64,000 nucleotides of DNA from a virus (taxonomy: Duplodnaviria > Caudoviricetes). Numbering within the stretch: position 1 is the stretch's first letter; the number at the start of each line of letters is the position of its first letter. Shown piece by piece: positions 1 to 64,000 of this stretch. The notes under the pieces are model-generated. The model ran no database searches and had not been told where the DNA came from. It saw only the letters and a list, made by a program, of their open reading frames with translations. The translations under genes and the position numbers were made by a program. Location of the stretch: positions 95-64,094 of IMG/VR virus record IMGVR_UViG_3300009684_000032, one strand, 5' to 3'.

Positions 1-1615
1 CAGGATCGCTGTAGCTTACGCCATTTTTAGCCAGCCAATATGCAAAGTTGATAATACCAATACCCAGCGGACGACGGTTCATTGTGCTAACCTTGCCAGC
101 TTTGACAGGGTAATCTTGATAGTCTAACAGGTTATCCAACGCCATTACTGCTAGACGGCATGGCTTTTCAAAGTCTGCTGGACTTTTAATGTTGCCCCAG
201 TTAATTGCACTCAATGTGCAAAGGCTGATTTCGCCTTCTTCGTCGTTGATATCAACAAGAGGTTTGGTAGGCAGGTCGATTTCTGCACAGAGATTACTTT
301 GGCGAATAGGAGCAAGATGTTCAATAAATGAACCGTGCGAGTTGGCGTTGTCTACGTTTTGAAGGTATACTCGACCTGTGTTTTTACGCTCTTCCATAAA
401 GCTGCTGAACAGATCAATTGCCTTCACAGTTTTTTTGCGAAGCTTTTTATTGCGTTCTGCTGCTTCGTACAGTGTTCTAAACAGGTCTTGATTTGCAAAG
501 AATGCGTCATACAGTCCGGGTACATCGCTGGGAGAGAACAGTGTAATATCACCACCCGCAATCAGTCGTTCATAAAACAATTTGCTAAACTGAACACCGT
601 AGTCCATGTGACGCACACGATTGTCGTCAATACCTCGGTTATTTTTCAACACCAATAGGTTTTCTACTTCCAAATGCCAAATTGGATAATACAGTGTAGC
701 AGCGCCATTGCGCACACCGCCCTGACTGCAACTGCGAACGGCAGCTTGGAACATTTTATAGAAACTGATAACACCCGTGTGACTCGCATCGCCATTGCGG
801 ATAGGACTGCCAATTGCACGAATGCTACCTGCACCAATACCAATACCTGCTTTTTGGCTAACATATTTTACAATTGCACTGGTTGTTGCATTGATACTGT
901 CTAAACTATCACCAGTTTCAATCAGCACACATGAGCTGAATTGACGTTGAGGTGTGCGTACACCTGCCATAATGGGAGTTGGCAAGCTGATATCGTGCTT
1001 GCTAATAGCATCGTAATATTCTTTCACATGTTGCATACGAGTGTTGCGGTCATGGTTGATGAATAGGGTTGCTGCAATCAATGCATACGTTATCTGAGGA
1101 GTTTCTTTTTTCTCGCCTGTTACACGATTTTGTACTAGGTATTTGCCACGCATCTGTTCCATGGCAACATAAGTCAGTGTCATATCGCGATCATGGTCGA
1201 TGAAGCGGTTGATGGCGTCCCATTCGCTGTCGTTGTATTTTTCAAGTAATTCCTTGTCGTAAAATCCATCTGCTACGTTTTTATCAACTAGCTTTTTGAT
1301 ATGCCATGGTTGATATTGACCATATACATCTTTGCGAAGGTGATAGTTTACAAGGCGACCTGCAACATATTGGTAATTGGGATTTTCTTCACTAATCAAA
1401 TCTGCTGCTGCTTTGATCAGGGTCTCTTGCATTTCAACAGTTTTGATATCCTGATAAAATTGTATTTGGCTACGAATTTCTACTTCGCTAGCACTAACGC
1501 TATTAATGCCATCTGTTGCCCAGAATACAACTTTGTGCATCTTGTCAAGGTCCAGTGGTTCTTTTCGCCCGTCTCGTTTAATTACCATTATGTCTGATCT
1601 ATGTGCGGCTGCCAT
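1..1615 (-). CDS. nrdA: Ribonucleotide reductase class Ia alpha subunit with N-terminal ATP cone (runs off the left window edge)
   Basis: Not in the ORF track; translated by hand from ATG at 1615: MAAAHRSDIMVIKRDGRKEPLDLDKMHKVVFWAT...ETLIKAAADLISEENPNYQYVAGRL. Later segments read PTPIMAGVRTPQRQFSSCVLI and QSNLCAEIDLP. GGAG SD upstream. Confidence 0.96.
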   Translation of the reverse strand, partial: MAAAHRSDIMVIKRDGRKEPLDLDKMHKVVFWATDGINSVSASEVEIRSQIQFYQDIKTVEMQETLIKAAADLISEENPNYQYVAGRLVNYHLRKDVYGQYQPWHIKKLVDKNVADGFYDKELLEKYNDSEWDAINRFIDHDRDMTLTYVAMEQMRGKYLVQNRVTGEKKETPQITYALIAATLFINHDRNTRMQHVKEYYDAISKHDISLPTPIMAGVRTPQRQFSSCVLIETGDSLDSINATTSAIVKYVSQKAGIGIGAGSIRAIGSPIRNGDASHTGVISFYKMFQAAVRSCSQGGVRNGAATLYYPIWHLEVENLLVLKNNRGIDDNRVRHMDYGVQFSKLFYERLIAGGDITLFSPSDVPGLYDAFFANQDLFRTLYEAAERNKKLRKKTVKAIDLFSSFMEERKNTGRVYLQNVDNANSHGSFIEHLAPIRQSNLCAEIDLPTKPLVDINDEEGEISLCTLSAINWGNIKSPADFEKPCRLAVMALDNLLDYQDYPVKAGKVSTMNRRPLGIGIINFAYWLAKNGVSYSDP

Positions 1616-1823
1616 GTTTATTATTCTCCCCTGAACGTATGTATTGTCGCTTGGCCAGCGATAGGTTATTTAACACCGGTTGCCCGGTTTATGCGTTGCA
1701 ATATATGCAATAATGAGTTGCAAATTCTAACATAACACCTGCGTACATCAACACACACAGTTGTTATCGAGCAGTAATTAAACTATTGAAATGCATAGTT
1801 AAAATTATGCATTTCGCTATAGT

Positions 1824-2333
1824 TTATAGCTCTACTGACTCTACAGTGTTATTAAAATTCCATATTGTGGTTTCCTCTATACACCGTAGACTGGAGTTGT
1901 AATTATATATCTGCCGGTACTCAAAGTCACTCTGGTCTTTGACATTTATCAGGCGAGAATGGTGATAACCCAATAACCATTCACCATCAACAATGCATAC
2001 CAAGTGTTCAGTACTGTGCTTGCGGTTTACAACAACTGCCAATGACAATCGTTTAGAGTTCCATTTGCCACCTGGCGCAAATAACAACGTATAAAACATG
2101 CATAACGATACACTATTGACATCAAATTCTTTACGGTCTATCATATTCCAAGGATCTGGCCACGCTGCACAGTTTGTGTAATCAAGGTACTGTTTACTGA
2201 GCGGCGCACGGCTCCACCAGTCTATTACAGTTTGATAGTGTACTGTGTTGTCTGCATCTGTTGTAATTTGTTTACGCAGTTCTTGCCATTCATGCCGTAG
2301 TTCGGTCGGGTGTAGAAGGAAATTATTATGCAT
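1824..2333 (-). CDS. Hypothetical phage protein (169 aa)
   Basis: Clean ORF; TAAATA box at 2361-2366 upstream. Confidence 0.7.
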   Translation of the reverse strand: MHNNFLLHPTELRHEWQELRKQITTDADNTVHYQTVIDWWSRAPLSKQYLDYTNCAAWPDPWNMIDRKEFDVNSVSLCMFYTLLFAPGGKWNSKRLSLAVVVNRKHSTEHLVCIVDGEWLLGYHHSRLINVKDQSDFEYRQIYNYNSSLRCIEETTIWNFNNTVESVEL

Positions 2334-2363
2334 AGTGGTTGTGCATCCATTTTAGATGTTTAT

Positions 2364-3902
2364 TTAAGTGGTCCAATTTGTTTGGATATACGTTATTGTA
2401 CCCGATGTTGTGCCGGTACTTGTATAATAAATTGTAATCACTGCACCACTAATTCCTGCACTGAATACCACAGACGCATCTGTGTTTAATTCTGTATTAG
2501 TATCGGATAGCTTTACAGTTACCGTATCTGATATTACGGATAATCTACCATTTCTACGATACGTGCCCAGTACTATAGCATAATCTACCCATGCAGTTAA
2601 CAGATTGGTTGCAGTAGCAACATCAAATGCAATACCCGTTGAGGTGTTCACTTGATTTGTGAGTATACTGTGACTTAACGGTGTAGGAGTATTGTTTACC
2701 AACTCTGTGGATTGTGTATTGTATACAGCATTGCGTGCAGGTGCACCGTTGTATATTTGTAAACTGCGTGTTATTTGGCTAAACACATCTCCCATACTGG
2801 AACAGCCTGTTGACAATGTATCCCAATATATTGCAGGCACCGAGTATACAGTACCCACTGTGTTATAAGTGTTGTTAAGACTAGTAACACCTCTGCGTCT
2901 AGTTGTTACACGCAACCCATATGATGCAATATTGTCAAACGTGTTATTGCTTATTTTGGTATATTGCGGTCCGCCGTCGCTGCTATGCAATAAACCTATG
3001 CCATAGTAACTATCGGTTAACACTGAACCGTCTACAGTTATGTAATCAATGGGATCGGCTGAATATATACCATAAACTACATTTGTGGCAGTAATGTCAT
3101 TGAATGACAAATATTCGGTTGTAACAGCAGTGCCAAGACTTTCTATTGTAATGCCATTGCCAGCAGATGTATTAGTACCGCCTTGTACCCATCCACCTAT
3201 TAATTTGCACGATGCTATAGATATGTTATTGCAACGTTGTAATAGCACAACAGGATTTATTACATCAACACTGCCATCGAGGCTAAAACCGTCTACAGAA
3301 ATACTTGTGGGAATTATACCACCATTGGTACCTATGTTGGCACCAACTTGTCCAAGACTATCAGCAGTTCGCAATATGGGACCCACAAAGCCGGACTGCA
3401 ATTGTATAATGGATCTGTCTACACCGTCGCCTATCAATGTGACATAGGGATAGAGATTTATGCTTGCTGATATTAGATACGTGCCTGCTGGAAAATAAAT
3501 TGAATTCCTACTTTGTGTGTATCCATAGGGATTTGCAGAAATCCTTGCCCATTCATCGTCGATAGCAGCTTGAATTGCAGCGGTATCATCTGTCACACCG
3601 TCGCCCACTGCGCTATAGTCCTTGACGCATAGTGTATCGTCTAATATGCTGCCCAACGTGCGATAAGTAGGACCGGTTGATGCAGTGATACCGGTGTCAC
3701 CCATATATGCATGCTTGATAAGCTGATCATTGGGTCCCCACTGTGTCAATACCTGACTGTTACCTGTATAGGTATTACCATTACCTATAAACAATTCACG
3801 TGTGTCTAAACACCAACCTAACTCAGCTTCGTTTAAGTTAGTGGGCAAATCTGCCCGTAGACCTCTGCGATGTTGAATTCTACTAATTGATATGATAGCC
3901 AT
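2364..3902 (-). CDS. Virion fibre/spike protein: Mtd-N-like N-terminus plus pectate-lyase-3-type beta-helix
   Basis: RIQHRRG...LNEAELGWCLDTRELFIGNG; VKDYSAVGDGVTDDTAAIQAAID...IYFPAGTYLIS followed by beta-helix-like repeats. Confidence 0.75.
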   Translation of the reverse strand: MAIISISRIQHRRGLRADLPTNLNEAELGWCLDTRELFIGNGNTYTGNSQVLTQWGPNDQLIKHAYMGDTGITASTGPTYRTLGSILDDTLCVKDYSAVGDGVTDDTAAIQAAIDDEWARISANPYGYTQSRNSIYFPAGTYLISASINLYPYVTLIGDGVDRSIIQLQSGFVGPILRTADSLGQVGANIGTNGGIIPTSISVDGFSLDGSVDVINPVVLLQRCNNISIASCKLIGGWVQGGTNTSAGNGITIESLGTAVTTEYLSFNDITATNVVYGIYSADPIDYITVDGSVLTDSYYGIGLLHSSDGGPQYTKISNNTFDNIASYGLRVTTRRRGVTSLNNTYNTVGTVYSVPAIYWDTLSTGCSSMGDVFSQITRSLQIYNGAPARNAVYNTQSTELVNNTPTPLSHSILTNQVNTSTGIAFDVATATNLLTAWVDYAIVLGTYRRNGRLSVISDTVTVKLSDTNTELNTDASVVFSAGISGAVITIYYTSTGTTSGTITYIQTNWTT

Positions 3903-3926
3903 GCTGACATCCTAATACTTGCTGAG

Positions 3927-3933
3927 TATTTAT
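3927..3933 (-). promoter_or_regulatory. T4-late-like promoter box ATAAATA
   Basis: Intergenic, 25 nt upstream of the fibre gene ATG; same motif recurs before many structural genes. Confidence 0.65.
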
Positions 3934-3946
3934 CGGGATGTCTATG

Positions 3947-4642
3947 TCAAGTTGCAGTGCTGTCGAATACATGGTTGTTGTAGTATTGTTCAACACGTTT
4001 GCTCCATAGCAATGTGCTTTCTTCAAATTCTATACCGGTCCACACAAACTTTTGGAATTCACATTCTCTGCTGCACATGAGAACCACTGTGGTTTTAATA
4101 TCAGTGCCATGTAACAGATTATGAGACATTGCATATGCTGCAAGCTGCAAGCGGTAGTCTTCAACCCATTCTCGTTTTTTGGGTTTGATAGTTGTTTTGA
4201 AGTCTATAATTGCAGGCTGTCCTTGCCACATGCCAACCAAGTCAGTAGTACCGGCCCACAAGTTATGATAATGCAAGTGTGCTTCTACGCCCCAAACTTC
4301 ATCTACATGTACCAGACCTTCCGTGATGATAGTGTCTGCCATCTTTTTGGCCATAACTCTACCATAATTGGTACCACCGGGCCGTGCTTGTCCCAGAACA
4401 TATGCTTCTAAGTGAGCATGCATGGTAGTACCCAGTCCAGCACTTTCTGCTGAAATTCTATTTGCGTTGTCCTCACCTTTACGCTTTCGCCAAGCAATAA
4501 GGTGTTCCATGTCTTTGGTAGCACTGAGTATTGTTGTAACGCTGGGCATACCATTGCCAGCTTCATCTACATAGACACGGCCTTGTGCGCCGCCGTCTTG
4601 TCTGTCTAACTTTTTATATGTGTATATGGGATTGTACTGCAT
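3947..4642 (-). CDS. PD-(D/E)XK exonuclease (T4-like phage exonuclease / MGME1-like)
   Basis: PSVTTIL, GTTMH, E...AGTTD...IIDFKT, QLAAYA motifs. Confidence 0.88.
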   Translation of the reverse strand: MQYNPIYTYKKLDRQDGGAQGRVYVDEAGNGMPSVTTILSATKDMEHLIAWRKRKGEDNANRISAESAGLGTTMHAHLEAYVLGQARPGGTNYGRVMAKKMADTIITEGLVHVDEVWGVEAHLHYHNLWAGTTDLVGMWQGQPAIIDFKTTIKPKKREWVEDYRLQLAAYAMSHNLLHGTDIKTTVVLMCSRECEFQKFVWTGIEFEESTLLWSKRVEQYYNNHVFDSTAT

Positions 4643-4648
4643 GTAGCA

Positions 4649-4677
4649 ATTATATCACATGTGTAAATCAGTGTCTA
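4649..4677 (-). promoter_or_regulatory. Sigma70-like promoter, predicted leaderless transcript
   Basis: TAGACA-N17-TATAAT (extended TGn), 6 nt before the ATG at 4642; no SD. Confidence 0.7.
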
Positions 4678-4689
4678 ATGAATAATTTA

Positions 4690-5184
4690 TTATTGTGTAA
4701 TCGAAGCTTCGAGACTTTGCCAGTTATCCTGACCTGCCATTTTTTTAGCAACTGATTTTTGTTTTGATATTTTTTCAGGTTGTCCAGTACCGCTTTCGTC
4801 ATGAGTGAGTACAGCATACAATTTAATAACCCGTGGATTTGAACCAGATATGGTGTACCATAATGATATATCAAATGTTAAATGTACTTTGCGCATACCG
4901 GGTATTTCAGTAGCAAACGGCCTGTTAATTGTTGATATTTTGTCAGTAGGGCCGGCAGGTTTGATACCGTTTTCAACTTTAAAATTTAAAAATGTATCAA
5001 TTTTAGATTCTAATTCAGGATATTTGTCAATATGAGTGCTGCTGGTATCCAAATACATAGGACACATTTTAATTATAGTAGAAGGTGTATCTGCTTGCTT
5101 GTTATCGCTAACCAATGGCAGCTTTTGCACATTTGGTTTTTTTATCGATTCAACTGCCGCACCGATTAATTCATATAATCTCAT
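4690..5184 (-). CDS. YafQ/RelE-like ribonuclease with a capsid-targeting-like N-terminus
   Basis: RKVHLTFDISLWYTI...IKLYAVLTHDE matches the YafQ pattern H-I-x-x-D-x-x-L-x-Y...L-x-x-x-x-T-H; begins MRLYELIGAAVES. Confidence 0.6.
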   Translation of the reverse strand: MRLYELIGAAVESIKKPNVQKLPLVSDNKQADTPSTIIKMCPMYLDTSSTHIDKYPELESKIDTFLNFKVENGIKPAGPTDKISTINRPFATEIPGMRKVHLTFDISLWYTISGSNPRVIKLYAVLTHDESGTGQPEKISKQKSVAKKMAGQDNWQSLEASITQ

Positions 5185-5187
5185 ACG

Positions 5188-5388
5188 TTATTTTGTCCTA
5201 TTTTTACGGTAATTGCGCATCGCATCCATTGCATCTTTCACCGAAGTGACAGTCTGCCAATTATCGGAGTTATGCGAATTAACCATTTCAACAAGATCAT
5301 CGGTACTGACACCGGATTGATTGTCAGTGTCAATCGCTTCATACAGAGCGTTATCATTGTAATTGGTAACATCGTTGCGTTTCATCAC
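5188..5388 (-). CDS. Small acidic protein, possible antitoxin partner
   Basis: 66 aa, stop 3 nt before the RelE-like ATG; C-terminal TVTSVKDAMDAM resembles DinJ/RelB tails; AAGGA SD. Confidence 0.45.
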   Translation of the reverse strand: MMKRNDVTNYNDNALYEAIDTDNQSGVSTDDLVEMVNSHNSDNWQTVTSVKDAMDAMRNYRKNRTK

Positions 5389-5407
5389 AGTGGTCCTTGT
5401 GCTGCTG

Positions 5408-5414
5408 TATTTAT
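5408..5414 (-). promoter_or_regulatory. T4-late-like promoter box ATAAATA
   Basis: Directly upstream of the 66-aa / RelE-like gene pair. Confidence 0.6.
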
Positions 5415-5445
5415 TATAGTCAACATAACAGATTATGACACGTTG

Positions 5446-5700
5446 TCAACCGGATAATTTATCCGGATGGTGTAATCGTGTCATCATATCTGCCAGGACT
5501 TCTGCACGACTTGCAGACTCTGCATTCATCTTTAGTTGTTTAATATTAAGTAGACCTTTGATGATGTTGGGCTTTTCATTAAGTGCTCGAATTTCATCGT
5601 CTGTCATGTTGTAACATGCAGCGACCAATGCCTGCTCTCTAGGCTTTTTGCTTTTGAGCAGATAAGTCTCTGGACCGTACAGGGTACTGCGCATATTCAT
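5446..5700 (-). CDS. Hypothetical protein (84 aa)
   Basis: ORF with AAGGA SD. Confidence 0.65.
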   Translation of the reverse strand: MNMRSTLYGPETYLLKSKKPREQALVAACYNMTDDEIRALNEKPNIIKGLLNIKQLKMNAESASRAEVLADMMTRLHHPDKLSG

Positions 5701-5715
5701 TGTGATTGTCCTTTG

Positions 5716-7179
5716 TTATCCCAACCATGAATCATTTGGCAATGATCCTTCTAATTTTTTATCGTAGTTTTTCAATGCTTTTTCTGTCAACCACGACTGT
5801 ACATCTATATTCTGTAGTTCTTTAATGAGACTGTTGACTTCTTTAATTCGGCGTATACGGGTATTGAGATCATTATCTCGGTATTTCCAGTCTATATTGC
5901 TATGGTAGTACTCTAATTCATCTTCAATCAGTGGGAATAGCGGCTGACTGCGATGCAACATTAGCGTATTGCCAAAACTGAACCTTGTGTTTTTTTGCCA
6001 GCCCAGTTTGAAAATATGCCTGATACAAGCTAGAGTATGCTGATGGTCAGCTTCTGTTTCAGTGGGATACCCTACAATCATCAACAACACATGCGGTATA
6101 TCATAGTTGTTTAGCATCGCCAAACAATGCCACATGTCATCGTCGGTGAACTTTTTACCCATGTGGTATCGTATATCCTGACTGAAACTTTCCAGTCCGA
6201 TTTCAAGCATGGAGCAGCCACTGGCTTTCATGCTTTGATAATCTTCCTCGGGGCTTTGATGTTTAGGACGTATGATCCATTGACTTACCCAACTGAAATC
6301 ACTATTGGTTTGTCTATAGTTGATCAACGACTTCATTAAATTTCTAAATGCTTTCATGCTGCCGTTAATCAAGCTGTCTGTGAACAGGAATGTTTTTCTG
6401 TCGTATTTTTCTTTTATCTCGATAATTTCTTGTGCAATGTATTCACCATCTCTGAAATAATAGTCAGGCCATATCCTGTATACATTGCAAAATGTACAAC
6501 GTTTAACACAGCCTCTACTGCCTGTAATATATACAGGATGCGGATGACCTTCATTTTGATATTCAGACCAATCTATATCATCATAGTTTGGTATCATGAC
6601 ACTGTTGAGGTCAGTGACTTGGTTGGGATCTAATGAGTTGATACCTTTACCAGTAAAGTTGCCTTTTAAGTAATCGATAATGCTGGCTTCACCGTCGCCG
6701 TAAATGTAATCATCACAGTAGCCCAGTTCTTGAAACACATGTATACCGTATTCAATGGCTGCGCCGCCCCATAGTATTCGTATGTGAGGACAATGAATTT
6801 TAAGCAGCACTCCCAGTTTGGCTGCAACTGCCACGCTGTGTGCAGACAACAAACTCATACCAATGATACGGGGATTTTTTTGTTTTATAAACTCAATCCA
6901 GTCTAAGAACACATACTCCAGTGTGTTGTAGAATTTGACAAAGTCCGGATGTAGCTCTGGATGATCATGTTCCAATGCAAAAATGTAATCATCTTCAAAA
7001 TAGTAATTTTGTAAATTGTGTTGTTTTGCTGCATTGAACAGCTTCACATTGAAGTCTACAACTTCGCAGGTCATGCCGTGGGCTTCGATATGCGATTTTA
7101 ACACTGCTGGACCAACTGTGGGTGCATCGGGATTTATCTTTGGGATAATGCCTATCAGTATATCTAGCTGTGCGGTCAT
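5716..7179 (-). CDS. Cobalamin-binding radical SAM enzyme (class B methyltransferase-like)
   Basis: N-terminal B12-binding-like domain (GMSLLS, WGGA, GDGE); SRGCVKRCTFC; GLESFS; IVGYPTETE. Confidence 0.9.
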   Translation of the reverse strand: MTAQLDILIGIIPKINPDAPTVGPAVLKSHIEAHGMTCEVVDFNVKLFNAAKQHNLQNYYFEDDYIFALEHDHPELHPDFVKFYNTLEYVFLDWIEFIKQKNPRIIGMSLLSAHSVAVAAKLGVLLKIHCPHIRILWGGAAIEYGIHVFQELGYCDDYIYGDGEASIIDYLKGNFTGKGINSLDPNQVTDLNSVMIPNYDDIDWSEYQNEGHPHPVYITGSRGCVKRCTFCNVYRIWPDYYFRDGEYIAQEIIEIKEKYDRKTFLFTDSLINGSMKAFRNLMKSLINYRQTNSDFSWVSQWIIRPKHQSPEEDYQSMKASGCSMLEIGLESFSQDIRYHMGKKFTDDDMWHCLAMLNNYDIPHVLLMIVGYPTETEADHQHTLACIRHIFKLGWQKNTRFSFGNTLMLHRSQPLFPLIEDELEYYHSNIDWKYRDNDLNTRIRRIKEVNSLIKELQNIDVQSWLTEKALKNYDKKLEGSLPNDSWLG

Positions 7180-7267
7180 TGTACTACTTTCGATAACGTG
7201 CCTAACATGCTATTATACAGTATCCAGTGCACCTTCAAAATTAATAGTTGTAGATACGTTGGATGTA

Positions 7268-8095
7268 TTAATTGAGTTTTTGCCAGTCTACGCCGCTTCT
7301 ATGTCTACTATTAGGACCTTTAAGACGTTGGTTGTCGCCGATGCCACCGCGAGTTTTAGTTGTTGTTACGGCAACTGACGGTTTAGATTGTCTATTAATC
7401 AAATGTTCTGTTCGTAGTTCTATCCAATTTGGTAATCTTCTAAGGTGATAATCAACTGTAGAGTTTTGTACATTTAAACCAAGCATCTTAGGAATACTAC
7501 TTGCAACATATCCTTTACGATACAGATCTGCCATCTGTTGCACTTGCTCTGGAGTTGTACCAACTGTCAACCCCTGCTGCCCGTATCGTAATTTTTTTAT
7601 TTCTTTATATTTGTCAATACCAATCAATCTATACAACAGTTTAGGTATAGTACTAATATCTATTCCGAATTGATTGGCAATGTCAGTTGCAGATGCACCA
7701 TTTAAGAATGAATCTTTAATTTTTTCCATATCTTCGTCGGTTAATGCTCGTCCCAACATTAAATTTTTATTTTGACGTTCTGGATATTTAAGTTCTAGTA
7801 TTCTATTAACTTGTCTAAGAGAAATACCAAGATCTTTAGAAATTGCAGTAGGACCTTTACCTTCATCCCACAACATTTTTACTAGCTCAATAGTATCGTT
7901 ATCTATAGGCTGTTGTAGTCTTACTCTGTCTGTATAATGTCGTTTTATTATGTGTTGAACCTGGCTTACACTTAATCCAATTTCATTTGCAATTTTACTT
8001 GCACTATCACCGTTATCTCGTTTTGTTTTTATTAGATCAATAGTTTGCTGATCGTATTTGGTAGAGGCTTCTGTTATAAATTCACTTGCTCTCAC
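7268..8095 (-). CDS. Multi-HTH DNA-binding protein with a capsid-targeting-like leader
   Basis: Four HTH repeats (G-x-S-x-x-x-I-A-x-x-x-G...); GTG start, MRASEFITE/A. Confidence 0.7.
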   Translation of the reverse strand: MRASEFITEASTKYDQQTIDLIKTKRDNGDSASKIANEIGLSVSQVQHIIKRHYTDRVRLQQPIDNDTIELVKMLWDEGKGPTAISKDLGISLRQVNRILELKYPERQNKNLMLGRALTDEDMEKIKDSFLNGASATDIANQFGIDISTIPKLLYRLIGIDKYKEIKKLRYGQQGLTVGTTPEQVQQMADLYRKGYVASSIPKMLGLNVQNSTVDYHLRRLPNWIELRTEHLINRQSKPSVAVTTTKTRGGIGDNQRLKGPNSRHRSGVDWQKLN

Positions 8096-8099
8096 AGCA

Positions 8100-10592
8100 T
8101 CACCACTTTACATTCCACTGCAAGGTATTACCAGTTGCAGGATTAGTTTGTCGATTGATAGTGTAACCCAAATTGGTAAAGTAGGCAATCACAGTGTCCA
8201 TACGTTCTGCATATGGGCGTGTTAAGTTGGGATCGCTTGGCGTTTGATTCTGCCAAATTAACCAATAATCCCTACTAGAAGCATAGGGTTGTATAGTCAT
8301 TGTGCCAGTGCCGTAGCCTATGGTAGCAGTTGCAGTTGCAGCGTTACCAATCAAGTTATGCGGCGCACTGATGGCAACTGTGGGCGCAGCAGTGTATCCG
8401 TCACCTGAGCTTGTTATCACTATGCTGTCTATGCTAAAACCACGTGTAACTGTGGTAGTTGGTTGAATAGGTGCAGCAGTCTCACCTGCACCTGGTATGA
8501 CATTGACCTGAGGCGCACTGGTGTATTTGCTGCCGCCGTTGGTTACTACAATTTGCGATACGCTTGTGCTATACAGGCTGACATTGGCAGTTGCAGCACC
8601 GCCAATTGAAACAGTGGGAATGCTGGTATAGTTTTGTCCATAGTCAGTAATGCTGAGATAATCCACAGTTGTAGGTCGCAATTCTGCATAAGCTGCGGCA
8701 TCGTGACCGTCGCCGTCAATAATAACAGTGGGTGCTAATATGTAACCACTACCTTCGAAAGTGACATCTATACTAACAATTTGCCCACCAACAATCACTG
8801 GTACCGCAGTTGCATTAACACCATGCTCTGTTACGAAAATAACAGTTGCAGTTGTATAGCCAGAGCCAGTGTTGCTGACATTTACATATTGTACACCGGT
8901 TGCAGATAATGTAGAGGAAATTGCCGCACCACTACCGCTGGTTATGGTAACAGTTGGAATTGCAGTGTAATTTGTACCAGGTGCAGTAATTACCACACTG
9001 CTTACAGAACTTGCAGACATTGTGGCATATGCACTAGCACCGTAGCCTGTTAGATCATTTGGTGTTATAAGAACTGTAGGGGGCGCAGTGTAACCTGTGC
9101 CACCCGACGACACTATGATATTGCCAATTCCTGCTGTTAGATTAAAACTTGCTGCCTGGCCAGTGCCGCCATAGACTGCATTATAATCCATAACTGGTAA
9201 TATGCTGTAAGATCCGCTGGTTTGCAATGTGTACAGCACAATCTGTCCTTGCAATCCCACTTCGTCAACCATAATTGTTGCAGAATCAGTCCCAGAGCCG
9301 CCTGCAATAATCAGCACATCACCTTTGCTATATTGGCTACCGGCGCCTCCTGTGGCAAGCACAGCAGATATTATATCCATGTATACTGCTGATACAGTTG
9401 CACCTGCACCAGCAGATGTTATACCCACACCTGGTGGGCTGATATATGTTGCACCGCCATTGTTTAACAGCGTTACGTTACCTATACCTGTTGGCACCAA
9501 ATATGGAACAGCAGTTGCACCACTGCCGCTTGATATTGTTATAGTTGGTGCAAATGTATAGTTGCTACCTGTGCTTGTGACAGGTATGCTGGATATAACA
9601 CCGCCGGCCAAAACTGTAGTTGCAGTAGCCCCTGTGCCACCGCCGCCAGTAATAGTCACAATAGGCGGTGCAGTGTATTGTCCGCCAACGTTTGCAACTG
9701 CAATAGAAGCAATTCCCATATTAAGTGTTAAGGTACAGCCAGTTCCGCCGCCAGGCGATACTGTAGTAGACACACCTGATAGTGTTGGCAATGCAGAATA
9801 ATTACCATATCCATACAATCTCACTGTTGCCACTATGCCGCCACTGCCTATAGATGTAACTAATGCAGTGGTTGCACTGCCTGTGCCGCCCACTACAGTA
9901 AGAAGATCGTTTACGCGATAATTAACGCCGCCGGCTGCAACAACTACTGATATAGCTTGGAATGTCACTGCACCTGCTGCTGCGCCAGATCCCTGTGCAA
10001 CAACTGTTACACTTGGCACATAGTGATATCCACTACCTTGATAACTAACTGAAATGTAAGATATATCGCCGTATGGTGCAAGTATGGCCTGTGCAGTTGC
10101 TTGTACAGTTGCATTTCCGCCTGTTAACACAACAGTTGGAGTATAGGTATAGCCTGTGCCTTGATTGGTCAATGTGATGCTGTTAACACCAGATACCAAA
10201 TCAATACTGATAGGACGTTTTGCTAACGCATCTTGTTTTGATGTTGCAAGCTTAACAGTATTTGTGTCTACATATATGATGTAATATATAGTATCGGTAG
10301 TTAGAGGACTTGGCAATTGTCCAGAACTGTAAACCAATACTTCGTCGCCTGTATTATAACCGTGCCCTGCCACTTCAAATGTGTTTGCAGTGTTATCTAT
10401 ACTGTAAACAGGAGTACTGATAGCAACAGTCTGTGTCATAGGCGAATCGCCATTTACCAATGCATTATAATAACCAGTGCGTACTGCTTCTAATATAGAG
10501 CTACTAACCGCAGTACCTTCATCGAATACCACACGTTCTCGTATTGGATTTTGTCTAGCTTCTGCCGCAGTAATGAATATGCTATTAGCCAT
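8100..10592 (-). CDS. Virion structural protein (baseplate/fibre type) with G/T/V-rich beta repeats
   Basis: HGYNTGDEV...YYIIYVDTNTVKLA domain, then many I-x-x-G-x-G-Y-T-x-x-P-T-V-x-I repeats typical of T4-like baseplate/fibre proteins. Confidence 0.75.
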   Translation of the reverse strand: MANSIFITAAEARQNPIRERVVFDEGTAVSSSILEAVRTGYYNALVNGDSPMTQTVAISTPVYSIDNTANTFEVAGHGYNTGDEVLVYSSGQLPSPLTTDTIYYIIYVDTNTVKLATSKQDALAKRPISIDLVSGVNSITLTNQGTGYTYTPTVVLTGGNATVQATAQAILAPYGDISYISVSYQGSGYHYVPSVTVVAQGSGAAAGAVTFQAISVVVAAGGVNYRVNDLLTVVGGTGSATTALVTSIGSGGIVATVRLYGYGNYSALPTLSGVSTTVSPGGGTGCTLTLNMGIASIAVANVGGQYTAPPIVTITGGGGTGATATTVLAGGVISSIPVTSTGSNYTFAPTITISSGSGATAVPYLVPTGIGNVTLLNNGGATYISPPGVGITSAGAGATVSAVYMDIISAVLATGGAGSQYSKGDVLIIAGGSGTDSATIMVDEVGLQGQIVLYTLQTSGSYSILPVMDYNAVYGGTGQAASFNLTAGIGNIIVSSGGTGYTAPPTVLITPNDLTGYGASAYATMSASSVSSVVITAPGTNYTAIPTVTITSGSGAAISSTLSATGVQYVNVSNTGSGYTTATVIFVTEHGVNATAVPVIVGGQIVSIDVTFEGSGYILAPTVIIDGDGHDAAAYAELRPTTVDYLSITDYGQNYTSIPTVSIGGAATANVSLYSTSVSQIVVTNGGSKYTSAPQVNVIPGAGETAAPIQPTTTVTRGFSIDSIVITSSGDGYTAAPTVAISAPHNLIGNAATATATIGYGTGTMTIQPYASSRDYWLIWQNQTPSDPNLTRPYAERMDTVIAYFTNLGYTINRQTNPATGNTLQWNVKW

Positions 10593-10923
10593 TTTTCACG
10601 CTCTTCTTTGCTGCACTAGATGCCATTTGGGAAACTTTTTGTTTGCTGAAATCTGCTTCTACATCAGACGCTGTTTCAGGCGGTTCTTCTTGTTGTAATA
10701 TAACTTGATCTGGTGCAATGCGTACAATGCCTGCTTGGTCCTTGAGTGTGTCCATAACCCAACGCCTGTCAGCGTCAAAACCTTGATTATGGAGCACACT
10801 CAGTATTTCTGTCATAGGTATACTAGCCGCATCCTTGCTTCTGTAGACTGTAACAAGATCCATAATGGCATTTTGTGCCTCTTCTGGTGTACTTGGCAGG
10901 CTTGCAATTTCCTTATAACGCAC
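10585..10923 (-). CDS. Hypothetical protein, probably head-associated
   Basis: Track start is TTG at 10959 overlapping the upstream gene; GTG at 10923 with AAGG SD gives MRYKEIAS... Confidence 0.6.
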   Translation of the reverse strand: MRYKEIASLPSTPEEAQNAIMDLVTVYRSKDAASIPMTEILSVLHNQGFDADRRWVMDTLKDQAGIVRIAPDQVILQQEEPPETASDVEADFSKQKVSQMASSAAKKSVKNG

Positions 10924-10936
10924 TGTATTAACCTTT

Positions 10937-13900
10937 TCAGTTAGATGCTGCTCTATCAAAATGTGCAGGACCTATTAGTTTTGCCTTTACATTACTGTTG
11001 AGTTGTACCCAATAATCACGTGCTTGCTGATCCTTAAAGAACTTGTAATCACGGTTGCCGTTTGCACTTTCAACCATTACACCCCATGGATTAGCAGCTT
11101 TGGCCTGTGCAAATCTATAAGCTTTACGTTCTTGTGCAATTGCTTCTTTCATTTGACGACGGCTGTCCGCATTGTATGCATCAATTTGATCTTCAAGCTT
11201 TGTTATCATGTTTGCGGTTTCGTTGATCTTATTTTGAAGTACATCACCTTCGAGACCTTGTCCCTGCATCAACACATCGTTGCCACGTCCTTCATTTACC
11301 ATAGCAGCAAATTCTGTTCGGTGTGCAGCCAAGAATGACTCCAATTGCAGTTTGCCCTTGCGTGCTGTTTCCAGCATGCCACTTAGACGTGCAATACTTT
11401 CGTCTGTCTTGTCTATACCACGTGCAATTCGATGTCCACGGGTGATAACTTTCTTAGGTAGATCTTTTGCAGGCTTGTCTGGATTCATACCAGCTTCTTT
11501 CTTAGCTTGCCACATACCTATTGCATAGGGACTTTTGGCTTTGGCTTCTGCAACTTTCTTTTTGTCGGCTGCTGCTTTCTTCATTGGCTCTTTCTTGTTG
11601 CCGTCCTTGTCAAGATCAAGGAAGTCTGGCTTGGCTTTTTTAGCTTCAGCAACCTTTTTAACAGGTGCTTTTGCTTTGTCGGCTGCTGCTTTCTTCATTG
11701 GCTCTTTCTTGTTGCCGTCTTTGTCAAGGTCAAGAAAGTCTGGCTTGGCGCTTTTAGCTTCGTTTACCTTTTCATCATGCTCTATGTCTTTGGCAACTCT
11801 GCGGCCAGCACGTTCTGCTTTGCTATCTTCTGCACCACGCTTGGCACCATGTATGCCGTCTTTTTTGCGCTCGTCGTATTCGATGTCTTTGGCTACTTTG
11901 CGACCTGCACGTTCGGCGCGGTTATCTTTAGTATTAGTGCCTTCGTTTACAGGGGGAGTAGTACCTGCGTCATTGAGATATGTGTCTCTGAGATTTTGTA
12001 GCTGTTGAAAGTTTCCTACATCGGCGTAACCATCTAGTTGGCTAAGTTCATGGGCAGCATACTGGTCGCCCTTGGCCGCCGCCGCAGCTAGAGCTTGGCC
12101 AAGCGGAGTGTCCTTAACAGAGGACAGGCTGGCATATCCAACACCACCTGCTACACCAAGTGCTGCAAGCAACTTAACTATGGAACCCAGCGCACCTTCA
12201 TTGACATTTTCTTTGATCTTGCCGAACTTGTCTTTTTGTTTAGCACGAATTGCAAAGTTGATTTGCTTTACTTCTGTTTGTTCAGCAGCAGTACGAGTGG
12301 CTTTATCCATTAGTGTTTTATGACGAGCTTTGAGTTTAGCCAATGTCCAGCCATCCCACTTGCCTTTGTCCTTTTCAGCAGTTTTCATGTCGGTGTCCCA
12401 CTTTTCGCCAAGTCTACGACGACGTGCTTCTGCCAATTCAGCAGGTGCGCCCCCTGGTGCAGGAGGTGCAGTCTTTTTAGCACGACCCAATGGTTCCCCA
12501 CCGCCTGCTGCCGACGGAGTTGTACCTAGTCCATCCGACTCTTCATCTTCGGGTGCTTCGACACCTGCTTCTTCACCGGGTTCAACTTCTGCTGGCAGAT
12601 TTTCAATATCTGTTGCACCGGCGCCGGGTACGCCGCCGTTTTGCAATGCAAGCACTGCATCATCGCTTTGATCTTTAGCTTCTTGAGTAGCTGTTAACAA
12701 TGTATCCAGCTGAGCTTTCATAACAGTATTATACGCATCTGCTACTTCTGGACCAAACTGAGTTTTCATAGTATCTACAAGAGGCATCAATTCGTCCACG
12801 CCCATACGTGCAACTTTTTCTGCCATAGTTTGTAAATCGTCACTGATGCTCTTTGCAGCAATCAACGTTTCTGCTTGCTGTAAATCCTGCTCGGCATTGT
12901 CAAATGATTCTTTTACTGTTTTCTTTTTTTGCTTGCTGCTGAATGGATGTGCATCCGCATTCTTATGCTGCTCTTTGGCATTGGCTGCGGTAAAGAACAT
13001 ACCACGATTGAATTTTGGATCCATTTTTGCAAACACGTCTGCATGATGTTTTGCCATGTGATGTCTTGCTCCCGCATCTGAATGTCGTTTAATTAAATCT
13101 GCTACCAATTTAAAGTCTTTACGTGCAACTGCTTCACGCAATCCGTATCTGCGACTTTCTGCAAGGTCAAAATGCTCAGCAGCATGTCGTTCAAAGTTCT
13201 TATAATCCAAATAGTGCTTGGCTGAACTAATACCTTCACTGGCAGTTGTCAGCTTCATTGCTACCCAGCCTTCAAGCTTGTCACCTGGCTGGATCATATG
13301 GAATAGTTTCACACTGTATTCAAAAATTTCAACCAAGTTAGCACGGGCTGTACTGCCAGTTGCTTCTTCCATCTCCATGTCATCTTCGGCAAGTTCTGTA
13401 AAATCAGGCTGCTCACTGCGACCTGGTAATTGATCAGGTTCAAACTTAGTGTAATAATCCAAGTAATGATATATCTTGTCTAGATACATGGCATCGGTTG
13501 TCAATGCTGCTGCGATCCACGGCTCTACATCTTCATCTGGACGTATCATTTTAAGCATGTCCATTGCATATTTTGCATTGCGATAGAGTTCGCTTCTTGC
13601 CATGCTGGCTTGGTAATCGTGATTTTGCATATGACTTTCAGCAATACGCTTGCTTGCAGACTCTCTAACTGTATATTGCTTGTTTCTCACTGTAAATTTG
13701 TCCTTGTGTGCTGATCTTGCGGCTGCTAATGCCCCTGAAAATTCATTTCCCTCGTCTGTAACAACAGTATCATGTGCGGATGAATCGCCGCCTATTCCAT
13801 ACTTTTTTGCCAATTCAACTAATTCCGGGAATCGTTGTGCGAATTCTGGGTCTACATCTGACATGCCGTCATCTGTTTCTGTCATTTCATCTGATGCTGA

Positions 13901-14506
13901 CATGTCTAATTCGTCGTCGGCGTGATGTTTTTTGTATAATTTAATTCCAACTCGCAGTGCGTGTATGTCTTCTTTAGCATGTCTACGATCTGTATCATCA
14001 TTCATTGAATCATTTGCACGAGTTTCGTAATGATCTATCAGATCATTGATTGTTTGGTAACTGCCTTCTTCTCCAACACGGGTTAGTTCGTTACCCACAC
14101 GACTGAAACTGTTTAAAATTTTAAGCTGTGTTTCATCATCAGTTGATGCAGTTTCGGCAAAGTTCATCAGCCAATATCCCACATTGGCTGGAACAATTTC
14201 CTCTTCTATATCAAAACTCTCGTTTAACTTACGAGGACGTCTGCGTGGTGCGATTTCTTTTAGGTACAAGCGTGTTGCTTCTACTATCAACATATGCTTG
14301 GCATAATCTGGATTTGAATGCCAATTATTAAATGCACCTTCTTGCACGATGTTGGTTTTTAAAACTTCGCTGATATTCTGTATCGTTGTTATTTCATCCA
14401 CAGATGACTCATCGAGCTTTAAATCAAAACTATGCACATGCTTCAACGTATGTAGTATTTGATTTAATCTGTGCCTCGATGATGTACTAACGTCGTCTAC
14501 GAACAT
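10937..14506 (-). CDS. Large modular prohead-core/internal protein (1189 aa)
   Basis: Acidic and K/A-rich segments; many [LVI]-x-E/[AS] sites; duplicated KPDFLDLDKDGNKKEPMKKAAADK, duplicated AERAGRxVAKDIE and duplicated ...WxAxxLTT...HYLDY domain; AGGAG SD; CTAAATA box upstream. Confidence 0.65.
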   Translation of the reverse strand: MFVDDVSTSSRHRLNQILHTLKHVHSFDLKLDESSVDEITTIQNISEVLKTNIVQEGAFNNWHSNPDYAKHMLIVEATRLYLKEIAPRRRPRKLNESFDIEEEIVPANVGYWLMNFAETASTDDETQLKILNSFSRVGNELTRVGEEGSYQTINDLIDHYETRANDSMNDDTDRRHAKEDIHALRVGIKLYKKHHADDELDMSASDEMTETDDGMSDVDPEFAQRFPELVELAKKYGIGGDSSAHDTVVTDEGNEFSGALAAARSAHKDKFTVRNKQYTVRESASKRIAESHMQNHDYQASMARSELYRNAKYAMDMLKMIRPDEDVEPWIAAALTTDAMYLDKIYHYLDYYTKFEPDQLPGRSEQPDFTELAEDDMEMEEATGSTARANLVEIFEYSVKLFHMIQPGDKLEGWVAMKLTTASEGISSAKHYLDYKNFERHAAEHFDLAESRRYGLREAVARKDFKLVADLIKRHSDAGARHHMAKHHADVFAKMDPKFNRGMFFTAANAKEQHKNADAHPFSSKQKKKTVKESFDNAEQDLQQAETLIAAKSISDDLQTMAEKVARMGVDELMPLVDTMKTQFGPEVADAYNTVMKAQLDTLLTATQEAKDQSDDAVLALQNGGVPGAGATDIENLPAEVEPGEEAGVEAPEDEESDGLGTTPSAAGGGEPLGRAKKTAPPAPGGAPAELAEARRRRLGEKWDTDMKTAEKDKGKWDGWTLAKLKARHKTLMDKATRTAAEQTEVKQINFAIRAKQKDKFGKIKENVNEGALGSIVKLLAALGVAGGVGYASLSSVKDTPLGQALAAAAAKGDQYAAHELSQLDGYADVGNFQQLQNLRDTYLNDAGTTPPVNEGTNTKDNRAERAGRKVAKDIEYDERKKDGIHGAKRGAEDSKAERAGRRVAKDIEHDEKVNEAKSAKPDFLDLDKDGNKKEPMKKAAADKAKAPVKKVAEAKKAKPDFLDLDKDGNKKEPMKKAAADKKKVAEAKAKSPYAIGMWQAKKEAGMNPDKPAKDLPKKVITRGHRIARGIDKTDESIARLSGMLETARKGKLQLESFLAAHRTEFAAMVNEGRGNDVLMQGQGLEGDVLQNKINETANMITKLEDQIDAYNADSRRQMKEAIAQERKAYRFAQAKAANPWGVMVESANGNRDYKFFKDQQARDYWVQLNSNVKAKLIGPAHFDRAASN
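11561..11749 (-). repeat. Two 75-nt copies (11561-11635, 11675-11749) encoding AKPDFLDLDKDGNKKEPMKKAAADK, an EF-hand-like DxDxDG motif
   Basis: Near-identical DNA copies offset by 114 nt. Confidence 0.9.
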
Positions 14507-14555
14507 GATAAACCTCTCCTGGCTGGGAACGCCGTATTATATAGATTGCTAGGTT

Positions 14556-14562
14556 TATTTAG
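14556..14562 (-). promoter_or_regulatory. Late-like promoter box CTAAATA
   Basis: Intergenic, upstream of the 1189-aa gene. Confidence 0.55.
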
Positions 14563-14590
14563 CGGAATCTAGGAGATATGTTAGACGATA

Positions 14591-14908
14591 TCAAAGACTA
14601 AAACTAGTACCACAGCCACAAGTGCTTGTTGCCTCTGGTATTTCTATTGTGAAATAGGATCCCGCCAAGTCTAATTTGTAATCAACCGTAGCAGTATCCA
14701 ACAATTGGTAACTCATGCTGTCGATGACAACTGGACCTTTTGCAGTATCTACAACTATATCATCGTTTTCAACCACAGTTGTCCAGCTAAATGTTTTTTC
14801 AAATCCGTTACATCCACCTGCACGAATTTCGATGCGAGGATTACCTGCTACAGTTGTACGCAATTCTGCGAAACGATTAACGGCCCGTTCTGTTATATTA
14901 ATTGCCAT
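14591..14908 (-). CDS. iscA: A-type Fe-S cluster carrier (IscA/HesB family)
   Basis: INITERA; GGCNGF; CGCGTSF with all three conserved Cys. Confidence 0.92.
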   Translation of the reverse strand: MAINITERAVNRFAELRTTVAGNPRIEIRAGGCNGFEKTFSWTTVVENDDIVVDTAKGPVVIDSMSYQLLDTATVDYKLDLAGSYFTIEIPEATSTCGCGTSFSL

Positions 14909-15560
14909 TTATCAATATCCGTTTCAATTCAGATTTAACATTCATTGCTTGGTCTAGGGCTTTTTGATACTTGGTTGCATAGATATCTTCTTTTATCATG
15001 TCGCCTGCACGTTCTGCTTTACGATGTCTTATTTTAGCAGACATTGCATCTACTCTATGACTTGTATAACGGCTGTCTACTTCAAACAATTTGTTAACTC
15101 GCGGATCATTGACAAATTTGTTATCATTTAACAATTTTACTACACCTAGTGCAACTTCGTACAGTGTAATATCATCTGCAATCACAGTACCAGATGCTGC
15201 ATGTTCTATACAATAATATTGTTTACCTGCAATTCTGCGTTCGTTTGTTAATATGCCTATTTTATAACCGCCTACATTAACTGCACGATCTGTACGGCTG
15301 GTCATTATGTCCATTTTTGTTTCCACATCGCCATTGCTTTCCAGCATTACCTGATGTGTAACTTTGTTGAGTTTTTCTAAAACATTGGCCATTGCATTGA
15401 TTTCGCCCTGTGTAATAACACCCGGACCACTTATTTCAATAGCTTCGTTCATCTGTTTCGAATTGCCGTAACTAACAGCCGGTGGCGGTGTTTCGCCATT
15501 CATTATGGCCATCATTCTGGCCATTGCTTCGCGTTCTGCATCAGTGACGTTTGCCATCAA
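14898..15560 (-). CDS. Hypothetical protein (220 aa)
   Basis: ORF coupled to neighbours by overlap. Confidence 0.7.
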   Translation of the reverse strand: MMANVTDAEREAMARMMAIMNGETPPPAVSYGNSKQMNEAIEISGPGVITQGEINAMANVLEKLNKVTHQVMLESNGDVETKMDIMTSRTDRAVNVGGYKIGILTNERRIAGKQYYCIEHAASGTVIADDITLYEVALGVVKLLNDNKFVNDPRVNKLFEVDSRYTSHRVDAMSAKIRHRKAERAGDMIKEDIYATKYQKALDQAMNVKSELKRILINGN

Positions 15561-15787
15561 TCTCTCTCCGCATATCCTACATCATTAAAGGAATAATATA
15601 CTTTACCCTCAATTACTGCGCGATCCAAAACTCCTCTAAACACTAATTGTCTAGCAAGTTCGCGTTCACGCTCATTTAGTTCTTTACGAAGTAACGGTTC
15701 ATTGTGTCCTCTAACACGTTCCATTACAAGCATTTCATCATTGCTAACTGGTACCATTAGTCCACCAGTTATCTCTATAAATTTCAT
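15557..15787 (-). CDS. Small hypothetical protein, possibly winged-helix
   Basis: LNERERELARQLVFRGVLDR; TAATG and ATGA coupling. Confidence 0.6.
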   Translation of the reverse strand: MKFIEITGGLMVPVSNDEMLVMERVRGHNEPLLRKELNERERELARQLVFRGVLDRAVIEGKVYYSFNDVGYAERD

Positions 15788-16533
15788 TACAATGCTCCTG
15801 GTGTACCAGGAGTTCCTGGATTTGCAGGCACCGCTGCGGGATTTGCACTGGTCATAGTCTGTGCAGTTTTAATTAAATCTGCACCCATCACTGCCAGTGT
15901 GTTTAGAGTTTGAAGTTTTTGACGACCTACAACTGTCTGTGGTGGGTTAGCACTTACAGTTTTACCTATAGTAGCAAGCAACGCACCGATTGTGTATAAT
16001 CTTGCAGCTTCCTCGTTGCCTTTGTATTGCGGTAGATTAACTGCTTGTTGTACCATTCTGTCTAGCATATCATCACTGGCAGCTTCTGTTACCGCAGACT
16101 GTTCAACAATAGTAGAACCTGTTTGTTCTAATCCTGCAAGTTGCATCATACGATTTATGGCAGGCATTCCTATAACACTGCCCATTGCTCCGCCCATTGC
16201 ACCTTCTGCGACTAACTTATTCAATTTGTTTTCATTTACCATTGTTAAATGCCCATTAAGCATGATGCCGACCGATTTATGAGGCCCTTGCGGAATCTTG
16301 ACTATTGTTTCTATGTTTTCGTATAGTACCCTGTCGCCCACTTCAAACATGGGTTGATCGCCTGCATTTGCTAATTCAGTATGACTCAATGGATGTTTAG
16401 CTCGTCGGCTAAATCGGTCTATTGTAGTTTCATAAAGACCTTCGGCACCTGTAAGATCAACCTGCGTGTATTTCTTAGGTTTTTTCATGGTATCCTCCTC
16501 TGACACAATATAATCAGCCAATCGAAATCTCAT
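15787..16533 (-). CDS. Hypothetical head-associated protein (248 aa)
   Basis: Contains INRMMQLAGL and VAE/G, VTE/A sites. Confidence 0.65.
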   Translation of the reverse strand: MRFRLADYIVSEEDTMKKPKKYTQVDLTGAEGLYETTIDRFSRRAKHPLSHTELANAGDQPMFEVGDRVLYENIETIVKIPQGPHKSVGIMLNGHLTMVNENKLNKLVAEGAMGGAMGSVIGMPAINRMMQLAGLEQTGSTIVEQSAVTEAASDDMLDRMVQQAVNLPQYKGNEEAARLYTIGALLATIGKTVSANPPQTVVGRQKLQTLNTLAVMGADLIKTAQTMTSANPAAVPANPGTPGTPGAL

Positions 16534-16534
16534 G

Positions 16535-16696
16535 TTATTCGTACCTCGGCGATTTGATTGGGAACATGGGTTTTGCCTGCGAGTGCATATCCACCGGCGG
16601 CGGTAGGTCTTTGGTGACCTTTTTCAGTGTACCATCTTTGCGAACCCAAACTTTTTTGGTTCTAGCAATATTATTGAATACTTCATCTAGCAGCAT
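16535..16696 (-). CDS. Small protein (53 aa), absent from the ORF track
   Basis: MLLDEVFNNIARTKKVWVRKDGTLKK...PRYE*; AAGGAG SD; ATAAATA box at 16715-16721. Confidence 0.65.
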   Translation of the reverse strand: MLLDEVFNNIARTKKVWVRKDGTLKKVTKDLPPPVDMHSQAKPMFPIKSPRYE

Positions 16697-16772
16697 GTGA
16701 TGCTCCTTATTTGATATTTATTGGAAATGTCGCATATTTTGTCATTGTATTGATAAAATGTATCATGCAAAG

Positions 16773-16799
16773 AAAAAGGGCACCAAACGGTGCCCTTTT
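16773..16799. terminator. Intrinsic terminator, symmetric
   Basis: AAAAAGGGCACC-aaac-GGTGCCCTTTT just downstream of the 262-aa gene. Confidence 0.85.
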
Positions 16800-16822
16800 C
16801 TCAGTGTATAAGCTGTCGACTA

Positions 16823-17611
16823 TTATACGACTAATGTACCTGCAAGCATGGTGCTCATCGCAACCATAGTGTTGGTCAATGATGCGCTTGAAGTGTTCCA
16901 AGTGCTTACATATGGTGCAACAGTGTTGGTTGTTGCATACTGGCTGTTAGTTGCAGCAGCACTGCTGTTGCTTGAACCACTAAGAACCTGTGCGCTCTGA
17001 GTATCGTATGCCAGCAAGCCGTCAAGACCGCCGTACAATGTGTTGTTACCAAGGATCAGATAACCATTGTTGTTGGTGTTGTCGGCGGTAACAGTGGTGC
17101 TGTAGTTGCTGTTACCGTATGTTTCCCACTCGTTGTTCTTTTCAGTGCTGATGTTAACAATAGTGATCACACTGCCAGTGGTGTATGCGCTACCGAATAC
17201 GCTGCTAACGCTGGCATTGTTATTGTAGTAGCCAGCTTGTGCGAAGTATACGCTGGTGTTGGCATTGATAGTTGCACCGTTGATGCTGCTTGGCAATACT
17301 TTGAGGCCGATTTGAACTGGGTTACCACGACCAGCAAAAGTGCCAATCAAAAGGTCCATGTTACGTTGCTTGTAGAACGCATCAAGGTAAGTGTTCAAAG
17401 TGCTGTAGGTTACAGCAGTGCCTGCACCGTTGGTTACAGTTACGTTAGTCCAAATGCCAAGTGTAGCATATGTTTGGTAACCTGGCAAGTCTACTACAGG
17501 TGTGTCAACGTTGGTTTGTGACAACGGTACGATTGTGGCGAACGAGAACCATTGTGGTTGTCCGCTAAGGAACGAACCGGCCTTTCTGTTGCCATTTACT
17601 TGATCTGTCAT
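16823..17611 (-). CDS. Probable abundant virion protein, N/T/S-rich (262 aa)
   Basis: Own late box (17654-17660), AGGAGA SD and terminator; few charged residues. Confidence 0.65.
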   Translation of the reverse strand: MTDQVNGNRKAGSFLSGQPQWFSFATIVPLSQTNVDTPVVDLPGYQTYATLGIWTNVTVTNGAGTAVTYSTLNTYLDAFYKQRNMDLLIGTFAGRGNPVQIGLKVLPSSINGATINANTSVYFAQAGYYNNNASVSSVFGSAYTTGSVITIVNISTEKNNEWETYGNSNYSTTVTADNTNNNGYLILGNNTLYGGLDGLLAYDTQSAQVLSGSSNSSAAATNSQYATTNTVAPYVSTWNTSSASLTNTMVAMSTMLAGTLVV

Positions 17612-17673
17612 TTTGTCTCTCCTAAGAGTTTATGCAAAACTGCTTTGCTGAAATATTTATGCCGCGCGACAAA

Positions 17674-17880
17674 TTATGTGGTTTTGCGGCTCTTTTTACG
17701 CTTAGCTGGTGCAGGCGCATCAGCAGGGATATATCCAAACAAACTGGGACGACGATTTATTGCACCCATTGGATTGGCAACACTGGCAATACTGCCCGCA
17801 GCAGTGCTACCTGCAGATGCACTTTCAATAATATCTAAAAATGGCTTGTCTTTTTTATTAGCAATATCTTTAAGTTTCAT
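17674..17880 (-). CDS. Small head-associated peptide
   Basis: MKLKDI...IIE/SASAGSTAAGSIASVANP; TAAATA at 17915-17920; AAGGA SD. Confidence 0.6.
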   Translation of the reverse strand: MKLKDIANKKDKPFLDIIESASAGSTAAGSIASVANPMGAINRRPSLFGYIPADAPAPAKRKKSRKTT

Positions 17881-17951
17881 AGCGTTATATCCTTACGCAT
17901 AAAATGAGGTCTGTTATTTAATTTTGTCGATCTGTGTAGACGAATATGTCA

Positions 17952-18212
17952 CTATTTTTGACCTTTGATTTCTTTAATCTTTCTAAGAAACTTTTTATTA
18001 TCTTCGCTTATAATGCTTCTGTGCAGTCGCTTTATTAAATCTTGTGCATCTTCATCTGAATAGCTTTCTCTGATAAGTTGAACAAGATTAATTGCACTGG
18101 CAATAATATGACTAGCACGGCTTTCTATAACCGTGTGTTTGCTTTTTGCTGGTACAAATTTATCTAACTCATCAAGTAGACTGTTGATCTTATCAGCCAT
18201 GTTAGTCCTCAT
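17952..18212 (-). CDS. Hypothetical protein (86 aa; may start at MADKIN)
   Basis: ORF; CTAAATA box at 18224-18230. Confidence 0.65.
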   Translation of the reverse strand: MRTNMADKINSLLDELDKFVPAKSKHTVIESRASHIIASAINLVQLIRESYSDEDAQDLIKRLHRSIISEDNKKFLRKIKEIKGQK

Positions 18213-18276
18213 CTTCCGTTAATTATTTAGCTACTAGTTGCAATAAGATAAATACCATTATCAGAGGTATAACATC

Positions 18277-18753
18277 ATGGACAATATTTCATCAATACAA
18301 AACTACAGAAACTTGATTCGACAGCTAACAGAAGCCGGCGACGAACCAGCTGTGGCACCAGATGAAGAAGATGCGGAACCGGCTGTAACACCGGATGAAG
18401 AAGATGCAGAACCTGCTGTATCGCCAGACGACGAGACCGAAGCAGGATCTGTAGATCAAGCCGTCGACGACCGCGACATAGAAGACGTGATGACTGATCC
18501 AAAAACATCTGAAACTCAAAAAATATCTATATCTACTTTAGCGAATGATCTAGGCGTTAGCAATCCCGATGTATTTAAAATTGCATTTAATCAGTTACGT
18601 ACTGGTACAATACCAGATGACCCAGACAGTCAGCGTGAATTAAGCGATGCATTTTTACGAGTATTAACAGCAGACGCATCAACTACACAACGAGTAGTTA
18701 ACCGTCTGCGTGCTATATACCGCAAGTCGGCATCAGGCGCTACTAGCGCCTGA
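18277..18753 (+). CDS. Acidic hypothetical protein with tandem repeat
   Basis: ATAAATA at 18248-18254; GAGG SD; LTE/A site. Confidence 0.7.
   Translation: MDNISSIQNYRNLIRQLTEAGDEPAVAPDEEDAEPAVTPDEEDAEPAVSPDDETEAGSVDQAVDDRDIEDVMTDPKTSETQKISISTLANDLGVSNPDVFKIAFNQLRTGTIPDDPDSQRELSDAFLRVLTADASTTQRVVNRLRAIYRKSASGATSA
18343..18435 (+). repeat. 33-nt tandem repeat, about 3 copies (EPAVxPDEEDA)
   Basis: gaaccagctgtggcaccagatgaagaagatgcg / gaaccggctgtaacaccggatgaagaagatgca / gaacctgctgtatcgccagacgacgag. Confidence 0.9.
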
Positions 18754-20167
18754 TGAGATTAGTTAAACTAGACAATGTTTGTAGATTTTTAGTTGCATCT
18801 GGTACAGGTACTCTTGCTGCGGCAGGTGTATCTGTTTGACTTGCTGCATTCTTTCTGCGTAATTGATCAAATACCTCAGAACCGCCTGCGCCATTTTGAA
18901 GTTGATTTTGTTGATCTTCGTCCAAGTCAAAAATCTTCAATGTGCTTTGATCAAATCCCAAATACACTTTGCTACCTACACCGCTACTGCTTCGCGTCTT
19001 AAGAAACTGTACCTGATATTGCCCACGTTCTTTCATAGCTGCACTTGCAAAGATAGAAATAACATTGTCAGCCGTTTGAATTTTGCTCAAGCCACCTGCA
19101 ATCATACTATGGTTATGTTCCTGTTCCTCAACTGCACTTCTGTTTAACTGCGATGCTGTTACACATACCATGTTGCGCTCAACAGCTAATCCTCTAAGTT
19201 CTTCGGTTACAGCTCTGTCTTTTGTGTTTATGTTGTTTGTATCAACATCTTTACTGTTAGGGTACAACAAGTCCAAATAGTCAACTACCAATACATCACA
19301 ACGCTTTTTGGTTTCAATCTCATAGTTTTTAAGATATGCTTTGATATCATTACAAGTACTACCTTGTGGCAATTGTCGCACATGTAACTCGCCACTATTG
19401 CGCTGTGCCTGCTTGATCTTTATTTCAACAGTATCAAGATTCCTGAAAATCTCCTTGCTGTTAATCTCAGTAAGCATACTGTCCATACGCATACTTGTCA
19501 GACCTTCGCTGAGTTCCAGCGTGATATACACTACATTCAGCCGTTGCTTAACCATGTTTAAACTCATGTTTTGCAAGAACAAACTCTTACCTACACCAGA
19601 TCCTGCACACCATATGGAAATTTCACCTCTGTTAATACCACCATAGAGTTTTTCATCTACAGTTTTCCAACCAGTTGTAACTTGACCGTTTCTGTCTTTG
19701 ATTTTCAGCAGTCGTTCACGAGGATCCGCAAAGTAGTTTGTACCCAAGTCGCTTTGCAAGCTGACCATAATTGCATCGCGTACAAGTTTTTCAACTTCAC
19801 CGTAATTGCCTTTGTCAATTAATTCAGCACTTGCCAGTACTGCATCTGCCAATGCGCGATTTTTGCAAAACTCTTCAATTTCATCTAAAAATGCTTCTTG
19901 ATGCCCATCTGTGATGTCGTCAAGTTTAAAAAAGTCCATGCTGGTTTCTGCATTAACATGTTCAATTTTAGGTAATACTCTATAGTCTTCTGCATGTTTC
20001 AGTATGAATCTAATAGCAGGTCTAAACTTGTTTACAAAGTATTTGGGATTGATAATATTGACACAGCGAGTAAAGATGTCTTCACTGCTTAATAGAATAC
20101 AAATCAGCAGTCGCTGCTTTTCTTCGCCGTATTCTTTACTGTCCTCTGGTTCTTTTTTTCTTACCAT
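18743..20167 (-). CDS. gp41: Replicative DnaB-like helicase (T4 gp41-like)
   Basis: TTGW..VDEKLYGG, Walker A AGSGVGKS, YITLELSE, VVDYLD, TASQLNR. Confidence 0.93.
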   Translation of the reverse strand: MVRKKEPEDSKEYGEEKQRLLICILLSSEDIFTRCVNIINPKYFVNKFRPAIRFILKHAEDYRVLPKIEHVNAETSMDFFKLDDITDGHQEAFLDEIEEFCKNRALADAVLASAELIDKGNYGEVEKLVRDAIMVSLQSDLGTNYFADPRERLLKIKDRNGQVTTGWKTVDEKLYGGINRGEISIWCAGSGVGKSLFLQNMSLNMVKQRLNVVYITLELSEGLTSMRMDSMLTEINSKEIFRNLDTVEIKIKQAQRNSGELHVRQLPQGSTCNDIKAYLKNYEIETKKRCDVLVVDYLDLLYPNSKDVDTNNINTKDRAVTEELRGLAVERNMVCVTASQLNRSAVEEQEHNHSMIAGGLSKIQTADNVISIFASAAMKERGQYQVQFLKTRSSSGVGSKVYLGFDQSTLKIFDLDEDQQNQLQNGAGGSEVFDQLRRKNAASQTDTPAAARVPVPDATKNLQTLSSLTNLIRR

Positions 20168-20934
20168 TACTTCCTCACAATGTCCTCTTCAACGCAATCA
20201 TCGCCGTACTGTATTTCAATCATTCGCAGTTCTTCAGTGCCTTCATTTGACAGTTGATGCCACTTTCCACATTGGATCCACAAATGTTCATGCTTGCCAA
20301 AAACACCAGACAGTTCTATATCACTACTGACATCTAGAGTATACACGGTGGCAACACCGGATGTCACAAACCAAAACTCAGAGCGTTTTTCGTGCTTCTG
20401 CATGCTTAGTTTTTGCCCGGGAGCAACAGTAAGTTCTTTTAGCTTTACTTGTTTACCGTCTTGATGTAGCACTCTGTAATATCCCCATGTTCTATCTGTT
20501 TTAGCATTTTTCCAATCTTCCAGTAACCACGAGCTTGAATTTGCTTTGCTGTCGCCGCCGATTGAATATGCAAATCGCAAGTCGTCATCGTGGTATGACA
20601 TACGCATTTCTGGCGTGTTGTTACTGGTTCTGTCGCCGCCATTCGCAAAAATTATCCTAGCATCTGGATACATATCTCTAACTTTAGCAATAGCATTGCA
20701 TGCAGAACCGTCATTATCATTAAAATCAATGACGTCATCAACTACACCAATACTGGCAAGTACACTTTTGCGTTCATCAAATGGCATAAAAGGTCTAGAT
20801 TTCTTTCTAGTTAACCATGCGTCTGAATTTAATCCAACTATCAGCTTATCGCCCAGTGCTTTTGCCGATGTTAGATAGTTAATGTGACCGCTGTGAATTG
20901 GGTCAAATCCACCCGAAACAAGAACTATTATCAC
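20167..20934 (-). CDS. Cytidylyltransferase-family nucleotidyltransferase fused to a mannose-6-phosphate-isomerase-type cupin
   Basis: SGGFDPIHSGH...GLNSDAWL..KK, FANGGDR; C-terminal RTWGYYRVL, LSMQKHEKRSEFW, IEIQYG...EEDIVR. Confidence 0.88.
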   Translation of the reverse strand: MIIVLVSGGFDPIHSGHINYLTSAKALGDKLIVGLNSDAWLTRKKSRPFMPFDERKSVLASIGVVDDVIDFNDNDGSACNAIAKVRDMYPDARIIFANGGDRTSNNTPEMRMSYHDDDLRFAYSIGGDSKANSSSWLLEDWKNAKTDRTWGYYRVLHQDGKQVKLKELTVAPGQKLSMQKHEKRSEFWFVTSGVATVYTLDVSSDIELSGVFGKHEHLWIQCGKWHQLSNEGTEELRMIEIQYGDDCVEEDIVRK

Positions 20935-21953
20935 GATCTAAACATCCTCCGTTTAACATTAATTTGTAACTCATTTTTAGTACGACTATCGATTATAGTT
21001 TGCAGCGTAAACAGCTTACCATATCTACAAGATGCATCTGCGGCGTCTTTTATATCATCGTCCCAGTCAGGAAAGCTTACTGCCCACCCGTGTTCCAATG
21101 CTATATCTATCAAGCCTTGATTTTTTCTTTGTCTGTCAGGCAACACTATTATTTCTTTATCGCTGCCCTTTAACCATGCCAACTGCTGTTTGCTGAGCTT
21201 GCTGCCAAGTGCTGCAACTCCATCAATCGCAATAGCATCAAACGGTCCTTCTACAAGTATCACATATTTACGCCCATGTTTTATTATAGCGTCGCAGTTA
21301 AACAAATACCCAGTTTGCAAATCACTGTTATAATATCTAGGTATTCCGTCCGGTGGCGTGCCTGCATATCTAGCAGTCCATCCAACTATTTTGTTCTTGT
21401 GATAAAACGGAACAATTAATCTATGATTCAAATCCCATTTACTGCTAGAACTCCAATGGTAATCCCATCCACCTGCAACAGCAGATCCTCTGCTTGCAAT
21501 GTAATTGCAGCATTTGACAAAATTATCATCTAATTCGTCATCTTCCATCACAGCTTGGATGGGTCGTGCATTTTCTGGTAATTTAACTTCTGTAAAATCA
21601 CCGACGATATATGCATCCGTGTCATTGGGTGTTGCAGTGATGCCGTTGATTTTATTATGTAATAGTTCTAACTTTACAAGTTTTACATCATCTTCTGGCA
21701 CGTTTAACCATGACAGTAGATTGTTAAAATTTCTGCCAATATTTAAATTATCATATACAGTTTTAAAGCCGCAGTTATAACAGTTGTATGCTACCTGACC
21801 TTCTTCTGTTATAAGCATGTTACCGCGCATGCGTGTATCTTGCTTATGCCCCCTGTGATGGCAGCACGGTGCATTAAACATCATCCAGCCACGAGGGCTG
21901 GTTTTACGTTTATGCGGTAGATGTTCTACTATCAATTGATGTATAAGTGCCAT
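20931..21953 (-). CDS. gp61: DNA primase (T4 gp61-like)
   Basis: Zn finger CC...YNCYNCG; TOPRIM VEGPFDA and PDR...KDAAD. Confidence 0.9.
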   Translation of the reverse strand: MALIHQLIVEHLPHKRKTSPRGWMMFNAPCCHHRGHKQDTRMRGNMLITEEGQVAYNCYNCGFKTVYDNLNIGRNFNNLLSWLNVPEDDVKLVKLELLHNKINGITATPNDTDAYIVGDFTEVKLPENARPIQAVMEDDELDDNFVKCCNYIASRGSAVAGGWDYHWSSSSKWDLNHRLIVPFYHKNKIVGWTARYAGTPPDGIPRYYNSDLQTGYLFNCDAIIKHGRKYVILVEGPFDAIAIDGVAALGSKLSKQQLAWLKGSDKEIIVLPDRQRKNQGLIDIALEHGWAVSFPDWDDDIKDAADASCRYGKLFTLQTIIDSRTKNELQINVKRRMFRS

Positions 21954-21975
21954 CTACCATTATACACTCTACCCG

Positions 21976-22848
21976 TTAGTTTTTATAGAGTACTTTGTGG
22001 AAAACGCCATCGTTAACTATTAACGTACCAAGGGCTCGTACACTAATTGGATTTTGATCACCTGCCCATACAGGTATGAATCCAAATCTTACCCAATATG
22101 CATTACAGCTAAAATTAAACAGTGTTGGGCCTTCATCACCGTTGTTTGTATGATCAAATATGTAAAATGGGCTGCTTGGAGTTAAAGGAATATAAAACCA
22201 TTCTTGTGGCAAGGGTGAATCATTTTGCAAACTAGCCTGTACAAAAAATGATCCTATCCACTTGGTTTGATATACAGCAACCGTATGCAATCCTCCGGCT
22301 TTTTGCACTTGTGCATCACCTGGGTATGCGCCGCTGAGGAACATAATATCGTCTGCTAGCCCCAATGGCGTCTGTGTAAACTGTGCTGCTAATATTTCTG
22401 TAGCAGGAACTTCGGCACGCAATACACCGTCAAACAATTGAAAATTGCCAGTTGCAGTTTTATTGATATCAGTATAGAATAACTGTTGAACGCCGTTGAC
22501 GTTTGTTACTCGTACTGTGTAATCATAATAGTTTGCAGTCCAATCTTCTATGTCACCCGGATCAAGTGTGAGTCGAGCTTTGCCTTGCAATGGAACTGTT
22601 ACTTCCACTGGTTTGGTTATCATAATTTGACCGTTGTTTTGATTCTGGATAACGCATTCCATTTCCAATCCAACTAGATTTACCGGTCGACGCTCGTTAT
22701 TTCTAATTACGAAATCCAGCGTATTGGTTACACCTTTGTAACATTTTATATCATACTGTATCATAGGCCAATTCACATATGCCGGGTTTGCATCCCACGA
22801 TACCAGCTGTATGTATTCCTTGAAACTGAATAGGAAGACTGTCGGCAT
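21976..22848 (-). CDS. Putative baseplate/structural protein (BppU-like Ig-type N-terminus)
   Basis: YKGVTNTLDFVIRN...PVNL...GKARLTL...YDYTV; late box upstream. Confidence 0.55.
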   Translation of the reverse strand: MPTVFLFSFKEYIQLVSWDANPAYVNWPMIQYDIKCYKGVTNTLDFVIRNNERRPVNLVGLEMECVIQNQNNGQIMITKPVEVTVPLQGKARLTLDPGDIEDWTANYYDYTVRVTNVNGVQQLFYTDINKTATGNFQLFDGVLRAEVPATEILAAQFTQTPLGLADDIMFLSGAYPGDAQVQKAGGLHTVAVYQTKWIGSFFVQASLQNDSPLPQEWFYIPLTPSSPFYIFDHTNNGDEGPTLFNFSCNAYWVRFGFIPVWAGDQNPISVRALGTLIVNDGVFHKVLYKN

Positions 22849-22876
22849 GGCATTCCATTTTATATATACCCTGTAA

Positions 22877-22890
22877 GTATTTATAAATAC
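22877..22890. promoter_or_regulatory. Palindromic bidirectional late promoter GTATTTATAAATAC
   Basis: TATAAATA on both strands, between divergent genes starting at 22848 and 22913. Confidence 0.75.
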
Positions 22891-22912
22891 CTATGAGCAG
22901 GGCATAGCACAC

Positions 22913-23287
22913 ATGATAGATACCAAACACGTATTGCAGGAAAAGTTTCCATTTCTTACAATTATACGACATCTCAACAATGAATACCTCGGCATTATAC
23001 AAAATGCAGATCAATTATTTGTCAGTATGTATATCATGGATAATACATTCACTGAGCAAATGAAGAAAAACTTTATGGAATGCGGAGACACATGGTGGTG
23101 GGAAAGCAATCGTCAAATTCCCATAAACATGTTCATCAAAGAACGTTTTGCAGAATTCAAGCCCAATCTGCGAGTGTTTGCCAGTAAAGACACGGAAATA
23201 GTGCAAGGGCCCATCGTTAATCTCAAAGACACTATGAACAAGCGTGTCAAACGTAGAACTATACAGCTGGTGAGAATAACTCAATGA
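22913..23287 (+). CDS. Hypothetical protein (124 aa)
   Basis: FPFLT...YLGIIQN...WWWESNRQIPINMF. Confidence 0.7.
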   Translation: MIDTKHVLQEKFPFLTIIRHLNNEYLGIIQNADQLFVSMYIMDNTFTEQMKKNFMECGDTWWWESNRQIPINMFIKERFAEFKPNLRVFASKDTEIVQGPIVNLKDTMNKRVKRRTIQLVRITQ

Positions 23288-23616
23288 ATCAAGCTGATAT
23301 AGAACAGGTTCGAGAATATACCCACGCCATGAGAAGTTTTATACGGCTTAACGATCCGGGTGCAATAATGTGGGCAATCAATAATATGCCGCGTCATCTT
23401 GTACCACATGTTAAACATATAGTAGAAGACAATAAAAAGATGATTATGCGGTATATTGCCGCTAAAGTCGAACGTTATGGATTTTTAGATAACTTGGTGA
23501 TAAACTCTATTAACGCATTAGATACGGCCAGAATTAACTGGCCGGATATCGCTATTATTAAACAAAGTATACACGATGCAGAATTACAGCTTCTTGCAGA
23601 TTTACAAGAACCATAA
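23284..23616 (+). CDS. Hypothetical helical protein (110 aa)
   Basis: ATGA-coupled to the previous gene. Confidence 0.6.
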   Translation: MNQADIEQVREYTHAMRSFIRLNDPGAIMWAINNMPRHLVPHVKHIVEDNKKMIMRYIAAKVERYGFLDNLVINSINALDTARINWPDIAIIKQSIHDAELQLLADLQEP

Positions 23617-23631
23617 TACAGTCTAACCGCA

Positions 23632-24102
23632 TCAATCTTTCAGCGTAGTGCCTTCGACAGTAATGCGAACTGTACCGTCTGCATTGACAGTTACCATATC
23701 TTTGGGTTCTTCGTCGCGTTTTGCAGCATCCTCTGCTTCTTTCTCATCGCTCCATTTTTCAAACGTGCTGTGAGCATAGGCAAACATAGTGGCTTCGCTG
23801 CGATCAAAGATACGAGCAAATGCAGTCAACTCTACATTGTCGTCTTTTTTGTCTTCTGCTTCTACCCAAACGTTAAACGGGAATTCAAACTGTTCAACAG
23901 TTTCCCAAATATCAGCCAACCTATCAGGGTGTGCAGAAGGACTGCGGAATAGGTAACCCATACCAAGACTGGGATCCAAGCGTTCAAGTGGATTGTATTC
24001 CAATCCAGAACCCATAGGCCATTGTTCTTTCTTGTATTTCAATTTTACATCTTGCCCAAACATATTGCCGGTGCAAGTGAGTTTACATTTAGTACGAGCC
24101 AT
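23632..24102 (-). CDS. Hypothetical acidic protein
   Basis: Start moved to MARTKCK at 24102, where a CAGGAG SD precedes the ATG. Confidence 0.7.
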   Translation of the reverse strand: MARTKCKLTCTGNMFGQDVKLKYKKEQWPMGSGLEYNPLERLDPSLGMGYLFRSPSAHPDRLADIWETVEQFEFPFNVWVEAEDKKDDNVELTAFARIFDRSEATMFAYAHSTFEKWSDEKEAEDAAKRDEEPKDMVTVNADGTVRITVEGTTLKD

Positions 24103-24733
24103 GTGTGTCTCCTGATTTCGATTCATCTACTGTAACAGATTCTGCCAATTGGTCAAGCAGTAAATTTGCATGAACATATACCAACATTGCATAAGACACA
24201 GCATGCGCTTTCTTAAACTCGTATCCTGCTTCGCCTTTTGTCCATATCTCGTCGCGAATACTGTCGAAGCCGCGACGTTCACACTGTTTTTGTAAATGTC
24301 GCTTGCCCGGTCGTATCAGCGCAAGTATCATTGCAATATGCTCTATACTTTTAGGCTTTAACCTAGCAGTAAGGTCGCCGTAGTTACCCAAATGAAATAG
24401 TTGCGATACAAACGCAGGAATGCCGAATACTTCCCAATCAATGGGTCTATGCATGAGATCCAACAAATGCGCTTCATCTCGTACCTGCTCATAAACACCT
24501 ACATTTAAAAAGTCCAGCTTGAAGAATCCTCGAGACTCTGCTGCTTCATAATCCACACTGCATAGCCCAGTAATGGGATCTTGTGGCACATCATGAAAAT
24601 AAACACCTGTGTTGTGTTTTGTAATTTTACCATCTTTGATAATGCTAGCAGGCACATAATTCATACCAGCAAGCGCACGATCTCTGTTTGCGAAATCAAT
24701 GTCAATATCGCCTCTGTTATGAATACGTTCCAC
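24089..24733 (-). CDS. Miniature DNA polymerase III alpha (DnaE)-like C-family polymerase core
   Basis: GDIDIDF, KHNTGVYF, GFFKLDFL, ALIRPG and GYEFKKAHAVSYA in only 214 aa. Confidence 0.85.
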   Translation of the reverse strand: MERIHNRGDIDIDFANRDRALAGMNYVPASIIKDGKITKHNTGVYFHDVPQDPITGLCSVDYEAAESRGFFKLDFLNVGVYEQVRDEAHLLDLMHRPIDWEVFGIPAFVSQLFHLGNYGDLTARLKPKSIEHIAMILALIRPGKRHLQKQCERRGFDSIRDEIWTKGEAGYEFKKAHAVSYAMLVYVHANLLLDQLAESVTVDESKSGDTHGSY

Positions 24734-24735
24734 AA

Positions 24736-25038
24736 TTAGCCTCTGTCAACTTTGTTGTTTATCATAGACCGTAGTCGTTCTATGTCACGAGTACGCTGAC
24801 GCAAGTGTTCTTCCATTCTACTCATATCTGTTCGCATGTCTGTGATCATGCGTTCTGTTGTACGCAGTCGTTGTTCTAACAGTGTAACATATTCAGGATC
24901 AATAATCTTTAGTACATGCCCATCTATTGTAACTTGTTTGTGTACAGGTTTGGCAATCAGTGATATTTTCTTGGAAAGTGATTGCGGTTCATCATCTTGA
25001 CTATCGTCACTACCGTACATGTTGTTAAGCTCGTTCAT
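24736..25038 (-). CDS. Coiled-coil hypothetical protein
   Basis: Heptad-rich C-terminal half. Confidence 0.65.
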   Translation of the reverse strand: MNELNNMYGSDDSQDDEPQSLSKKISLIAKPVHKQVTIDGHVLKIIDPEYVTLLEQRLRTTERMITDMRTDMSRMEEHLRQRTRDIERLRSMINNKVDRG

Positions 25039-25749
25039 TTACATTCCTGCTTTCTTTAAAGTGTCTTTGATAAATGTTGCACTTTCTTTATCAGATTTGA
25101 ATCTCAAGGTCCACTGTGCAATAGGTGCAAATTCTACAATCATACTTACTTGTTCAGGTGTGCATCTTGCCAGCATGTCTGCTGCACTGTTTGCATTATA
25201 TATCACCCAGGGACTGACTCTGCCAGTTTTTACCCAATGTACAAGTTGATTTGTGTTTACTTCTCTAAAAAAATCTATCCACGACTTTTCATGTTGCTGT
25301 CCCCATTCTCGCATCAGCACTATTGCACGTTCCAATGCCTGTTCCGGACTTTCAGTACGAATGAGATCTTTTACATACTCTGCATACACTGCATCGTGTG
25401 TCCATTTGTCAATTGGCAAATTGTTCTTGATAACATAGTCTATGAATCTTTCGGGTTCTGGTGCAGCAGTATCTAGCAAATGCCTAGAAAATTTACTGAA
25501 TGCAAGATAATACCTGCTATCAATAAACTCTCTGTACGAACGTTTTTTCTTAGCACTGCCAAATTGTTTAGATAGTTCATAGAACCGTGTCCATGCAAGA
25601 AACGCAATCCTGCCTTGTGGCAAATCTTTTTGAAACCATCGCCGTTTCTTCTCACAAACATGGTTAATCAACCGTAACTCGCTAGAGAATTCTCTATTAC
25701 AGAATTCACACTTGTGCAAATTAGGAAGCACGCTCCATTTTTTTGGCAT
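25039..25749 (-). CDS. Protein with N-terminal C2HC/C2H2-like zinc finger
   Basis: HKCEFCNREFSSELRLINHVC. Confidence 0.7.
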   Translation of the reverse strand: MPKKWSVLPNLHKCEFCNREFSSELRLINHVCEKKRRWFQKDLPQGRIAFLAWTRFYELSKQFGSAKKKRSYREFIDSRYYLAFSKFSRHLLDTAAPEPERFIDYVIKNNLPIDKWTHDAVYAEYVKDLIRTESPEQALERAIVLMREWGQQHEKSWIDFFREVNTNQLVHWVKTGRVSPWVIYNANSAADMLARCTPEQVSMIVEFAPIAQWTLRFKSDKESATFIKDTLKKAGM

Positions 25750-26242
25750 CTTCTACTAATTCCTTGATTTCTGCTTTGCTAAGTCCGGCATCTTCTCCGA
25801 GTTCACGCAGTGTATTCTTATCATGACGGCTCTTTAATATAGCCAACTCTGTTGCATTTATACCAGGATACAGTGATATGAAAAAATCATCAACTACTTT
25901 AGTACTACTGCCAACATTGGTTCTGGTATTTTTTGCACCAAGATATGGTCGATATTGTTTGGTAATCAATCCAGTTAAACACAACAGCATATGCTGTAAT
26001 TCTGGATGTTTGCCAAGATCAAATAGCGATTTATTTACTAACTCGTTGGTAGCAATCACTGCATACGCAGCGTGTTTACTTTGCGGTCCTGCACTGGCCA
26101 TGAATCGCATAAGAACGAAAGGAACATATTCCTTTTTCTCTTCAACTGTTAAGCCGTCATAATATTTGAGATCTTGCCTATCCAGTGCTTGGAGAACTGA
26201 ATTCAAGTTTAGTTTTTGTGTACCTGTAGATGCTTTTGCCAT
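25721..26242 (-). CDS. Clamp-loader small subunit (T4 gp62-like)
   Basis: KKEYVPFVLMRFMAS...NELVN...HPELQ pattern; replication-gene context. Confidence 0.55.
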   Translation of the reverse strand: MAKASTGTQKLNLNSVLQALDRQDLKYYDGLTVEEKKEYVPFVLMRFMASAGPQSKHAAYAVIATNELVNKSLFDLGKHPELQHMLLCLTGLITKQYRPYLGAKNTRTNVGSSTKVVDDFFISLYPGINATELAILKSRHDKNTLRELGEDAGLSKAEIKELVEDAKKMERAS

Positions 26243-26247
26243 ATTGT

Positions 26248-26276
26248 ATTGTACCAGATACTGTTAAATTTATCAA
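26248..26276 (-). promoter_or_regulatory. Sigma70-like promoter, predicted leaderless transcript
   Basis: TTGATA-N17-TACAAT (extended TGn), 5 nt before the ATG at 26242. Confidence 0.7.
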
Positions 26277-26304
26277 GTACAAGATTTGAACACATACTAG
26301 ACAT

Positions 26305-26670
26305 ATGGGCAGACCACTTACTGATAAATGGACAGGCACCACACACGGTGTTAACCCGTTGCTGTATCCATTGTTACGGATAAACGGCATTGTTTCTCGC
26401 GGTTATATACTAAAGCAAGTGGGTGCAGACAGATTTTTAGTAGAATCAACTTCTGGCATGAAAAACATATGCAAGCTGGTTAATACAGATCAGTTGCAAA
26501 TAGACGGGCAAATGTGTTTGAGATTCACTGGAGTTGCAAATGGATTTGTCAAAAACTTAACAGACAACAAACTGCGAGACTTCCACGGTAATAGTTTTTT
26601 ATGGAATATCTACACACCTACAGATTTTGAAGTGTATGTGTACGATAATAGTGGCCATGCTGATAAATAA
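26305..26670 (+). CDS. MGRPL-type protein, short paralogue (121 aa)
   Basis: Shares N- and C-terminal motifs with the next gene. Confidence 0.7.
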   Translation: MGRPLTDKWTGTTHGVNPLLYPLLRINGIVSRGYILKQVGADRFLVESTSGMKNICKLVNTDQLQIDGQMCLRFTGVANGFVKNLTDNKLRDFHGNSFLWNIYTPTDFEVYVYDNSGHADK

Positions 26671-26740
26671 AAGTCAACAGCTATGATTATGCGGTTACCC
26701 GCCGCGTAGCCTTAGAACGGCACAAACAAGGAGTAAACAA

Positions 26741-27856
26741 ATGGGACGCCCGCTTAAAAAGCAATATTTTGGCAACGTCACAGCATCCGGCCAAGCAGTT
26801 ATCGGTAACGCTTGGGTCAACGGTGACACTGTGGCGAGACCATGCTGGATTTTCAAACAGCTAACATCTAACAGCTACTACTGGTTCTCAGTAGATGGCC
26901 AAGGCCCTGCAAGTGGTGGCCAAGCATATTTGGTAAACGGCGCTATCACTGGACCAGGTCAGGCCAACATCGCTGTATATCCATACGGTTCACAAGGTGG
27001 CGGCGCAACTGGTAGTGCAAACCTGGGTGTATACAGTGGCACAGCCATTGTAAGTGGTACAGGTACAGTTACCGCAGACTACGGTGTAGGTAACATATTA
27101 CAAGTATCAGGTGGTACATATACTGGTAACCAACAAGCAAACGTGACAGTAGCTTCTGTAAAAGTTCGCACAACTGCTGCGGCAGTAGGTGGTTCAAACT
27201 ACACAGTAGGTGATACTTTCACATTCAGCACCGCTGGTTTTACTACCAATGCTATACTAACAGTGGCCGCAGCAGACGCCACTGGCGCAGTAACAGGCAT
27301 AACCATTACCAATGCGGGTGTATACACAGGCGCAGCATTACCAGCAGATCCTGTATCACCCACATCTACAGTAAAGACCAACGTGAGTGCAACTGGCGCA
27401 ACATTCAATATTGGTTGGGGTCTTAACACATTCACTATTGCGAATATCGGTGACTACACTGTTCTTCCTGCAAATCCTGTAACACTTGCAGGCGGTGTAT
27501 CAGGCACTGGTGCAACTGCTAACTTGGTATATCAAGTAAGTAGCGTAAAAGTTACAAATGGCGGATCGGCATTTGATCAGGGTGTTGAAGCAGCAGTAAC
27601 ATTTACCCCTGCTAACGGTGCAGCAGCTACTGGTACTGCAAACGCAGCAGGTTCTATTACTAGTGTAACTATAACCACAGCAGGATCTGGCTTTACAGCT
27701 ATTCCAACAGTTGCTATTAATCCTATTGCCAGTGCATCATCTGCTGCACAGATATTCGATAACACTGTAACTAACTTTGCAGGACAAAACTACAAGTGGC
27801 TGACACAGGCTAACACCTTGCCAGATCCAACATGGGCACACTTGAACACTGAATAA
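26741..27856 (+). CDS. MGRPL-type virion protein with fibre-like repeats (371 aa)
   Basis: ATAAATA at 26663-26669; AAGGAG SD; GGSNYTVGD and ITTAGSGFTAIPTV repeats. Confidence 0.75.
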   Translation: MGRPLKKQYFGNVTASGQAVIGNAWVNGDTVARPCWIFKQLTSNSYYWFSVDGQGPASGGQAYLVNGAITGPGQANIAVYPYGSQGGGATGSANLGVYSGTAIVSGTGTVTADYGVGNILQVSGGTYTGNQQANVTVASVKVRTTAAAVGGSNYTVGDTFTFSTAGFTTNAILTVAAADATGAVTGITITNAGVYTGAALPADPVSPTSTVKTNVSATGATFNIGWGLNTFTIANIGDYTVLPANPVTLAGGVSGTGATANLVYQVSSVKVTNGGSAFDQGVEAAVTFTPANGAAATGTANAAGSITSVTITTAGSGFTAIPTVAINPIASASSAAQIFDNTVTNFAGQNYKWLTQANTLPDPTWAHLNTE

Positions 27857-27888
27857 CTATTTGCCGGCGGTAAGCGGGCAGACTCAGG

Positions 27889-27930
27889 CAAAACCCTTAG
27901 AAAGCTGGAGCGATCTAAGGGTTTTGTTTT
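27889..27930 (+). terminator. Intrinsic terminator
   Basis: CAAAACCCTTAGA...TCTAAGGGTTTTG followed by TTTT. Confidence 0.8.
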
Positions 27931-27957
27931 GGCTAAACATTCTATAGCAAAGACGAC

Positions 27958-27984
27958 GACACCGGCATTTAGCCGGTGTCTTTT
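27958..27984 (+). terminator. Second hairpin/terminator between convergent genes
   Basis: GACACCGGC-attta-GCCGGTGTC-TTTT. Confidence 0.65.
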
Positions 27985-28008
27985 ATTCTAACAACTGTAA
28001 TTAAGCTA

Positions 28009-28257
28009 TTAAGCTAGCTTTTCCTGCAATGCCTTTAGCCCGCATACAATGCTGCTATCTTCCATAACTGTAACAGGACCGCGCTGCCAATCTGGTGCAA
28101 TTTTCTTCAAATCTTCACTGCTGATTTCGTTATCAGCATTTACAGTGCCCCAGCGTTTAACAGTTGTTTCAGTGAAAGCAATATTCTTCTCAGTTAGCAA
28201 TGCTTTAGCGCGATTGCTATATGGGTCTTGCTTGAATGTATAAATGGTAGTTGCCAT
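28009..28257 (-). CDS. Glutaredoxin-fold protein lacking the CxxC cysteines
   Basis: IYTFKQDPYSNRAKALL...GP-V...GLKALQEKL; TATAAATA at 28286-28293. Confidence 0.7.
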   Translation of the reverse strand: MATTIYTFKQDPYSNRAKALLTEKNIAFTETTVKRWGTVNADNEISSEDLKKIAPDWQRGPVTVMEDSSIVCGLKALQEKLA

Positions 28258-28299
28258 GTTTTATCCTACTGGATGAGTGTGATATTATTTATACGGTGA

Positions 28300-28809
28300 T
28301 TAAACTAGTTTACGTATATCCAAGCTCTCGGGAATCTTACCGATATCCTTGAGGAAATATGCACACAATGGTGCAGGACTGTCACTTAATGGCACAGCTA
28401 ATATCTGTCCATTTTTAAGTTTAGGGAAATACCAATTAACGTCGGGCCACAGATTAAGCACTTCCAGCTTTAAGAAGTGCGGCATGAAACCGTTTATTGG
28501 ATTGTAGCAAAATACATCAAAGTCTTTATCATTGAGATAGATAAGCGGCATGATTTCCATCTCGCCGCTGTTTTTATCTCCAATAATAACACTCCAGTCT
28601 AATGGCATTTGTATATTCAAATTACCTATACGCAAGTCCACACAGGGACTATTGAAACTTTCAAGAAATATCAATGGTATGAAATAGTAATCTACATTGG
28701 CTTGGTCAGAATAATCTAGAACACCGAAGCGTATATCTTCGGCGTTGTCTGGTATCTGGTTCAAGTTGAACGTTGTGTTATAATTTGTGAGTATTTTCAT
28801 TTGCATCAT
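28300..28809 (-). CDS. Hypothetical phage protein (169 aa)
   Basis: Clean ORF downstream of uvsW. Confidence 0.75.
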   Translation of the reverse strand: MMQMKILTNYNTTFNLNQIPDNAEDIRFGVLDYSDQANVDYYFIPLIFLESFNSPCVDLRIGNLNIQMPLDWSVIIGDKNSGEMEIMPLIYLNDKDFDVFCYNPINGFMPHFLKLEVLNLWPDVNWYFPKLKNGQILAVPLSDSPAPLCAYFLKDIGKIPESLDIRKLV

Positions 28810-28845
28810 TACTTATTGGTAATAATGCATTGCTACTAATAATTA

Positions 28846-30306
28846 TTAAGTTAATCTGTCTATTTTTTCAATGGAAAACGGATATTTTGCCTGTTTATAG
28901 AACTGCTTACGTTTTGTAAGGTGCTTTGCACTAAATTTGCAAGTACTGGTCATATCCCATATTTGTACAAAGTCTTTGTCCTCTGCTTTACGTAGCCCAC
29001 GACCGATACTTTGTATAACACGAACGAAACTTTTACCCGGTTCTATCAATACCAAATTAAACAATCTGGGTACGTTGATACCCACAGCAGCAACACCATA
29101 CGTTGCAATCAGTGTTTGGTCATCGCTAACAGCAATGTTATCATATTCTACTTTGCGGTCTTTGGACTTGACTGCTCCACTGATAAACGTACTGCCTTCT
29201 ATGAGCTGTTCCAATGCTTTGCCTGTTTCAAGTCTATCACATAACACAAGTGTATTACCTCCTGCGGAAATAGCAGCAATCATATCTGCCATCCATTTGA
29301 TACGATCCTTGTCAGTAGTTAAGAATTTAAGTTCTTCCTGATAGTTGTTGTACTTGACAACTTCTTTGGTTTGCAATACGTTCACATGACAATTAGCAAG
29401 CACACCTTTGGCTTGCAAGTCGCTTGCAAACAAATCACCCACGTTAGGACCAACACTGACCAGCAAACTGAGTTTATCTTGATCTTCTTCTGGTATAGTA
29501 CCAGTCATGCCCCAACGTATGGGTACATGGCGAAACGTATCGGTCATCAATCGTGTTACAACATCTGCTTTGAGAATATGACATTCGTCTACAATTACGC
29601 ATATGAGATTCTGCATGAATATTTCATGTTGATGTTCATCTAATGCATCCTTGCTGTTCTTATCAAGCACATTAAGACTTTGCCAGGTACAAATAGTATG
29701 TGTTCGGTCATACTCTTTGCGGTCACCATATAGAACGCCGACATCCAGTCCTAGATTTTTATAGTCAACTTCTGTTTGTTCAACAAGACTCTTGCTAGGT
29801 ACAATGACAATACTACGCCCATAGGGCTCTATTATTCTGCTTAGAGTAGCAGTGAGCAGAGTCTTACCTGCGCCGGTTGCAATTTGTTGAATACATTGAA
29901 GATTTTCTACGTATGTGTTAACTAATTCAACTTGGTAGTCTCGCAGTACAATTGGCTGATCTGCACGTTCATGGCCCTTTGGCCACACTTTTGGCGCATG
30001 ATAGTCTGCGCCAACTCCGCCCAAGCTGATATCGTACTGTAAGCGATTATCTTCCAGCTCAAATTCAAAACCATTGTCTGTAATTACAGGCAACATTCTG
30101 TCTAGTAGATTCAAATATGTTCTGCCACCTAATGTGCAAAAGCTTTTGGTACCATCCCAGCGTCCAAGTTTGAATGCTGCGCTATAACGTGCACCAGGCT
30201 GGAAATATTTCACAGCATCCACACAGGCTTTGCGTGTGCTTAAATCAAGACCTGCCATCTTGATATTAACTTCGTCTTCTATTGTTATTACACATTGTTT
30301 TGTCAT
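28846..30306 (-). CDS. uvsW: SF2 DNA helicase (UvsW-like)
   Basis: LRDYQ, ATGAGKT, DECH, GMTGT, QSIGRGLR. Confidence 0.92.
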   Translation of the reverse strand: MTKQCVITIEDEVNIKMAGLDLSTRKACVDAVKYFQPGARYSAAFKLGRWDGTKSFCTLGGRTYLNLLDRMLPVITDNGFEFELEDNRLQYDISLGGVGADYHAPKVWPKGHERADQPIVLRDYQVELVNTYVENLQCIQQIATGAGKTLLTATLSRIIEPYGRSIVIVPSKSLVEQTEVDYKNLGLDVGVLYGDRKEYDRTHTICTWQSLNVLDKNSKDALDEHQHEIFMQNLICVIVDECHILKADVVTRLMTDTFRHVPIRWGMTGTIPEEDQDKLSLLVSVGPNVGDLFASDLQAKGVLANCHVNVLQTKEVVKYNNYQEELKFLTTDKDRIKWMADMIAAISAGGNTLVLCDRLETGKALEQLIEGSTFISGAVKSKDRKVEYDNIAVSDDQTLIATYGVAAVGINVPRLFNLVLIEPGKSFVRVIQSIGRGLRKAEDKDFVQIWDMTSTCKFSAKHLTKRKQFYKQAKYPFSIEKIDRLT

Positions 30307-30311
30307 TTATA

Positions 30312-30340
30312 ATTTTACCATATGTACTGCTCATATACAA
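30312..30340 (-). promoter_or_regulatory. Sigma70-like promoter, predicted leaderless transcript
   Basis: TTGTAT-N17-TAAAAT (extended TGn), 5 nt before the uvsW ATG. Confidence 0.65.
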
Positions 30341-30342
30341 GC

Positions 30343-30374
30343 AAAAAGAGGAGGGATTTCTCCCTCCTCTTTTT
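30343..30374. terminator. Intrinsic terminator after groEL
   Basis: AAAAAGAGGAGGGA-tttc-TCCCTCCTCTTTTT. Confidence 0.9.
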
Positions 30375-30397
30375 AATTAGCACAATGTAAGCGCGGT

Positions 30398-32023
<1,626 letters not shown>

Positions 32024-32037
32024 TTATACTCCTACCA

Positions 32038-32328
32038 TTAGTTAAAAACTGCGAAGATTTCATCTTCTTTTAACACCAAAAGGTCTTCGCCTTGGTGTTT
32101 AATTTGAGTACCTGCATGTTTGCCAAAAAGTACTCTGTCTGCCACTTTAACTTCCAGTGGGATGTAATCGCCGTTGCGGTTCTTTTTACCCTTGCCAACT
32201 GCTAGCACAATACCCTGATCAGGTTTTTCTGCAACAGTGTCTGGGATAACGAGACCACCTTTGGTGACAGTATCACTGTCCACCCGTTTGACTACGACCC
32301 TATCATTAAGCGGTCTTAGCTCTGTCAT
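32038..32328 (-). CDS. groES: Co-chaperonin GroES
   Basis: [12 protein letters not shown]...TKGGLVIPD...EKPDQG...VLFGK. Confidence 0.97.
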
Positions 32329-32382
32329 CGTATTCTCCTATGATTAATATCAAGCACCAAGCATTGCCTGGCCTCTAATAAA

Positions 32383-32411
32383 ACTATAATCGGCAAATGG
32401 CTGTATATCAA
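32383..32411 (-). promoter_or_regulatory. Sigma70-like promoter of groES-groEL
   Basis: TTGATA-N17-TATAGT. Confidence 0.6.
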
Positions 32412-32440
32412 GTTTTATCAGTAAATTTGTGCAGATACTG

Positions 32441-32905
32441 TTATCCACGGGTATCCAAGTGCGCGTCTTCCATACCTTGAATACGCAAGCGTACAATGTT
32501 GCTTATTTGAAACTGTTTGACATCAAGGCCTTTTATCAAAGCCAAATACTTGTTACGTACCAATGCAACTTCGTTTATTAATATACACATGGATACAACA
32601 CCGTCTTCACCATCTATGTATTTTTCAATACTGCGGTCGGACAACTCTCGCTGATATCGTTCAAGATATTTACGATAATGATCCGACCGCATTTTATCGT
32701 AGCGTATGTTTACCAACTTCAATATTGCTTCAATTTCTTGAAGTTGCCCAAATCTATAAGCCATTATACCGCTTAGTTCTTGAGAATTCTTTTCTACGCT
32801 GCCAATAATCTTTGTTTCTACCCAGGCTGTTTCTAGTTGACGTTGGAACCAATCTATAGCATCAGGTAATTTACTCAAATCTGTAGCTACTTGACTGTAC
32901 CACAT
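32441..32905 (-). CDS. uvsY: Recombination mediator (UvsY-like)
   Basis: Helical; IEKYIDGE...KGLDVKQFQISNIVRLRIQGMED; near uvsX. Confidence 0.75.
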   Translation of the reverse strand: MWYSQVATDLSKLPDAIDWFQRQLETAWVETKIIGSVEKNSQELSGIMAYRFGQLQEIEAILKLVNIRYDKMRSDHYRKYLERYQRELSDRSIEKYIDGEDGVVSMCILINEVALVRNKYLALIKGLDVKQFQISNIVRLRIQGMEDAHLDTRG

Positions 32906-32912
32906 TGTGTCT

Positions 32913-33164
32913 TTACTTTCCTAGCCTGTTATAAAACTCCCAAAGTTTCCAGTCTATTTTATTAAGCTGTGTAACCATAGCAAGTGACAATTTCAACTGA
33001 GCTTTGGCGATTGCCATTGCATCGTTGCTGTCCAATGCTGCTGCTACTTCGCGTTCTAATACCACATGTGAACTATCAAGTTCTGTAGTAGCCGCAGTAT
33101 TAGCAGTTACCGCTGCATTGGAATTTGGATTTATTCGAACAATTTTAGATATTTTGGTTGTCAT
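32913..33164 (-). CDS. Hypothetical protein (83 aa)
   Basis: ORF within the operon; ends IDWKLWE motif. Confidence 0.65.
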   Translation of the reverse strand: MTTKISKIVRINPNSNAAVTANTAATTELDSSHVVLEREVAAALDSNDAMAIAKAQLKLSLAMVTQLNKIDWKLWEFYNRLGK

Positions 33165-33172
33165 ATTAACTG

Positions 33173-33418
33173 TTACTCATCTATATCGTCATCGTAGTCT
33201 ATTACGAATTCGTCTAGCGATTCGCCGGTATATTGTGCATCCATTGCAATGTCAAGGTGGTCATCTTCACCTCGCAGAACTTCAAATTCTTCTCTATCCA
33301 TACCGTTATCTGCAAAAATATGTACTAGCTTTCGCGCCATATCTTCTCGCTTGTTGTTAGGAAGCAGTTCTGACACTGCTTCCCATACTTCCAACAACAA
33401 ATTAGCCCCAATACTCAT
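33173..33418 (-). CDS. Hypothetical acidic protein (81 aa)
   Basis: ATGA overlap with uvsX; GGAG SD. Confidence 0.7.
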   Translation of the reverse strand: MSIGANLLLEVWEAVSELLPNNKREDMARKLVHIFADNGMDREEFEVLRGEDDHLDIAMDAQYTGESLDEFVIDYDDDIDE

Positions 33419-34500
33419 TCATCATCTCCATTTATATTATCAACTGTATCGTCTGATTCTGCTACACTGTCCATAACAATTTTAGACTCGTCCCACTCTG
33501 ACATAATCAAGTCTAGCAGGTCATCGCTGATCCCAGAACGGAAGTACTTATGTTCCTTGCCAGTCTTGTCCATGTACTTTAATTTGTTCCCGTCTTTGGC
33601 AAGTACGCCTTTTTTCTCAAAAAGGTCGATAAGACCACTGTATTCATCCATACCAGTATCCCACGGAATCTTTAGTTCTACAGATTCAAATGGCTTGTTG
33701 TAACGAGTTTTCATAATCTTACATGCAGCACGGATACCGCGAACGTCTGTTACCTTCTTGCCGTCTTCATCTTCTTTGAGTTTAAGCTTACGCATTGCAA
33801 CCACAATACTGCTTGCATAGATAAAGCCTTGTCCACCGCTGATCTTATCATCAGGATCAAACATATCCTGACTTGCATAGCTATGGTTAGTAACGACCAA
33901 ACCAACATCATATTCTCCAAACATGTTTACGCAGTTGCGCACAAGTGCAGCAAGTGCTTTGGGTTTACGACCCATGTCGCCTTTCATGTCACCTGCTTCA
34001 AACTGATTAACATCAGTGGGTGTAAGCAACATGCCCAAGCTGTCCAATACAAACAGCACTTTAGGTCGATCTTCTGGATCTGATTTTTCGTATTTGCTCT
34101 TGTAATCTTTCATAAAGTCGCTGATAAGTCTAGCAACATCATCAATCATAGCAAGATTGCATTTAAGCAACTTGTCTTCGCTGGTATCAACACCTAGAGG
34201 TTTCAACCAGTTTTCGTCTAGTGCGTTTTCGGTATCAATAACAATAGGGAAGATACCTTGCTTCTGTGCATTGCGCACAATGTTACCACTGCAAATATAA
34301 CTTTTGCCAGAACCACTTTGTCCTGCAAACATTGTTACTTTACCAAGCGGGATACCATTTTTGAAGTTACCGCTGATACAGTAGTTAAGTGCATAGTTAC
34401 CACTGTGGATCCAAGTACTGGGATCGTGGAAGCCCATGCTTAGTGTAGGGATAGATTTTGTAATGTCTTTACGAAATTTGCTTATGTCAAACGGCTTCAT
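33415..34500 (-). CDS. uvsX: RecA-like recombinase UvsX
   Basis: GQSGSGKS, IDTENAL, VLDSLGML, VTNH, SGGQG. Confidence 0.93.
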   Translation of the reverse strand: MKPFDISKFRKDITKSIPTLSMGFHDPSTWIHSGNYALNYCISGNFKNGIPLGKVTMFAGQSGSGKSYICSGNIVRNAQKQGIFPIVIDTENALDENWLKPLGVDTSEDKLLKCNLAMIDDVARLISDFMKDYKSKYEKSDPEDRPKVLFVLDSLGMLLTPTDVNQFEAGDMKGDMGRKPKALAALVRNCVNMFGEYDVGLVVTNHSYASQDMFDPDDKISGGQGFIYASSIVVAMRKLKLKEDEDGKKVTDVRGIRAACKIMKTRYNKPFESVELKIPWDTGMDEYSGLIDLFEKKGVLAKDGNKLKYMDKTGKEHKYFRSGISDDLLDLIMSEWDESKIVMDSVAESDDTVDNINGDDE

Positions 34501-34527
34501 TCACTGCTCCAGTGTTGTTTAAAAATT

Positions 34528-34553
34528 AGCAGAGGAGCGTTAACTCCTCTGCT
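34528..34553 (-). terminator. Hairpin/terminator between gp32 and uvsX
   Basis: AGCAGAGGAG-N6-CTCCTCTGCT followed by AATTTTT on the - strand. Confidence 0.7.
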
Positions 34554-34568
34554 GTTATCATTTAGATA

Positions 34569-35600
34569 TTAGCTTTGGCCAAGCTTGCGACGACGGATAG
34601 CTTCAAGAATATCTTCTGGCGAGGACATCTTAGGCTTATCACTTGCAGGTGCAGCAGTAGGAGTTGGATCTTTCCAACCACTATCTTGTACAGCAGCAGT
34701 CTTTGAAGCAGCAGCACGTTCGAGAATGCTGTTTGCAGTCACAGGCTTAGTAACTGGTGCAGATGGTGCAGCTTCACTGGCCTCAACACCTTCCATACGC
34801 ATGCCGCTAGGACGATAGAATTGACCCCAACGTTCTGCATCATACAGTTCTTCGTTTACGCTAGCATGGAACATTTCAACAATTGCGTTAAGATGTTCGT
34901 CGTCTGGCTTCTTGGGCAAGAACTGATTCAAGCTGTACAACCCAAACTTTTCAACTGCACCCAGTTCATCTTCATGCAGCGCACGTTCTTTCATTGACCA
35001 GCTAGAGCTAGCATAGTTGGCATAGCCACCTTTGGTAGTCTTGGACAGATAGAAGTCGCGTCCGTTTGCGTAGTCAGTTGGGCTGTTCTCAAGATCCTGA
35101 CGCATAAGAATGCCTTTAACAACATCAAACACGCTGGGATTGATAATGAATCGACGAATAGGATTCTCAGGAGTGTTGTCATCTTTGTTGGGATTCTGAG
35201 GAACGAAGCCTTGGAACAGATAGCTTTTCTTACGCCAGTATTTGCGTGCCATATCTTCCAATGACGGATCTTTCCACCACGGACGAGTCTCTGCTGCGAT
35301 CGGGCAGCTATTGGGCTTCCACATGTCCATGCAAGGTACTTGCACTTCAACTGGTTTTGCATCAGTGCTGCCTTTAACACCAGGGAATGGGATTTTGATA
35401 ATCAAACGCTCTTCCCAAAAGAAGTCGTTCGAGTCGTTGCCATCTGGGAGAAAACGTAGTGTTGCGGTGCTACCTTCTGGGTTATTCCAGAACGGATAAA
35501 TGCTGTTGTCGCCTGTAAAGCTACCGCCTTTACCGCGTTGATCTTTGCGAGCCTGTTGCTCTAACAGCTTAGCTTGGATTTCTTTAAGATTCAATGCCAT
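34569..35600 (-). CDS. gp32: Single-stranded DNA-binding protein (T4 gp32-like)
   Basis: LRFLPD, C...CPI, YWRKKSY, GRDF, YANY; AGGAGG SD. Confidence 0.88.
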   Translation of the reverse strand: MALNLKEIQAKLLEQQARKDQRGKGGSFTGDNSIYPFWNNPEGSTATLRFLPDGNDSNDFFWEERLIIKIPFPGVKGSTDAKPVEVQVPCMDMWKPNSCPIAAETRPWWKDPSLEDMARKYWRKKSYLFQGFVPQNPNKDDNTPENPIRRFIINPSVFDVVKGILMRQDLENSPTDYANGRDFYLSKTTKGGYANYASSSWSMKERALHEDELGAVEKFGLYSLNQFLPKKPDDEHLNAIVEMFHASVNEELYDAERWGQFYRPSGMRMEGVEASEAAPSAPVTKPVTANSILERAAASKTAAVQDSGWKDPTPTAAPASDKPKMSSPEDILEAIRRRKLGQS

Positions 35601-35808
35601 GATAATGTGCCTCCTATATGTGCTTTCATGTGCCTAATATGGTATTAAGACAACATACAATGTATGTTGACAGTATTATTTATGCCACAGCAACCATCAA
35701 AAGTCAAATTTACTATTGATAATTACTGTATCGCATGCTAGTGTGATTGGTTATCTAACTGCGACTAAGCAGTATGCCGCAGTTAGATATGTATAGCAAG
35801 AGTAGATG

Positions 35809-37350
35809 TTAAAAATCGTGCGATGTTAATCCGGCCAATTCACCAAGACGAATAATGTCTATATCGCCATCATCATCGTCGTCTGTGAATTCGTCGTCTA
35901 ATACATCCAATTCAATTGGTGCATCCAAGGAGTTGTGCGGCGACTGTACAATATATTTTGCAGCAGTGTTCATTGCACCAACTGCATCTGTGTCATCGTG
36001 CGAGCAACCACAGTGTTCTATCAGATCATTTGCAAGATCTAGGTATGCTTGTTGATCTACTTCAGAAAGTTGATTGAGATCTGTTATACCGATACCGTAA
36101 CCTCGGTTACCACTTAGTCGCTTACTGTCCTTGCTTAACTTGCGAATCGCATCTTTTACTATAAAACTGCGATCATCCCCGGCATGTTTGAGCATTTTAT
36201 TGGCGTGTTTGAGTTGTATATAGTCTTCACTCATTCGCAGAATTGCGCCGCCAATATCATCATTTAACCTGCCATTATTGGCTAGGTGTCGTGCCATTGC
36301 TCTTGCACCTGCAATGTGCGGATGTGGATATGCAAAACGTTCGCCTAATTTGGTTTCGATGAATATGTTGCGTATACGACGCCAGCGACTTCCTTGCTTG
36401 GATTCATCTACTGGATCTGTATGACGAATAATAAGTTTACTGTTGCCTATCTGTTGATAGCTGCTTTTTGTACTACCATATGGCTTACTGATATCTTTGC
36501 TTTCATTGACTTGTTTTGAATCTGTCAATGGCCCACCTGTTACCCATGCATCACAAGTACGACGACTGGCACATTTGAATTTCAAGAAACGGCAGTAGCC
36601 CAGATCACCCGCATCAATGGTAGGATCATCTGCTCCGAGATCTGAACCTATGCCCTGGGCAATACAGTCCAGTGTTTCTGTACGTTGATCAAATGCTGCA
36701 CAATTGCCACATAAACTAGATTTAGCTTCTTTTGTGCTGTCTAAATTCCACTCGTCTACTTTTTTCATCCAAAACTTGTTGTTGGGTAAATCTGGATTTA
36801 ATGGGCCATAACCATATTCATCTATGGCCTTTTGTCTATTTTTGAGATTGAGTGTGATATTCTGTGTGGCAGGTGGGCATTTTTTAGAATCTTCATCTAT
36901 TGATTTTGGTTTTTTGCCAGCTTTTTTCATAGAAATAGCAATTGCTGCTTGCTGTGCAGATGCCTTGCTTTCTTCTATGTTGTTCACCGCATCTTCACGA
37001 GGATCAATATCGTGATCAAACTTGTACCAATTGATACTAAGTCCTTCTGCATCACCGACGTTGTTTTCCATACTCTTTTTAAGATTAATGATTGTATTAA
37101 AATCACCGTCATTTTGCAATGTTGGAGTTTTAATATCCATATGACTACTGCTGTCTTCGTTGTGCAAACTCAGCAGTATGTTGAAGTTTTTAAGTGATGG
37201 ATCCTGGCTAGGCACAGCGGCGAAGAATCTGGTAGCCTCGTGTGGATCCATGGTTTTGTTTCCAGCTTTATCAAACATCTGCAAGCGATAGCCTCGCCCA
37301 CGCAGAATGCCAAAAACTTTGTCGCCTATGATGTCCCAGTTGTAATTCAT
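35809..37350 (-). CDS. Head-associated protein carrying an inserted Cys-rich module
   Basis: Start moved to MNYNWD at 37350, 7 nt after an ATAAATA box, which removes the overlap with terL; YGSTKSSYQ...IFIET..GERF...GARAMARHL; ends RLGELAGL. Confidence 0.7.
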   Translation of the reverse strand: MNYNWDIIGDKVFGILRGRGYRLQMFDKAGNKTMDPHEATRFFAAVPSQDPSLKNFNILLSLHNEDSSSHMDIKTPTLQNDGDFNTIINLKKSMENNVGDAEGLSINWYKFDHDIDPREDAVNNIEESKASAQQAAIAISMKKAGKKPKSIDEDSKKCPPATQNITLNLKNRQKAIDEYGYGPLNPDLPNNKFWMKKVDEWNLDSTKEAKSSLCGNCAAFDQRTETLDCIAQGIGSDLGADDPTIDAGDLGYCRFLKFKCASRRTCDAWVTGGPLTDSKQVNESKDISKPYGSTKSSYQQIGNSKLIIRHTDPVDESKQGSRWRRIRNIFIETKLGERFAYPHPHIAGARAMARHLANNGRLNDDIGGAILRMSEDYIQLKHANKMLKHAGDDRSFIVKDAIRKLSKDSKRLSGNRGYGIGITDLNQLSEVDQQAYLDLANDLIEHCGCSHDDTDAVGAMNTAAKYIVQSPHNSLDAPIELDVLDDEFTDDDDDGDIDIIRLGELAGLTSHDF

Positions 37351-37366
37351 TGTGAAATATTTATCA

Positions 37367-38950
37367 TCAGAAGCCCATACTGAACGGCATAGGCTCAGAC
37401 CCTTCGTCGTCAAAGTCATCTTTCATAAGATTACTCATACTTTCATCCCACGATGTTACCAATTGCATCATTCTAATACACAGCAATGCAGCCATTACAC
37501 AGTCGTCATTCTCGCCGCTCTTACCTGCAAAGCTATTGCCTTTGGCAACAAAGAACTTGGTCTGTCTTACCAATGGCTTACTCAAAAACGTCAACTTACC
37601 GCCTTCGATTAAACCTTTCATTTTCATACAGGCCAGTGCTTTGCTGCGAGTATTTGTATTAAGTCCGCGACGTAAACGGCTAACACCTCTAACTTTGGGT
37701 TCATGTAACCACATGCCTGCAAAATGTTCTTCGCCTATGTCATCTATTGTAACAATGGCAGCTTCGCCCCAACTGTTGTTTTCCAATGTAAAATACAGTT
37801 CAGGCTCTGTGCGTTGTTCCCTGTGTTTTTTCATTTCATCATATATGTAACGCAGTATTCCCTGCATGGTTTTTACCTGCTGTGGTATACTAGTGCGGTT
37901 ATGACTCCATTCGGCCACTTGTCGCATATCTGGTAAACTGAATACTTCTATAGCAGAGTAATCCTGCCCTACACCTGCACTGGGATCAAGTGCTACCAAA
38001 TATGTTTTGTTAGGTTGAATGACATCGTACCATCTAACGTTACCCATTTTGTATATGGGTTCTACACCCTGCATTTTCAGCAGTGTTACAGCATTGATAA
38101 GTGTTTCATCCGCAGTTAAGAATTCGCAACCATATTCACGACGGAATCTGTCTGCACCTATTTTAGCAGATTCCTTCACTGCCCATGCTTCATCGCGACC
38201 CGGAACTTCGGTATAGCTTGCTGTGAATCCATAGAATCCATTAATACCAACACCGCCTGGTATAGTGTCGCCATGTTCGTCAACGGTTTTGTTGGCACCA
38301 TACCATATTTCAGCAAACTTATCTTCGTCGCTGTTTGGTGTGCTGGTAATAATGCATTTACCGCCAGTTGCCAATGTTGGCGCCATGGCTGTCCAAAATT
38401 CTTCTGCAATACGCGGTTTAACGAATGCAAATTCGTCCAAGTACAGCAGGGAAATTGACATGCCCCGTCCGCTGTCTGGCGTAGTTGTTGTGGCTTTTAT
38501 ACGACTACCGTTGTCAAACTTAACGTCCTGTACGTTGTAGGTGCTTACACCTGCACGTAACCAGTCAGGTAATTCTTCATAGGCAAACTTAACACGATCC
38601 ATAATTTCGTTCGCAGCGCGGAATTTGTTAGCTGCAATCAGTATGGTAACGTCTTTATTGAACATTGCGTACCACAACATAAATCCTGCTGCTGTAGTAG
38701 TCTTACCACTTTGACGAGGCAACAGCGCAATAGTACTGATATTGTGATGATATGCATCTACCAAACGTTTTTGATAATCATACGCTTCAAATTGCATCTT
38801 ACCACGAGTGGGGTGTTGGATCCACATGTAGTTTTCCATAAAGTACAATGGGTCAGTACTGCATCTGGCCATTTCTTTTATTTGCTTAGGTGTGTAAGTG
38901 GTTTTCGCACCTGCTGCTTTAACCAGTTTAAAATCTAAATCAGTTGACAT
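37367..38950 (-). CDS. terL: Terminase large subunit (T4 gp17-like)
   Basis: PRQSGKTT, GRG, LYLDEFAF, ITSTPN, LDPSAGVGQDYS, DDCVMA. Confidence 0.96.
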   Translation of the reverse strand: MSTDLDFKLVKAAGAKTTYTPKQIKEMARCSTDPLYFMENYMWIQHPTRGKMQFEAYDYQKRLVDAYHHNISTIALLPRQSGKTTTAAGFMLWYAMFNKDVTILIAANKFRAANEIMDRVKFAYEELPDWLRAGVSTYNVQDVKFDNGSRIKATTTTPDSGRGMSISLLYLDEFAFVKPRIAEEFWTAMAPTLATGGKCIITSTPNSDEDKFAEIWYGANKTVDEHGDTIPGGVGINGFYGFTASYTEVPGRDEAWAVKESAKIGADRFRREYGCEFLTADETLINAVTLLKMQGVEPIYKMGNVRWYDVIQPNKTYLVALDPSAGVGQDYSAIEVFSLPDMRQVAEWSHNRTSIPQQVKTMQGILRYIYDEMKKHREQRTEPELYFTLENNSWGEAAIVTIDDIGEEHFAGMWLHEPKVRGVSRLRRGLNTNTRSKALACMKMKGLIEGGKLTFLSKPLVRQTKFFVAKGNSFAGKSGENDDCVMAALLCIRMMQLVTSWDESMSNLMKDDFDDEGSEPMPFSMGF

Positions 38951-38964
38951 CGTATCCTCAGATG

Positions 38965-38993
38965 AAAAAAGCAGCGCATAATGCGCTGCTTTT
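38965..38993 (-). terminator. Intrinsic terminator after the 1409-aa gene, just upstream of terL
   Basis: AAAAGCAGCGCAT-t-ATGCGCTGCTTTTTT on the - strand. Confidence 0.85.
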
Positions 38994-39043
38994 ACTTATT
39001 CTTGTAAATTACAAATCAACGTAGTTCATTACGCATTTGTATC

Positions 39044-42000
39044 TTAGTTAGCCGGTACCCACACTTTATTATTTTGATCATTGACATCTCTAACATATAG
39101 TTGTCCTGCAATCATTGCTTCTTCACCCGGCTGGTAATAATTAACCTTGGCATTGGCAGCACCCATACTTGGGAAAGTTGTCATTTCTGGATTGCCAGCG
39201 TCATCGGTATCAGGTTCTGCATATGTCCAACCCATTGATTCTGGATCTGACATTTGGTTAGCATATATGTCATTTTGTGCTTGTCGTGCAGCAGATTGAT
39301 TAGGCGCATTAAGCGCAGATTGATATGCCTTTTGTGCATTACGTTTGGCAATCTGAGCGTCCAACGCTGCTGAGTTTTCATCAGCTAGACTGGAATCTGC
39401 AGGTTCGTCATTATTGTTATATGCAGGTTCTGCACTGTTCAATGCAGCATCAAGTTGCGATGTTGTATCTGCATCCAATACACCAGTTACAGGAATCCCG
39501 GCTTTAGACTGGAAATTGGAAATAGCTTGTGATAGTGCATCGGCATCCTGTTTAGTTACAGCTTCTGACAACACTTTTATTCTGTAAAGTGTTTGTGTGG
39601 TTTCCAATATCTTTGCCAACTTGCGTATTTGTTCCATTACGTCTTGACGCTTGACAGTACTAAGTGGGCTGCGACTTCCGTCATCTACAGGAGTTTCATC
39701 AACAAAAGGATCTTTGTCAAATTCATCACGACTGTTAGCAGTCAACGGACTATCAAATCCAGCATTGCTGGGATCTAAATCAGCTTCTTCAAGCATTTGA
39801 GTATATTGATCACTGTAGTTTTTAAACAGTGTTATTGCACGCTCTGCCATCAGTGTATTATCGCCGATTTTACCAAAGCGTTGATTCAAGTGTGGGCCAT
39901 CCCATACGTATTCTTCTACGTCTAATGGTTCGCCTATTTCACTTTTCTCATCATGCCCATAATCATGGTCTGCATTTTCCATGGTCATACCACAAGTGCA
40001 GCTTTCAGAACCACAACCGCAATCATCTGATTCGTCGCCACAAGTGCAATCTTCTAACGGGCGATCACATGCATCGCACATTGCAGTTTGATTCATACCG
40101 CATGTGCAACGATCTTCTGGCATACCACAATCGTCGCAGACATTGGAATGGTTGTTTACATCCATGCGACTGCCCATGCCAGCATTACGTAGCATGGTTG
40201 CCAGTGTGTCGACATCATCGTCTGTTGCGTTAATAGTCAGTGATTTAGTAGCTTTTCCATCAGTAACTACCATGTTACTATTAATGGTAAATCCTTCTTT
40301 TAACTGTTTGCTTTCATTGAAGTTATTTGTGTTAGTTCCCCCGGTTACTACCATACCCCACTCCTCTGGGCCATTGTTTGTAGCGCCCAAGCTTGTGAAT
40401 GGCATACCTACCAATGGTGCATCTTCATTTACTTCATCTTCTACGCCATACTTGCGCATAAGGTCTTCAATGGTCATGCCATGTGTTGAATCGTCGTCAT
40501 GTTTGACCATTTCGTCTACAGCATCAGCAGACATATCTGCTGCCATATCGTCTACTTTGGCCTGGTCGTCGCTGTCACCTGTCATTTCACTAAGACCTGC
40601 GAGTTCGCGCATTCTGTTTACAGATTCGTCCATGCTATTGTTATCCTTTACCACTGAATTATGCTGCCTTACACCTGCAAGTGTCGATATCTGCTCACCA
40701 ACTGACTGTTGTGTACGACCATTTGATCGGGTCATGACGCTATTATCTTTGTTAAGACCCAATGCACCAGTTATACCATTTGATATTTGGGTTGCAAGTT
40801 GTTTTGCAATTTCTTGTATAAGACCATCTGCTACGTATTCTAAATCTGCATCTGTAAAATCACTAAGATCCATACCTAGAACATCACCGTAATATAGTTT
40901 TACTATATCACCCCTGTTAACATACAAGTTACCTGCAATATCTGCTATTGTTGCAGCAACACCAGGTGCACCAGCTGCTAGATAACCGAATACCTGTGCT
41001 ACATTAACACCTGCGATACCAAGGTCTACAAATGCGTTGCGCCAATTGCCGTTTTTTACTTGATCTAATGCATCTCTTCCTTGTAGATATGCACCTAGTC
41101 CTGGTATCGCTCTCCATAATACCTTTTTAATAATTGGCATCATGACTGGAGATTTTATCAATTTCGCAACTTTTTCAGCATCCGCAATAGGTAATTTTTT
41201 TTCAAATTTACTAAACGTAGGATATACATCGTTTGCAGTGCTGGCTGATACGCCACGCAATGGTTTCATAATATCTTTCATAATATCATCGCGTCTTGCA
41301 ACTTCTTTTGCAATTTCAGGCCAATCCTTGCCCCAGGTTTTAGCTGCTTGATCTAACTCTTCATTGCTTAGCCCAATAATCTCGTATTTCAACTCGCGTG
41401 CATCGCTGGCGGTGCCGAATCGCAACTTTGCCAATTTGCTGGCAATGCCTGTTAAATTAGAACGACCGAATGTACCACCAGATATGCCGCCGCCTATACC
41501 GCCTGCTTCATTTATTCTAACTGACTTTTTTTTATGCTTTGCAGATTCTAGTGTAGGTATATTCAATTCTTTAGGTGCTGTTTTCAAAATCTTGTTTAAT
41601 TCTCTCGCCAGTGTAGTGCTCATCAAGTTATCGAGCATTTTTTGTTCACGTGCAGACACGGGTTGCCCTGCTTTTACTTTTGCAACAGCAGCTTCCATGT
41701 CCTTCACAAGATTCGGTGTAATAGCAATGCCAGGTTTAAATGCATTACGTATATCACCGACGAGATTTCCTAAAAAATTTTCGTTTATTTTTGCCTCCGC
41801 TACAGTAGCAGATTTCATTTTACGGCCGGTTGATTCAGATGTTGGCCAACCATTGCCAACTTTTTTAAGGTCTGGACTGTTCCACGGTTTGGCTTGCTCG
41901 CCTTTGACGTTGGTTTGGTATGGCTTACCCTTCCACATAAACACACCACCAGCACCACCTGCTGCTTTACGTGCTGCACGGAATGCATCTTTAAATGATG

Positions 42001-43273
42001 TTGGTGCAGGTACAGAGGATGATGGTGCGGGTATAGCAGTTTTAGGTGCAGCAGGCATTCCCGCAGCAGGACCTGCTGGTCTTGCTCCACCTACAGCAGG
42101 CGGGTATGCAGTTTTTGGCATGTAAGTCGGGTCACTTGTTACTCCACCACTTGTATCAGCAGGTGGATATGCAGTTTTTGGCATGTAAGTCGAGTCACGT
42201 GTTACACCACCACTTGTATCAGCAGGCGGATATGCAGTTTTTGGCATGTAAGTCGAGTCACGTGTCACACCTTTTGTTGCGGGTAGTTTCATTCCGAATT
42301 TACCGCCGCTGATACCGCCGCCGATACCGCCTGCTTCGTTTACGCGAGTAGTTTTCATTCTACGGCCAACTGATTCGGATGTTGGCCATCCACTGCCTAC
42401 TTTCTTAAGATCTGGACTGTTCCATGCTTTAGCTGGTTCGCCTTTGACGTTGGTTTGGTATGGCTTGCCTTTCCACATGAACACGCCACTTGCACCGCCC
42501 GCTGCTTTACGAGCAGCACGGAATGCATCTTTAAATGTAGCAGGTTCTGGCACATATGATGTTGGTGCAGGTATAGCAGTTTTAGGTGCAGCAGGCATTC
42601 CCGCAGCAGGACCTGCTGGTCTTGCTCCACCTACAGCAAGCGGGTATGCAGTTTTTGGCATGTAAGTCGGGTCACTTGTTACTCCACCACTTGTATCAGC
42701 AGGCGCATATGCAGTTTTTGCGCGGCGAGCTTTGACATCTGCCAAGTTTTGGTCGTAGTTTGGTATACCGTACTTTGTAGTGTTGGCTGGGTTGTTGTTG
42801 AGCGGTGTAACAGTGATTGTTTCTGGTTTTCCAACCGGTGTTACTGGCGCATCAAACGCAGTATTTGTGGAAGAGGCTACTGTAGGGCGGGGCTGTGGAC
42901 GCGGAATAGTTGTAAGGCCCATAGACTTGGCAGTTGCGGCATTTGTTGCATCATCTTCTGCTTTATCAGCATTATCTATCGCCCCTTTGGCCATGTCAGT
43001 AAAAGCTTTATTCGCTTCATAGTCTGCCATAGTGTCAGCTTCTGCAATTTGTCCAGAGTTTTTTAGCATGTTGGCCAATGCAGCCGCATCGCCTTCTTCC
43101 ATGGGTGCAGACCAGCACTCTTCCATGCCATGTACGGGGCAAGATTTGCCTTCCGCTGTCATATTGCATTTACCAGCCATTGCCGATTCCGGTGCGTCTT
43201 CTGCTACGTATTCCTGTCTTTCGCCTAGGCTTTCAATCGCCCTGAGCTTGCCGATCATGTTATGAAAATCCAT
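39044..43273 (-). CDS. Giant modular internal/ejected protein (1409 aa) with a C-terminal peptidoglycan-binding domain
   Basis: Repeated xNE/A sites; two FKDAFRAARKAAGG..GVFMWKGKPYQT modules; hydrophobic hairpin; Cys-rich CxxC/CTCG cluster; ISNFQSKAGIPVTGVLDADT (PG-binding-1 pattern). Confidence 0.7.
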   Translation of the reverse strand: MDFHNMIGKLRAIESLGERQEYVAEDAPESAMAGKCNMTAEGKSCPVHGMEECWSAPMEEGDAAALANMLKNSGQIAEADTMADYEANKAFTDMAKGAIDNADKAEDDATNAATAKSMGLTTIPRPQPRPTVASSTNTAFDAPVTPVGKPETITVTPLNNNPANTTKYGIPNYDQNLADVKARRAKTAYAPADTSGGVTSDPTYMPKTAYPLAVGGARPAGPAAGMPAAPKTAIPAPTSYVPEPATFKDAFRAARKAAGGASGVFMWKGKPYQTNVKGEPAKAWNSPDLKKVGSGWPTSESVGRRMKTTRVNEAGGIGGGISGGKFGMKLPATKGVTRDSTYMPKTAYPPADTSGGVTRDSTYMPKTAYPPADTSGGVTSDPTYMPKTAYPPAVGGARPAGPAAGMPAAPKTAIPAPSSSVPAPTSFKDAFRAARKAAGGAGGVFMWKGKPYQTNVKGEQAKPWNSPDLKKVGNGWPTSESTGRKMKSATVAEAKINENFLGNLVGDIRNAFKPGIAITPNLVKDMEAAVAKVKAGQPVSAREQKMLDNLMSTTLARELNKILKTAPKELNIPTLESAKHKKKSVRINEAGGIGGGISGGTFGRSNLTGIASKLAKLRFGTASDARELKYEIIGLSNEELDQAAKTWGKDWPEIAKEVARRDDIMKDIMKPLRGVSASTANDVYPTFSKFEKKLPIADAEKVAKLIKSPVMMPIIKKVLWRAIPGLGAYLQGRDALDQVKNGNWRNAFVDLGIAGVNVAQVFGYLAAGAPGVAATIADIAGNLYVNRGDIVKLYYGDVLGMDLSDFTDADLEYVADGLIQEIAKQLATQISNGITGALGLNKDNSVMTRSNGRTQQSVGEQISTLAGVRQHNSVVKDNNSMDESVNRMRELAGLSEMTGDSDDQAKVDDMAADMSADAVDEMVKHDDDSTHGMTIEDLMRKYGVEDEVNEDAPLVGMPFTSLGATNNGPEEWGMVVTGGTNTNNFNESKQLKEGFTINSNMVVTDGKATKSLTINATDDDVDTLATMLRNAGMGSRMDVNNHSNVCDDCGMPEDRCTCGMNQTAMCDACDRPLEDCTCGDESDDCGCGSESCTCGMTMENADHDYGHDEKSEIGEPLDVEEYVWDGPHLNQRFGKIGDNTLMAERAITLFKNYSDQYTQMLEEADLDPSNAGFDSPLTANSRDEFDKDPFVDETPVDDGSRSPLSTVKRQDVMEQIRKLAKILETTQTLYRIKVLSEAVTKQDADALSQAISNFQSKAGIPVTGVLDADTTSQLDAALNSAEPAYNNNDEPADSSLADENSAALDAQIAKRNAQKAYQSALNAPNQSAARQAQNDIYANQMSDPESMGWTYAEPDTDDAGNPEMTTFPSMGAANAKVNYYQPGEEAMIAGQLYVRDVNDQNNKVWVPAN
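41814..42720 (-). repeat. About 367-nt intragenic duplication (41814-42180 and 42354-42720) plus 63-nt tandem units (TYMPKTAYPPADTSGGVTxDx)
   Basis: Copies offset by 540 nt; tgtaagtcg recurs at 42121, 42184, 42247 and 42661. Confidence 0.92.
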
Positions 43274-43278
43274 TGGCG

Positions 43279-44094
43279 TTATCCTTTTTTTACAAATTCT
43301 GGTTTATTTGGTGCCCGCGGAGAGGAAAAGTTGACACGTTTGCCGTTGGCATCTTGATAGAATTTATACAAGTGTGCTGCACCGTCATCGAAATTGCCTT
43401 CTGCTCCCAATCCACTGCGCGGCGTAGGATTGGGGACATTACCTGCAACCTTTGTCACAGGCTTAGGTGTATCGTATCTTGCATTAAAATCTGCCATATC
43501 TTGTACAGGCTCTAATGGTTTTACTTTGTTCATATCCAACCAAGTAAACAATGGCGCTGGCGCATTGTATTCGTCAGTTGGTCTAGTTTGTTTTATAGAT
43601 GCTAGATAATCTAAGAAACGTTTGTTATAAGCATCGCCGTATATATCTGTAGTAACCGGCTGCTCTACATCCTGATACATTCTATCAGTGCTTAGACGAG
43701 GTGCAGCTTTTAAATCCATGTCTGCTGCTTTTTTTCTAAACCCAAGATCAATTATGTGACGATCCACATTTGTTTCTACAGGTTCCGTTGCAGTACGCAC
43801 AACTATTAGTTTTTCAGCAACGTTTAACACATCGCGCAGGCCTTGCATAGTAACATAACTGCTAAGCGGCTGTCCTGTTATGAAATTGATTTGATATACA
43901 GTGTGATTTTGCACATCTATGAAATCCATATTGTCGCCTGCTAGCAGTTGCGGTGCAGTAATGTCCATCAAATTAAATTGCTGTAGATAATTTGCTAATG
44001 ACGTGCATTGTTCTTCAGTTGGTTCTACAACCAACTTAATTACATAGCCGTATTCTCTAGCATTTTCTGCTAGATATTGCTTAAATGACTTCAT
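43279..44094 (-). CDS. Head-associated protein with a T4-like capsid targeting sequence
   Basis: MKSFKQYLAE resembles the T4 internal-protein CTS MKTYQEFIAE; CTAAATA at 44119-44125. Confidence 0.7.
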   Translation of the reverse strand: MKSFKQYLAENAREYGYVIKLVVEPTEEQCTSLANYLQQFNLMDITAPQLLAGDNMDFIDVQNHTVYQINFITGQPLSSYVTMQGLRDVLNVAEKLIVVRTATEPVETNVDRHIIDLGFRKKAADMDLKAAPRLSTDRMYQDVEQPVTTDIYGDAYNKRFLDYLASIKQTRPTDEYNAPAPLFTWLDMNKVKPLEPVQDMADFNARYDTPKPVTKVAGNVPNPTPRSGLGAEGNFDDGAAHLYKFYQDANGKRVNFSSPRAPNKPEFVKKG

Positions 44095-44117
44095 GGTATG
44101 AGAAGCTCCAATGTGAG

Positions 44118-44654
44118 TTATTTAGTCCCATCTTGTATTTCACCTAGCTGTTTCAACAACTCATTGCGATCGAGCATTGTGGCTTTGCCTTCTACAGCAG
44201 GGTTTGCAGTAGCAGGTTTGTATGCTCTATCCATTTTCAGTTTGTCCAGTTGCAGTTTTAGCATTTTGAGTTTTTTATCTACTTTGCTATTTTTAGCATC
44301 TACGGCAATTTTTAACATTTGACTGCTGCTGCTGAATATCTCACCAGCATGACGAATTTCCACATTCATACCTAGATCTTGTAAATCTTTGTGTGCTTGT
44401 ATTGCAAGACCGGCTAATTCGTCCATTTCATCGTCGTGTACATCTCTGCCACGAGCAGCACTCAATTGCTTATCAATTTGTTCTGCTAGTTCCAGTGCAG
44501 ATTTCATAGCAGTATTAGATACCAGCTGTGAATCATCTACGACATTGTCTGCTATATCTTCATCTAATGTGCCGTCTTCGATGTCAACTTCTACTTCAGT
44601 TGACATACTATCAATATCAAATGTATTTTCAAGTGTTCTAAAACGTTTGCTCAT
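44118..44654 (-). CDS. Possible terminase small subunit (helical)
   Basis: Acidic N-terminus, two long helices, C-terminal DRNELLKQL; head-gene context. Function inferred only. Confidence 0.4.
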   Translation of the reverse strand: MSKRFRTLENTFDIDSMSTEVEVDIEDGTLDEDIADNVVDDSQLVSNTAMKSALELAEQIDKQLSAARGRDVHDDEMDELAGLAIQAHKDLQDLGMNVEIRHAGEIFSSSSQMLKIAVDAKNSKVDKKLKMLKLQLDKLKMDRAYKPATANPAVEGKATMLDRNELLKQLGEIQDGTK

Positions 44655-45094
44655 TTACGACCTGCCTTTGGTTTAGTTATGTAAATATCGTTCTCGGTTA
44701 GAACTCTAAATGTCATTCCGTTTTTCTTACACCATAACATGGCAGCAGACCATTTAGCAGTGTTTATCAATATAACTGCCTGATCTCTCTTATTTTTTGC
44801 ACTTTCCATCAGTGCTTCTTTCATTGGTTTAACTTCTACAATTTCTGCTCTACGCTGCCCGTTTTTGTCTTGATACAGCACCATAAAGTCTGGTATATAT
44901 CTACGTTGCTCACCTGTTAAAGGATTAACATAAGGTATGCTTATACTTTCGCTTGCCCATTGCAATACACTAGGATGAGTATCCAAGAAGTTCATAACTG
45001 TTAATTCCCAACTGGATCTGAATGTGGGTTTTGAATTACCTACTAGCTTGGCTGGGTTTTTTGGAACAAATAATCCCTGACTGTATTTTGCCAT
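44651..45094 (-). CDS. gp4: Head completion nuclease (T4 gp4 / TnsA-like)
   Basis: PKNPAK..G...FRSSWE...WASE...IPY...YIPDF...EVKP...NTAKWSAA...FRVLTE; start moved to MAKYSQG. Confidence 0.9.
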   Translation of the reverse strand: MAKYSQGLFVPKNPAKLVGNSKPTFRSSWELTVMNFLDTHPSVLQWASESISIPYVNPLTGEQRRYIPDFMVLYQDKNGQRRAEIVEVKPMKEALMESAKNKRDQAVILINTAKWSAAMLWCKKNGMTFRVLTENDIYITKPKAGRK

Positions 45095-45095
45095 A

Positions 45096-45572
45096 TCATA
45101 CACCCATTGCTGCGATAATAGTAGGACCAAGTGTGGGATTATTACTCCAGTTTGGACTGAGATTTAAACCAACGTAACCTATTTGACTACTGGGATCTCG
45201 TACACTGTTTATTGTGTAAAGAAAGTCGTTTAACAATATTCCCTGTTTAAATAGATTCTGTATAGGCTGTCCTGTTTGATTTGCATAATATGTTGCAAGG
45301 TTCGCTAATACTTCTATTAGTTCGTCTGGCACACCTTGCCCGCCAAATAGACCTTTAGCAAGATTGTAAGTCTGTGATTGCATACCTGCTACATAGCGTG
45401 CAGGTGCTTGTGATAAACCATAGTTAGTTGCATCATTTGTTGCAGATATTGGATTGCCTGCACCGTTGGCAAATTGCCAGTTACCGCTACGATTTACAAC
45501 TTGTAACTGGCCACTGTTGAGTGCCAGTTGTTTACGTATGCTGTTTAGTATTATATCTTTATTAACAGCCAT
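45096..45572 (-). CDS. Hypothetical structural-region protein (158 aa)
   Basis: TAATG-coupled to the upstream gene. Confidence 0.65.
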   Translation of the reverse strand: MAVNKDIILNSIRKQLALNSGQLQVVNRSGNWQFANGAGNPISATNDATNYGLSQAPARYVAGMQSQTYNLAKGLFGGQGVPDELIEVLANLATYYANQTGQPIQNLFKQGILLNDFLYTINSVRDPSSQIGYVGLNLSPNWSNNPTLGPTIIAAMGV

Positions 45573-46852
45573 TAATATGTTCCCTGTGGTGTATACGGTG
45601 CACCAGCACCGCCACTGTTGCCGCTATTACCAAATGTAATACCTCTAACTGGTGGTGTTTGTAATCCACCACCGCCAAAGTTGTGACTGCCGAACGACCC
45701 CAATGTGCTGTTATTAGGATTATTAACCACACTAAAGCTAGATAAAAACGATTCAGCTATAGCAGTTGTAGTTTTAGGCAATTTGCCAAATGGCAGTCCA
45801 GATAACACATTACCGAGCACTTGACCTACTATATTGTCACTATAAGACGAGCTTAACGAATTTGTTGAATATACATTGTCAAATGCATCTGATGCATTGC
45901 TATACGTAATTGCACTAGGGGTACCAAGTGTGGTACCCAGTCCATTTTGTATGCCGCCGCCTGTACGAGTAAATGCGTTATAACTTACTTGAGACAATCC
46001 AAAATTAGCAATAGCACTTGCAGCCGTACCCAATATACTACCAGGCGATTGCTGCCCGGCAATAAACTGGCTTAGTACATTGTCTACTATGCCGTTTAAT
46101 GAATCTTGTATAACTCCGGATGTTCCCACATCCGGTTCCACTGCCGGCGGGCCCACATCAAATCCAAATTGTGCAGCAATGGCAGGCGTTATTATTGCAC
46201 TTGGATCATAATTTATTGTTTCGTATGCAATTTGCATATCAATATCAGAAAGTTGCTCGCCGTCACTTTGATATGATTTAAAATTAACAGATGTAATTTT
46301 AGGATTAAGATAACTTACCCTAGTATATCGTTTACCAAATATTGCATAAACATCCAACCTTGTAAAGAAATTAACTTCTTCTGTTAATGGTCTAAGACCC
46401 CATCCTGTATCATCGCTGAATGTAGGAGAAACCGTGCTTTGCGACATTGTATACGGAGTTTTTTGTCTACCATCACCGAAATAATAAGTGAAATATTGAC
46501 GCCACATATCTAATGGTTTGTTATCAACTGTATCCCATAGTGTAACATTGACAGGCCTGTAATCAGTATTGGTATATATTACTCGTTTACGATTGTATTG
46601 ATTCAACGTCTTGGTTTTTAATTCAACGTTGGGTTTATCTATCTTTTTAATTTTAAAACTAATGCCATCAACACCTCCCAATGCACGTAGCCACGGGTAT
46701 ATGATTGCTGCTTGGCTATTAACTACAAAATTAGCATAGTACATCCACTGATAACGTGGAACAGCATACATGTACTGGCCTGGGCTTTGAGCCCCGAATA
46801 ACCAGTCTGCATATTGTTTATTACGGAATGTGGTAATTTGTGATTGAGCCAT
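45572..46852 (-). CDS. Tube-fold baseplate protein (tail tube initiator/cap-like)
   Basis: KIDKPNVE...NQYNRKR...YRPVNVTLWD; adjacent to the tail tube gene; TATAAATA 5 nt before its ATG. Confidence 0.65.
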   Translation of the reverse strand: MAQSQITTFRNKQYADWLFGAQSPGQYMYAVPRYQWMYYANFVVNSQAAIIYPWLRALGGVDGISFKIKKIDKPNVELKTKTLNQYNRKRVIYTNTDYRPVNVTLWDTVDNKPLDMWRQYFTYYFGDGRQKTPYTMSQSTVSPTFSDDTGWGLRPLTEEVNFFTRLDVYAIFGKRYTRVSYLNPKITSVNFKSYQSDGEQLSDIDMQIAYETINYDPSAIITPAIAAQFGFDVGPPAVEPDVGTSGVIQDSLNGIVDNVLSQFIAGQQSPGSILGTAASAIANFGLSQVSYNAFTRTGGGIQNGLGTTLGTPSAITYSNASDAFDNVYSTNSLSSSYSDNIVGQVLGNVLSGLPFGKLPKTTTAIAESFLSSFSVVNNPNNSTLGSFGSHNFGGGGLQTPPVRGITFGNSGNSGGAGAPYTPQGTY

Positions 46853-46870
46853 GAAAATATTTATACAAAT

Positions 46871-46899
46871 AAAAAAGCTGCCCGAAAGGCAGCTTTTTT
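46871..46899. terminator. Intrinsic terminator after the tail tube gene
   Basis: AAAAAAGCTGCC-cgaaa-GGCAGCTTTTTT. Confidence 0.9.
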
Positions 46900-46923
46900 A
46901 AATCTGTATTTTAGTAAAGTATA

Positions 46924-47520
46924 TTAGCCTACTTGTATACCAACACCTGTGTTAGGCGCAGTCTGAGGCATAATGGTATTGTCCTGTGTTGCGTTGTCAT
47001 AACGAATAGTCATGGTAATCATCATACTATCGCTGTTTTCATAGTTAAAGCTGTCATATCCTACTTTTTCTAAGAAACAACCTTCTAAATACCAATTTTC
47101 TAATACACCGCTATTGCTACCATCAAGAGTTTCAATCTGTGTGGTAAATTTGTAGTTAATACCTGCAAGCGCACTGGTTTGATCAAAGTGGTTCATTTGT
47201 TTTTGTAATTGAGTCGCCACTAGTCTACTAGCACTGCTGTTTACATCATCGCGCAATTTAAGTTCAATGGAATCCCATTCAGGTTTACCGGACATATACA
47301 TAATGTTGTTATAACTGTGAACTTTGGTGGGAGTCGATGTGATTGACGGTCTACCGCATTCTGATACTTGTCTTGTTAGTTCGATAGCAGCACCTGTCGG
47401 GCCAAAACTTTGCATACTAACTCTAAAGCGATATTTCAGCTTAGGCATTAATATACCAAGGCCACTAGTACCAGGTACTATAGGTACGCCAAACTTGCTT
47501 AGTGTGGGCTGAAATGCCAT
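46924..47520 (-). CDS. gp19: Tail tube protein (T4 gp19-like)
   Basis: PKLKYRFRV...RP...GKPEW..IELKLRDD...WYLEGCF...IRYDNA; AAGGAG SD; TATAAATA at 47547-47554. Confidence 0.85.
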   Translation of the reverse strand: MAFQPTLSKFGVPIVPGTSGLGILMPKLKYRFRVSMQSFGPTGAAIELTRQVSECGRPSITSTPTKVHSYNNIMYMSGKPEWDSIELKLRDDVNSSASRLVATQLQKQMNHFDQTSALAGINYKFTTQIETLDGSNSGVLENWYLEGCFLEKVGYDSFNYENSDSMMITMTIRYDNATQDNTIMPQTAPNTGVGIQVG

Positions 47521-47591
47521 GGAATAAATCTCCTTCTTTGCATTAGTATTTATATCAACGACGTCTTTATAAAACTACAGGTGTGTTGAAG

Positions 47592-48179
47592 TTAAATATT
47601 ATGATTATACAGTACCACTGCTACCAGATGTATACGATCTTCTTTACTAGCATTTACAGCGGTATGCAATGGTAGTGTGTTTGTTTCCCACCATGTAGAT
47701 GCAGTCAAATGTTGTACTTCATTTTCAATTATCATAAAACAACCTTCTTGGGTTTTAATTGGATAATGTATACGTATATTAGCGTCTGTATGCCAACTCA
47801 GACAAGTTTTAGGTTTGGATTTCATAATGCGAACTCTGCCTAATTTATAACGTTTAGCAAGTTCATTATATACATGTTCAAATAACGTATGTTTAAATTG
47901 AGAACACATTGTAGAGAAATCAGATTCAGTATAAGGGGTGTCATATTTTTTGACTTCTATACGCTCATTACCAAACTGATCTATAATTTGTTTAGATGCA
48001 GACCAATCATGTGTTAAACTGCCGCAGCCTTTTAAAAAATCGTCGGGTGCATCTACTGTAGTATTAAGACAAATTTGATTGTCATTACTCCACTTAATTG
48101 CATTATTATGCAGCATTGAATTTAATTCACTATACAAATCGTAAATAGGCAAGCCTGTTAATTTACTAAAATTAGTCAC
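47592..48179 (-). CDS. 2OG-Fe(II) oxygenase (Asp/Asn beta-hydroxylase-like)
   Basis: GRVRIM..KPKTCLSWHTD...RIHYPI...HTAVN...RIHLV. Confidence 0.82.
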   Translation of the reverse strand: MTNFSKLTGLPIYDLYSELNSMLHNNAIKWSNDNQICLNTTVDAPDDFLKGCGSLTHDWSASKQIIDQFGNERIEVKKYDTPYTESDFSTMCSQFKHTLFEHVYNELAKRYKLGRVRIMKSKPKTCLSWHTDANIRIHYPIKTQEGCFMIIENEVQHLTASTWWETNTLPLHTAVNASKEDRIHLVAVVLYNHNI

Positions 48180-48678
48180 TTAAAATTATCTCCACTGCGT
48201 CGTTAATAGATATGTAATCACTTTCGGTAAATTGTGTATATTTTGCTAATATTTTAGGAGTTCCTACATATCCAAACCATTTGTATTTAACTTGAACAGC
48301 AGTTGTAATACGAGACAGATCGTCTGATAATGTACGCAATGCACGTTTATGCATGCTATATTCTAATAAATGCGAACGATTGTAATCTAGCACAATGTTA
48401 TTTTCTGCAATTCTGCTACCGACATTAATAATTACTTTATGCTGGTCTCTCCATGCATGCCACAATTCTAGACACATCTCAGACTGCCCGAAGCCTGCCG
48501 GCGCATTGTTAATAAACACGTCGCAGTTGTATACCTCTTGTATTATTTGTTTACGAATACTGCGTAGCGATATATCGTATCCAGTGGATTTGCTAAAACC
48601 AATGGCATTAGGCGATAGCTTATCATATAGCGCAGCGCCTATACCATAAGTGTGTCCTGTAATAGCATATGTTGTCAT
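48172..48678 (-). CDS. Short SDR-like NAD(P)-binding oxidoreductase
   Basis: YAITGHTYGIG, DVFINNA, IINVGS, YxxxK (YSMHK); start placed at MTTY. Confidence 0.82.
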   Translation of the reverse strand: MTTYAITGHTYGIGAALYDKLSPNAIGFSKSTGYDISLRSIRKQIIQEVYNCDVFINNAPAGFGQSEMCLELWHAWRDQHKVIINVGSRIAENNIVLDYNRSHLLEYSMHKRALRTLSDDLSRITTAVQVKYKWFGYVGTPKILAKYTQFTESDYISINDAVEIILSD

Positions 48679-48930
48679 GTTATAATCTACCAAATTTCAA
48701 TTGTTGATGCACCAATGTAGTGTTATTATGCAACTGACATACGGGCATCTCTGTCATAATTATCATTTTAAAATCCTTGTTATAGAACATAAAACATTAC
48801 ATATATTTGTAAGCAACGTGTTTATAACGTACTAACTTTTATAGTATACAGCGCAGAATTCATCGATGTCATTATTCAAATTACCGTCAACGCGACATAG
48901 TTTTAAACAGTACATATACTTGTTCATATA

Positions 48931-48959
48931 TTGACGTAGTTTCAAGTGGCACATATACT
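48931..48959 (+). promoter_or_regulatory. Sigma70-like promoter of the + strand biosynthetic operon
   Basis: TTGACG-N17-TATACT; degenerate duplicate 39 nt upstream. Confidence 0.75.
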
Positions 48960-48992
48960 TGTTTATATTGAAACATGTAAGGCAGACTTTTC

Positions 48993-50201
48993 ATGACATC
49001 AGACCTAAAAAAGAATTTAGATCCAATTGCACGAGTTCAGGCAAAATTACCAGGCATGAACGTGCCAATGACAGGTGTTCCTGAGAACGACAATATAACA
49101 CTTCTACCGGACCGTCCACCTATTTTTCATAATGTTCCAAATTATGATATTGAAAAGAATCCGTTTTCGTTTCTTTATTTAGATATGACATACAAGTGCA
49201 ATATGGAATGTGGATTTTGCGATACTCCTATCAGGCATTACAAAGACATGCCTATTGATATTTTTGAAGACTTGTGTCGAAGATTGCCACGCCCGGTAAA
49301 CATGCGATTTGTGGGTGCTGAACCGACCCTTTATAAAAATTTACACAAAGCAATTGAAATCGGTACAAAATATGGACATCAGCTTGCTATTGTTACCAAC
49401 GGAATACGTCTTTCAAATAAAAACTTTGTAAAAGATTTAAAAAATACCATTGATAACTGTGCAGACCCTAAATTAGTAAATTTATCGGTTTCCCTTAACG
49501 GTGGATTTGTGAGAGACGATTGGTACGAAACGATTGATCATGATATTAGTCACCGCAAGAAAAAGGTACAAGGACTTGAAAATCTCATTGAAGCCGGATT
49601 TAAACGTATTTGTATTAATGCAATCATTATTAAAAATTTAAATGAGGGTGTTGTACAAGAGTTCTATGACAAAGCTAATAGCTTGCCGCCGGGTGTTATC
49701 ACCAATATACGATTCCGGTGTGCTGCAAAGCAAGGGCGTTATGTAGAAGGATTGTATGAAAATGAAGATGATCACACATCTTATACCGGAGTTGAACTCA
49801 ACAACTACATTAAGACAATTATTCCAGAGGCAAATGATCCAATCAAATGGATTCGCGATGGTATAAACCCGTCAGACGGTGCAGGCAATCACTTGAACAA
49901 TCCAAAGTTGAAGTGCAATCAATGCTGCTTGATGTATTATATCAAACCTAAGCTATGGGTTGCAACTGTTGAATTTGGATCACACAATTCGGCATTATGC
50001 TGGAGACGTGGACAGTTCGTTACAAGTACGCAAACTATTCAACCTGCACACCACTACATAGATGAACTAAGCAGATATATTAACACCTATATACCAGATG
50101 GTATGAAAACATATTCAGAACATCAGCTTAAGAAAAAGATGTATGATGATTTTCAAGACAAAGGTATCAATCCACTTATATCAACTAACTGGCAAGAATA
50201 A
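48993..50201 (+). CDS. Radical SAM enzyme (MoaA/PqqE-like core)
   Basis: CNMECGFC, GAEPTL, VTNG; extra C-terminal Cys (CNQCC, LCWRRG). Confidence 0.88.
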   Translation: MTSDLKKNLDPIARVQAKLPGMNVPMTGVPENDNITLLPDRPPIFHNVPNYDIEKNPFSFLYLDMTYKCNMECGFCDTPIRHYKDMPIDIFEDLCRRLPRPVNMRFVGAEPTLYKNLHKAIEIGTKYGHQLAIVTNGIRLSNKNFVKDLKNTIDNCADPKLVNLSVSLNGGFVRDDWYETIDHDISHRKKKVQGLENLIEAGFKRICINAIIIKNLNEGVVQEFYDKANSLPPGVITNIRFRCAAKQGRYVEGLYENEDDHTSYTGVELNNYIKTIIPEANDPIKWIRDGINPSDGAGNHLNNPKLKCNQCCLMYYIKPKLWVATVEFGSHNSALCWRRGQFVTSTQTIQPAHHYIDELSRYINTYIPDGMKTYSEHQLKKKMYDDFQDKGINPLISTNWQE

Positions 50202-50202
50202 T

Positions 50203-50436
50203 ATGAAAATAATAGACGTGTATCATCTATCGAATGTCGGTGAATCATATTGGCAACATCTTAAATGGTGTGCATATTCTACCGTTATATTTTCTATAAT
50301 GCTGGTATTAGCAATAATACATGGAATTTTTCCATTCTTGTTGGCTGACATCCCAGATAAAGTTATGATAAATTATGTGAAAAATTTTAAATTACGTAGG
50401 GTAGTTACCGGACAGGAAGAAAGAAACCCAGAATAA
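50203..50436 (+). CDS. Small membrane protein (HL..VGESYWQH type)
   Basis: HLSNVGESYWQHL plus a hydrophobic helix and IHGIFPFL; start at MKII. Confidence 0.65.
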   Translation: MKIIDVYHLSNVGESYWQHLKWCAYSTVIFSIMLVLAIIHGIFPFLLADIPDKVMINYVKNFKLRRVVTGQEERNPE

Positions 50437-51554
50437 TGTTTTCAAAAGCATATATTCCATATAGAGGTTACTATACTTCGCCGTTTGTTAGATATGGAAA
50501 AAGTTTTAAAGATTATAACTCGATAGAGCTCAGTGCAACTACTACAAAAGAATGGATGGGTCATAATAAAATTGACCCATCCATTATTGATTTTGTGCTA
50601 TATGGAACGTCTGTGCATCAACACAGAGGATTTTGGGCAGGGCCATGGGCCGCTGCACTAATAGGCGCATCGCATACTACAGGGGCTATGTTAAGCCAAG
50701 CATGTACCACTGCTGCGACTGCTCTATATCAAGCTGCTGCAAATACTGAATTGGGGTTGTGCAGGACAACATACTGCCTAGTATCAGACAGAACCTCTAA
50801 TGGTCCTATCATAAATTGGCCGGAGTACGATATAACCGAAGATTGGGTGAATGATAATTTTGAATATGATCCGTGGGGCAAAACCTCCATGTTACAAACT
50901 GCTGAAAATGTTGTTACATTTAACAATATAAGCAGACAACAACTAGACGACGTAACAGCACATCGATACGCACAATATAACACTATTGTAGAAAAACCTT
51001 ACATGTTCAAAACTGCCGATGTTGTCAATGATCAGGGTGTAAAACAAGTAGATATTAAAAGACTCACACGATTAAAATCAATAAATCCAAATAGTGTTCA
51101 TACATTGGGCAATGTAACATATCCAGCCGACGGTCATTGCGGAATCATAGTAACAGACATTAATACTGCCATGTTGTTTAGCGATATAAAAATACAAATA
51201 TTGTCATATGGATATTCCAGGTGCGATACATCGTTTATGCCGTTAGCCTCTATAACTGCAACATCCATGGCATTAAAAAAAGCAAATCTTTCTATCAGAG
51301 ATATGACTGTTATCAATCAACATAATGCATTTGTAGTTAACGATATTGCATTTGCTAATTATTTTGGAAACGATGTTTACAATATGAATAACTATGGCAG
51401 TCCGTTAGTGTACGGACATCCACAAAGCCCTGTACTCGGCCGGCTTGCTATTGAAGGCATAGAAGAATGCATCAACAAAGGTGGCGGTTATGTATTAGTA
51501 ACTGGTGCAGCCGGCGGCGACACGGGAGCAGCATTAATATTGAAAGTAAATTAA
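50436..51554 (+). CDS. Thiolase-family acyltransferase with an atypical active site
   Basis: QACTTA nucleophile Cys, HNAF, GHPQSP; C-terminal TGAAGGD lacks the second Cys. Confidence 0.85.
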   Translation: MFSKAYIPYRGYYTSPFVRYGKSFKDYNSIELSATTTKEWMGHNKIDPSIIDFVLYGTSVHQHRGFWAGPWAAALIGASHTTGAMLSQACTTAATALYQAAANTELGLCRTTYCLVSDRTSNGPIINWPEYDITEDWVNDNFEYDPWGKTSMLQTAENVVTFNNISRQQLDDVTAHRYAQYNTIVEKPYMFKTADVVNDQGVKQVDIKRLTRLKSINPNSVHTLGNVTYPADGHCGIIVTDINTAMLFSDIKIQILSYGYSRCDTSFMPLASITATSMALKKANLSIRDMTVINQHNAFVVNDIAFANYFGNDVYNMNNYGSPLVYGHPQSPVLGRLAIEGIEECINKGGGYVLVTGAAGGDTGAALILKVN

Positions 51555-52168
51555 TGTCATTTGACGTACCATGGCCCAATTGGAAAGGACAAAAGTTTTT
51601 AGGAGAGATTGATTTATCAACTCCATCTCTTATAGATTATTTAGATTGTCCACAGGCAGAACCTTTAAAAGAAAACATTTTAAAAATCATAGAACGAAAC
51701 AACTGTAAAAACATAGTTGATGTGGGCTGCGGCGATGGTAAATTCACTGAACGTCTAATATTAGACAATTATTTGGGGTTTGATGCAGAGCATCGTATGA
51801 TAAAACGAGCGAACAGACGTTATAAGCATAGAACAAATTTCGAATTTAGACATTGTACATGGGACGACGACATAACAGTTGAGTTCGAGGTAGACTGCTT
51901 GATGTTTGTAGGCACGCTAAGTTATAATGTAAATCACATTGTTGGATTTGAAAAACTATGCAAACTCTATAATCCTAGAATAGTAATAATACAAGAAATT
52001 TTACAAGATCAAACATATATAGCAGAAACAAATAAGTTAAAAGCTATGCCATTAGACTATTATTTGAGTTATAAACACAATTACTATGAATTTGATTTAC
52101 CCGTTTGGTGCGGGCACAGGGCACAACTGGAGATTTTCTATAATGGCACAATTTACAAAACAAGTTAA
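51554..52168 (+). CDS. Class I SAM-dependent methyltransferase
   Basis: IVDVGCGDG, YLGFD; start at MSFDVP by TAATG coupling. Confidence 0.85.
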   Translation: MSFDVPWPNWKGQKFLGEIDLSTPSLIDYLDCPQAEPLKENILKIIERNNCKNIVDVGCGDGKFTERLILDNYLGFDAEHRMIKRANRRYKHRTNFEFRHCTWDDDITVEFEVDCLMFVGTLSYNVNHIVGFEKLCKLYNPRIVIIQEILQDQTYIAETNKLKAMPLDYYLSYKHNYYEFDLPVWCGHRAQLEIFYNGTIYKTS

Positions 52169-52922
52169 GGCACCAGTTTTACCTGAAGTCGCATCAGTTA
52201 TAAGCAGTATTAATTTAAATATACTGTCAAATGATACACCATATACCACTACAATTAAAGAGTGGCTTAAACCTGTCATAGATTTATCTGATTTTTGGGT
52301 TTACCCTATTAACGGAATATCAGAAGGTCTTAACTATTGGATGGGCAACGAAACAAGAGCAATATACAAAGATCTGGGTGATTACGAATGGGTAGACGGC
52401 GATTTTAGTAATGGTGCTATAAAATACGTATCGATACCCAGTTCTATAGATGGAAATTTTAGAGAAATCCCACAAGACATACCAGTTGCGTTAGATATTG
52501 CATATGTTGGCACAACTGCTATACAAAAGATAGACATAGGCAAAAATGTAGAAAAAGTATTTTTCAGTTTGAGTAAACCGTTTGGTCTTAAAAATGTAAG
52601 GACTGGCTGGTATTTTACTAGAAAAGTAGATGTTAAATTGCAACGACTGCATATCAAATCAAACTATTACAATTATTATGCACATACTATAGCCGAGTCA
52701 GTTATACAGTCGTTTCCAGTAGACTATGTATATAACAAATTTTGGAAACTACAAACAGAGGTATGTGCTGCACATATGCTAACCCCTAGTAATAGCGTGT
52801 GGCTTGCAACTTCAATTGATCACAAATACAAAGATTTTAGAAGAAATAACGGCAGGCTTTATGTAAAACACACCGAAAAAGCAAGACTATGCATTACGGA
52901 ATTTTTAAATGATCAATGTTAG
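52143..52922 (+). CDS. Truncated PLP-dependent (fold type I) aminotransferase-like enzyme
   Basis: NGISEG, PSSIDG, LDIAY, SLSKPFGL..VRTGW. Confidence 0.78.
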   Translation: MAQFTKQVKAPVLPEVASVISSINLNILSNDTPYTTTIKEWLKPVIDLSDFWVYPINGISEGLNYWMGNETRAIYKDLGDYEWVDGDFSNGAIKYVSIPSSIDGNFREIPQDIPVALDIAYVGTTAIQKIDIGKNVEKVFFSLSKPFGLKNVRTGWYFTRKVDVKLQRLHIKSNYYNYYAHTIAESVIQSFPVDYVYNKFWKLQTEVCAAHMLTPSNSVWLATSIDHKYKDFRRNNGRLYVKHTEKARLCITEFLNDQC

Positions 52923-53820
52923 AATCGCAGTGTTATTGTCTGGCAGTCCCAGATTTGTAAAAGAAGGATCAGAGTGGTGGCATATCAAATCAATGCCCAA
53001 AAATGCAACAATTGATTATTATGGGCATTCTTGGGACGCACACGATCATATTGGCAAAACTAGATACTATAATGCCGACAACAAAGTAATAAATTATGAA
53101 TATTTCAAATGCTGGAATTTTACAGACTTTTTATTAACACCGTATTCAGTTGATATACCAGAGTTTGAAACAATTAAAAATTCTAACAGCCCTATAGCTA
53201 ATTTCTTTCTATGGAACGATCGTCGGGATCATATATTAAGTGTTATAAAGGCAAACGAACTACTTGTTAAATCTAAAAAACAATATGACATAGTTATTGT
53301 GATGAGATATGACACTATAATTTATCAAGACAGTCTTGATAAAGCCATACCATTTATATTAGATTTTAAAAACAGCCATACATCAAAATTTCACAGAGGC
53401 TATGACAAAGCACTATACTGGAACGGTAACAATCCCACAATATTCACACCATGGGTACAAGTACGTCAGGGGTTGCCTGTAATGCAAGATTATATGTTTA
53501 TAAGCACATATAATGATTGGGCAACATATTCATATAATTTAAAAGAAAAATATCATAACCTATTGAATAAAGATATTAAAATATTAGAACCGCTGCATCA
53601 CGTAGTAACAGAGGCCACATACATACCACATGTTATGTGGGCATTCATTGGTCTGTATACTAATGCAAATTTCATACAACAAGACGATTTAAAAGTTTGC
53701 GTAATACGATCAGAAAAAAATAATATTGCAAACATGAATTATTTAGATTTAGAGTTAGAACACGATAATAATTTTAATGAGCTGTGCGAACAATATAAAA
53801 AAGAAGGTATTAAAAAATGA
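52909..53820 (+). CDS. Putative glycosyltransferase-like protein
   Basis: RIAVLLSGSPR, HSW, YDIVIVMRYD pattern seen in phage GT-like proteins. Confidence 0.5.
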   Translation: MINVRIAVLLSGSPRFVKEGSEWWHIKSMPKNATIDYYGHSWDAHDHIGKTRYYNADNKVINYEYFKCWNFTDFLLTPYSVDIPEFETIKNSNSPIANFFLWNDRRDHILSVIKANELLVKSKKQYDIVIVMRYDTIIYQDSLDKAIPFILDFKNSHTSKFHRGYDKALYWNGNNPTIFTPWVQVRQGLPVMQDYMFISTYNDWATYSYNLKEKYHNLLNKDIKILEPLHHVVTEATYIPHVMWAFIGLYTNANFIQQDDLKVCVIRSEKNNIANMNYLDLELEHDNNFNELCEQYKKEGIKK

Positions 53821-55232
53821 TGTATAATGCAGTAACAGATTTTATACGTCGCAATAATAAAATTGCCATATATTACAAAGATACAACAGTGTCATACGAC
53901 GAGTTGTATACAAACGTTTGCAGGTATGCAAATGCAATTAAGTTGCAATTTAATATTGGCGATAAAATACTTATTAATATGTCTGACAGACCTGAATACA
54001 TTTACATGTTTTGGGGTGCAGTTAAGTCTGGTATCGTTCCTGTACTAGTTAATACCATGCTAACAAAAAAAGAATATGATTCCATACACAATACTAGCAA
54101 TCCGGTTTACGAATTTAACGACACAAACATTGGCAAGTTTGATAGCGAAGCAACTGATTTAACAGATTTTGCTGCTGCAACTACTACCAAGGATGATATA
54201 TGTGTTATTATGTATTCGTCTGGTACCACAGGATACTTAAAAGAAATATCGCATAAACATAAAGACATTGCCGTAACATGCAAAAATTATGCGGCAAATA
54301 TATTAAACATATCAGACGATGATATTTTGTATAGTGCTGCAAAATTGTTTTTTGCATATGGATTTGGAAATAGCATGTCATTTCCATTTTATTTTGGTGC
54401 ATCTACTGTGTTAATTTCAGAGACGTCTAGTGCTAAGATTGTATTAGACACTATTGAAAAATACCGCCCAACTATATATTTTGGTGTACCATCTATATAT
54501 GCACAACAAATTAAATCAATAAAAGCAAATAGCTACGACACGTCGTCATTAAAGCTGTGTGTCTCAGCTGGAGAGCCGTTGCCTGGAAAACTACTAGATG
54601 AATGGATGCAACTTACCAATACTATAATACTTGACGGTATAGGTAGCACCGAAGCTCTTCATATTTTTATATCTAATACAAAAGATATGTTCGAACACAA
54701 TTGCTCCGGACAAATTGTTCCTGGCTATACTGCAAAAATACTAGATCCAATCACTAATATGCTAACAGTAGACGGCGACATAGGCGATCTATACATATTC
54801 GGAGATAGTATCAGTACTATTGGCATTGATTGGTTAAAAACTGGTGATATGTATATTAAACGAGGAGAGAAATATTACTATCAAGGCAGATCAAACGATA
54901 TGTTAAAAGTTGGTGGTGTTTGGGTGTCACCCGCTGAAATTGAAGCTAAAATTATAGAACACGATGGAGTGTTAGAAGCAGGTGTAGTTATAGGTACAAA
55001 TCTATCAGGATTATTAAAACCAAAAGCATTTGTTGTTTTGACAGATCCCAATAATGCCACAATAGCAACCAAGAATAGCATTAAACGAAAATGTATGAGT
55101 GAATTGCCAGCGAATCATTATCCGTATTGGGTAGACTTTGTTACAACCCTACCTAAAACTGCTACTGGAAAAATACGTAGACATATACTTAGAACCTATG
55201 ATGTTTTTAGCCCACCCAACTTAAATGATTGA
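53817..55232 (+). CDS. Benzoate-CoA-ligase-like acyl-CoA synthetase (ANL family)
   Basis: YSSGTTG, SAAKLFFAYGFGN, SAGEPLP, DGIGSTEALHIFISN, TGD, GRSNDMLKVGGVWVSPAEIE, PKTATGK. Confidence 0.92.
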   Translation: MMYNAVTDFIRRNNKIAIYYKDTTVSYDELYTNVCRYANAIKLQFNIGDKILINMSDRPEYIYMFWGAVKSGIVPVLVNTMLTKKEYDSIHNTSNPVYEFNDTNIGKFDSEATDLTDFAAATTTKDDICVIMYSSGTTGYLKEISHKHKDIAVTCKNYAANILNISDDDILYSAAKLFFAYGFGNSMSFPFYFGASTVLISETSSAKIVLDTIEKYRPTIYFGVPSIYAQQIKSIKANSYDTSSLKLCVSAGEPLPGKLLDEWMQLTNTIILDGIGSTEALHIFISNTKDMFEHNCSGQIVPGYTAKILDPITNMLTVDGDIGDLYIFGDSISTIGIDWLKTGDMYIKRGEKYYYQGRSNDMLKVGGVWVSPAEIEAKIIEHDGVLEAGVVIGTNLSGLLKPKAFVVLTDPNNATIATKNSIKRKCMSELPANHYPYWVDFVTTLPKTATGKIRRHILRTYDVFSPPNLND

Positions 55233-55856
55233 TCCCCAATCGCAATAACCGCTAAAATTAATAAAAACTCTAACTATATCTGAATTTCTAACTCCATGAA
55301 TTACCTTGCTTGCATTTAGTACAGTCGGGTGTGCTGTGCTATAAATGTGTGTTCCCAACAAATAGTTGTCATTGTGTTCAACTGTTTTATACGCACCTTT
55401 ATCAACTATTGGCAAATCATTGTTATATAAATGCACAGTTGCCCCGCCCTCTGCTGGCAATATAGGAACCATAATACTGCAAGACCTAGCAAAGTCTTTA
55501 TGGGGCGGTAATTCAAATCCAGGCCCATATATCCACATTACAGGAAAATTAGGTACATCTGTTTTAGTGATGTATTCCAATTCTTTTATTAGACTATTAA
55601 TTTCTGGATTATCAAATCTTTCTAAATGTCTAATAAATTTGTGTTTATCGCCGGAATGTTCATGTTTGCCGTTTGGCAAACACTTTGAGCAAATACATCT
55701 AAAATATGGGCTGTGTTCTGCACCATGCTCTATATATGAGGTATGACGTTCTATATAACTAATTGCTTTGTATTCTATGCTATAATAAAACTGTTCTAGT
55801 GCAGACCTGTCATATGTAATAGATTTTAATTCTTTTATGTGATCAGACGTTATCAT
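55221..55856 (-). CDS. 2OG-Fe(II) oxygenase-like protein
   Basis: LPPHKD...IMVPI...IHGVRN...R. Confidence 0.7.
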   Translation of the reverse strand: MITSDHIKELKSITYDRSALEQFYYSIEYKAISYIERHTSYIEHGAEHSPYFRCICSKCLPNGKHEHSGDKHKFIRHLERFDNPEINSLIKELEYITKTDVPNFPVMWIYGPGFELPPHKDFARSCSIMVPILPAEGGATVHLYNNDLPIVDKGAYKTVEHNDNYLLGTHIYSTAHPTVLNASKVIHGVRNSDIVRVFINFSGYCDWGSII

Positions 55857-56382
55857 TTTGAGTCCGTTTTTTATATGCCGGTATATCCAATTTCCAAACA
55901 GCTTGCAATGTATTAAACAACGTCATTTCGCAAACTTTATGAATGTACGCATCTGGTAATTTGGATTCTAATTCAAGTGATCGATTATAACGTAATATGT
56001 TACGATATGAAGTATTTTCTATATTGGTAGTAACATATAATTCCTCACTCGGGCATAATTTAATAAAGCTATCAATATACATTCTACCCCTAGGTCCAGT
56101 GCCGCGATGCAATCCTGTATTTACTACTTTACCAGGTAAGGTTGCACTACGATAAAATATCTTATATGCTCCTGCATGTATTTCCGGAAATGTAGTATAT
56201 CCTGCAACTGAAATTAATGTATTGTGTTCAATTATACCTAAATATGCACCACCGTTGGAATATACTTCGTCAAATTTCATTTCAGAAATAGATCTGTTAT
56301 TTTTCCAACCTAGCTTGTTACATTCGGCACAAAAAGTCGCTAATAATGGCAAATGGTTTATTGTTAAAACTGTTATTGTCAT
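55843..56382 (-). CDS. GNAT-like acyltransferase
   Basis: LISVAG...YKIFYRSATLP...LYVTTN pattern; weak. Confidence 0.45.
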   Translation of the reverse strand: MTITVLTINHLPLLATFCAECNKLGWKNNRSISEMKFDEVYSNGGAYLGIIEHNTLISVAGYTTFPEIHAGAYKIFYRSATLPGKVVNTGLHRGTGPRGRMYIDSFIKLCPSEELYVTTNIENTSYRNILRYNRSLELESKLPDAYIHKVCEMTLFNTLQAVWKLDIPAYKKRTQNDNV

Positions 56383-56435
56383 ACTATATGTATTCTATCT
56401 AACTTGTGGCCAGTAATAGCATATCTAAGTGTCAT
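56379..56435 (-). pseudogene. 18-codon deletion scar fusing an SDR N-terminus to a 2OG-oxygenase C-terminus
   Basis: MTLRYAITGH+KLDRIHIV* versus MTTYAITGH (SDR at 48678) and KEDRIHLV (oxygenase ending at 47592). Confidence 0.55.
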
Positions 56436-56436
56436 A

Positions 56437-57072
56437 TTAAAGTTTTCCAAATCCCCACAGTCGTTCTTCACACCACCAACACTTTCCGCAATGCCCATTA
56501 CCGGGATCAGGCCATTCGTGATTGATCCATTCGCAACTTCTAGTTATAGGATACAATGTATCCAACAAATTATGTTGCTTATATATAAAATACAAATCTT
56601 GTTTATCTAAGTTAGTCCAAGGTATATACAAGTTGCCTATTTTAACAGGTCGCACAACAGCAGGATCGCGTTCAACGTTTTCTGTATTTTCTAATGTAAA
56701 CGTATCTATCACATCAACTGGTGGATTTTTAGTAACGCCCGTGTATATGGTTGATAGTGTGTTATCTGCAAGGTATTGCAAAGGTAAAATGAATAGATTT
56801 TCTTTTGTCTGTGACACTTCATATTTAATATGATGAACAAAATTGTAATTGCCAGTCAGTTCTGCACACTTGCTAATAACGTTTAGAGCTGCATGCATAT
56901 TTCTCAACCATTTCTGTTGATTTGCTGATGAAAATATGTGAATTGTAGAAGTAGAATATTTCAATGCAAAATATAACATAAGCGCACTATCTACACCGCC
57001 ACTGACACATATACCTATTTTACCAGGATAAACATTAAATTCAACTGTATCTGTTATATTATAAGATTTCAT
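56437..57072 (-). CDS. QueC-like PP-loop ATPase
   Basis: SGGVDSA; TRSC...HCGKCWWCEER Zn site. Confidence 0.8.
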   Translation of the reverse strand: MKSYNITDTVEFNVYPGKIGICVSGGVDSALMLYFALKYSTSTIHIFSSANQQKWLRNMHAALNVISKCAELTGNYNFVHHIKYEVSQTKENLFILPLQYLADNTLSTIYTGVTKNPPVDVIDTFTLENTENVERDPAVVRPVKIGNLYIPWTNLDKQDLYFIYKQHNLLDTLYPITRSCEWINHEWPDPGNGHCGKCWWCEERLWGFGKL

Positions 57073-58196
57073 ATTGACCTGCTTTTAGGTATTTTACTAT
57101 CGGCAGAACTAACACATGCATTGGATATGCATGGCATTGGTCTGTCAAACAGTTTAAAACCAGTTTCTATATAACCCAACGGTTTATCACTACAGCTATA
57201 GCTGCGTTTAATAGCACCATCCGGTTCCCGTATTATAATACTTCTATAACCGCTTTCGCAATTCCACCCTTTAAATTGATTAAAATTAAAAGCATTAAAT
57301 CGTTCTGCTTGATCCATATACCATTTTTTGCCAGTATTATCTTCAAACTCTACTTGCATAATTTGCGGAACCGTGGCATCATCCCCGTTAGTTATGCTCA
57401 TCATTTGCATACCAACGTTCGGCTTAGGACGAGTTACAATACTTTTTACAGAGGTAAAATCACGCTGCGGCATACCGTTGTGCAGCACCGACAATTGCGC
57501 AGTAGTATACCCTTCTACTATACGGCTAGCAGTAGGGTCGCTTTGAGGCTTCAATGTTACATTTATACCCCTACTCAAGAAATATTCTGCTTCTTCGTAT
57601 AGTGTATCAAACCACTCAGGAACCATCACTGTATTAACAGTTACTTGCACAGCATTCTCTTGCAAGTATACCAGCTTGTCTGCAAACTTTTCAGTGTGTC
57701 CTTTAAGATCGCCTTGCTTGATACCTTGCTCACGATGCCAACTAGCAGTTACACTTACCCTATGTAAATCACGTGTTACATTTACATATTTTTCAAACCA
57801 AAGTAGATTTTGACTAATATTGCTAGTCATATGAACACTTTGATAATTGCAATTCGCAGTATCTGCACTGTAATGTTCTAATAATCTAAGATAATCAGGA
57901 TAAACTGTTGGTTCGCCGCCACTAAAACTAAAGTGAAAACTGTTGAAATTGCGTTCGCGGCTTTGACGCTTAATCTCATCTACGGTTAACACATTTAGTT
58001 CATATGGTCTATAATCTTTAGTATCGCTACGAGCATACGGCCAACAGTAACTACATTTGTAGTTGCAAAAACGTCCAAGTAACCAGCTTACACAGAATAT
58101 ATCTCTATACAACAGTGTACGTTGACCGAAGCGTGTTATATCATCAAATGGTATTTTTGTGAAGTCGTATTGACTCCATTCTATTTTATTATCCAT
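57069..58196 (-). CDS. Radical SAM enzyme with C-terminal SPASM/twitch-like Cys
   Basis: CNYKCSYC, SGGEPT, TSN; CESG...SC...PC...C. Confidence 0.9.
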   Translation of the reverse strand: MDNKIEWSQYDFTKIPFDDITRFGQRTLLYRDIFCVSWLLGRFCNYKCSYCWPYARSDTKDYRPYELNVLTVDEIKRQSRERNFNSFHFSFSGGEPTVYPDYLRLLEHYSADTANCNYQSVHMTSNISQNLLWFEKYVNVTRDLHRVSVTASWHREQGIKQGDLKGHTEKFADKLVYLQENAVQVTVNTVMVPEWFDTLYEEAEYFLSRGINVTLKPQSDPTASRIVEGYTTAQLSVLHNGMPQRDFTSVKSIVTRPKPNVGMQMMSITNGDDATVPQIMQVEFEDNTGKKWYMDQAERFNAFNFNQFKGWNCESGYRSIIIREPDGAIKRSYSCSDKPLGYIETGFKLFDRPMPCISNACVSSADSKIPKSRSI

Positions 58197-58219
58197 AAAA
58201 CCAACTAACTAGTGAAAAT

Positions 58220-58936
58220 TTATAACTTTCCAAATGCATATAACCGTTCTAGACAAAAATAGCATGTACCACAATGTGCAGGGTCTGTATACTGTGCTTG
58301 CATATCATTTTCGCAAGACCAAGTATACGGATACAACTCGTCTAATACATTATAATCGTTATATATGCCATACACAACTCTTTTATCGTGTTCTGCAAAT
58401 GGCAAATACAGTGCAGTATTGCCTATATTAGAAATAGTAGGCGCAGTAGCGACATCGCGAGATATATCGCGTGTTTCTAAAGATTTTAAACATGCAATTT
58501 TGTCTACATCGTCTGACATAGCTGCTATCATTTGCATCATGTCATATTCAGGACAGTTGACCGACATACCTGCATATCTTGCGTCAATCTCAAGTTCATC
58601 AAACACAACAGCTTCTAAATCTTCTTGCCCTTTGGTATATTCATAGGAATTGATATCCCATGCATTTTGTGCATTATGACTGTCGTGGAATAGTGTATAG
58701 TGTTGAGTAGCCATCCTGCCCGTTAACCTGTTTACTATACGAATAACATCTTGTGCTTTACATATTGCATGCGGCCGCAATGGGCTAGCCATAGTATATG
58801 GATATATGTTAACAGATGCATCGTTTTTATAAAATTCACATATAGCATGATATATAATTGCACTATCCGGACCACCAGATAGTCTTACTGCTATATTGCG
58901 ATGATGACGGTCGAGTGGTATTACAGTATCTATCAC
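58220..58936 (-). CDS. QueC-like PP-loop ATPase (second paralogue)
   Basis: SGGPDSA; TWSC...HCGTCYFCLER. Confidence 0.8.
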   Translation of the reverse strand: MIDTVIPLDRHHRNIAVRLSGGPDSAIIYHAICEFYKNDASVNIYPYTMASPLRPHAICKAQDVIRIVNRLTGRMATQHYTLFHDSHNAQNAWDINSYEYTKGQEDLEAVVFDELEIDARYAGMSVNCPEYDMMQMIAAMSDDVDKIACLKSLETRDISRDVATAPTISNIGNTALYLPFAEHDKRVVYGIYNDYNVLDELYPYTWSCENDMQAQYTDPAHCGTCYFCLERLYAFGKL

Positions 58937-60441
58937 AACTCTGTCCTATAATCTTTATCTGTTAGCACATTATCGTAGCGACGTAATTCTTTATCAATCA
59001 TCCATCCAGAATTTGTTTTATTATTCAGCTGTTGAATAAGTTCATTTATTTCTTTAAAACGTCTTGCACGTACTGCGAGTGTATTGCCTTTATAATCCCA
59101 TTCGAATGCATTTTTAAAATTGGTTATGTCGTCTTTTACAAGATCCCACAACAAATGATCGTCTGACAACATTAATGTATTACCAAAACTTAAATATAAT
59201 AATGTGTCACCGTTTTTGTTTGTTGCATCTGCATAACCCAAATTATACAATCGCCGTATAGTGTTTAACGTATGCTGATGGTCATCTTCAGTTTCAGTAG
59301 GGTAACCTACTATCATTAATAATGTATGTTTAATCTGGTACTTGCGCAGCATATCAAAACACCACCACATATCGTCGTCTGTGAATTTTTTACCCATGTG
59401 ATATCTCACATGTTGGCTAAAAGACTCAATGCCTATATCAAGCTCTGCACAACCACTATCTGCCATTAACTGATAATCTGTCTCCGGCGATTGTGATTTA
59501 GATCTAACTATCCATTGACTCGCCCATTGGAAATTATTATCAGTTTTATGATAGTCTGCCAGTTCTGTTAATAATGATCTAAAAGATTTCATACTGCCGT
59601 TTATTAAACTGTCTGTAAATTTAAAGAATTGACGATTATATTGTTGTCTAACTGCAATAATTTCGTCTGCTATATGACGACCTGATCTAAATCTATATTC
59701 AGGCCACAGTTGATATACATTACAGAATGTGCAGCGTTTTACACAGCCTCTGCTACCAGTTATATAAACAGGATTGGTATAATCTATAGTCTTATATTCA
59801 TCCCATTTGATATCATCGTAATTTGGAAGCATTACTGTGTTTAAATCGAGAACTTGATTTGGATTCAACGAATCTATACCGTTAGATGTCAAGTTACCTT
59901 TTAACAATTCAACTATACTAAATTCACCGTCGCCGGAAATATAATGATCAAGTATACCTATGTCTTTAAATTTCTGTATACCATTTGCTATTTGAGCACC
60001 TCCCCATACAATTTTAGTATTAGGTAAATGTTCTCTTATTAATATACTGAGTTGTATTGCAACAGAATTACTGTACATAGATAAAATACTTAAACCTATC
60101 CACGTTGGATTTCGAATCTTAAAGTCTTCTATCCATTCCATGAATATATGACGATTTTCTTCATAAAAATCTATAAAATCTTGACTAAAATAAATCAGAT
60201 TTCGTTCTACATCTAGATCATTATGATGTGTACTAAAAAGACTGTCGTGCTCAAAAAAATAATAATCATGTTTGTTGATAGATTTTAAGCTATTATACAA
60301 TCTAATATTTAGATCCATCACTTCGCAACTAAAACCTGCATACATTAAATGCGATTTCAATACAGCTGGTCCAACAGTGGGAGCATCAGGGTTTATTTTA
60401 GGTATTATACAAATAATAATATCTGTCATTGCTACATCCAT
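58933..60441 (-). CDS. Cobalamin-binding radical SAM enzyme (paralogue of 5716-7179)
   Basis: IIPKINPDAPTVGPAVLKSH, SRGCVKRCTFC, IVGYPTETE. Confidence 0.9.
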   Translation of the reverse strand: MDVAMTDIIICIIPKINPDAPTVGPAVLKSHLMYAGFSCEVMDLNIRLYNSLKSINKHDYYFFEHDSLFSTHHNDLDVERNLIYFSQDFIDFYEENRHIFMEWIEDFKIRNPTWIGLSILSMYSNSVAIQLSILIREHLPNTKIVWGGAQIANGIQKFKDIGILDHYISGDGEFSIVELLKGNLTSNGIDSLNPNQVLDLNTVMLPNYDDIKWDEYKTIDYTNPVYITGSRGCVKRCTFCNVYQLWPEYRFRSGRHIADEIIAVRQQYNRQFFKFTDSLINGSMKSFRSLLTELADYHKTDNNFQWASQWIVRSKSQSPETDYQLMADSGCAELDIGIESFSQHVRYHMGKKFTDDDMWWCFDMLRKYQIKHTLLMIVGYPTETEDDHQHTLNTIRRLYNLGYADATNKNGDTLLYLSFGNTLMLSDDHLLWDLVKDDITNFKNAFEWDYKGNTLAVRARRFKEINELIQQLNNKTNSGWMIDKELRRYDNVLTDKDYRTEL

Positions 60442-61151
60442 TATACAATCCCACGAGGCGTTATGAGCAACTGCTCTACCGTACCTTCAAAATTAATATG
60501 CATACCCATTTTCCATGCACCTACAAGTTTACCAGTGCAATGTAAATTGTTGGCATTGAACAATATCATATTGCCGGGTTTGAATTCGTATGCAGTACCT
60601 GTTAACCCTTTAAAGTGACTGGGTTTATGCTGTGGATAAGCGAGGTATTTGCCGTAAAATTCCGGATCTATGTCGTAGTCGGTTTTATCATATACTCTGG
60701 GATCGTTATAGGGTGTTAAATTGGTTTTTTTGTTAAAATCGAAATCGTAATTGGCAATGGTATCTACTCTGTCACCATACCATGTTTGTCCAAATCCGTT
60801 ATCTACCCATTGATCAAATACCACAAAATGCTGCGGAGCAACAGGTTCGTGTAGATATATTGGCAACAAACAGTTTATCAATTGATACGGCTCGCCAGAA
60901 TCAACATGTGTTGTATAAAGATTGGAATGTTTGTATATATTGCCACCCTGTCCTTTATTAGTAACAAAGTACTTTGAAAAAATAGGATTTAACACATCTC
61001 CCAAATGTGTCCACGGCGAATTGATCTTTATCACATCAGGGTTGTTGGGTTTGCGCACATATAATGAATTATGCGTATCAAAGAAATTCTTAATATACTC
61101 GCACACATCCAATGGTATTGCATCTTCAACTACCATATGTCGTAATGTCAT
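60441..61151 (-). CDS. 2OG-Fe(II) oxygenase-like protein
   Basis: THVDS...LLPI...GNMILFN..NLHCT. Confidence 0.65.
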   Translation of the reverse strand: MTLRHMVVEDAIPLDVCEYIKNFFDTHNSLYVRKPNNPDVIKINSPWTHLGDVLNPIFSKYFVTNKGQGGNIYKHSNLYTTHVDSGEPYQLINCLLPIYLHEPVAPQHFVVFDQWVDNGFGQTWYGDRVDTIANYDFDFNKKTNLTPYNDPRVYDKTDYDIDPEFYGKYLAYPQHKPSHFKGLTGTAYEFKPGNMILFNANNLHCTGKLVGAWKMGMHINFEGTVEQLLITPRGIV

Positions 61152-61172
61152 GTTATGCTCCTGTATACAGTG

Positions 61173-62315
61173 TTAATTAGCTAGAGATGTTAAAAATTTA
61201 TGCAACGCAGGATTATAATCTTCTAATCGTGTGTTGTAAAATTCGTCTAGCTGTTTAGTATAGTATACAAAATCTTGCCAATGTTTAGCATTATATTCGT
61301 TGACTTTTAAGAAATTAGTTACGAGTGTATGTGCCCATTGATTACCAGCATTACATTCTAAAATCCAGTCCACATACGCAGCAGGTGCATATAACAGTGA
61401 CAAGCTATAAGGGTATCTTACAAAGTCAACACTCATATGATATCCGTTGTCTACCACAAGAGTATTAACTGTGGATGCAAAATCATTGGCTGTCAACAAC
61501 GACACTACAGTGTGAAAGGATGTTATAACATTATCAAATATTTCACTGTAGAGTTTGGTATTGGCAAATATTTCCAAATACGAGCTACCGTACCGTTGAT
61601 AATCATTGGCTTTACTATAGCTGTCAAGGCTTACATGAATGTCCAGAGTTTGAAACTTATTGAGTTTATGTATAAGTTCCTGCGATGGTACAACTGTGCC
61701 ATTTGTAGCAATTTCAATTGTAATTTTAGACGGATCTGCTCTGTCTATTAGATAGTCTATGAATTTTACAAAGTTGGGAGTCATAAATGGTTCACCTCCC
61801 AATACCTTAACCAATTCCAAATCTGTCAAGTCTGTATTATCGTATTTTCTAAAATTAGGTTCTAGTTTTTTATGAACTGGTTCTCCTAGAAATCTATCTC
61901 TATTAACAAGCTTGGTACTGAATTTGCTATCACACATTTTGCATTGTAGATTACAAATATTGTCTATAGACATTTCTATATAACGTAATTTGTCAAATTG
62001 ATCAGTGCAGTTTGCTTGCTGTATATTTGGAAATCTACTATTGATATATGTACGCAACGAACTGGCATTGTTGGCACCCTCTTGATCATAACATTTTGTG
62101 CAGCCGGGTGATTTAATACCGGCTAGCATATTTGAACGTAGCATAGTTAAGCTGGCAGTATTCATTACTGCAATACCCTGTGCTTCAAGATCATCTAATG
62201 CGATGTCAATACGTGTGTCATCTTTGGTATTTTGAAATCTGCAACAGGGTTTCAAACTGTTATCTGGTCGGACACACTGATGTATCCAAGGCAATACACA
62301 CCATGTGTCTGTCAT
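61173..62315 (-). CDS. Radical SAM enzyme with an N-terminal twitch/SPASM-like domain
   Basis: WCVLPW, PCC, GCTKCY, NICNLQCKMC, GGEPF, TNGT; start moved to MTDTWC. Confidence 0.88.
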   Translation of the reverse strand: MTDTWCVLPWIHQCVRPDNSLKPCCRFQNTKDDTRIDIALDDLEAQGIAVMNTASLTMLRSNMLAGIKSPGCTKCYDQEGANNASSLRTYINSRFPNIQQANCTDQFDKLRYIEMSIDNICNLQCKMCDSKFSTKLVNRDRFLGEPVHKKLEPNFRKYDNTDLTDLELVKVLGGEPFMTPNFVKFIDYLIDRADPSKITIEIATNGTVVPSQELIHKLNKFQTLDIHVSLDSYSKANDYQRYGSSYLEIFANTKLYSEIFDNVITSFHTVVSLLTANDFASTVNTLVVDNGYHMSVDFVRYPYSLSLLYAPAAYVDWILECNAGNQWAHTLVTNFLKVNEYNAKHWQDFVYYTKQLDEFYNTRLEDYNPALHKFLTSLAN

Positions 62316-62317
62316 TG

Positions 62318-63445
62318 TTAACTTATCCCACGGTCTACATCTATAGAACCGAACCCAATGATAGATTGTTTGTATTCTGTAGATACTGATGGTAACTCGT
62401 TGCTCTGTAAGAACCACGATGAACTATGCCATCTTGCAGTATCAAATACCATCATAGTGTTACATCTCCATTCGTAAACACTATGTACATTCAAACATGC
62501 ATATTCCTTACAGTACTGAGTATTTACAGGATTATAACGTAACACCTCGTCATCATACCACCAGTCCCGTATATCATCCGGTCTGTACTTAAACACTTCG
62601 TCGTTATCCATATATCGCATTTCACCTTTGCGATAAATCAGCTTACGTGGTACATCGCTTACACAGTCATAGTTAACAGTATATGGTTGCTTGCATGTCC
62701 ATTCCAACGGTATAATGACACCTATTACAATATGACAATCATGAGTAATAAAATTGTTGTCTACTACTCGCCAAGTATTGGGCAATGACACATAGTCGGT
62801 ATGCAATCCTGCAGGTTCACCCGATTTGAAATATTCAAAATTCCAATCCATTTTTATGTTAAGATAGTTATTAACATATGCAGACAAGTATGTCTTGGTG
62901 TCAGCAGGCACGGACACAAACTTATTATGTCCCAACGATCCACTTATTTTAACATTTGCAGATTCCAGTGCTGACGTAGCATCCACACGATATTTAAGTA
63001 TGTCTAAATCTATATTATTACTGCCATACTGTATCACATTGTTTTTTAATGCCACACACTGTTTGACTTCATCTAATTTAAAAAAGTTCAAATTCTTAAC
63101 AGCCTGTTTAATAACAGATGCATGAATGGTATGACGTATATTACGTGCAATTAATATACCAGAATGAGAAAGAAACTGTTTAACATGTTTATACAATGCA
63201 TGCCAATCAACAGGTTCTTCTGTTACACCAATAGTAATGATATCATACTTTTTATGACTAGACATTTTTACAGCGTCGGGTGCATAAACTTCTCTATATG
63301 ACCACTCTGGGAACTGTTGCTTTACAGTATCTATCAGCTGACAGTCAGCTTCTCCTATTTCTAACAACGACCCATGCTGACCAAACTGCGTCATTTGATC
63401 AACTATTAACTGCATTTCCTCTGGAAATATCCAACCTTTTGTCAT
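62318..63445 (-). CDS. Fusion of a degenerate methyltransferase-like domain and a 2OG-oxygenase-like domain
   Basis: LLEIG...YDII...GILI at the N-terminus; LHTD...IIPL...MVFD..RWHSS at the C-terminus. Confidence 0.6.
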   Translation of the reverse strand: MTKGWIFPEEMQLIVDQMTQFGQHGSLLEIGEADCQLIDTVKQQFPEWSYREVYAPDAVKMSSHKKYDIITIGVTEEPVDWHALYKHVKQFLSHSGILIARNIRHTIHASVIKQAVKNLNFFKLDEVKQCVALKNNVIQYGSNNIDLDILKYRVDATSALESANVKISGSLGHNKFVSVPADTKTYLSAYVNNYLNIKMDWNFEYFKSGEPAGLHTDYVSLPNTWRVVDNNFITHDCHIVIGVIIPLEWTCKQPYTVNYDCVSDVPRKLIYRKGEMRYMDNDEVFKYRPDDIRDWWYDDEVLRYNPVNTQYCKEYACLNVHSVYEWRCNTMMVFDTARWHSSSWFLQSNELPSVSTEYKQSIIGFGSIDVDRGIS

Positions 63446-64000
63446 CTTCGTTCTACTTTTTCAATCTCATTTAAACCCAAATCTGTTCCACGAGCATCAA
63501 ATACCCCTTCTATTAAAAAGCGCAGTGGTGTGCGTATCCCATATTGTACAGGATTATCTGTAGAATTTCTTAATAATCCAACATGTATACTATTGCCTTC
63601 TTCTAACCCAAAGTCTTTACACACTTTACTGTATAAGTCGCTATAATTGTTCCACCAGTAGTCTGGACCAAAATGACGCATCATCTCAGTACCTATCCAC
63701 ATATCACTTACATTACAATATTCAAAGTCATTCATTATGGCAATGGGACCATTAACACGCTCACGACTATAGCGTATACCTATACGTTGACTACCCATAC
63801 CAAATGCTTTGCTAAGACTAACACTAACACTGGCTATAGCAGGATGTGTTACATCTAATTCAAAGTTCCTGCATTGTCCAAACCATGCACCGTCTATATG
63901 TACGGGTATTTTACGATGCTGGCAGTGATCCAATAACAGATCAAAATCGTCTACATATCCAGTGGTAATGCAACTAGGATAACTTGCCACAACCACGTCA
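63442..64000 (-). CDS. PLP-dependent aminotransferase-like enzyme (5' end outside the window)
   Basis: IDGAW, SLSKAFGMGSQRIG; paralogous pattern to 52143-52922. Confidence 0.75.
   Translation of the reverse strand, partial: DVVVASYPSCITTGYVDDFDLLLDHCQHRKIPVHIDGAWFGQCRNFELDVTHPAIASVSVSLSKAFGMGSQRIGIRYSRERVNGPIAIMNDFEYCNVSDMWIGTEMMRHFGPDYWWNNYSDLYSKVCKDFGLEEGNSIHVGLLRNSTDNPVQYGIRTPLRFLIEGVFDARGTDLGLNEIEKVERR

What the first reader, a model, noticed from the sequence alone, without database searches (positions are those of the whole stretch)
4690..5414. Late-expressed YafQ/RelE-like RNase with a capsid-targeting-like leader and an antitoxin-like partner: possible virion-delivered toxin
Seen: the 164-aa ORF has VHLTFD..LWY...LYAVLTHDE, matching the His/Asp/His layout of YafQ-type ribosome-dependent RNases, behind an extension MRLYELIGAAVE/S like the leaders of this phage's head proteins. 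It follows a 66-aa acidic ORF with a DinJ/RelB-like tail but no recognisable DNA-binding domain, and both sit under a late box. Established: T4 packages internal proteins via a short N-terminal CTS cut after Glu. Inference: the RNase is held inactive during assembly, packaged, and injected without its inhibitor to reshape host translation, or it acts in superinfection exclusion.
Basis: partly seen in the sequence, partly recalled or inferred. Interest (0 to 1): 0.75.

Follow-up and report, generated by a model that had tools for sequence, protein, structure and literature searches.

The report
Jumbo-phage YafQ-like RNase with inhibitor
A fragment of a giant freshwater phage carries a gene for an RNA-cutting enzyme built like bacterial RelE/YafQ toxins, next to a small acidic protein predicted to hold it in check; the pair recurs in many uncultured giant phages, and its leader looks like the tag phage T4 uses to load proteins into its head.

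Summary
The two ORFs exist, both on the minus strand: 164 aa (4690-5184) and 65/66 aa (5188-5385/5388).

The 164-aa protein has a YafQ/YoeB/RelE fold. AF2 gave pLDDT 88.9. Foldseek matched solved toxins at TM 0.75-0.81. The family profile hit HP0892 at E 0.0017, and hhalign to E. coli YafQ gave E 1.5e-4. It keeps the equivalents of YafQ H63, D67 and H87, and H128 is invariant in 131 of 131 relatives.

The small acidic protein lies directly upstream, or is fused, in every related viral locus I could check. It is predicted to bind the RNase (0.83 against best control 0.07). It is three helices with no likeness to DinJ/RelB.

The pair belongs to an undescribed family (300 clusters) of uncultured jumbo phages plus Ralstonia phage RsoM2USA.

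A T4-type late box precedes it here, and in 25 of 36 related loci against 18 of 341 control genes. Many loci also have a sigma-70-like promoter.

The leader belongs to a recurrent class resembling the T4 capsid-targeting sequence, but the partner carries it too. Virion delivery is plausible (about 0.35) and untested.

The parts
4690..5184 (-). 164-aa ORF: YafQ/RelE-fold putative endoribonuclease (stop codon 4690-4692)
   Evidence: ORF. AF2 mean pLDDT 88.9. Foldseek against PDB: YoeB/ParE 6n90, YafQ 4q2u/4ml0/4mmj, HP0894, with TM(target) 0.75-0.81 and rmsd 2.1-2.3 over about 93 columns. 300 relatives at E<=1e-3.
5149..5184 (-). Leader, residues 1-12 (MRLYELIGAAVE), ending in A-V-E before S13
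   Evidence: Read from the sequence. pLDDT 62-66 with helix 3-11. 47 of 160 family proteins start M[KR]x2-3[DE][FILVM], one of them a fragment. Resembles the T4 CTS MKTYQEFIAE (passage in PMC8442874). Its function is inferred.
5083..5148 (-). Basic Lys/Pro/Gln-rich linker, residues 13-34 (SIKKPNVQKLPL...)
   Evidence: pI 9.52. Low pLDDT. An 'hxE-[AS]-K-K' junction followed by a Pro/basic linker recurs in relatives.
4792..5082 (-). RelE/YafQ-fold core, residues 35-131 (strand, two helices, three strands)
   Evidence: Secondary structure and pLDDT 94-98. Foldseek. Profile hit to HP0892 at E 0.0017 over chain residues 3-89 of 94.
4882..4884 (-). Codon of H101, aligned with YafQ H63
   Evidence: hhalign. 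His in 101 of 131 relatives. The neighbouring column 99 is His in 118 of 131 and Lys here.
4870..4872 (-). Codon of D105, aligned with YafQ D67
   Evidence: hhalign. Asp in 123 of 131 relatives and Asn in 8.
4801..4803 (-). Codon of H128, aligned with YafQ H87 (the general acid in YafQ)
   Evidence: hhalign. His in 131 of 131 relatives. The role of H87 comes from PMC4652777 passages.
4693..4791 (-). C-terminal extension, residues 132-164 (GTGQP...KQKSVAKKM...), absent from canonical YafQ/RelE
   Evidence: Predicted helix 139-150 and strand 156-160, with block-mean pLDDT 98 to 90 over residues 131-160. G132 is invariant; T133, G134, P136 and Q142 are highly conserved. Function unknown.
5188..5385 (-). 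65-aa acidic partner ORF (66 aa if read from GTG 5388); stop codon 5188-5190, 3 nt before the RNase ATG
   Evidence: pI 4.79. AF2 gives three helices, pLDDT 73.6. A homologue lies directly upstream of the core gene in 55 of 61 sources by HMM plus position filter, with the other 6 explained.
5197..5262 (-). Partner residues 42-63: the predicted RNase-binding strand and helix
   Evidence: Interface residues 42-49, 51-53, 55-56, 59-60 and 63 touch RNase residues 35-42, 45-70, 121 and 152.
5338..5346 (-). Partner L14-Y15-E16: the invariant L-x-E
   Evidence: L14 and E16 are invariant in 29 of 29 aligned partners. Reading it as a protease site is inference.
5408..5415 (-). Late-promoter-like box aATAAATA, starting 29 nt before ATG 5385
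   Evidence: ATAAATA lies within 40 nt upstream of the partner gene in 25 of 36 related loci against 18 of 341 control genes.
5394..5398 (-). Shine-Dalgarno-like AAGGA for the partner ORF
   Evidence: Read from the sequence.
5413..5441 (-). Sigma-70-like promoter GTGTCA-17-TATAAT overlapping the late box (a second, TTGACA-16-TATGTT, lies at 5422-5449)
   Evidence: Consensus scan, 10 of 12 matches each. This is a consensus match only.

Best explanation
This is a phage-borne, toxin-antitoxin-like two-gene module.

Shown by computation:
- The downstream gene encodes a basic protein with the YafQ/YoeB/RelE microbial-RNase fold. It keeps the equivalents of YafQ's H63, D67 and the indispensable general acid H87.
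- It also has a family-specific C-terminal helix and strand and an N-terminal leader.
- The upstream gene lies 3 nt away. It encodes an acidic three-helix protein of no known family.
- The partner's C-terminal strand and helix are predicted to lie on strand 1 and helices 1-2 of the RNase.

Inferred:
- The RNase cuts mRNA on the ribosome, as YafQ does.
- The partner keeps it inert by covering the face whose counterpart in YafQ binds 16S rRNA.
- The operon is read from a T4-type late promoter, and probably also from a sigma-70-type promoter.

Where the enzyme acts is not settled. My split is:
- About 0.35 that it is an effector made in the producing cell, kept harmless by the partner, and loaded into the head through the T4-CTS-like leader for the next host.
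- About 0.35 that it acts inside the infected cell as a RegB-like switch of translation.
- The rest for other roles.
For: Fold:
- AF2 mean pLDDT 88.9, with residues 35-160 above 90.
- Foldseek against PDB is led by YoeB/ParE, YafQ, HP0894 and YoeB chains: TM(target) 0.75-0.81, rmsd 2.1-2.3.

Sequence:
- The family profile hits H. pylori toxin HP0892 at E 0.0017.
- 15 of 131 relatives hit Pfam YafQ_toxin, best E 1.3e-4.
- 6 of 18 hit NCBIfam RelE_StbE, and 2 of 18 hit the YafQ family.
- hhalign to E. coli YafQ: E 1.5e-4, probability 51%.

Residues:
- H128 is His in 131 of 131 and D105 is Asp in 123 of 131. Column 99 or column 101 is usually His.
- The roles of the YafQ residues come from PMC4652777 passages.

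Partner:
- By HMM and position it lies directly upstream in 55 of 61 sources. The other 6 are 2 fusions, 3 that overlapped more than my filter allowed, and 1 divergent copy seen by eye.
- Complex score 0.83 against best control 0.07. That mark was reached by 58 of 80 solved complexes and 2 of 110 mismatched pairs. The runs share at least 67% of contacts, and partner pLDDT is at least 55.
- Charge complementarity: the family core has median pI 9.58 (n=160) and the partners 4.45 (n=29).

Promoter.
Against: - No curated model reaches its cut-off. The window's own protein has 0 Pfam families and only TIGR02385 at 13.5 bits against a cut-off of 27.9.
- The equivalents of YafQ H50 and F91 are not kept. 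The window has Lys where 118 of 131 relatives have His.
- hhalign probability is only 51%.
- The partner has no likeness to any known antitoxin, and its own pLDDT in the complex is 55-61.
- RelE-family toxin-antitoxin complexes are solved, so the complex pass may partly reflect that likeness.
- I used my own alignments, so the calibration counts hold only roughly.
- No activity, toxicity or expression was measured. The one RNA run laid showed no contig over the pair, which proves nothing either way.
Confidence: 0.75

Rival explanations
1. Virion-delivered effector. The leader is a T4-type capsid-targeting sequence. The RNase enters the prohead core, alone or carried by its leader-bearing partner. 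A gp21-type prohead protease cuts after Glu (A-V-E12 in the RNase, L-x-E16 in the partner). The enzyme is then injected with the DNA to cut host mRNA on ribosomes. The partner protects the producing cell.
For: - The T4 CTS is MKTYQEFIAE, cut once beside it (PMC8442874 passage). T4, phiKZ and SPN3US proteases cut after Glu, and SPN3US cuts at A-X-E (PMC5694885 passages).
- 47 of 160 family proteins (one a fragment) start M[KR]x2-3[DE][FILVM], for example MRAFEFITEA. Many others have an hxE-[AS]KK junction.
- Of the 26 locus-derived partners listed, 25 begin with a MKINEV-type N-terminus. L14 and E16 are invariant in 29 of 29 aligned partners.
- In the window, 6 of 71 genes carry the motif against 1 of 481 internal Met. 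In a complete 343-kb relative it is 15 of 503 against 7 of 1972.
- Window 43279-44094 (a PHROG 'virion structural protein') and RsoM2USA ORF89 share only their first 11 residues, MKSFKQYLAEN and MKTFKQFLSES. ORF89 was one of 10 virion bands identified by mass spectrometry (PMC8504454 passage).
- A Peptidase_S77 (gp21-type) gene is present in 4 of 5 large records that carry the pair, and one is annotated in RsoM2USA.
- The late box is conserved.
- Fusions to GNAT, NUDIX and GH19 domains recall injected polyvalent proteins (PMC7824862 passage).
- Effector-plus-immunity logic would explain why a lytic phage keeps an inhibitor.
Against: - No virion data exist for either protein.
- 53 of 160 family proteins have no leader.
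- The motif also sits on the UvsX-like recombinase, so it can arise by chance.
- 0 of 10 leader-bearing proteins of the 343-kb relative match a PHROG with a virion label: 3 hit PHROGs of unknown function and 7 hit nothing.
- The leader here (MRLYELIGAAVE) is a looser match to the T4 CTS than others in the family.
- Sigma-70-like promoters point to early expression as well.
- The pair is not linked to head genes in the large records.
- No protease gene lies in this 64-kb fragment, which CheckV rates 12% complete, so this is uninformative.
Confidence: 0.35
2. In-cell RegB-like regulator. The RNase works only inside the infected cell. It cuts host mRNAs, or earlier phage mRNAs, on ribosomes to redirect translation. 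The partner sets the timing, for example by being less stable. The N-terminal motif has another purpose or none.
For: - T4 RegB is a phage endoribonuclease with structural similarity to RelE and YoeB. It inactivates early mRNAs, and an anti-RegB partner has been suggested (PMC3014915 passages).
- Tandem sigma-70-like and late boxes suggest expression through the whole cycle.
- The pair sits among non-structural genes here, between an exonuclease and a radical SAM enzyme.
Against: - RegB itself is not a close structural match. A 'site-specific RNA endonuclease' of a T4-like phage ranks 43rd in BFVD, at E 0.81 and probability 0.18.
- This reading does not explain the conserved leader class, the hxE junction, or why a tightly coupled inhibitor is kept in every locus checked.
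Confidence: 0.35
3. Counter-defence decoy. The small protein's real task is to neutralise RelE/YafQ-type abortive-infection toxins of the host. The phage RNase is its co-evolving scaffold or a relic.
For: - Phage antitoxin mimics are a known idea, discussed for aquatic large phages in PMC12619734 passages.
- The partner is predicted to bind the conserved helices 1-2 face of the fold.
Against: - The RNase is the better conserved of the two, with an invariant catalytic His. The partner is only 15-34% identical among the loci.
- Fused forms exist.
- The family search found no free-standing partner, though I did not search for one.
Confidence: 0.1
4. A RelE-fold protein that is not an RNase, for example ParE-like or simply a ribosome binder.
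For: - The top Foldseek hit is labelled YoeB/ParE, and ParE chains appear lower in the list.
- The equivalents of YafQ H50 and F91 are missing.
Against: - The H/D/H positions matching YafQ's catalytic set are the best conserved in the family.
- Every sequence-level hit is to RNase members: HP0892, HP0894, YafQ, RelE_StbE and YoeB.
Confidence: 0.07

Closest known systems
E. coli DinJ-YafQ and H. pylori HP0892/HP0894 (YafQ branch of the RelE/ParE superfamily, type II TA)
   Same: - The same fold.
- The H63/D67/H87-equivalent residues.
- A basic toxin with an acidic partner.
- The partner gene lies immediately upstream and is tightly coupled.
- The partner's C-terminal part is predicted to wrap the toxin.
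   Different: - It falls below every curated sequence cut-off.
- It has an extra conserved C-terminal helix and strand and an N-terminal leader.
- There is no H50 or F91 equivalent.
- The partner is three helices with no ribbon-helix-helix and no likeness to DinJ.
- It is carried by lytic-type jumbo phages, not by chromosomes or plasmids. A scan of one genome per 185,579 prokaryote species with close-relative patterns found none.
- It is preceded by a phage late box.
Phage T4 RegB endoribonuclease
   Same: A phage-encoded RNase with RelE/YoeB-like architecture that inactivates mRNA (PMC3014915 passages).
   Different: - There is no significant structural or sequence match (BFVD rank 43, E 0.81).
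- RegB is transcribed from an early promoter and has no known inhibitor.
- This family has a dedicated partner and a late box.
Phage T4 internal proteins and Alt (CTS-targeted, protease-processed, injected head proteins)
   Same: - A short N-terminal leader of similar pattern, ending in Glu.
- Otherwise unrelated proteins share the leader.
- A gp21-type protease is present in related genomes.
- A late promoter box.
   Different: - No evidence of packaging.
- T4 cargo is not known to include a RelE-type RNase or an enzyme-inhibitor pair (recalled, not searched exhaustively).
- The leader here is longer and looser.
Polyvalent injected proteins of phages and effector-immunity pairs of polymorphic toxin systems
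   Same: Family members are fused to GNAT, NUDIX or GH19 domains behind the same kind of N-terminus. A toxic domain is kept with an adjacent neutralising protein.
   Different: Most members are small two-gene modules, not giant multidomain proteins. The analogy is inferred only.

Membership tests
RelE/ParE superfamily, YafQ-type mRNA interferase | Microbial-RNase fold: strand, two helices, antiparallel three-to-four-stranded sheet | tested here: met
   AF2 gives E36-40, H42-54, H57-72, E97-101, E106-113 and E118-127. Foldseek TM(target) is 0.75-0.81 to YoeB/ParE, YafQ, HP0894 and YoeB.
RelE/ParE superfamily, YafQ-type mRNA interferase | Scores above the curated cut-off of a family model (Pfam PF15738, NCBIfam TIGR00053 or TIGR02385) | tested here: not met
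   The window protein has 0 Pfam families. TIGR02385 scores 13.5 bits against a cut-off of 27.9. Relatives hit only below cut-off: 15 of 131 for PF15738, and 6 of 18 and 2 of 18 for NCBIfam.
RelE/ParE superfamily, YafQ-type mRNA interferase | Catalytic set H50, H63, D67, H87, F91 (PMC4652777) | tested here: inconclusive
   H101, D105 and H128 align with H63, D67 and H87. H50 aligns with K82, in a variable column. F91 has no aromatic counterpart.
RelE/ParE superfamily, YafQ-type mRNA interferase | Ribosome-dependent mRNA cleavage and growth arrest | not testable with these tools
   Needs expression and cleavage assays.
Type II toxin-antitoxin module | An adjacent, co-oriented, tightly spaced gene for a small protein that binds the toxin | tested here: met
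   The spacer here is 3 nt. The partner is conserved upstream or fused in related loci. Predicted binding scores 0.83 against 0.07. Binding itself is not shown.
Type II toxin-antitoxin module | An antitoxin with a DNA-binding domain that autoregulates the operon | tested here: not met
   No RHH, Phd/YefM, HTH or AbrB hit: 0 of 29 partners. Nothing in the PDB profile search. The AF2 model is three helices with no strand.
DinJ/RelB antitoxins | Sequence or profile likeness to DinJ/RelB | tested here: not met
   hhalign of the partner profile against E. coli DinJ gives probability 1.6%, sharing only a G-x-x-x-x-DLV-x-I patch.
T4-type CTS-bearing head-internal or injected protein | An N-terminal leader of about 10-20 aa like MKTYQEFIAE, ending in Glu | tested here: inconclusive
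   MRLYELIGAAVE|S fits the pattern M-[KR]-x-x-E-hydrophobic...x-E, and A-X-E is a known giant-phage cleavage motif. The resemblance is loose. The class is enriched at N-termini.
T4-type CTS-bearing head-internal or injected protein | A gp21-type prohead protease in the same genome | tested here: inconclusive
   None lies in this 64-kb fragment, rated 12% complete. It is present in 4 of 5 large records with the pair and annotated in RsoM2USA.
T4-type CTS-bearing head-internal or injected protein | Present in virions with a processed N-terminus | not testable with these tools
   The RsoM2USA paper identified only 10 abundant bands, and genes 114/115 were not among them. I could not see its supplements.
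T4 RegB | Detectable likeness to RegB | tested here: not met
   BFVD rank 43, E 0.81, probability 0.18.

The most novel reading that the evidence does not exclude
Jumbo phages with T4-type heads load a RelE/YafQ-class ribosome-dependent RNase into the capsid. They do this through a T4-CTS-like leader carried by the RNase, by its acidic inhibitor, or by both. The prohead protease trims the leader after Glu and may destroy the inhibitor inside the head. An active translation-cutting enzyme is then injected with the DNA. If so, the wider class of M[KR]xxE-hydrophobic leaders, about 3% of genes in a complete relative, marks a whole repertoire of injected effectors.
Probability: 0.25. Interest if true: 0.85.

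Novelty: new variant of a known kind. Interest (0 to 1): 0.6.

Why it matters
RelE/YafQ toxins are textbook bacterial growth-arrest enzymes, and T4 RegB shows that phages use the same fold. Here a large family of uncultured giant phages keeps such an enzyme with a partner of no known family, under phage promoters. The family has 300 clusters at 50% identity and matches no Pfam or PHROG model.

The family offers three things:
- a new antitoxin fold to study;
- a natural series of split, fused and leader-bearing forms;
- a concrete way to ask whether T4-style capsid targeting exists in jumbo phages and what cargo it carries.

If the leader is a true targeting signal, it would also be a simple sequence tag for predicting injected proteins in metagenomic phage genomes.

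Tried and rejected
- Direct Pfam and PHROG scans of the two proteins: nothing useful.
- PADLOC: only a chance-level DruF hit for the partner, E 0.007.
- megablast of 3900-7200 against isolated phages: no match.
- The search for related loci with the large alignments A2 and A4 was rejected as not conserved enough. I used the smaller alignments A1, A5 and A6 instead.
- A genome-contig scan with A1 patterns found 14 pattern matches but no relative. This bears only on close relatives.
- The partner as a ribbon-helix-helix or DinJ-like protein: rejected. Weak EF-hand-like hits in 3 of 29 partners I regard as a helix-loop-helix resemblance only.
- The profile of the small alignment A6 against PDB gave nothing better than A2.
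- RegB likeness: rejected.
- Leader-bearing proteins of the 343-kb relative against PHROGs: 0 of 10 had a virion label, which is uninformative.
- Expression: one metatranscriptome run held 3 short contigs on the 3.3-kb stretch and none over the pair. A part without cover proves nothing.
- Complex prediction gave a pass, reported under evidence with its control. It says nothing about affinity.
- Two literature calls failed on term format and were re-sent corrected.
- Literature: a search for 'jumbo phage' + 'RelE' + 'antitoxin' found 100 papers, of which I saw 10 in the listing. 'rele' also matches 'release' and 'relevant'. I read passages of two of them. Neither describes this pair in what I saw. 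This does not show that it is unpublished.
Full report
**What is there.** The finding's coordinates hold two minus-strand ORFs.
- The first is a 164-aa ORF at 4690-5184.
- The second lies just upstream: a 66-aa ORF at 5188-5388 starting at GTG. An ATG at 5385 preceded by AAGGA is the likelier start, giving 65 aa.
- Three bases separate the first gene's stop from the second gene's ATG.
- The window is nearly the whole of a 64,094-nt virus record that CheckV rates 12% complete, so it is a fragment of a very large phage.
- Its other genes include a T4-type large terminase, tail-tube proteins, UvsX-like and gp32-like proteins, and large virion proteins. ORFs that read by eye as GroEL/GroES also lie at 30398-32328.

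**Relatives.**
- Neither protein matches Pfam. The 164-aa protein matches no PHROG.
- Among 50,697 isolated phage records, only Ralstonia jumbo phage RsoM2USA has a relative. There a 116-aa gene follows a 58-aa gene.
- In metagenome protein sets the family is large. 12 close proteins came from the word-based search. With their profile, 300 cluster representatives scored E<=1e-3, and 252 scored E<=1e-10.
- Three scans of IMG/VR gave loci on 55 different viral contigs, many of 100-360 kb.
- A scan of one genome per prokaryote species, using close-relative patterns, found none.

**Fold and catalytic residues.**
- AF2 with a 131-sequence alignment gives a confident model: mean pLDDT 88.9, with residues 35-160 mostly above 90.
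- The order of elements is strand, two helices, then three strands. An extra C-terminal helix (139-150) and strand (156-160) follow. Residues 1-34 have low confidence.
- The best Foldseek matches in the PDB are almost all RelE-superfamily toxins: YoeB/ParE 6n90, YafQ 4q2u/4ml0/4mmj, HP0894, YoeB and RelE. The leading ones have TM(target) 0.75-0.81 and rmsd 2.1-2.3 over about 93 columns.
- By sequence, the family profile finds H. pylori HP0892 at E 0.0017 over nearly its whole length. An unrelated chain scores E 0.036, and YafQ itself only 0.77.
- 15 of 131 relatives hit Pfam YafQ_toxin (best E 1.3e-4). 6 of 18 hit NCBIfam RelE_StbE, and 2 of 18 hit the YafQ family. All of these are below the curated cut-offs.
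- hhalign against E. coli YafQ gives E 1.5e-4 and probability 51%. It puts H101, D105 and H128 on YafQ H63, D67 and H87.
- Passages of PMC4652777 name H50, H63, D67, H87 and F91 as the functional residues, with H87 indispensable.
- In the family, H128 is His in 131 of 131 and D105 is Asp in 123 of 131. Column 101 is His in 101 of 131. The neighbouring column 99 is His in 118 of 131 and Lys in the window.
- H50 and F91 have no conserved counterpart.
- My reading is a YafQ-like RNase of a divergent branch. By fold it is a member of the superfamily. By curated sequence models it is not a recognised member.

**The partner.**
- An HMM of the small protein finds a homologue ending within 60 nt of the core gene's start in 55 of 61 sources that have a complete core ORF. 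These sources are the loci, some of them duplicates of one contig, plus RsoM2USA and the window.
- The other six are explained. Two are fusions in one ORF (L049, L050). Three have the small ORF overlapping more than my filter allowed (L025, L042, L054). One has a divergent small ORF, seen by eye (L011).
- There are 38 distinct partner sequences.
- Aligned, 29 of them share MKINEV...LFEA.D..NDTG..TEDLVKI...WS.P.T.DE. M1, L14 and E16 are invariant.
- The partners are acidic, with median pI 4.45. The RNase cores are basic, with median pI 9.58.
- AF2 gives three helices at pLDDT 73.6.
- There is no ribbon-helix-helix, no RelB/DinJ or Phd/YefM hit, and no likeness to E. coli DinJ (probability 1.6%).
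- The complex prediction supports binding. The score is 0.83 against a best control of 0.07. That mark was reached by 58 of 80 solved complexes and 2 of 110 mismatched pairs. The runs agree in at least 67% of contacts, and partner pLDDT is at least 55.
- Partner residues 42-63 (a strand, then a helix) lie on strand 1 and helices 1-2 of the RNase. By the hhalign register, these helices correspond to the YafQ surfaces whose basic patches are needed for 70S binding. Blocking ribosome access is therefore the inferred mode of inhibition.
- Two caveats apply. Toxin-antitoxin complexes of this superfamily are solved, so the pass may partly reflect that likeness. I also used my own alignments.

**Expression signals.**
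- TATAAATA occurs 5 times in the window. All five are intergenic and 13-37 nt before a start, including both tail-tube genes.
- The 7-mer ATAAATA occurs 13 times, against about 28 expected from shuffles. Eleven of these lie in the 6.6% that is non-coding.
- The copy before the partner gene is aATAAATA, starting 29 nt before the ATG.
- In 36 distinct upstream regions of partner genes elsewhere, ATAAATA lies within 40 nt of the start in 25. For other genes of the same loci the figure is 18 of 341.
- Ten of the 25 lie 24-38 nt upstream, as here. Fifteen lie 12-15 nt upstream, and nine of those leave exactly 5 nt before the ATG.
- That TATAAATA is the T4 late promoter is recalled knowledge.
- A sigma-70-like GTGTCA-17-TATAAT overlaps the box here. 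By eye, TTGACA-type boxes stand upstream in many of the related loci.
- 'Late-expressed' is therefore probably only half the picture.
- One lake metatranscriptome run held three short contigs on the 3.3-kb stretch and none over the pair, which shows nothing either way.

**The leader.**
- Residues 1-12 (MRLYELIGAAVE) are not conserved across the whole family. Of 160 family proteins, 53 start at the core and 47 start M[KR]x2-3[DE][FILVM], one of these being a fragment. The other 60 have other extensions.
- Many of those 60 are fused partners. Others have a short 'hydrophobic-x-E-[AS]-K-K' junction followed by a Pro/basic linker.
- Examples such as MRAFEFITEA and MRASEFINE, and the window's own 275-aa HTH protein (MRASEFITEAS), resemble the T4 capsid-targeting sequence MKTYQEFIAE. 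That sequence is cut once at its end (PMC8442874 passage).
- T4, phiKZ and SPN3US prohead proteases all cut after Glu, and SPN3US cuts at A-X-E (PMC5694885 passages).
- The motif is enriched at N-termini. In the window it marks 6 of 71 genes against 1 of 481 internal Met. In a complete 343-kb relative it marks 15 of 503 genes against 7 of 1972.
- One of the window's six is the UvsX-like recombinase, surely a chance match.
- Two window proteins with related N-termini match PHROGs labelled virion structural protein: the 76-aa protein and the 271-aa protein.
- That 271-aa protein and RsoM2USA ORF89 share only their first 11 residues, MKSFKQYLAEN and MKTFKQFLSES. ORF89 was one of ten virion bands identified by mass spectrometry (PMC8504454 passage). 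Unrelated proteins sharing a leader is the pattern of the T4 internal proteins.
- A gp21-type protease (Peptidase_S77) is encoded in 4 of 5 large records that carry the pair, and one is annotated in RsoM2USA.
- Against all this, 0 of 10 leader-bearing proteins of the 343-kb relative match a PHROG with a virion label. Nothing shows either protein of the pair in a virion. I could not see the RsoM2USA paper's supplementary tables.

**Other hints.**
- Some family members are fused to GNAT, NUDIX or GH19 domains, or sit behind long N-terminal domains that start with the same leader. This recalls the injected polyvalent proteins mentioned in PMC7824862. Such fusions could also be gene-calling artefacts.
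- T4 RegB is the known phage RNase of RelE/YoeB-like structure (PMC3014915). It is not a detectable relative here.

**Verdict.**
- The pair is best described as a phage-borne YafQ-like RNase with a new kind of inhibitor (confidence 0.75).
- The virion-delivery idea is not shown. It gains comparative support from the leader class, the invariant L-x-E in the partner, the conserved late box, and the logic of keeping an inhibitor in a lytic phage. I put it at about 0.35, level with an in-cell RegB-like role.
- I searched only two libraries and a few papers for prior description. Within those the family is undescribed.

Noticed in passing
window 7268-8095 (-), 15557-15787 (-), 17674-17880 (-), 43279-44094 (-): Several otherwise unrelated proteins start with T4-CTS-like leaders: MRASEFITEAS (a 275-aa protein with several HTH domains), MKFIEITGG (76 aa, PHROG virion structural protein), MKLKDIANKK...DIIE|SASAG (68 aa) and MKSFKQYLAEN (271 aa, PHROG virion structural protein). 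The last shares only its first 11 residues with RsoM2USA virion protein ORF89.
   Followed up: partly
L013, L015, L017, L022, L024, L036, L041, L044, L051 (upstream of the partner gene): In 9 related loci ATAAATA ends exactly 5 nt before the partner's ATG. T4 late-promoter geometry is recalled here. If it holds, the late transcript would start at the AUG and be leaderless. An upstream sigma-70-like promoter would instead give a leadered mRNA that uses the overlapping AGGA.
   Followed up: no
window 22876-22893: A palindromic TATTTATAAATA puts TATAAATA on both strands back to back, 31 and 37 nt before the divergent genes 22913-23287 (+) and 21976-22848 (-). It looks like a bidirectional late promoter.
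   Followed up: no
window 5716-7179 (-) and 58933-60441 (-): These are two paralogous enzymes sharing the N-terminal stretch IIPKINPDAPTVGPAVLKSH. For the first, Pfam gives B12-binding and radical-SAM domains. The second lies in a long run of ORFs at about 48-64 kb whose N-termini look enzyme-like to me. It may be a modification or biosynthesis cluster.
   Followed up: no
window 4649-4677 (-): A strong sigma-70-like promoter (TAGACA-17-TATAAT with TG, 11 of 12) stands between the RNase stop and the PD-(D/E)XK exonuclease gene (3947-4642). The exonuclease is therefore probably a separate, earlier transcription unit.
   Followed up: no
window 4642-5393: In a related strain (coded run X5, contigs 90-99% alike on the flanks), likeness stops at 4642, where a loose end of unlike letters begins, and resumes at 5393. 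The pair's region is thus more diverged than its flanks, or replaced. A protein 84% identical to the RNase exists elsewhere (P0002).
   Followed up: no
P0066, P0068, P0115, P0128, P0046/P0070 (family members from the representative search): The RelE-like core occurs fused to GH19 (chitinase/lysozyme-like), GNAT and NUDIX domains and to unannotated long N-terminal domains. Several of these begin with MRAxE/D-hydrophobic leaders.
   Followed up: partly
window 30398-32328 (-): Two adjacent ORFs (540 aa and 96 aa) whose N-termini read like phage-encoded GroEL and GroES. I judged this by eye and did not test it.
   Followed up: no

Follow-up and report, generated by a model that had tools for sequence, protein, structure and literature searches.

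A conserved enzyme island rich in radical-SAM genes separates the tail sheath gene from the tail tube gene in an uncultured freshwater giant phage

The window analyzed here is a 64,000-nucleotide stretch of an IMG/VR virus record (IMGVR_UViG_3300009684_000032), and its segment 47592–64000 holds 19 close-packed open reading frames (ORFs) of 97–502 aa, the last of which is open at the window end. Within each operon, the gaps between ORFs range from −100 to +54 nt, and most ORFs overlap or abut the next one, suggesting translational coupling and bearing out the first-pass annotation of a block of consecutive, mostly coupled genes. The GC content of the island is 0.353 versus 0.417 in the core; this AT-richness, also claimed earlier, is found both in the window lineage and in the sister genome G003. 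The lower border is formed by the tail tube gene (46924..47520, minus strand, 198 aa; phrog_4542 tail tube, E = 1.3e-50), whose counterpart in G003 shares 89% identity with it. The window ends where its contig ends, and the island had been predicted to run on past this edge. The 99.8% identical IMG/VR contig L001 reaches 5.6 kb beyond the window end and carries three more radical-SAM genes followed by the tail sheath gene, the counterpart of gp18 that was to be looked for in the adjoining DNA. The island is therefore ~20.2 kb long and comprises 22 genes, seven of which encode radical-SAM enzymes; in this uncultured giant phage from freshwater, it is flanked by the tail sheath gene on one side and the tail tube gene on the other. 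Family searches, including Pfam and NCBIfam, gave no match in the island to NRPS, PKS, transporter or base-exchange (TGT) families, in agreement with the initial reading.

Two minus-strand genes adjoin the tube gene: a 195-aa Fe/2OG oxygenase of the Asp/Asn beta-hydroxylase family (47592..48179; PF05118, Asp_Arg_Hydrox, E = 1.1e-9), with an HxD...H motif invariant in the eight-sequence alignment A6, and a short SDR-like protein of 173 aa (48172..48693). The latter has no direct Pfam match, and the SDR label given to it earlier holds by its motifs (a G-rich N-terminal motif and S...YxxxK, invariant in alignment A7), together with a weak adh_short match in a homologue (E = 1.7e-3).

The plus-strand operon begins with a 402-aa radical SAM enzyme (48993..50201; PF04055, E = 3e-14), whose best NCBIfam matches (MoaA, TrsS and viperin) all lie far under the cut-offs and which has a homologue in 0 of the 77 related loci described below. 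The small membrane protein that follows (50143..50436, 97 aa as listed) deserves this label, as it matches DUF6356 (PF19883, E = 6.4e-9) and has a single hydrophobic stretch at approximately residues 43–66. Its listed start may be internal. The product of 50436..51554 (372 aa) is thiolase-like: the name stands as far as the Pfam Thiolase_N and Thiolase_C domains go, but in an alignment to 4c2j, which retains the nucleophilic Cys and the His, the C-terminal (second) catalytic Cys aligns with Ala, and the score against TIGR01930 (120 bits) is below the cut-off of 240. A class I SAM methyltransferase (51467..52168, 233 aa; Methyltransf_25 and Methyltransf_31, E ~1e-7), correctly labeled at first pass, precedes a short PLP aminotransferase-like protein (52086..52922, 278 aa; alignment A3), which is a paralogue of the 321-aa PLP protein at the window end and 46% identical to a protein encoded in G003's variable operon. 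For the adjacent 303-aa protein (52909..53820), previously a GT-like candidate, family searches returned no enzyme family, glycosyltransferases included, and only phrog_13607 of unknown function (E = 1.9e-6); its nearest ESM Atlas clusters are 96–100% viral and unnamed. The last plus-strand gene (53817..55232, 471 aa; AMP-binding, E = 1e-55) encodes an aryl/acyl-CoA ligase of the benzoate-CoA ligase family, confirming the CoA ligase assignment with 392 bits against TIGR02262 (cut-off 375). This ligase is absent from G003, and viral contigs carry only weak partial relatives. Where the window lineage has the plus-strand operon, G003 carries UDP-sugar dehydrogenase, NDP-sugar epimerase/dehydratase and GNAT genes (Epimerase, E = 1e-31; UDPG_MGDP_dh, E = 2e-16; GNAT) and a fatty-acid-desaturase-like membrane protein. 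The operon with its aryl-CoA ligase, thiolase-like protein, methyltransferase and radical SAM enzyme is strain-specific.

The rest of the island is a minus-strand module. From the sheath down, it contains three N-twitch, two related MoaA/viperin/BlsE-like and one B12 C-methylase-like radical-SAM enzymes, together with two QueC-like PP-loop proteins, one aminotransferase-like PLP enzyme, two or three Fe/2OG oxygenases and a methyltransferase domain; no membrane proteins were seen in this conserved core. The PLP gene at 63442..64000 is cut by the contig end to its 3' part and is complete in L001 (5207–6172, 321 aa). Both PLP proteins had been recognized earlier, and their family (A3) has an invariant Lys and Asp, with 15 of 15 PDB profile matches to fold-type-I aminotransferases or ACC synthases (best E = 2e-3). 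The neighboring 375-aa product (62318..63445) is a fusion of an N-terminal SAM methyltransferase, the second methyltransferase domain of the window, and a C-terminal Fe/2OG-oxygenase-like domain: its N-terminal 135 residues match L017:7496–8050, which in turn matches Methyltransf_23 (E = 1e-6), and HxD...H is invariant in the C-terminal domain family A5. The N-terminal-twitch radical SAM enzyme (61173..62417, 414 aa as listed) scores 239 bits against NF033640 (N_Twi_rSAM; cut-off 170); it is probably 380 aa long, with the start ATG at 62315, as its homologues are ~380 aa and align from approximately residue 35 onward. The 236-aa Fe/2OG oxygenase (60441..61151) was assigned by its invariant HxD...H and its AF2 fold (pLDDT 77.8, pTM 0.80), for which the top Foldseek matches are EvdO2, WelO5, SnoN and HygX (E ~1e-4, TM 0.42–0.48), and all listed PDB matches at E ≤ 1e-3 belong either to Fe/2OG oxygenases or to relatives of the JmjC/asparaginyl-hydroxylase type. 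The B12-binding, methyltransferase-like radical SAM enzyme (58933..60441, 502 aa; Radical_SAM, E = 3.8e-16, plus a B12-binding match) has a 53%-identical paralogue at 5716–7179, and its best NCBIfam matches are PhpK and a RiPP C-methyltransferase, both below cut-off.

The QueC-like proteins reported earlier are a 238-aa product (58220..58936; QueC C-terminal match, E = 2e-4, below cut-off) and its 28%-identical 211-aa paralogue, a PP-loop ATP pyrophosphatase (56437..57072; weak Pfam QueC, Asn_synthase and PP-loop N-terminal matches). Both belong to alignment A9, in which SGGxDS and four C-terminal Cys are invariant, and PDB profile matches of the 211-aa protein include NcsA/TtuA, ThiI, NAD synthetase, Cap9 and LarE. 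Between them lies the signature 375-aa radical SAM enzyme (57069..58196; PF04055, E = 4.6e-13), which has a SPASM/twitch-type core and whose gene is the best conserved across this family of clusters. A relative at least 40% identical is present in 36 of the 77 loci (22 of 77 for the 321-aa PLP protein); 4833 clusters at 90% identity match it at E ≤ 1e-3, the best 120 of which are all at least 63% identical, and no match was found among 50,697 deposited phage records. The two remaining genes encode a 179-aa protein (55843..56382) with homologues in three loci, for which the GNAT-like label found no family match, nor did any other, and a 211-aa protein (55221..55856), possibly a cupin or 2OG oxygenase, with an HxD...H read by eye, no family match and one homologue among related loci (L025). 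Thus, all four radical SAM enzymes claimed earlier have PF04055 matches (4/4, E = 3e-14 to 4e-16), whereas the four 2OG-oxygenase-like proteins fared unevenly: 47592–48179 has its Pfam match and 60441–61151 its fold and motif, 62318–63445 has the motif and a 46% hhalign probability against 60441–61151, and 55221–55856 has only the motif. Except for N_Twi_rSAM, all radical-SAM matches are far under the curated cut-offs; the best NCBIfam, PDB-profile and Foldseek neighbors are MoaA, viperin and BlsE.

The core of the island is common to many uncultured virus contigs. In G003 (complete, 518,643 bp, terminal repeats), the same layout is found between sheath and tube, with the gene order from the sheath to the PP-loop gene wholly kept at 50–88% amino-acid identity. 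The minus-strand module recurs in 77 IMG/VR loci, partly in the same gene order (PLP, 2OG domain, N-twitch radical SAM in 10 of 77; 2OG, N-twitch, 236-aa oxygenase in 8 of 77), with a median of nine radical-SAM-family ORFs per 21 kb. Radical_SAM is matched 22 times in G003, where some N-twitch paralogues stand back to back in arrays, and G001 has 18 such matches among 55 ORFs, along with a full-length aminotransferase, a sodium:solute symporter and an ATE_C-like domain (Arg-tRNA-protein transferase C-terminus); no nucleotide-sugar enzyme was detected in G001 at E ≤ 1e-3. Carbamoyltransferase, nitroreductase-like, GDSL-like and methyltransferase genes occur in related loci, and 29 other loci carry a conserved 74-aa ORF at or near the head of C-twitch radical-SAM genes, mostly directly upstream; the window lineage lacks both this ORF and the C-twitch family. 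In L027 and L038 the neighbors of the cluster are TerL, gp32 and UvsX genes instead of tail genes, and its position is therefore not fixed.

Neutral evolution and misassembly of host DNA onto the phage contig had both been raised at first pass, and both are contradicted by our data. The lower GC content is all that speaks for host DNA, the probability of which is practically nil. The island is phage DNA, because G003 has the same layout, in three of four freshwater runs, contigs of even depth connect the tube gene to the island, and dN/dS relative to G003 is 0.04–0.13 in the six conserved-module genes with computable dS (0.03–0.07 in core structural genes). Moreover, L001, a separate record, joins the island to the sheath gene, with 8 of its 11 differences from the window synonymous; one 25,191-bp contig covers 44500–64000; and only 2 of 52 bacterial/archaeal genome loci carry the cluster, one of which is 84–100% identical per ORF (mostly 96–100%) to a viral contig.

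We tentatively read the island, with a probability of roughly 35%, as a single, coordinated tailoring pathway that the phage encodes and that works on a small, possibly nucleotide-linked substrate. Overlapping or abutting genes, recurring gene orders and purifying selection argue for joint action in one pathway; the substrate class and the order of steps we infer from the enzyme families. The substrate would be of low molecular weight and may be nucleotide-activated (nucleoside-like or nucleotide-sugar-like). The minus-strand module would perform a fixed series of radical C–H functionalizations, C-methylation, hydroxylation, transamination and ATP-dependent amidation, and the variable operon next to the tube gene would supply a strain-specific acyl or aryl decoration. 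A small-molecule flavor is suggested by the PLP enzymes, the benzoate-CoA-ligase-family enzyme, and the thiolase-like and SDR-like proteins, by the predicted fold of the 236-aa oxygenase, which most resembles the small-molecule tailoring oxygenases EvdO2, HygX, SnoN, WelO5 and EctD, and by the nucleotide-sugar enzymes of G003 and the extra carbamoyltransferase, nitroreductase-like, GDSL-like and methyltransferase genes elsewhere, along with the aminotransferase and symporter of G001. MoaA, viperin and BlsE as best radical-SAM neighbors lean slightly toward nucleotides. This lean disappeared with a second aligner, VIA-align, in which BlsE (Z 12.5) tied with the peptide-modifying TigE, PqqE, SkfB and ChlB, and NifB, MoaA and viperin were likewise within ~1–2 Z.

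Several observations fit the small-molecule reading less well. No scaffold-forming or attaching enzyme (glycosyltransferase, nucleotidyltransferase, cyclase) was recognized in the window, and the four GT2 matches of G003 all lie outside its island. To our knowledge, no single small-molecule pathway needs anywhere near 22 (G003) or 18 (G001) radical-SAM enzymes, and such paralogue numbers fit many polymer sites better. Peptide modification is another typical setting for SPASM/twitch radical-SAM enzymes, Asp/Asn beta-hydroxylases and B12 radical-SAM C-methylases. The main rival, possible though doubtful, is post-translational modification of phage proteins, such as tail or other virion proteins, by proteusin/RiPP-like tailoring, in which radical-SAM paralogues would each epimerize, crosslink or C-methylate defined sites, 2OG enzymes hydroxylate Asp/Asn, methyltransferases N- or O-methylate and PP-loop enzymes amidate carboxylates. 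The location between sheath and tube in the window lineage and G003 suits it, as do the Asp/Asn beta-hydroxylase, the RiPP C-methyltransferase match (87.6 bits, under the cut-off of 282), the radical-SAM fold, which also ties with anSME and EpeE, the paralogue arrays, the ATE_C-like domain and the 74-aa ORF. However, that ORF is missing here, the location varies among phages, and, consistent with the earlier remark that no precursor peptide is visible, not one of the island's 217 small ORFs combines a free-standing position with conservation in the sister genome; RRE, protease (leader peptidase) and exporter families gave no match in the island, and aminotransferase-like, CoA-ligase, thiolase-like, SDR, carbamoyltransferase and nucleotide-sugar enzymes would be unusual for such work. 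That the island remodels a lipid or the host envelope (LPS, capsule, membrane lipid) during infection, with radical-SAM/B12 enzymes acting on lipid or glycan chains, seems quite unlikely: the CoA ligase, thiolase-like enzyme, small membrane protein, GDSL-like proteins of related loci, and the G003 operon with its desaturase-like protein and nucleotide-sugar enzymes would suit it, but the matches to Tes, the ladderane B12 enzyme, HpnJ and HpnR are all far under NCBIfam cut-offs, the island has no flippase, glycosyltransferase or lipid-carrier enzyme, and the core has no visible membrane protein.

We consider it very unlikely that the region is a hyperplastic collection of auxiliary genes that have nothing to do with one another and act singly on host metabolism or Fe-S/SAM turnover. 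Its AT-richness in both genomes, the swap of its tube-side half between sister genomes and a contig of run X3 that joins 48175 to 58143, and may represent a variant without the middle of the island, would agree with this, as would the 12 radical-SAM genes of a T4-like marine genome, which were discussed under Fe-S metabolism (PMC5332604). Nevertheless, the module consists of orthologous groups rather than random sets, its order is kept across many contigs, its operon genes overlap or abut, and purifying selection is strong and uniform. Apart from that passing gene count, the literature and deposited phage records searched contain no description of the island.

As for the tailoring pathway that we favor, its product may end up on the virion surface, on DNA or on the host envelope, or be a free metabolite. 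The first-pass annotation was right that the enzyme genes form a coherent island, are under selection and are carried by the phage, and also in cautioning that sequence alone does not give the product; its proposal of macromolecule decoration met with no recognizable attaching transferase for protein, DNA or glycan, and a free metabolite would fit the evidence equally well.

Among known systems, the pathways by which other phages hypermodify thymidine or make 7-deazaguanine offer a parallel, under which the island would hypermodify the phage's own DNA or dNTP pool against host restriction. This is unlikely, although the QueC-like proteins, the nucleotide-acting radical-SAM neighbors MoaA, viperin and BlsE, and FolE, PTPS/QueD-like and ThyA-like genes in G003 point that way, and published thymidine hypermodification clusters are reported to contain radical-SAM and PLP enzymes as well (PMC5889632, PMC8989533). 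Against it, TGT/DpdA found no match across the complete G003, while the control matched in 14 of 14 genomes; the FolE, PTPS and ThyA genes of G003 lie 70–110 kb or more from the island; the QueC-like proteins reach only 17.5–18.7 bits versus the QueC equivalog cut-off of 150; and no kinase, pyrophosphorylase or DNA-binding family was matched in the island. We also know of no DNA modification pathway that approaches 7 to 22 radical-SAM enzymes. In T4-type genomes, the sheath gene adjoins the tube gene; here, as anticipated from the tube side, the island occupies that very position, and the sheath gene lies just beyond its far end.

The island adjoining the tail tube gene comprises 19 ORFs of 97–502 aa at 47592–64000, arranged in three blocks, namely a minus-strand gene pair immediately upstream of the tube gene (47592–48693), a seven-gene plus-strand operon (48993–55232), and a ten-gene minus-strand operon (55221–64000). 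Within every block, neighboring genes overlap or abut. The GC content of the island is 0.353 versus 0.417 for the core, in agreement with the first-pass annotation, which had described the region as AT-richer. That annotation had also placed the island next to the tail tube gene, continuing past the window edge, and had proposed a search for a gp18-type gene there. The window corresponds to bases 95–64094 of one viral contig of 64,094 bp and thus stops where the contig does, at position 64000, leaving no following window. The continuation was found in L001, an 11,076-bp IMG/VR contig that is 99.8% identical to positions 58538–64000 (11 differences in 5,463 bases) and reaches 5.6 kb past the window end. 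The ORF cut at 64000 is complete in this contig and encodes a 321-aa PLP-type protein. Beyond it lie three radical-SAM genes, encoding a 386-aa N-twitch enzyme, a 303-aa enzyme, and a 468-aa SPASM/twitch enzyme, and next comes a tail sheath gene (Phage_sheath_1C, E = 2e-15). Because L001 ends the island at the sheath gene, the island occupies the sheath–tube interval. It measures ~20.2 kb and carries 22 genes, seven of them radical SAM, and is larger than first reported.

Positions 1–47520 encode T4-type myovirus genes, on the minus strand almost throughout. PHROGs matches in this part include a large terminase, a gp32-like single-strand DNA-binding protein, UvsX, a DnaB helicase and primase, a head closure protein, and, in the replication/recombination block, a GroEL-type chaperonin (30398–32020, minus strand; phrog_5725, E = 8e-173). 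The nearest cultured relatives of the terminase belong to the jumbo phages Phosso (51.5% identity), Atu_ph07 (48.6%), and PA5oct-like phages (47.7%). CheckV rates the contig as ~12% complete; no terminal repeat was found in it, and a search for tRNA genes across the window returned none. Two tail-tube-like genes stand in tandem on the minus strand, encoding proteins of 426 aa (45572–46852) and 198 aa (46924–47520), and a strong bidirectional hairpin at 46870–46900 separates them. The motif TATAAATA, which we take to be the T4 late promoter motif, is not enriched in the window (5 matches versus 7.1 expected); two of the five matches lie a few bases upstream of the two tube genes (46858–46865 and 47547–47554). 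Generic promoter and terminator scans performed at chance level (85 versus 85.9 and 9 versus 8.1, respectively). Outside the island, a second B12-binding radical-SAM gene (5716–7179, minus strand, 487 aa) has no PHROG match; its product is 53% identical to the island protein encoded at 58933–60441 and 65% identical to one in the related 66-kb contig G001.

The island belongs to the phage and is under selection. The first-pass annotation had allowed for host DNA misassembled onto the phage and for neutral evolution. The former is excluded by independent assemblies and by the layout of G003 (the record of locus L017), a 518,643-bp IMG/VR sister genome that has direct terminal repeats and a completeness rating of 100%. 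The tube genes of the two phages are 89% identical. After the sheath gene of G003, the island genes come in the same succession at 50–88% identity, with a sheath–tube distance of ~25.7 kb and a plus-strand operon that adjoins the tube gene there too. At least 75% of sampled words were present in each of four freshwater metagenome runs from four studies. One of these runs, which is perhaps close to the sample of origin, contains a contig (25,191 bp, 37 differing letters) that covers 44500–64000 unbroken and extends beyond. The tube/island junction is bridged by contigs from three of the four runs, with even depth across it. One contig of run X3 (depth 5.8) fuses position 48175 to 58143 with one extra letter, a junction that may stem from a population variant in which the entire variable middle part is missing from the island; at 47822 and 48709, loose ends recur in three runs.

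Neutral evolution is excluded by substitution patterns. In comparison with the sister genome, synonymous sites are saturated, and dN/dS is 0.04–0.13 for the six conserved-module (minus-strand) genes with computable dS and 0.28–0.38 for two divergent genes, as compared to 0.03–0.07 for core structural genes; five further gene pairs yielded no computable dS. Eight of the 11 differences from L001 are synonymous.

Nearly all family labels of the first-pass annotation, the GT-like and GNAT-like ones excepted, were upheld by Pfam, NCBIfam, profile, motif, and fold evidence, and two models matched island proteins above their curated cut-offs. The product of 61173–62417 (minus strand) is an N_Twi_rSAM protein (NCBIfam NF033640; 239.1 bits, cut-off 170, model positions 2–397), and the alignment of its family retains N-terminal Cys columns in addition to CxxxCxxC. 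As listed, this protein has 414 aa and its gene overlaps the upstream gene by 100 nt, while homologues measure ~380 aa; with translation from the ATG at 62315, the protein would have 380 aa and begin just downstream of the upstream gene’s stop codon (62318–62320). The second model is the benzoate-CoA ligase family (TIGR02262; 392.1 bits, cut-off 375.25), matched by the product of 53817–55232, in which the Pfam AMP-binding and AMP-binding_C domains are both recognized.

Other enzymes resemble known families more loosely. The 50436–51554 product falls below the thiolase cut-off (TIGR01930; 120.5 versus 240.55 bits). Alignment to 4c2j keeps the nucleophilic Cys and the catalytic His and places an Ala opposite the second catalytic Cys; the protein belongs to the thiolase fold family as a non-canonical member. 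QueC identity was rejected for the products of 56437–57072 and 58220–58936 (18.7 and 17.5 bits versus an equivalog cut-off of 150); both carry the PP-loop SGGxDS and four C-terminal Cys, and their likeness to QueC is one of architecture only. Membership in the viperin family (NF038283, cut-off 180 bits) was likewise rejected for the 375-aa radical-SAM enzyme encoded at 57069–58196 and for the product of 48993–50201 (40 and 39 bits); viperin is among the fold neighbors of the 375-aa enzyme, tied with many other radical-SAM enzymes. The 58933–60441 product matches Radical_SAM at 60 bits and B12-binding at 23.7 bits, under the cut-off of 32.1; its relative in locus L002 passes the B12-binding model at 40.3 bits. 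Its top curated subfamily is PhpK, at 102 bits versus a cut-off of 600.

The 236-aa product of 60441–61151 combines a double-stranded beta-helix fold with the HxD...H triad of Fe(II)/2OG oxygenases, and H82-x-D84...H204 is invariant in its family alignment. The Foldseek PDB matches listed for it at E ≤ 1e-3 are Fe/2OG oxygenases or their relatives. The gene at 62318–63445 encodes a methyltransferase domain fused to a 2OG-oxygenase-like domain. PDB profile searches with the alignments of the 236-aa oxygenase and of this C-terminal oxygenase domain returned nothing significant, and hhalign related the 236-aa oxygenase only weakly (14%) to the family of 47592–48179. In the ESM Atlas, the products of 52909–53820 and 60441–61151 fall in unnamed clusters only, which are 96–100% viral. 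A family that heads other clusters, for which a GT2 assignment lacks support (Pfam GT2 E = 0.058, no PDB profile match), proved unrelated to the 52909–53820 product (hhalign probability 0.1%).

A pattern scan of IMG/VR with the N-twitch alignment yielded 157 stretches encoding relatives, from which 78 loci were kept, L001 included. The other 77 loci have a median length of 20.9 kb and contain a median of 9 radical-SAM-family ORFs (range 1–13), and the closer ones preserve the gene order. Relatives with at least 40% identity were found for the 468-aa twitch enzyme in 52 of the 77 loci, the 375-aa enzyme in 36, the 321-aa PLP protein in 22, the 303-aa radical SAM in 16, the methyltransferase-oxygenase fusion in 13, the 414-aa twitch enzyme in 10, the 236-aa oxygenase in 8, and the B12 enzyme in 4; these counts are lower bounds, since flanks were restricted to 10 kb. 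For the plus-strand radical SAM, thiolase-like, methyltransferase, 303-aa, and CoA-ligase genes, the 77 loci contained no relative, nor did G003 contain one of the CoA ligase. At the position of the variable operon, G003 instead encodes a fatty-acid-desaturase-like protein, an NDP-sugar epimerase/dehydratase (Epimerase), a UDP-glucose/GDP-mannose-dehydrogenase-family protein (UDPG_MGDP_dh), a PLP paralogue, an Asp/Asn-hydroxylase-like protein, a redoxin, and a GNAT. No NDP-sugar enzyme or glycosyltransferase was found in the window, and the GT2 matches of G003 all lie outside its island. The minus-strand module is a member of a widespread radical-SAM cluster family that is almost confined to viral contigs, and the plus-strand arm is strain-specific. 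In loci L027 and L038, N-twitch genes lie less than ~10 kb from relatives of TerL, gp32, or UvsX (50–74% identity to those of the window phage), so the position of the cluster varies between lineages.

Radical-SAM genes are abundant in related genomes as well. G001 is almost wholly one co-directional cluster, with Radical_SAM matches in 18 of the 55 ORFs scanned, and its other genes encode a sodium:solute symporter, a carbamoyltransferase, a full-length class I/II aminotransferase, and a domain resembling ATE_C. In G003, Radical_SAM was matched 22 times (19 above cut-off): five in the sheath–tube island, ten at 87–102 kb, four at 144–152 kb, and three elsewhere. The groups at 87–102 kb and 144–152 kb (L151 and L152) are N-twitch paralogue arrays. 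Included here are seven N-twitch paralogues back-to-back with a B12 radical-SAM gene and one gene of the 300-aa type, as well as a tandem N-twitch trio whose members are each 40–46% identical to one shared reference protein.

The family of the 375-aa enzyme, the signature enzyme of the cluster, is narrow but abundant. It has 4833 relatives at E ≤ 1e-3 among 90%-identity clusters, and the best 120 of these, some from Tara samples, all share 63% identity or more with it and come from contigs as long as 576 kb; with clustering at 50% identity instead, the family comprises only 56 clusters with E ≤ 1e-30. Relatives are named only “organic radical activating enzyme” or “hypothetical protein”. Thousands of relatives in freshwater and marine metagenomes stand against no match among 50,697 deposited phage records. 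For the B12 radical SAM, deposited phages offered only Streptomyces phage SF3 (27% identity over 38% of the query), and the N-twitch radical SAM had matches only in RsoM2USA (22%) and in a marine single-virus fragment.

In representative bacterial and archaeal genomes, a scan built on two peptide patterns, which may miss relatives, found the cluster in only two loci; other matches were distant single genes with 20–33% identity and offered no clue to function. One of the two, the 18-kb contig L095 from a Verrucomicrobiales MAG, is very probably of viral origin and mis-binned into a bacterial MAG, judging from its 18 ORFs, all 84–100% identical to those of viral locus L039 and 17 of them at 96–100%. 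The other, the 101-kb contig L096 from a Bdellovibrionales MAG, may be either a large phage or a true bacterial copy; ten or more genes of the cluster family, of N-twitch, C-twitch, 375-aa, and carbamoyltransferase types, occur on it in mixed orientation at 30–65% identity. The operon seems to be an invention carried by viruses.

As the first-pass annotation had cautioned, no product can be read from the gene content. The reading we favor, with a probability of roughly 35%, is one coordinated pathway acting on a small, possibly nucleotide-linked substrate. Three features argue for a single pathway: gene order is conserved, translation appears to be coupled, and purifying selection is uniform. 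A small substrate is suggested by the accessory enzymes (aminotransferase-like PLP, aryl-CoA ligase, thiolase-like, and SDR-like proteins), by the carbamoyltransferase, nitroreductase-like, and GDSL-like proteins of relatives, by the nucleotide-sugar enzymes of the sister genome, and by the fold neighbors of the oxygenase, namely EvdO2, HygX, SnoN, WelO5, and EctD. The substrate might be nucleotide-linked, as faintly hinted by sequence profiles and Foldseek, which put MoaA, viperin, and BlsE first for the radical-SAM enzymes. In VIA-align, run on a model of only moderate quality (pLDDT 64), BlsE scored highest (Z 12.5), with DesII, BtrN, and AprD4 also listed, and was tied with the peptide-modifying TigE, PqqE, SkfB, and ChlB and with NifB, MoaA, and viperin (Z 10.7–11.7). 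Modification of proteins, a serious rival although we give it a smaller share of belief, would fit the very many radical-SAM paralogues, their SPASM/twitch character, and the position of the island among tail genes. Of 217 island ORFs of 20–110 aa, none had the two traits expected of a precursor peptide, conservation with G003 and a place outside the large genes, and the short ORFs in the 300-bp divergent gap are all unconserved. Pfam and NCBIfam gave no match to an RRE, leader peptidase, or exporter in the island, remote RRE domains being easily missed by such searches. DNA hypermodification ranks behind both the small-substrate pathway and protein modification, and we consider it improbable: the complete sister genome yielded no TGT/DpdA match, while the control was positive in 14 of 14 genomes, its FolE, PTPS, and ThyA genes are at a great distance from the island, and the QueC-like proteins score far under the QueC cut-off. 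The 7-deazaguanine DNA modification set is incomplete in G003, where FolE and PTPS are present but no TGT was matched; the window phage itself is represented by a contig only ~12% complete.

In 29 related loci (e.g., L016:1570–1794 and L036:2176–2400), the cluster head or its close vicinity contains a 74-aa ORF that is strongly conserved and has a high content of Trp, Tyr, His, and Asn; in most of these loci it directly precedes a C-terminal-twitch radical-SAM gene. In layout the two resemble a precursor–maturase pair. A tblastn search found no counterpart of this ORF in the window, in L001, or in G003 (best E = 0.03).

A bolder proposal, speculative and in our view rather unlikely, is a radical-SAM “mega-pathway” nearly confined to virus contigs, with a product class new to viruses; the island would be the part of it carried by the window. 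Its product might be a nucleoside-like or aminoglycoside-like metabolite with heavy C-methylation, hydroxylation, and amidation, serving as a weapon or shield in infection; alternatively, the enzymes might introduce dense radical modifications across virion proteins. If true, this would be a new kind of phage biology and no variant of DNA hypermodification or host-like auxiliary metabolism.

Radical-SAM enzymes perform some of the hardest reactions in biology, and to our knowledge a conserved operon with at least seven of them is rare, bacteria included. We regard the feature as a phage accessory biosynthetic island, with a real chance that its chemistry is categorically new. Once known, the product would reveal what very large aquatic phages spend ~4% of a 520-kb genome on (~20 kb of 518,643 bp), and new enzyme chemistry could come from working it out. 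The conserved core and variable operon offer a ready-made strain comparison.

Our literature search found no description of the cluster beyond one radical-SAM gene count. One environmental viral genome, marine and T4-like, has 12 radical-SAM genes, which have been discussed in connection with Fe-S metabolism and cluster assembly (Nishimura et al. 2017, PMC5332604). Being likewise an uncultured T4-like phage of aquatic origin and rich in radical-SAM genes, it probably carries the same cluster family. The passage of that paper devoted to these genes counts them only and proposes no gene order, pathway, or product.

The tailoring of sugar and nucleoside antibiotics offers another comparison: BlsE is the top VIA match of the radical-SAM model, EvdO2 and HygX are among the top Foldseek matches of the 236-aa oxygenase, and related loci carry NodU/CmcH-type carbamoyltransferases, which we liken to the TobZ-type enzymes of antibiotic tailoring. 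These matches are at the fold level only (TM 0.3–0.5, sequence identity 10–19%), and the island differs in that neither a scaffold synthase nor a glycosyltransferase was found in it and in that peptide-modifying enzymes tie with BlsE.

Thymidine hypermodification clusters act on 5-hydroxymethyl-dU in DNA via kinases and pyrophosphorylases and employ one radical-SAM enzyme. They too are multi-enzyme phage islands that pair radical-SAM with PLP enzymes to build an exotic group (PMC5889632, PMC8989533). The island, in contrast, has seven radical-SAM genes, none of its proteins matched such a kinase or transferase family, and its sister genome has no TGT match.

A further comparison is with the tailoring sets of proteusin/polytheonamide RiPPs, which unite B12 radical-SAM C-methylases, other radical-SAM enzymes, Fe/2OG hydroxylases, and SAM methyltransferases. 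The island has the same mix and differs from these sets in its extra PLP, CoA-ligase, thiolase-like, and PP-loop enzymes; the precursor, leader-binding domain, and protease were not found in it. Finally, the hyperplastic regions of T4-like cyanophages and the glycan clusters of giant viruses are AT-rich accessory islands in or beside the structural block, with 2OG oxygenases, carbamoyltransferases, and sugar enzymes whose content differs between close relatives. The island resembles them in being AT-rich, enzyme-bearing, and variable between relatives; what sets it apart is a dominance of radical-SAM enzymes for which we know of no counterpart, with seven genes here and a median of nine per related locus.
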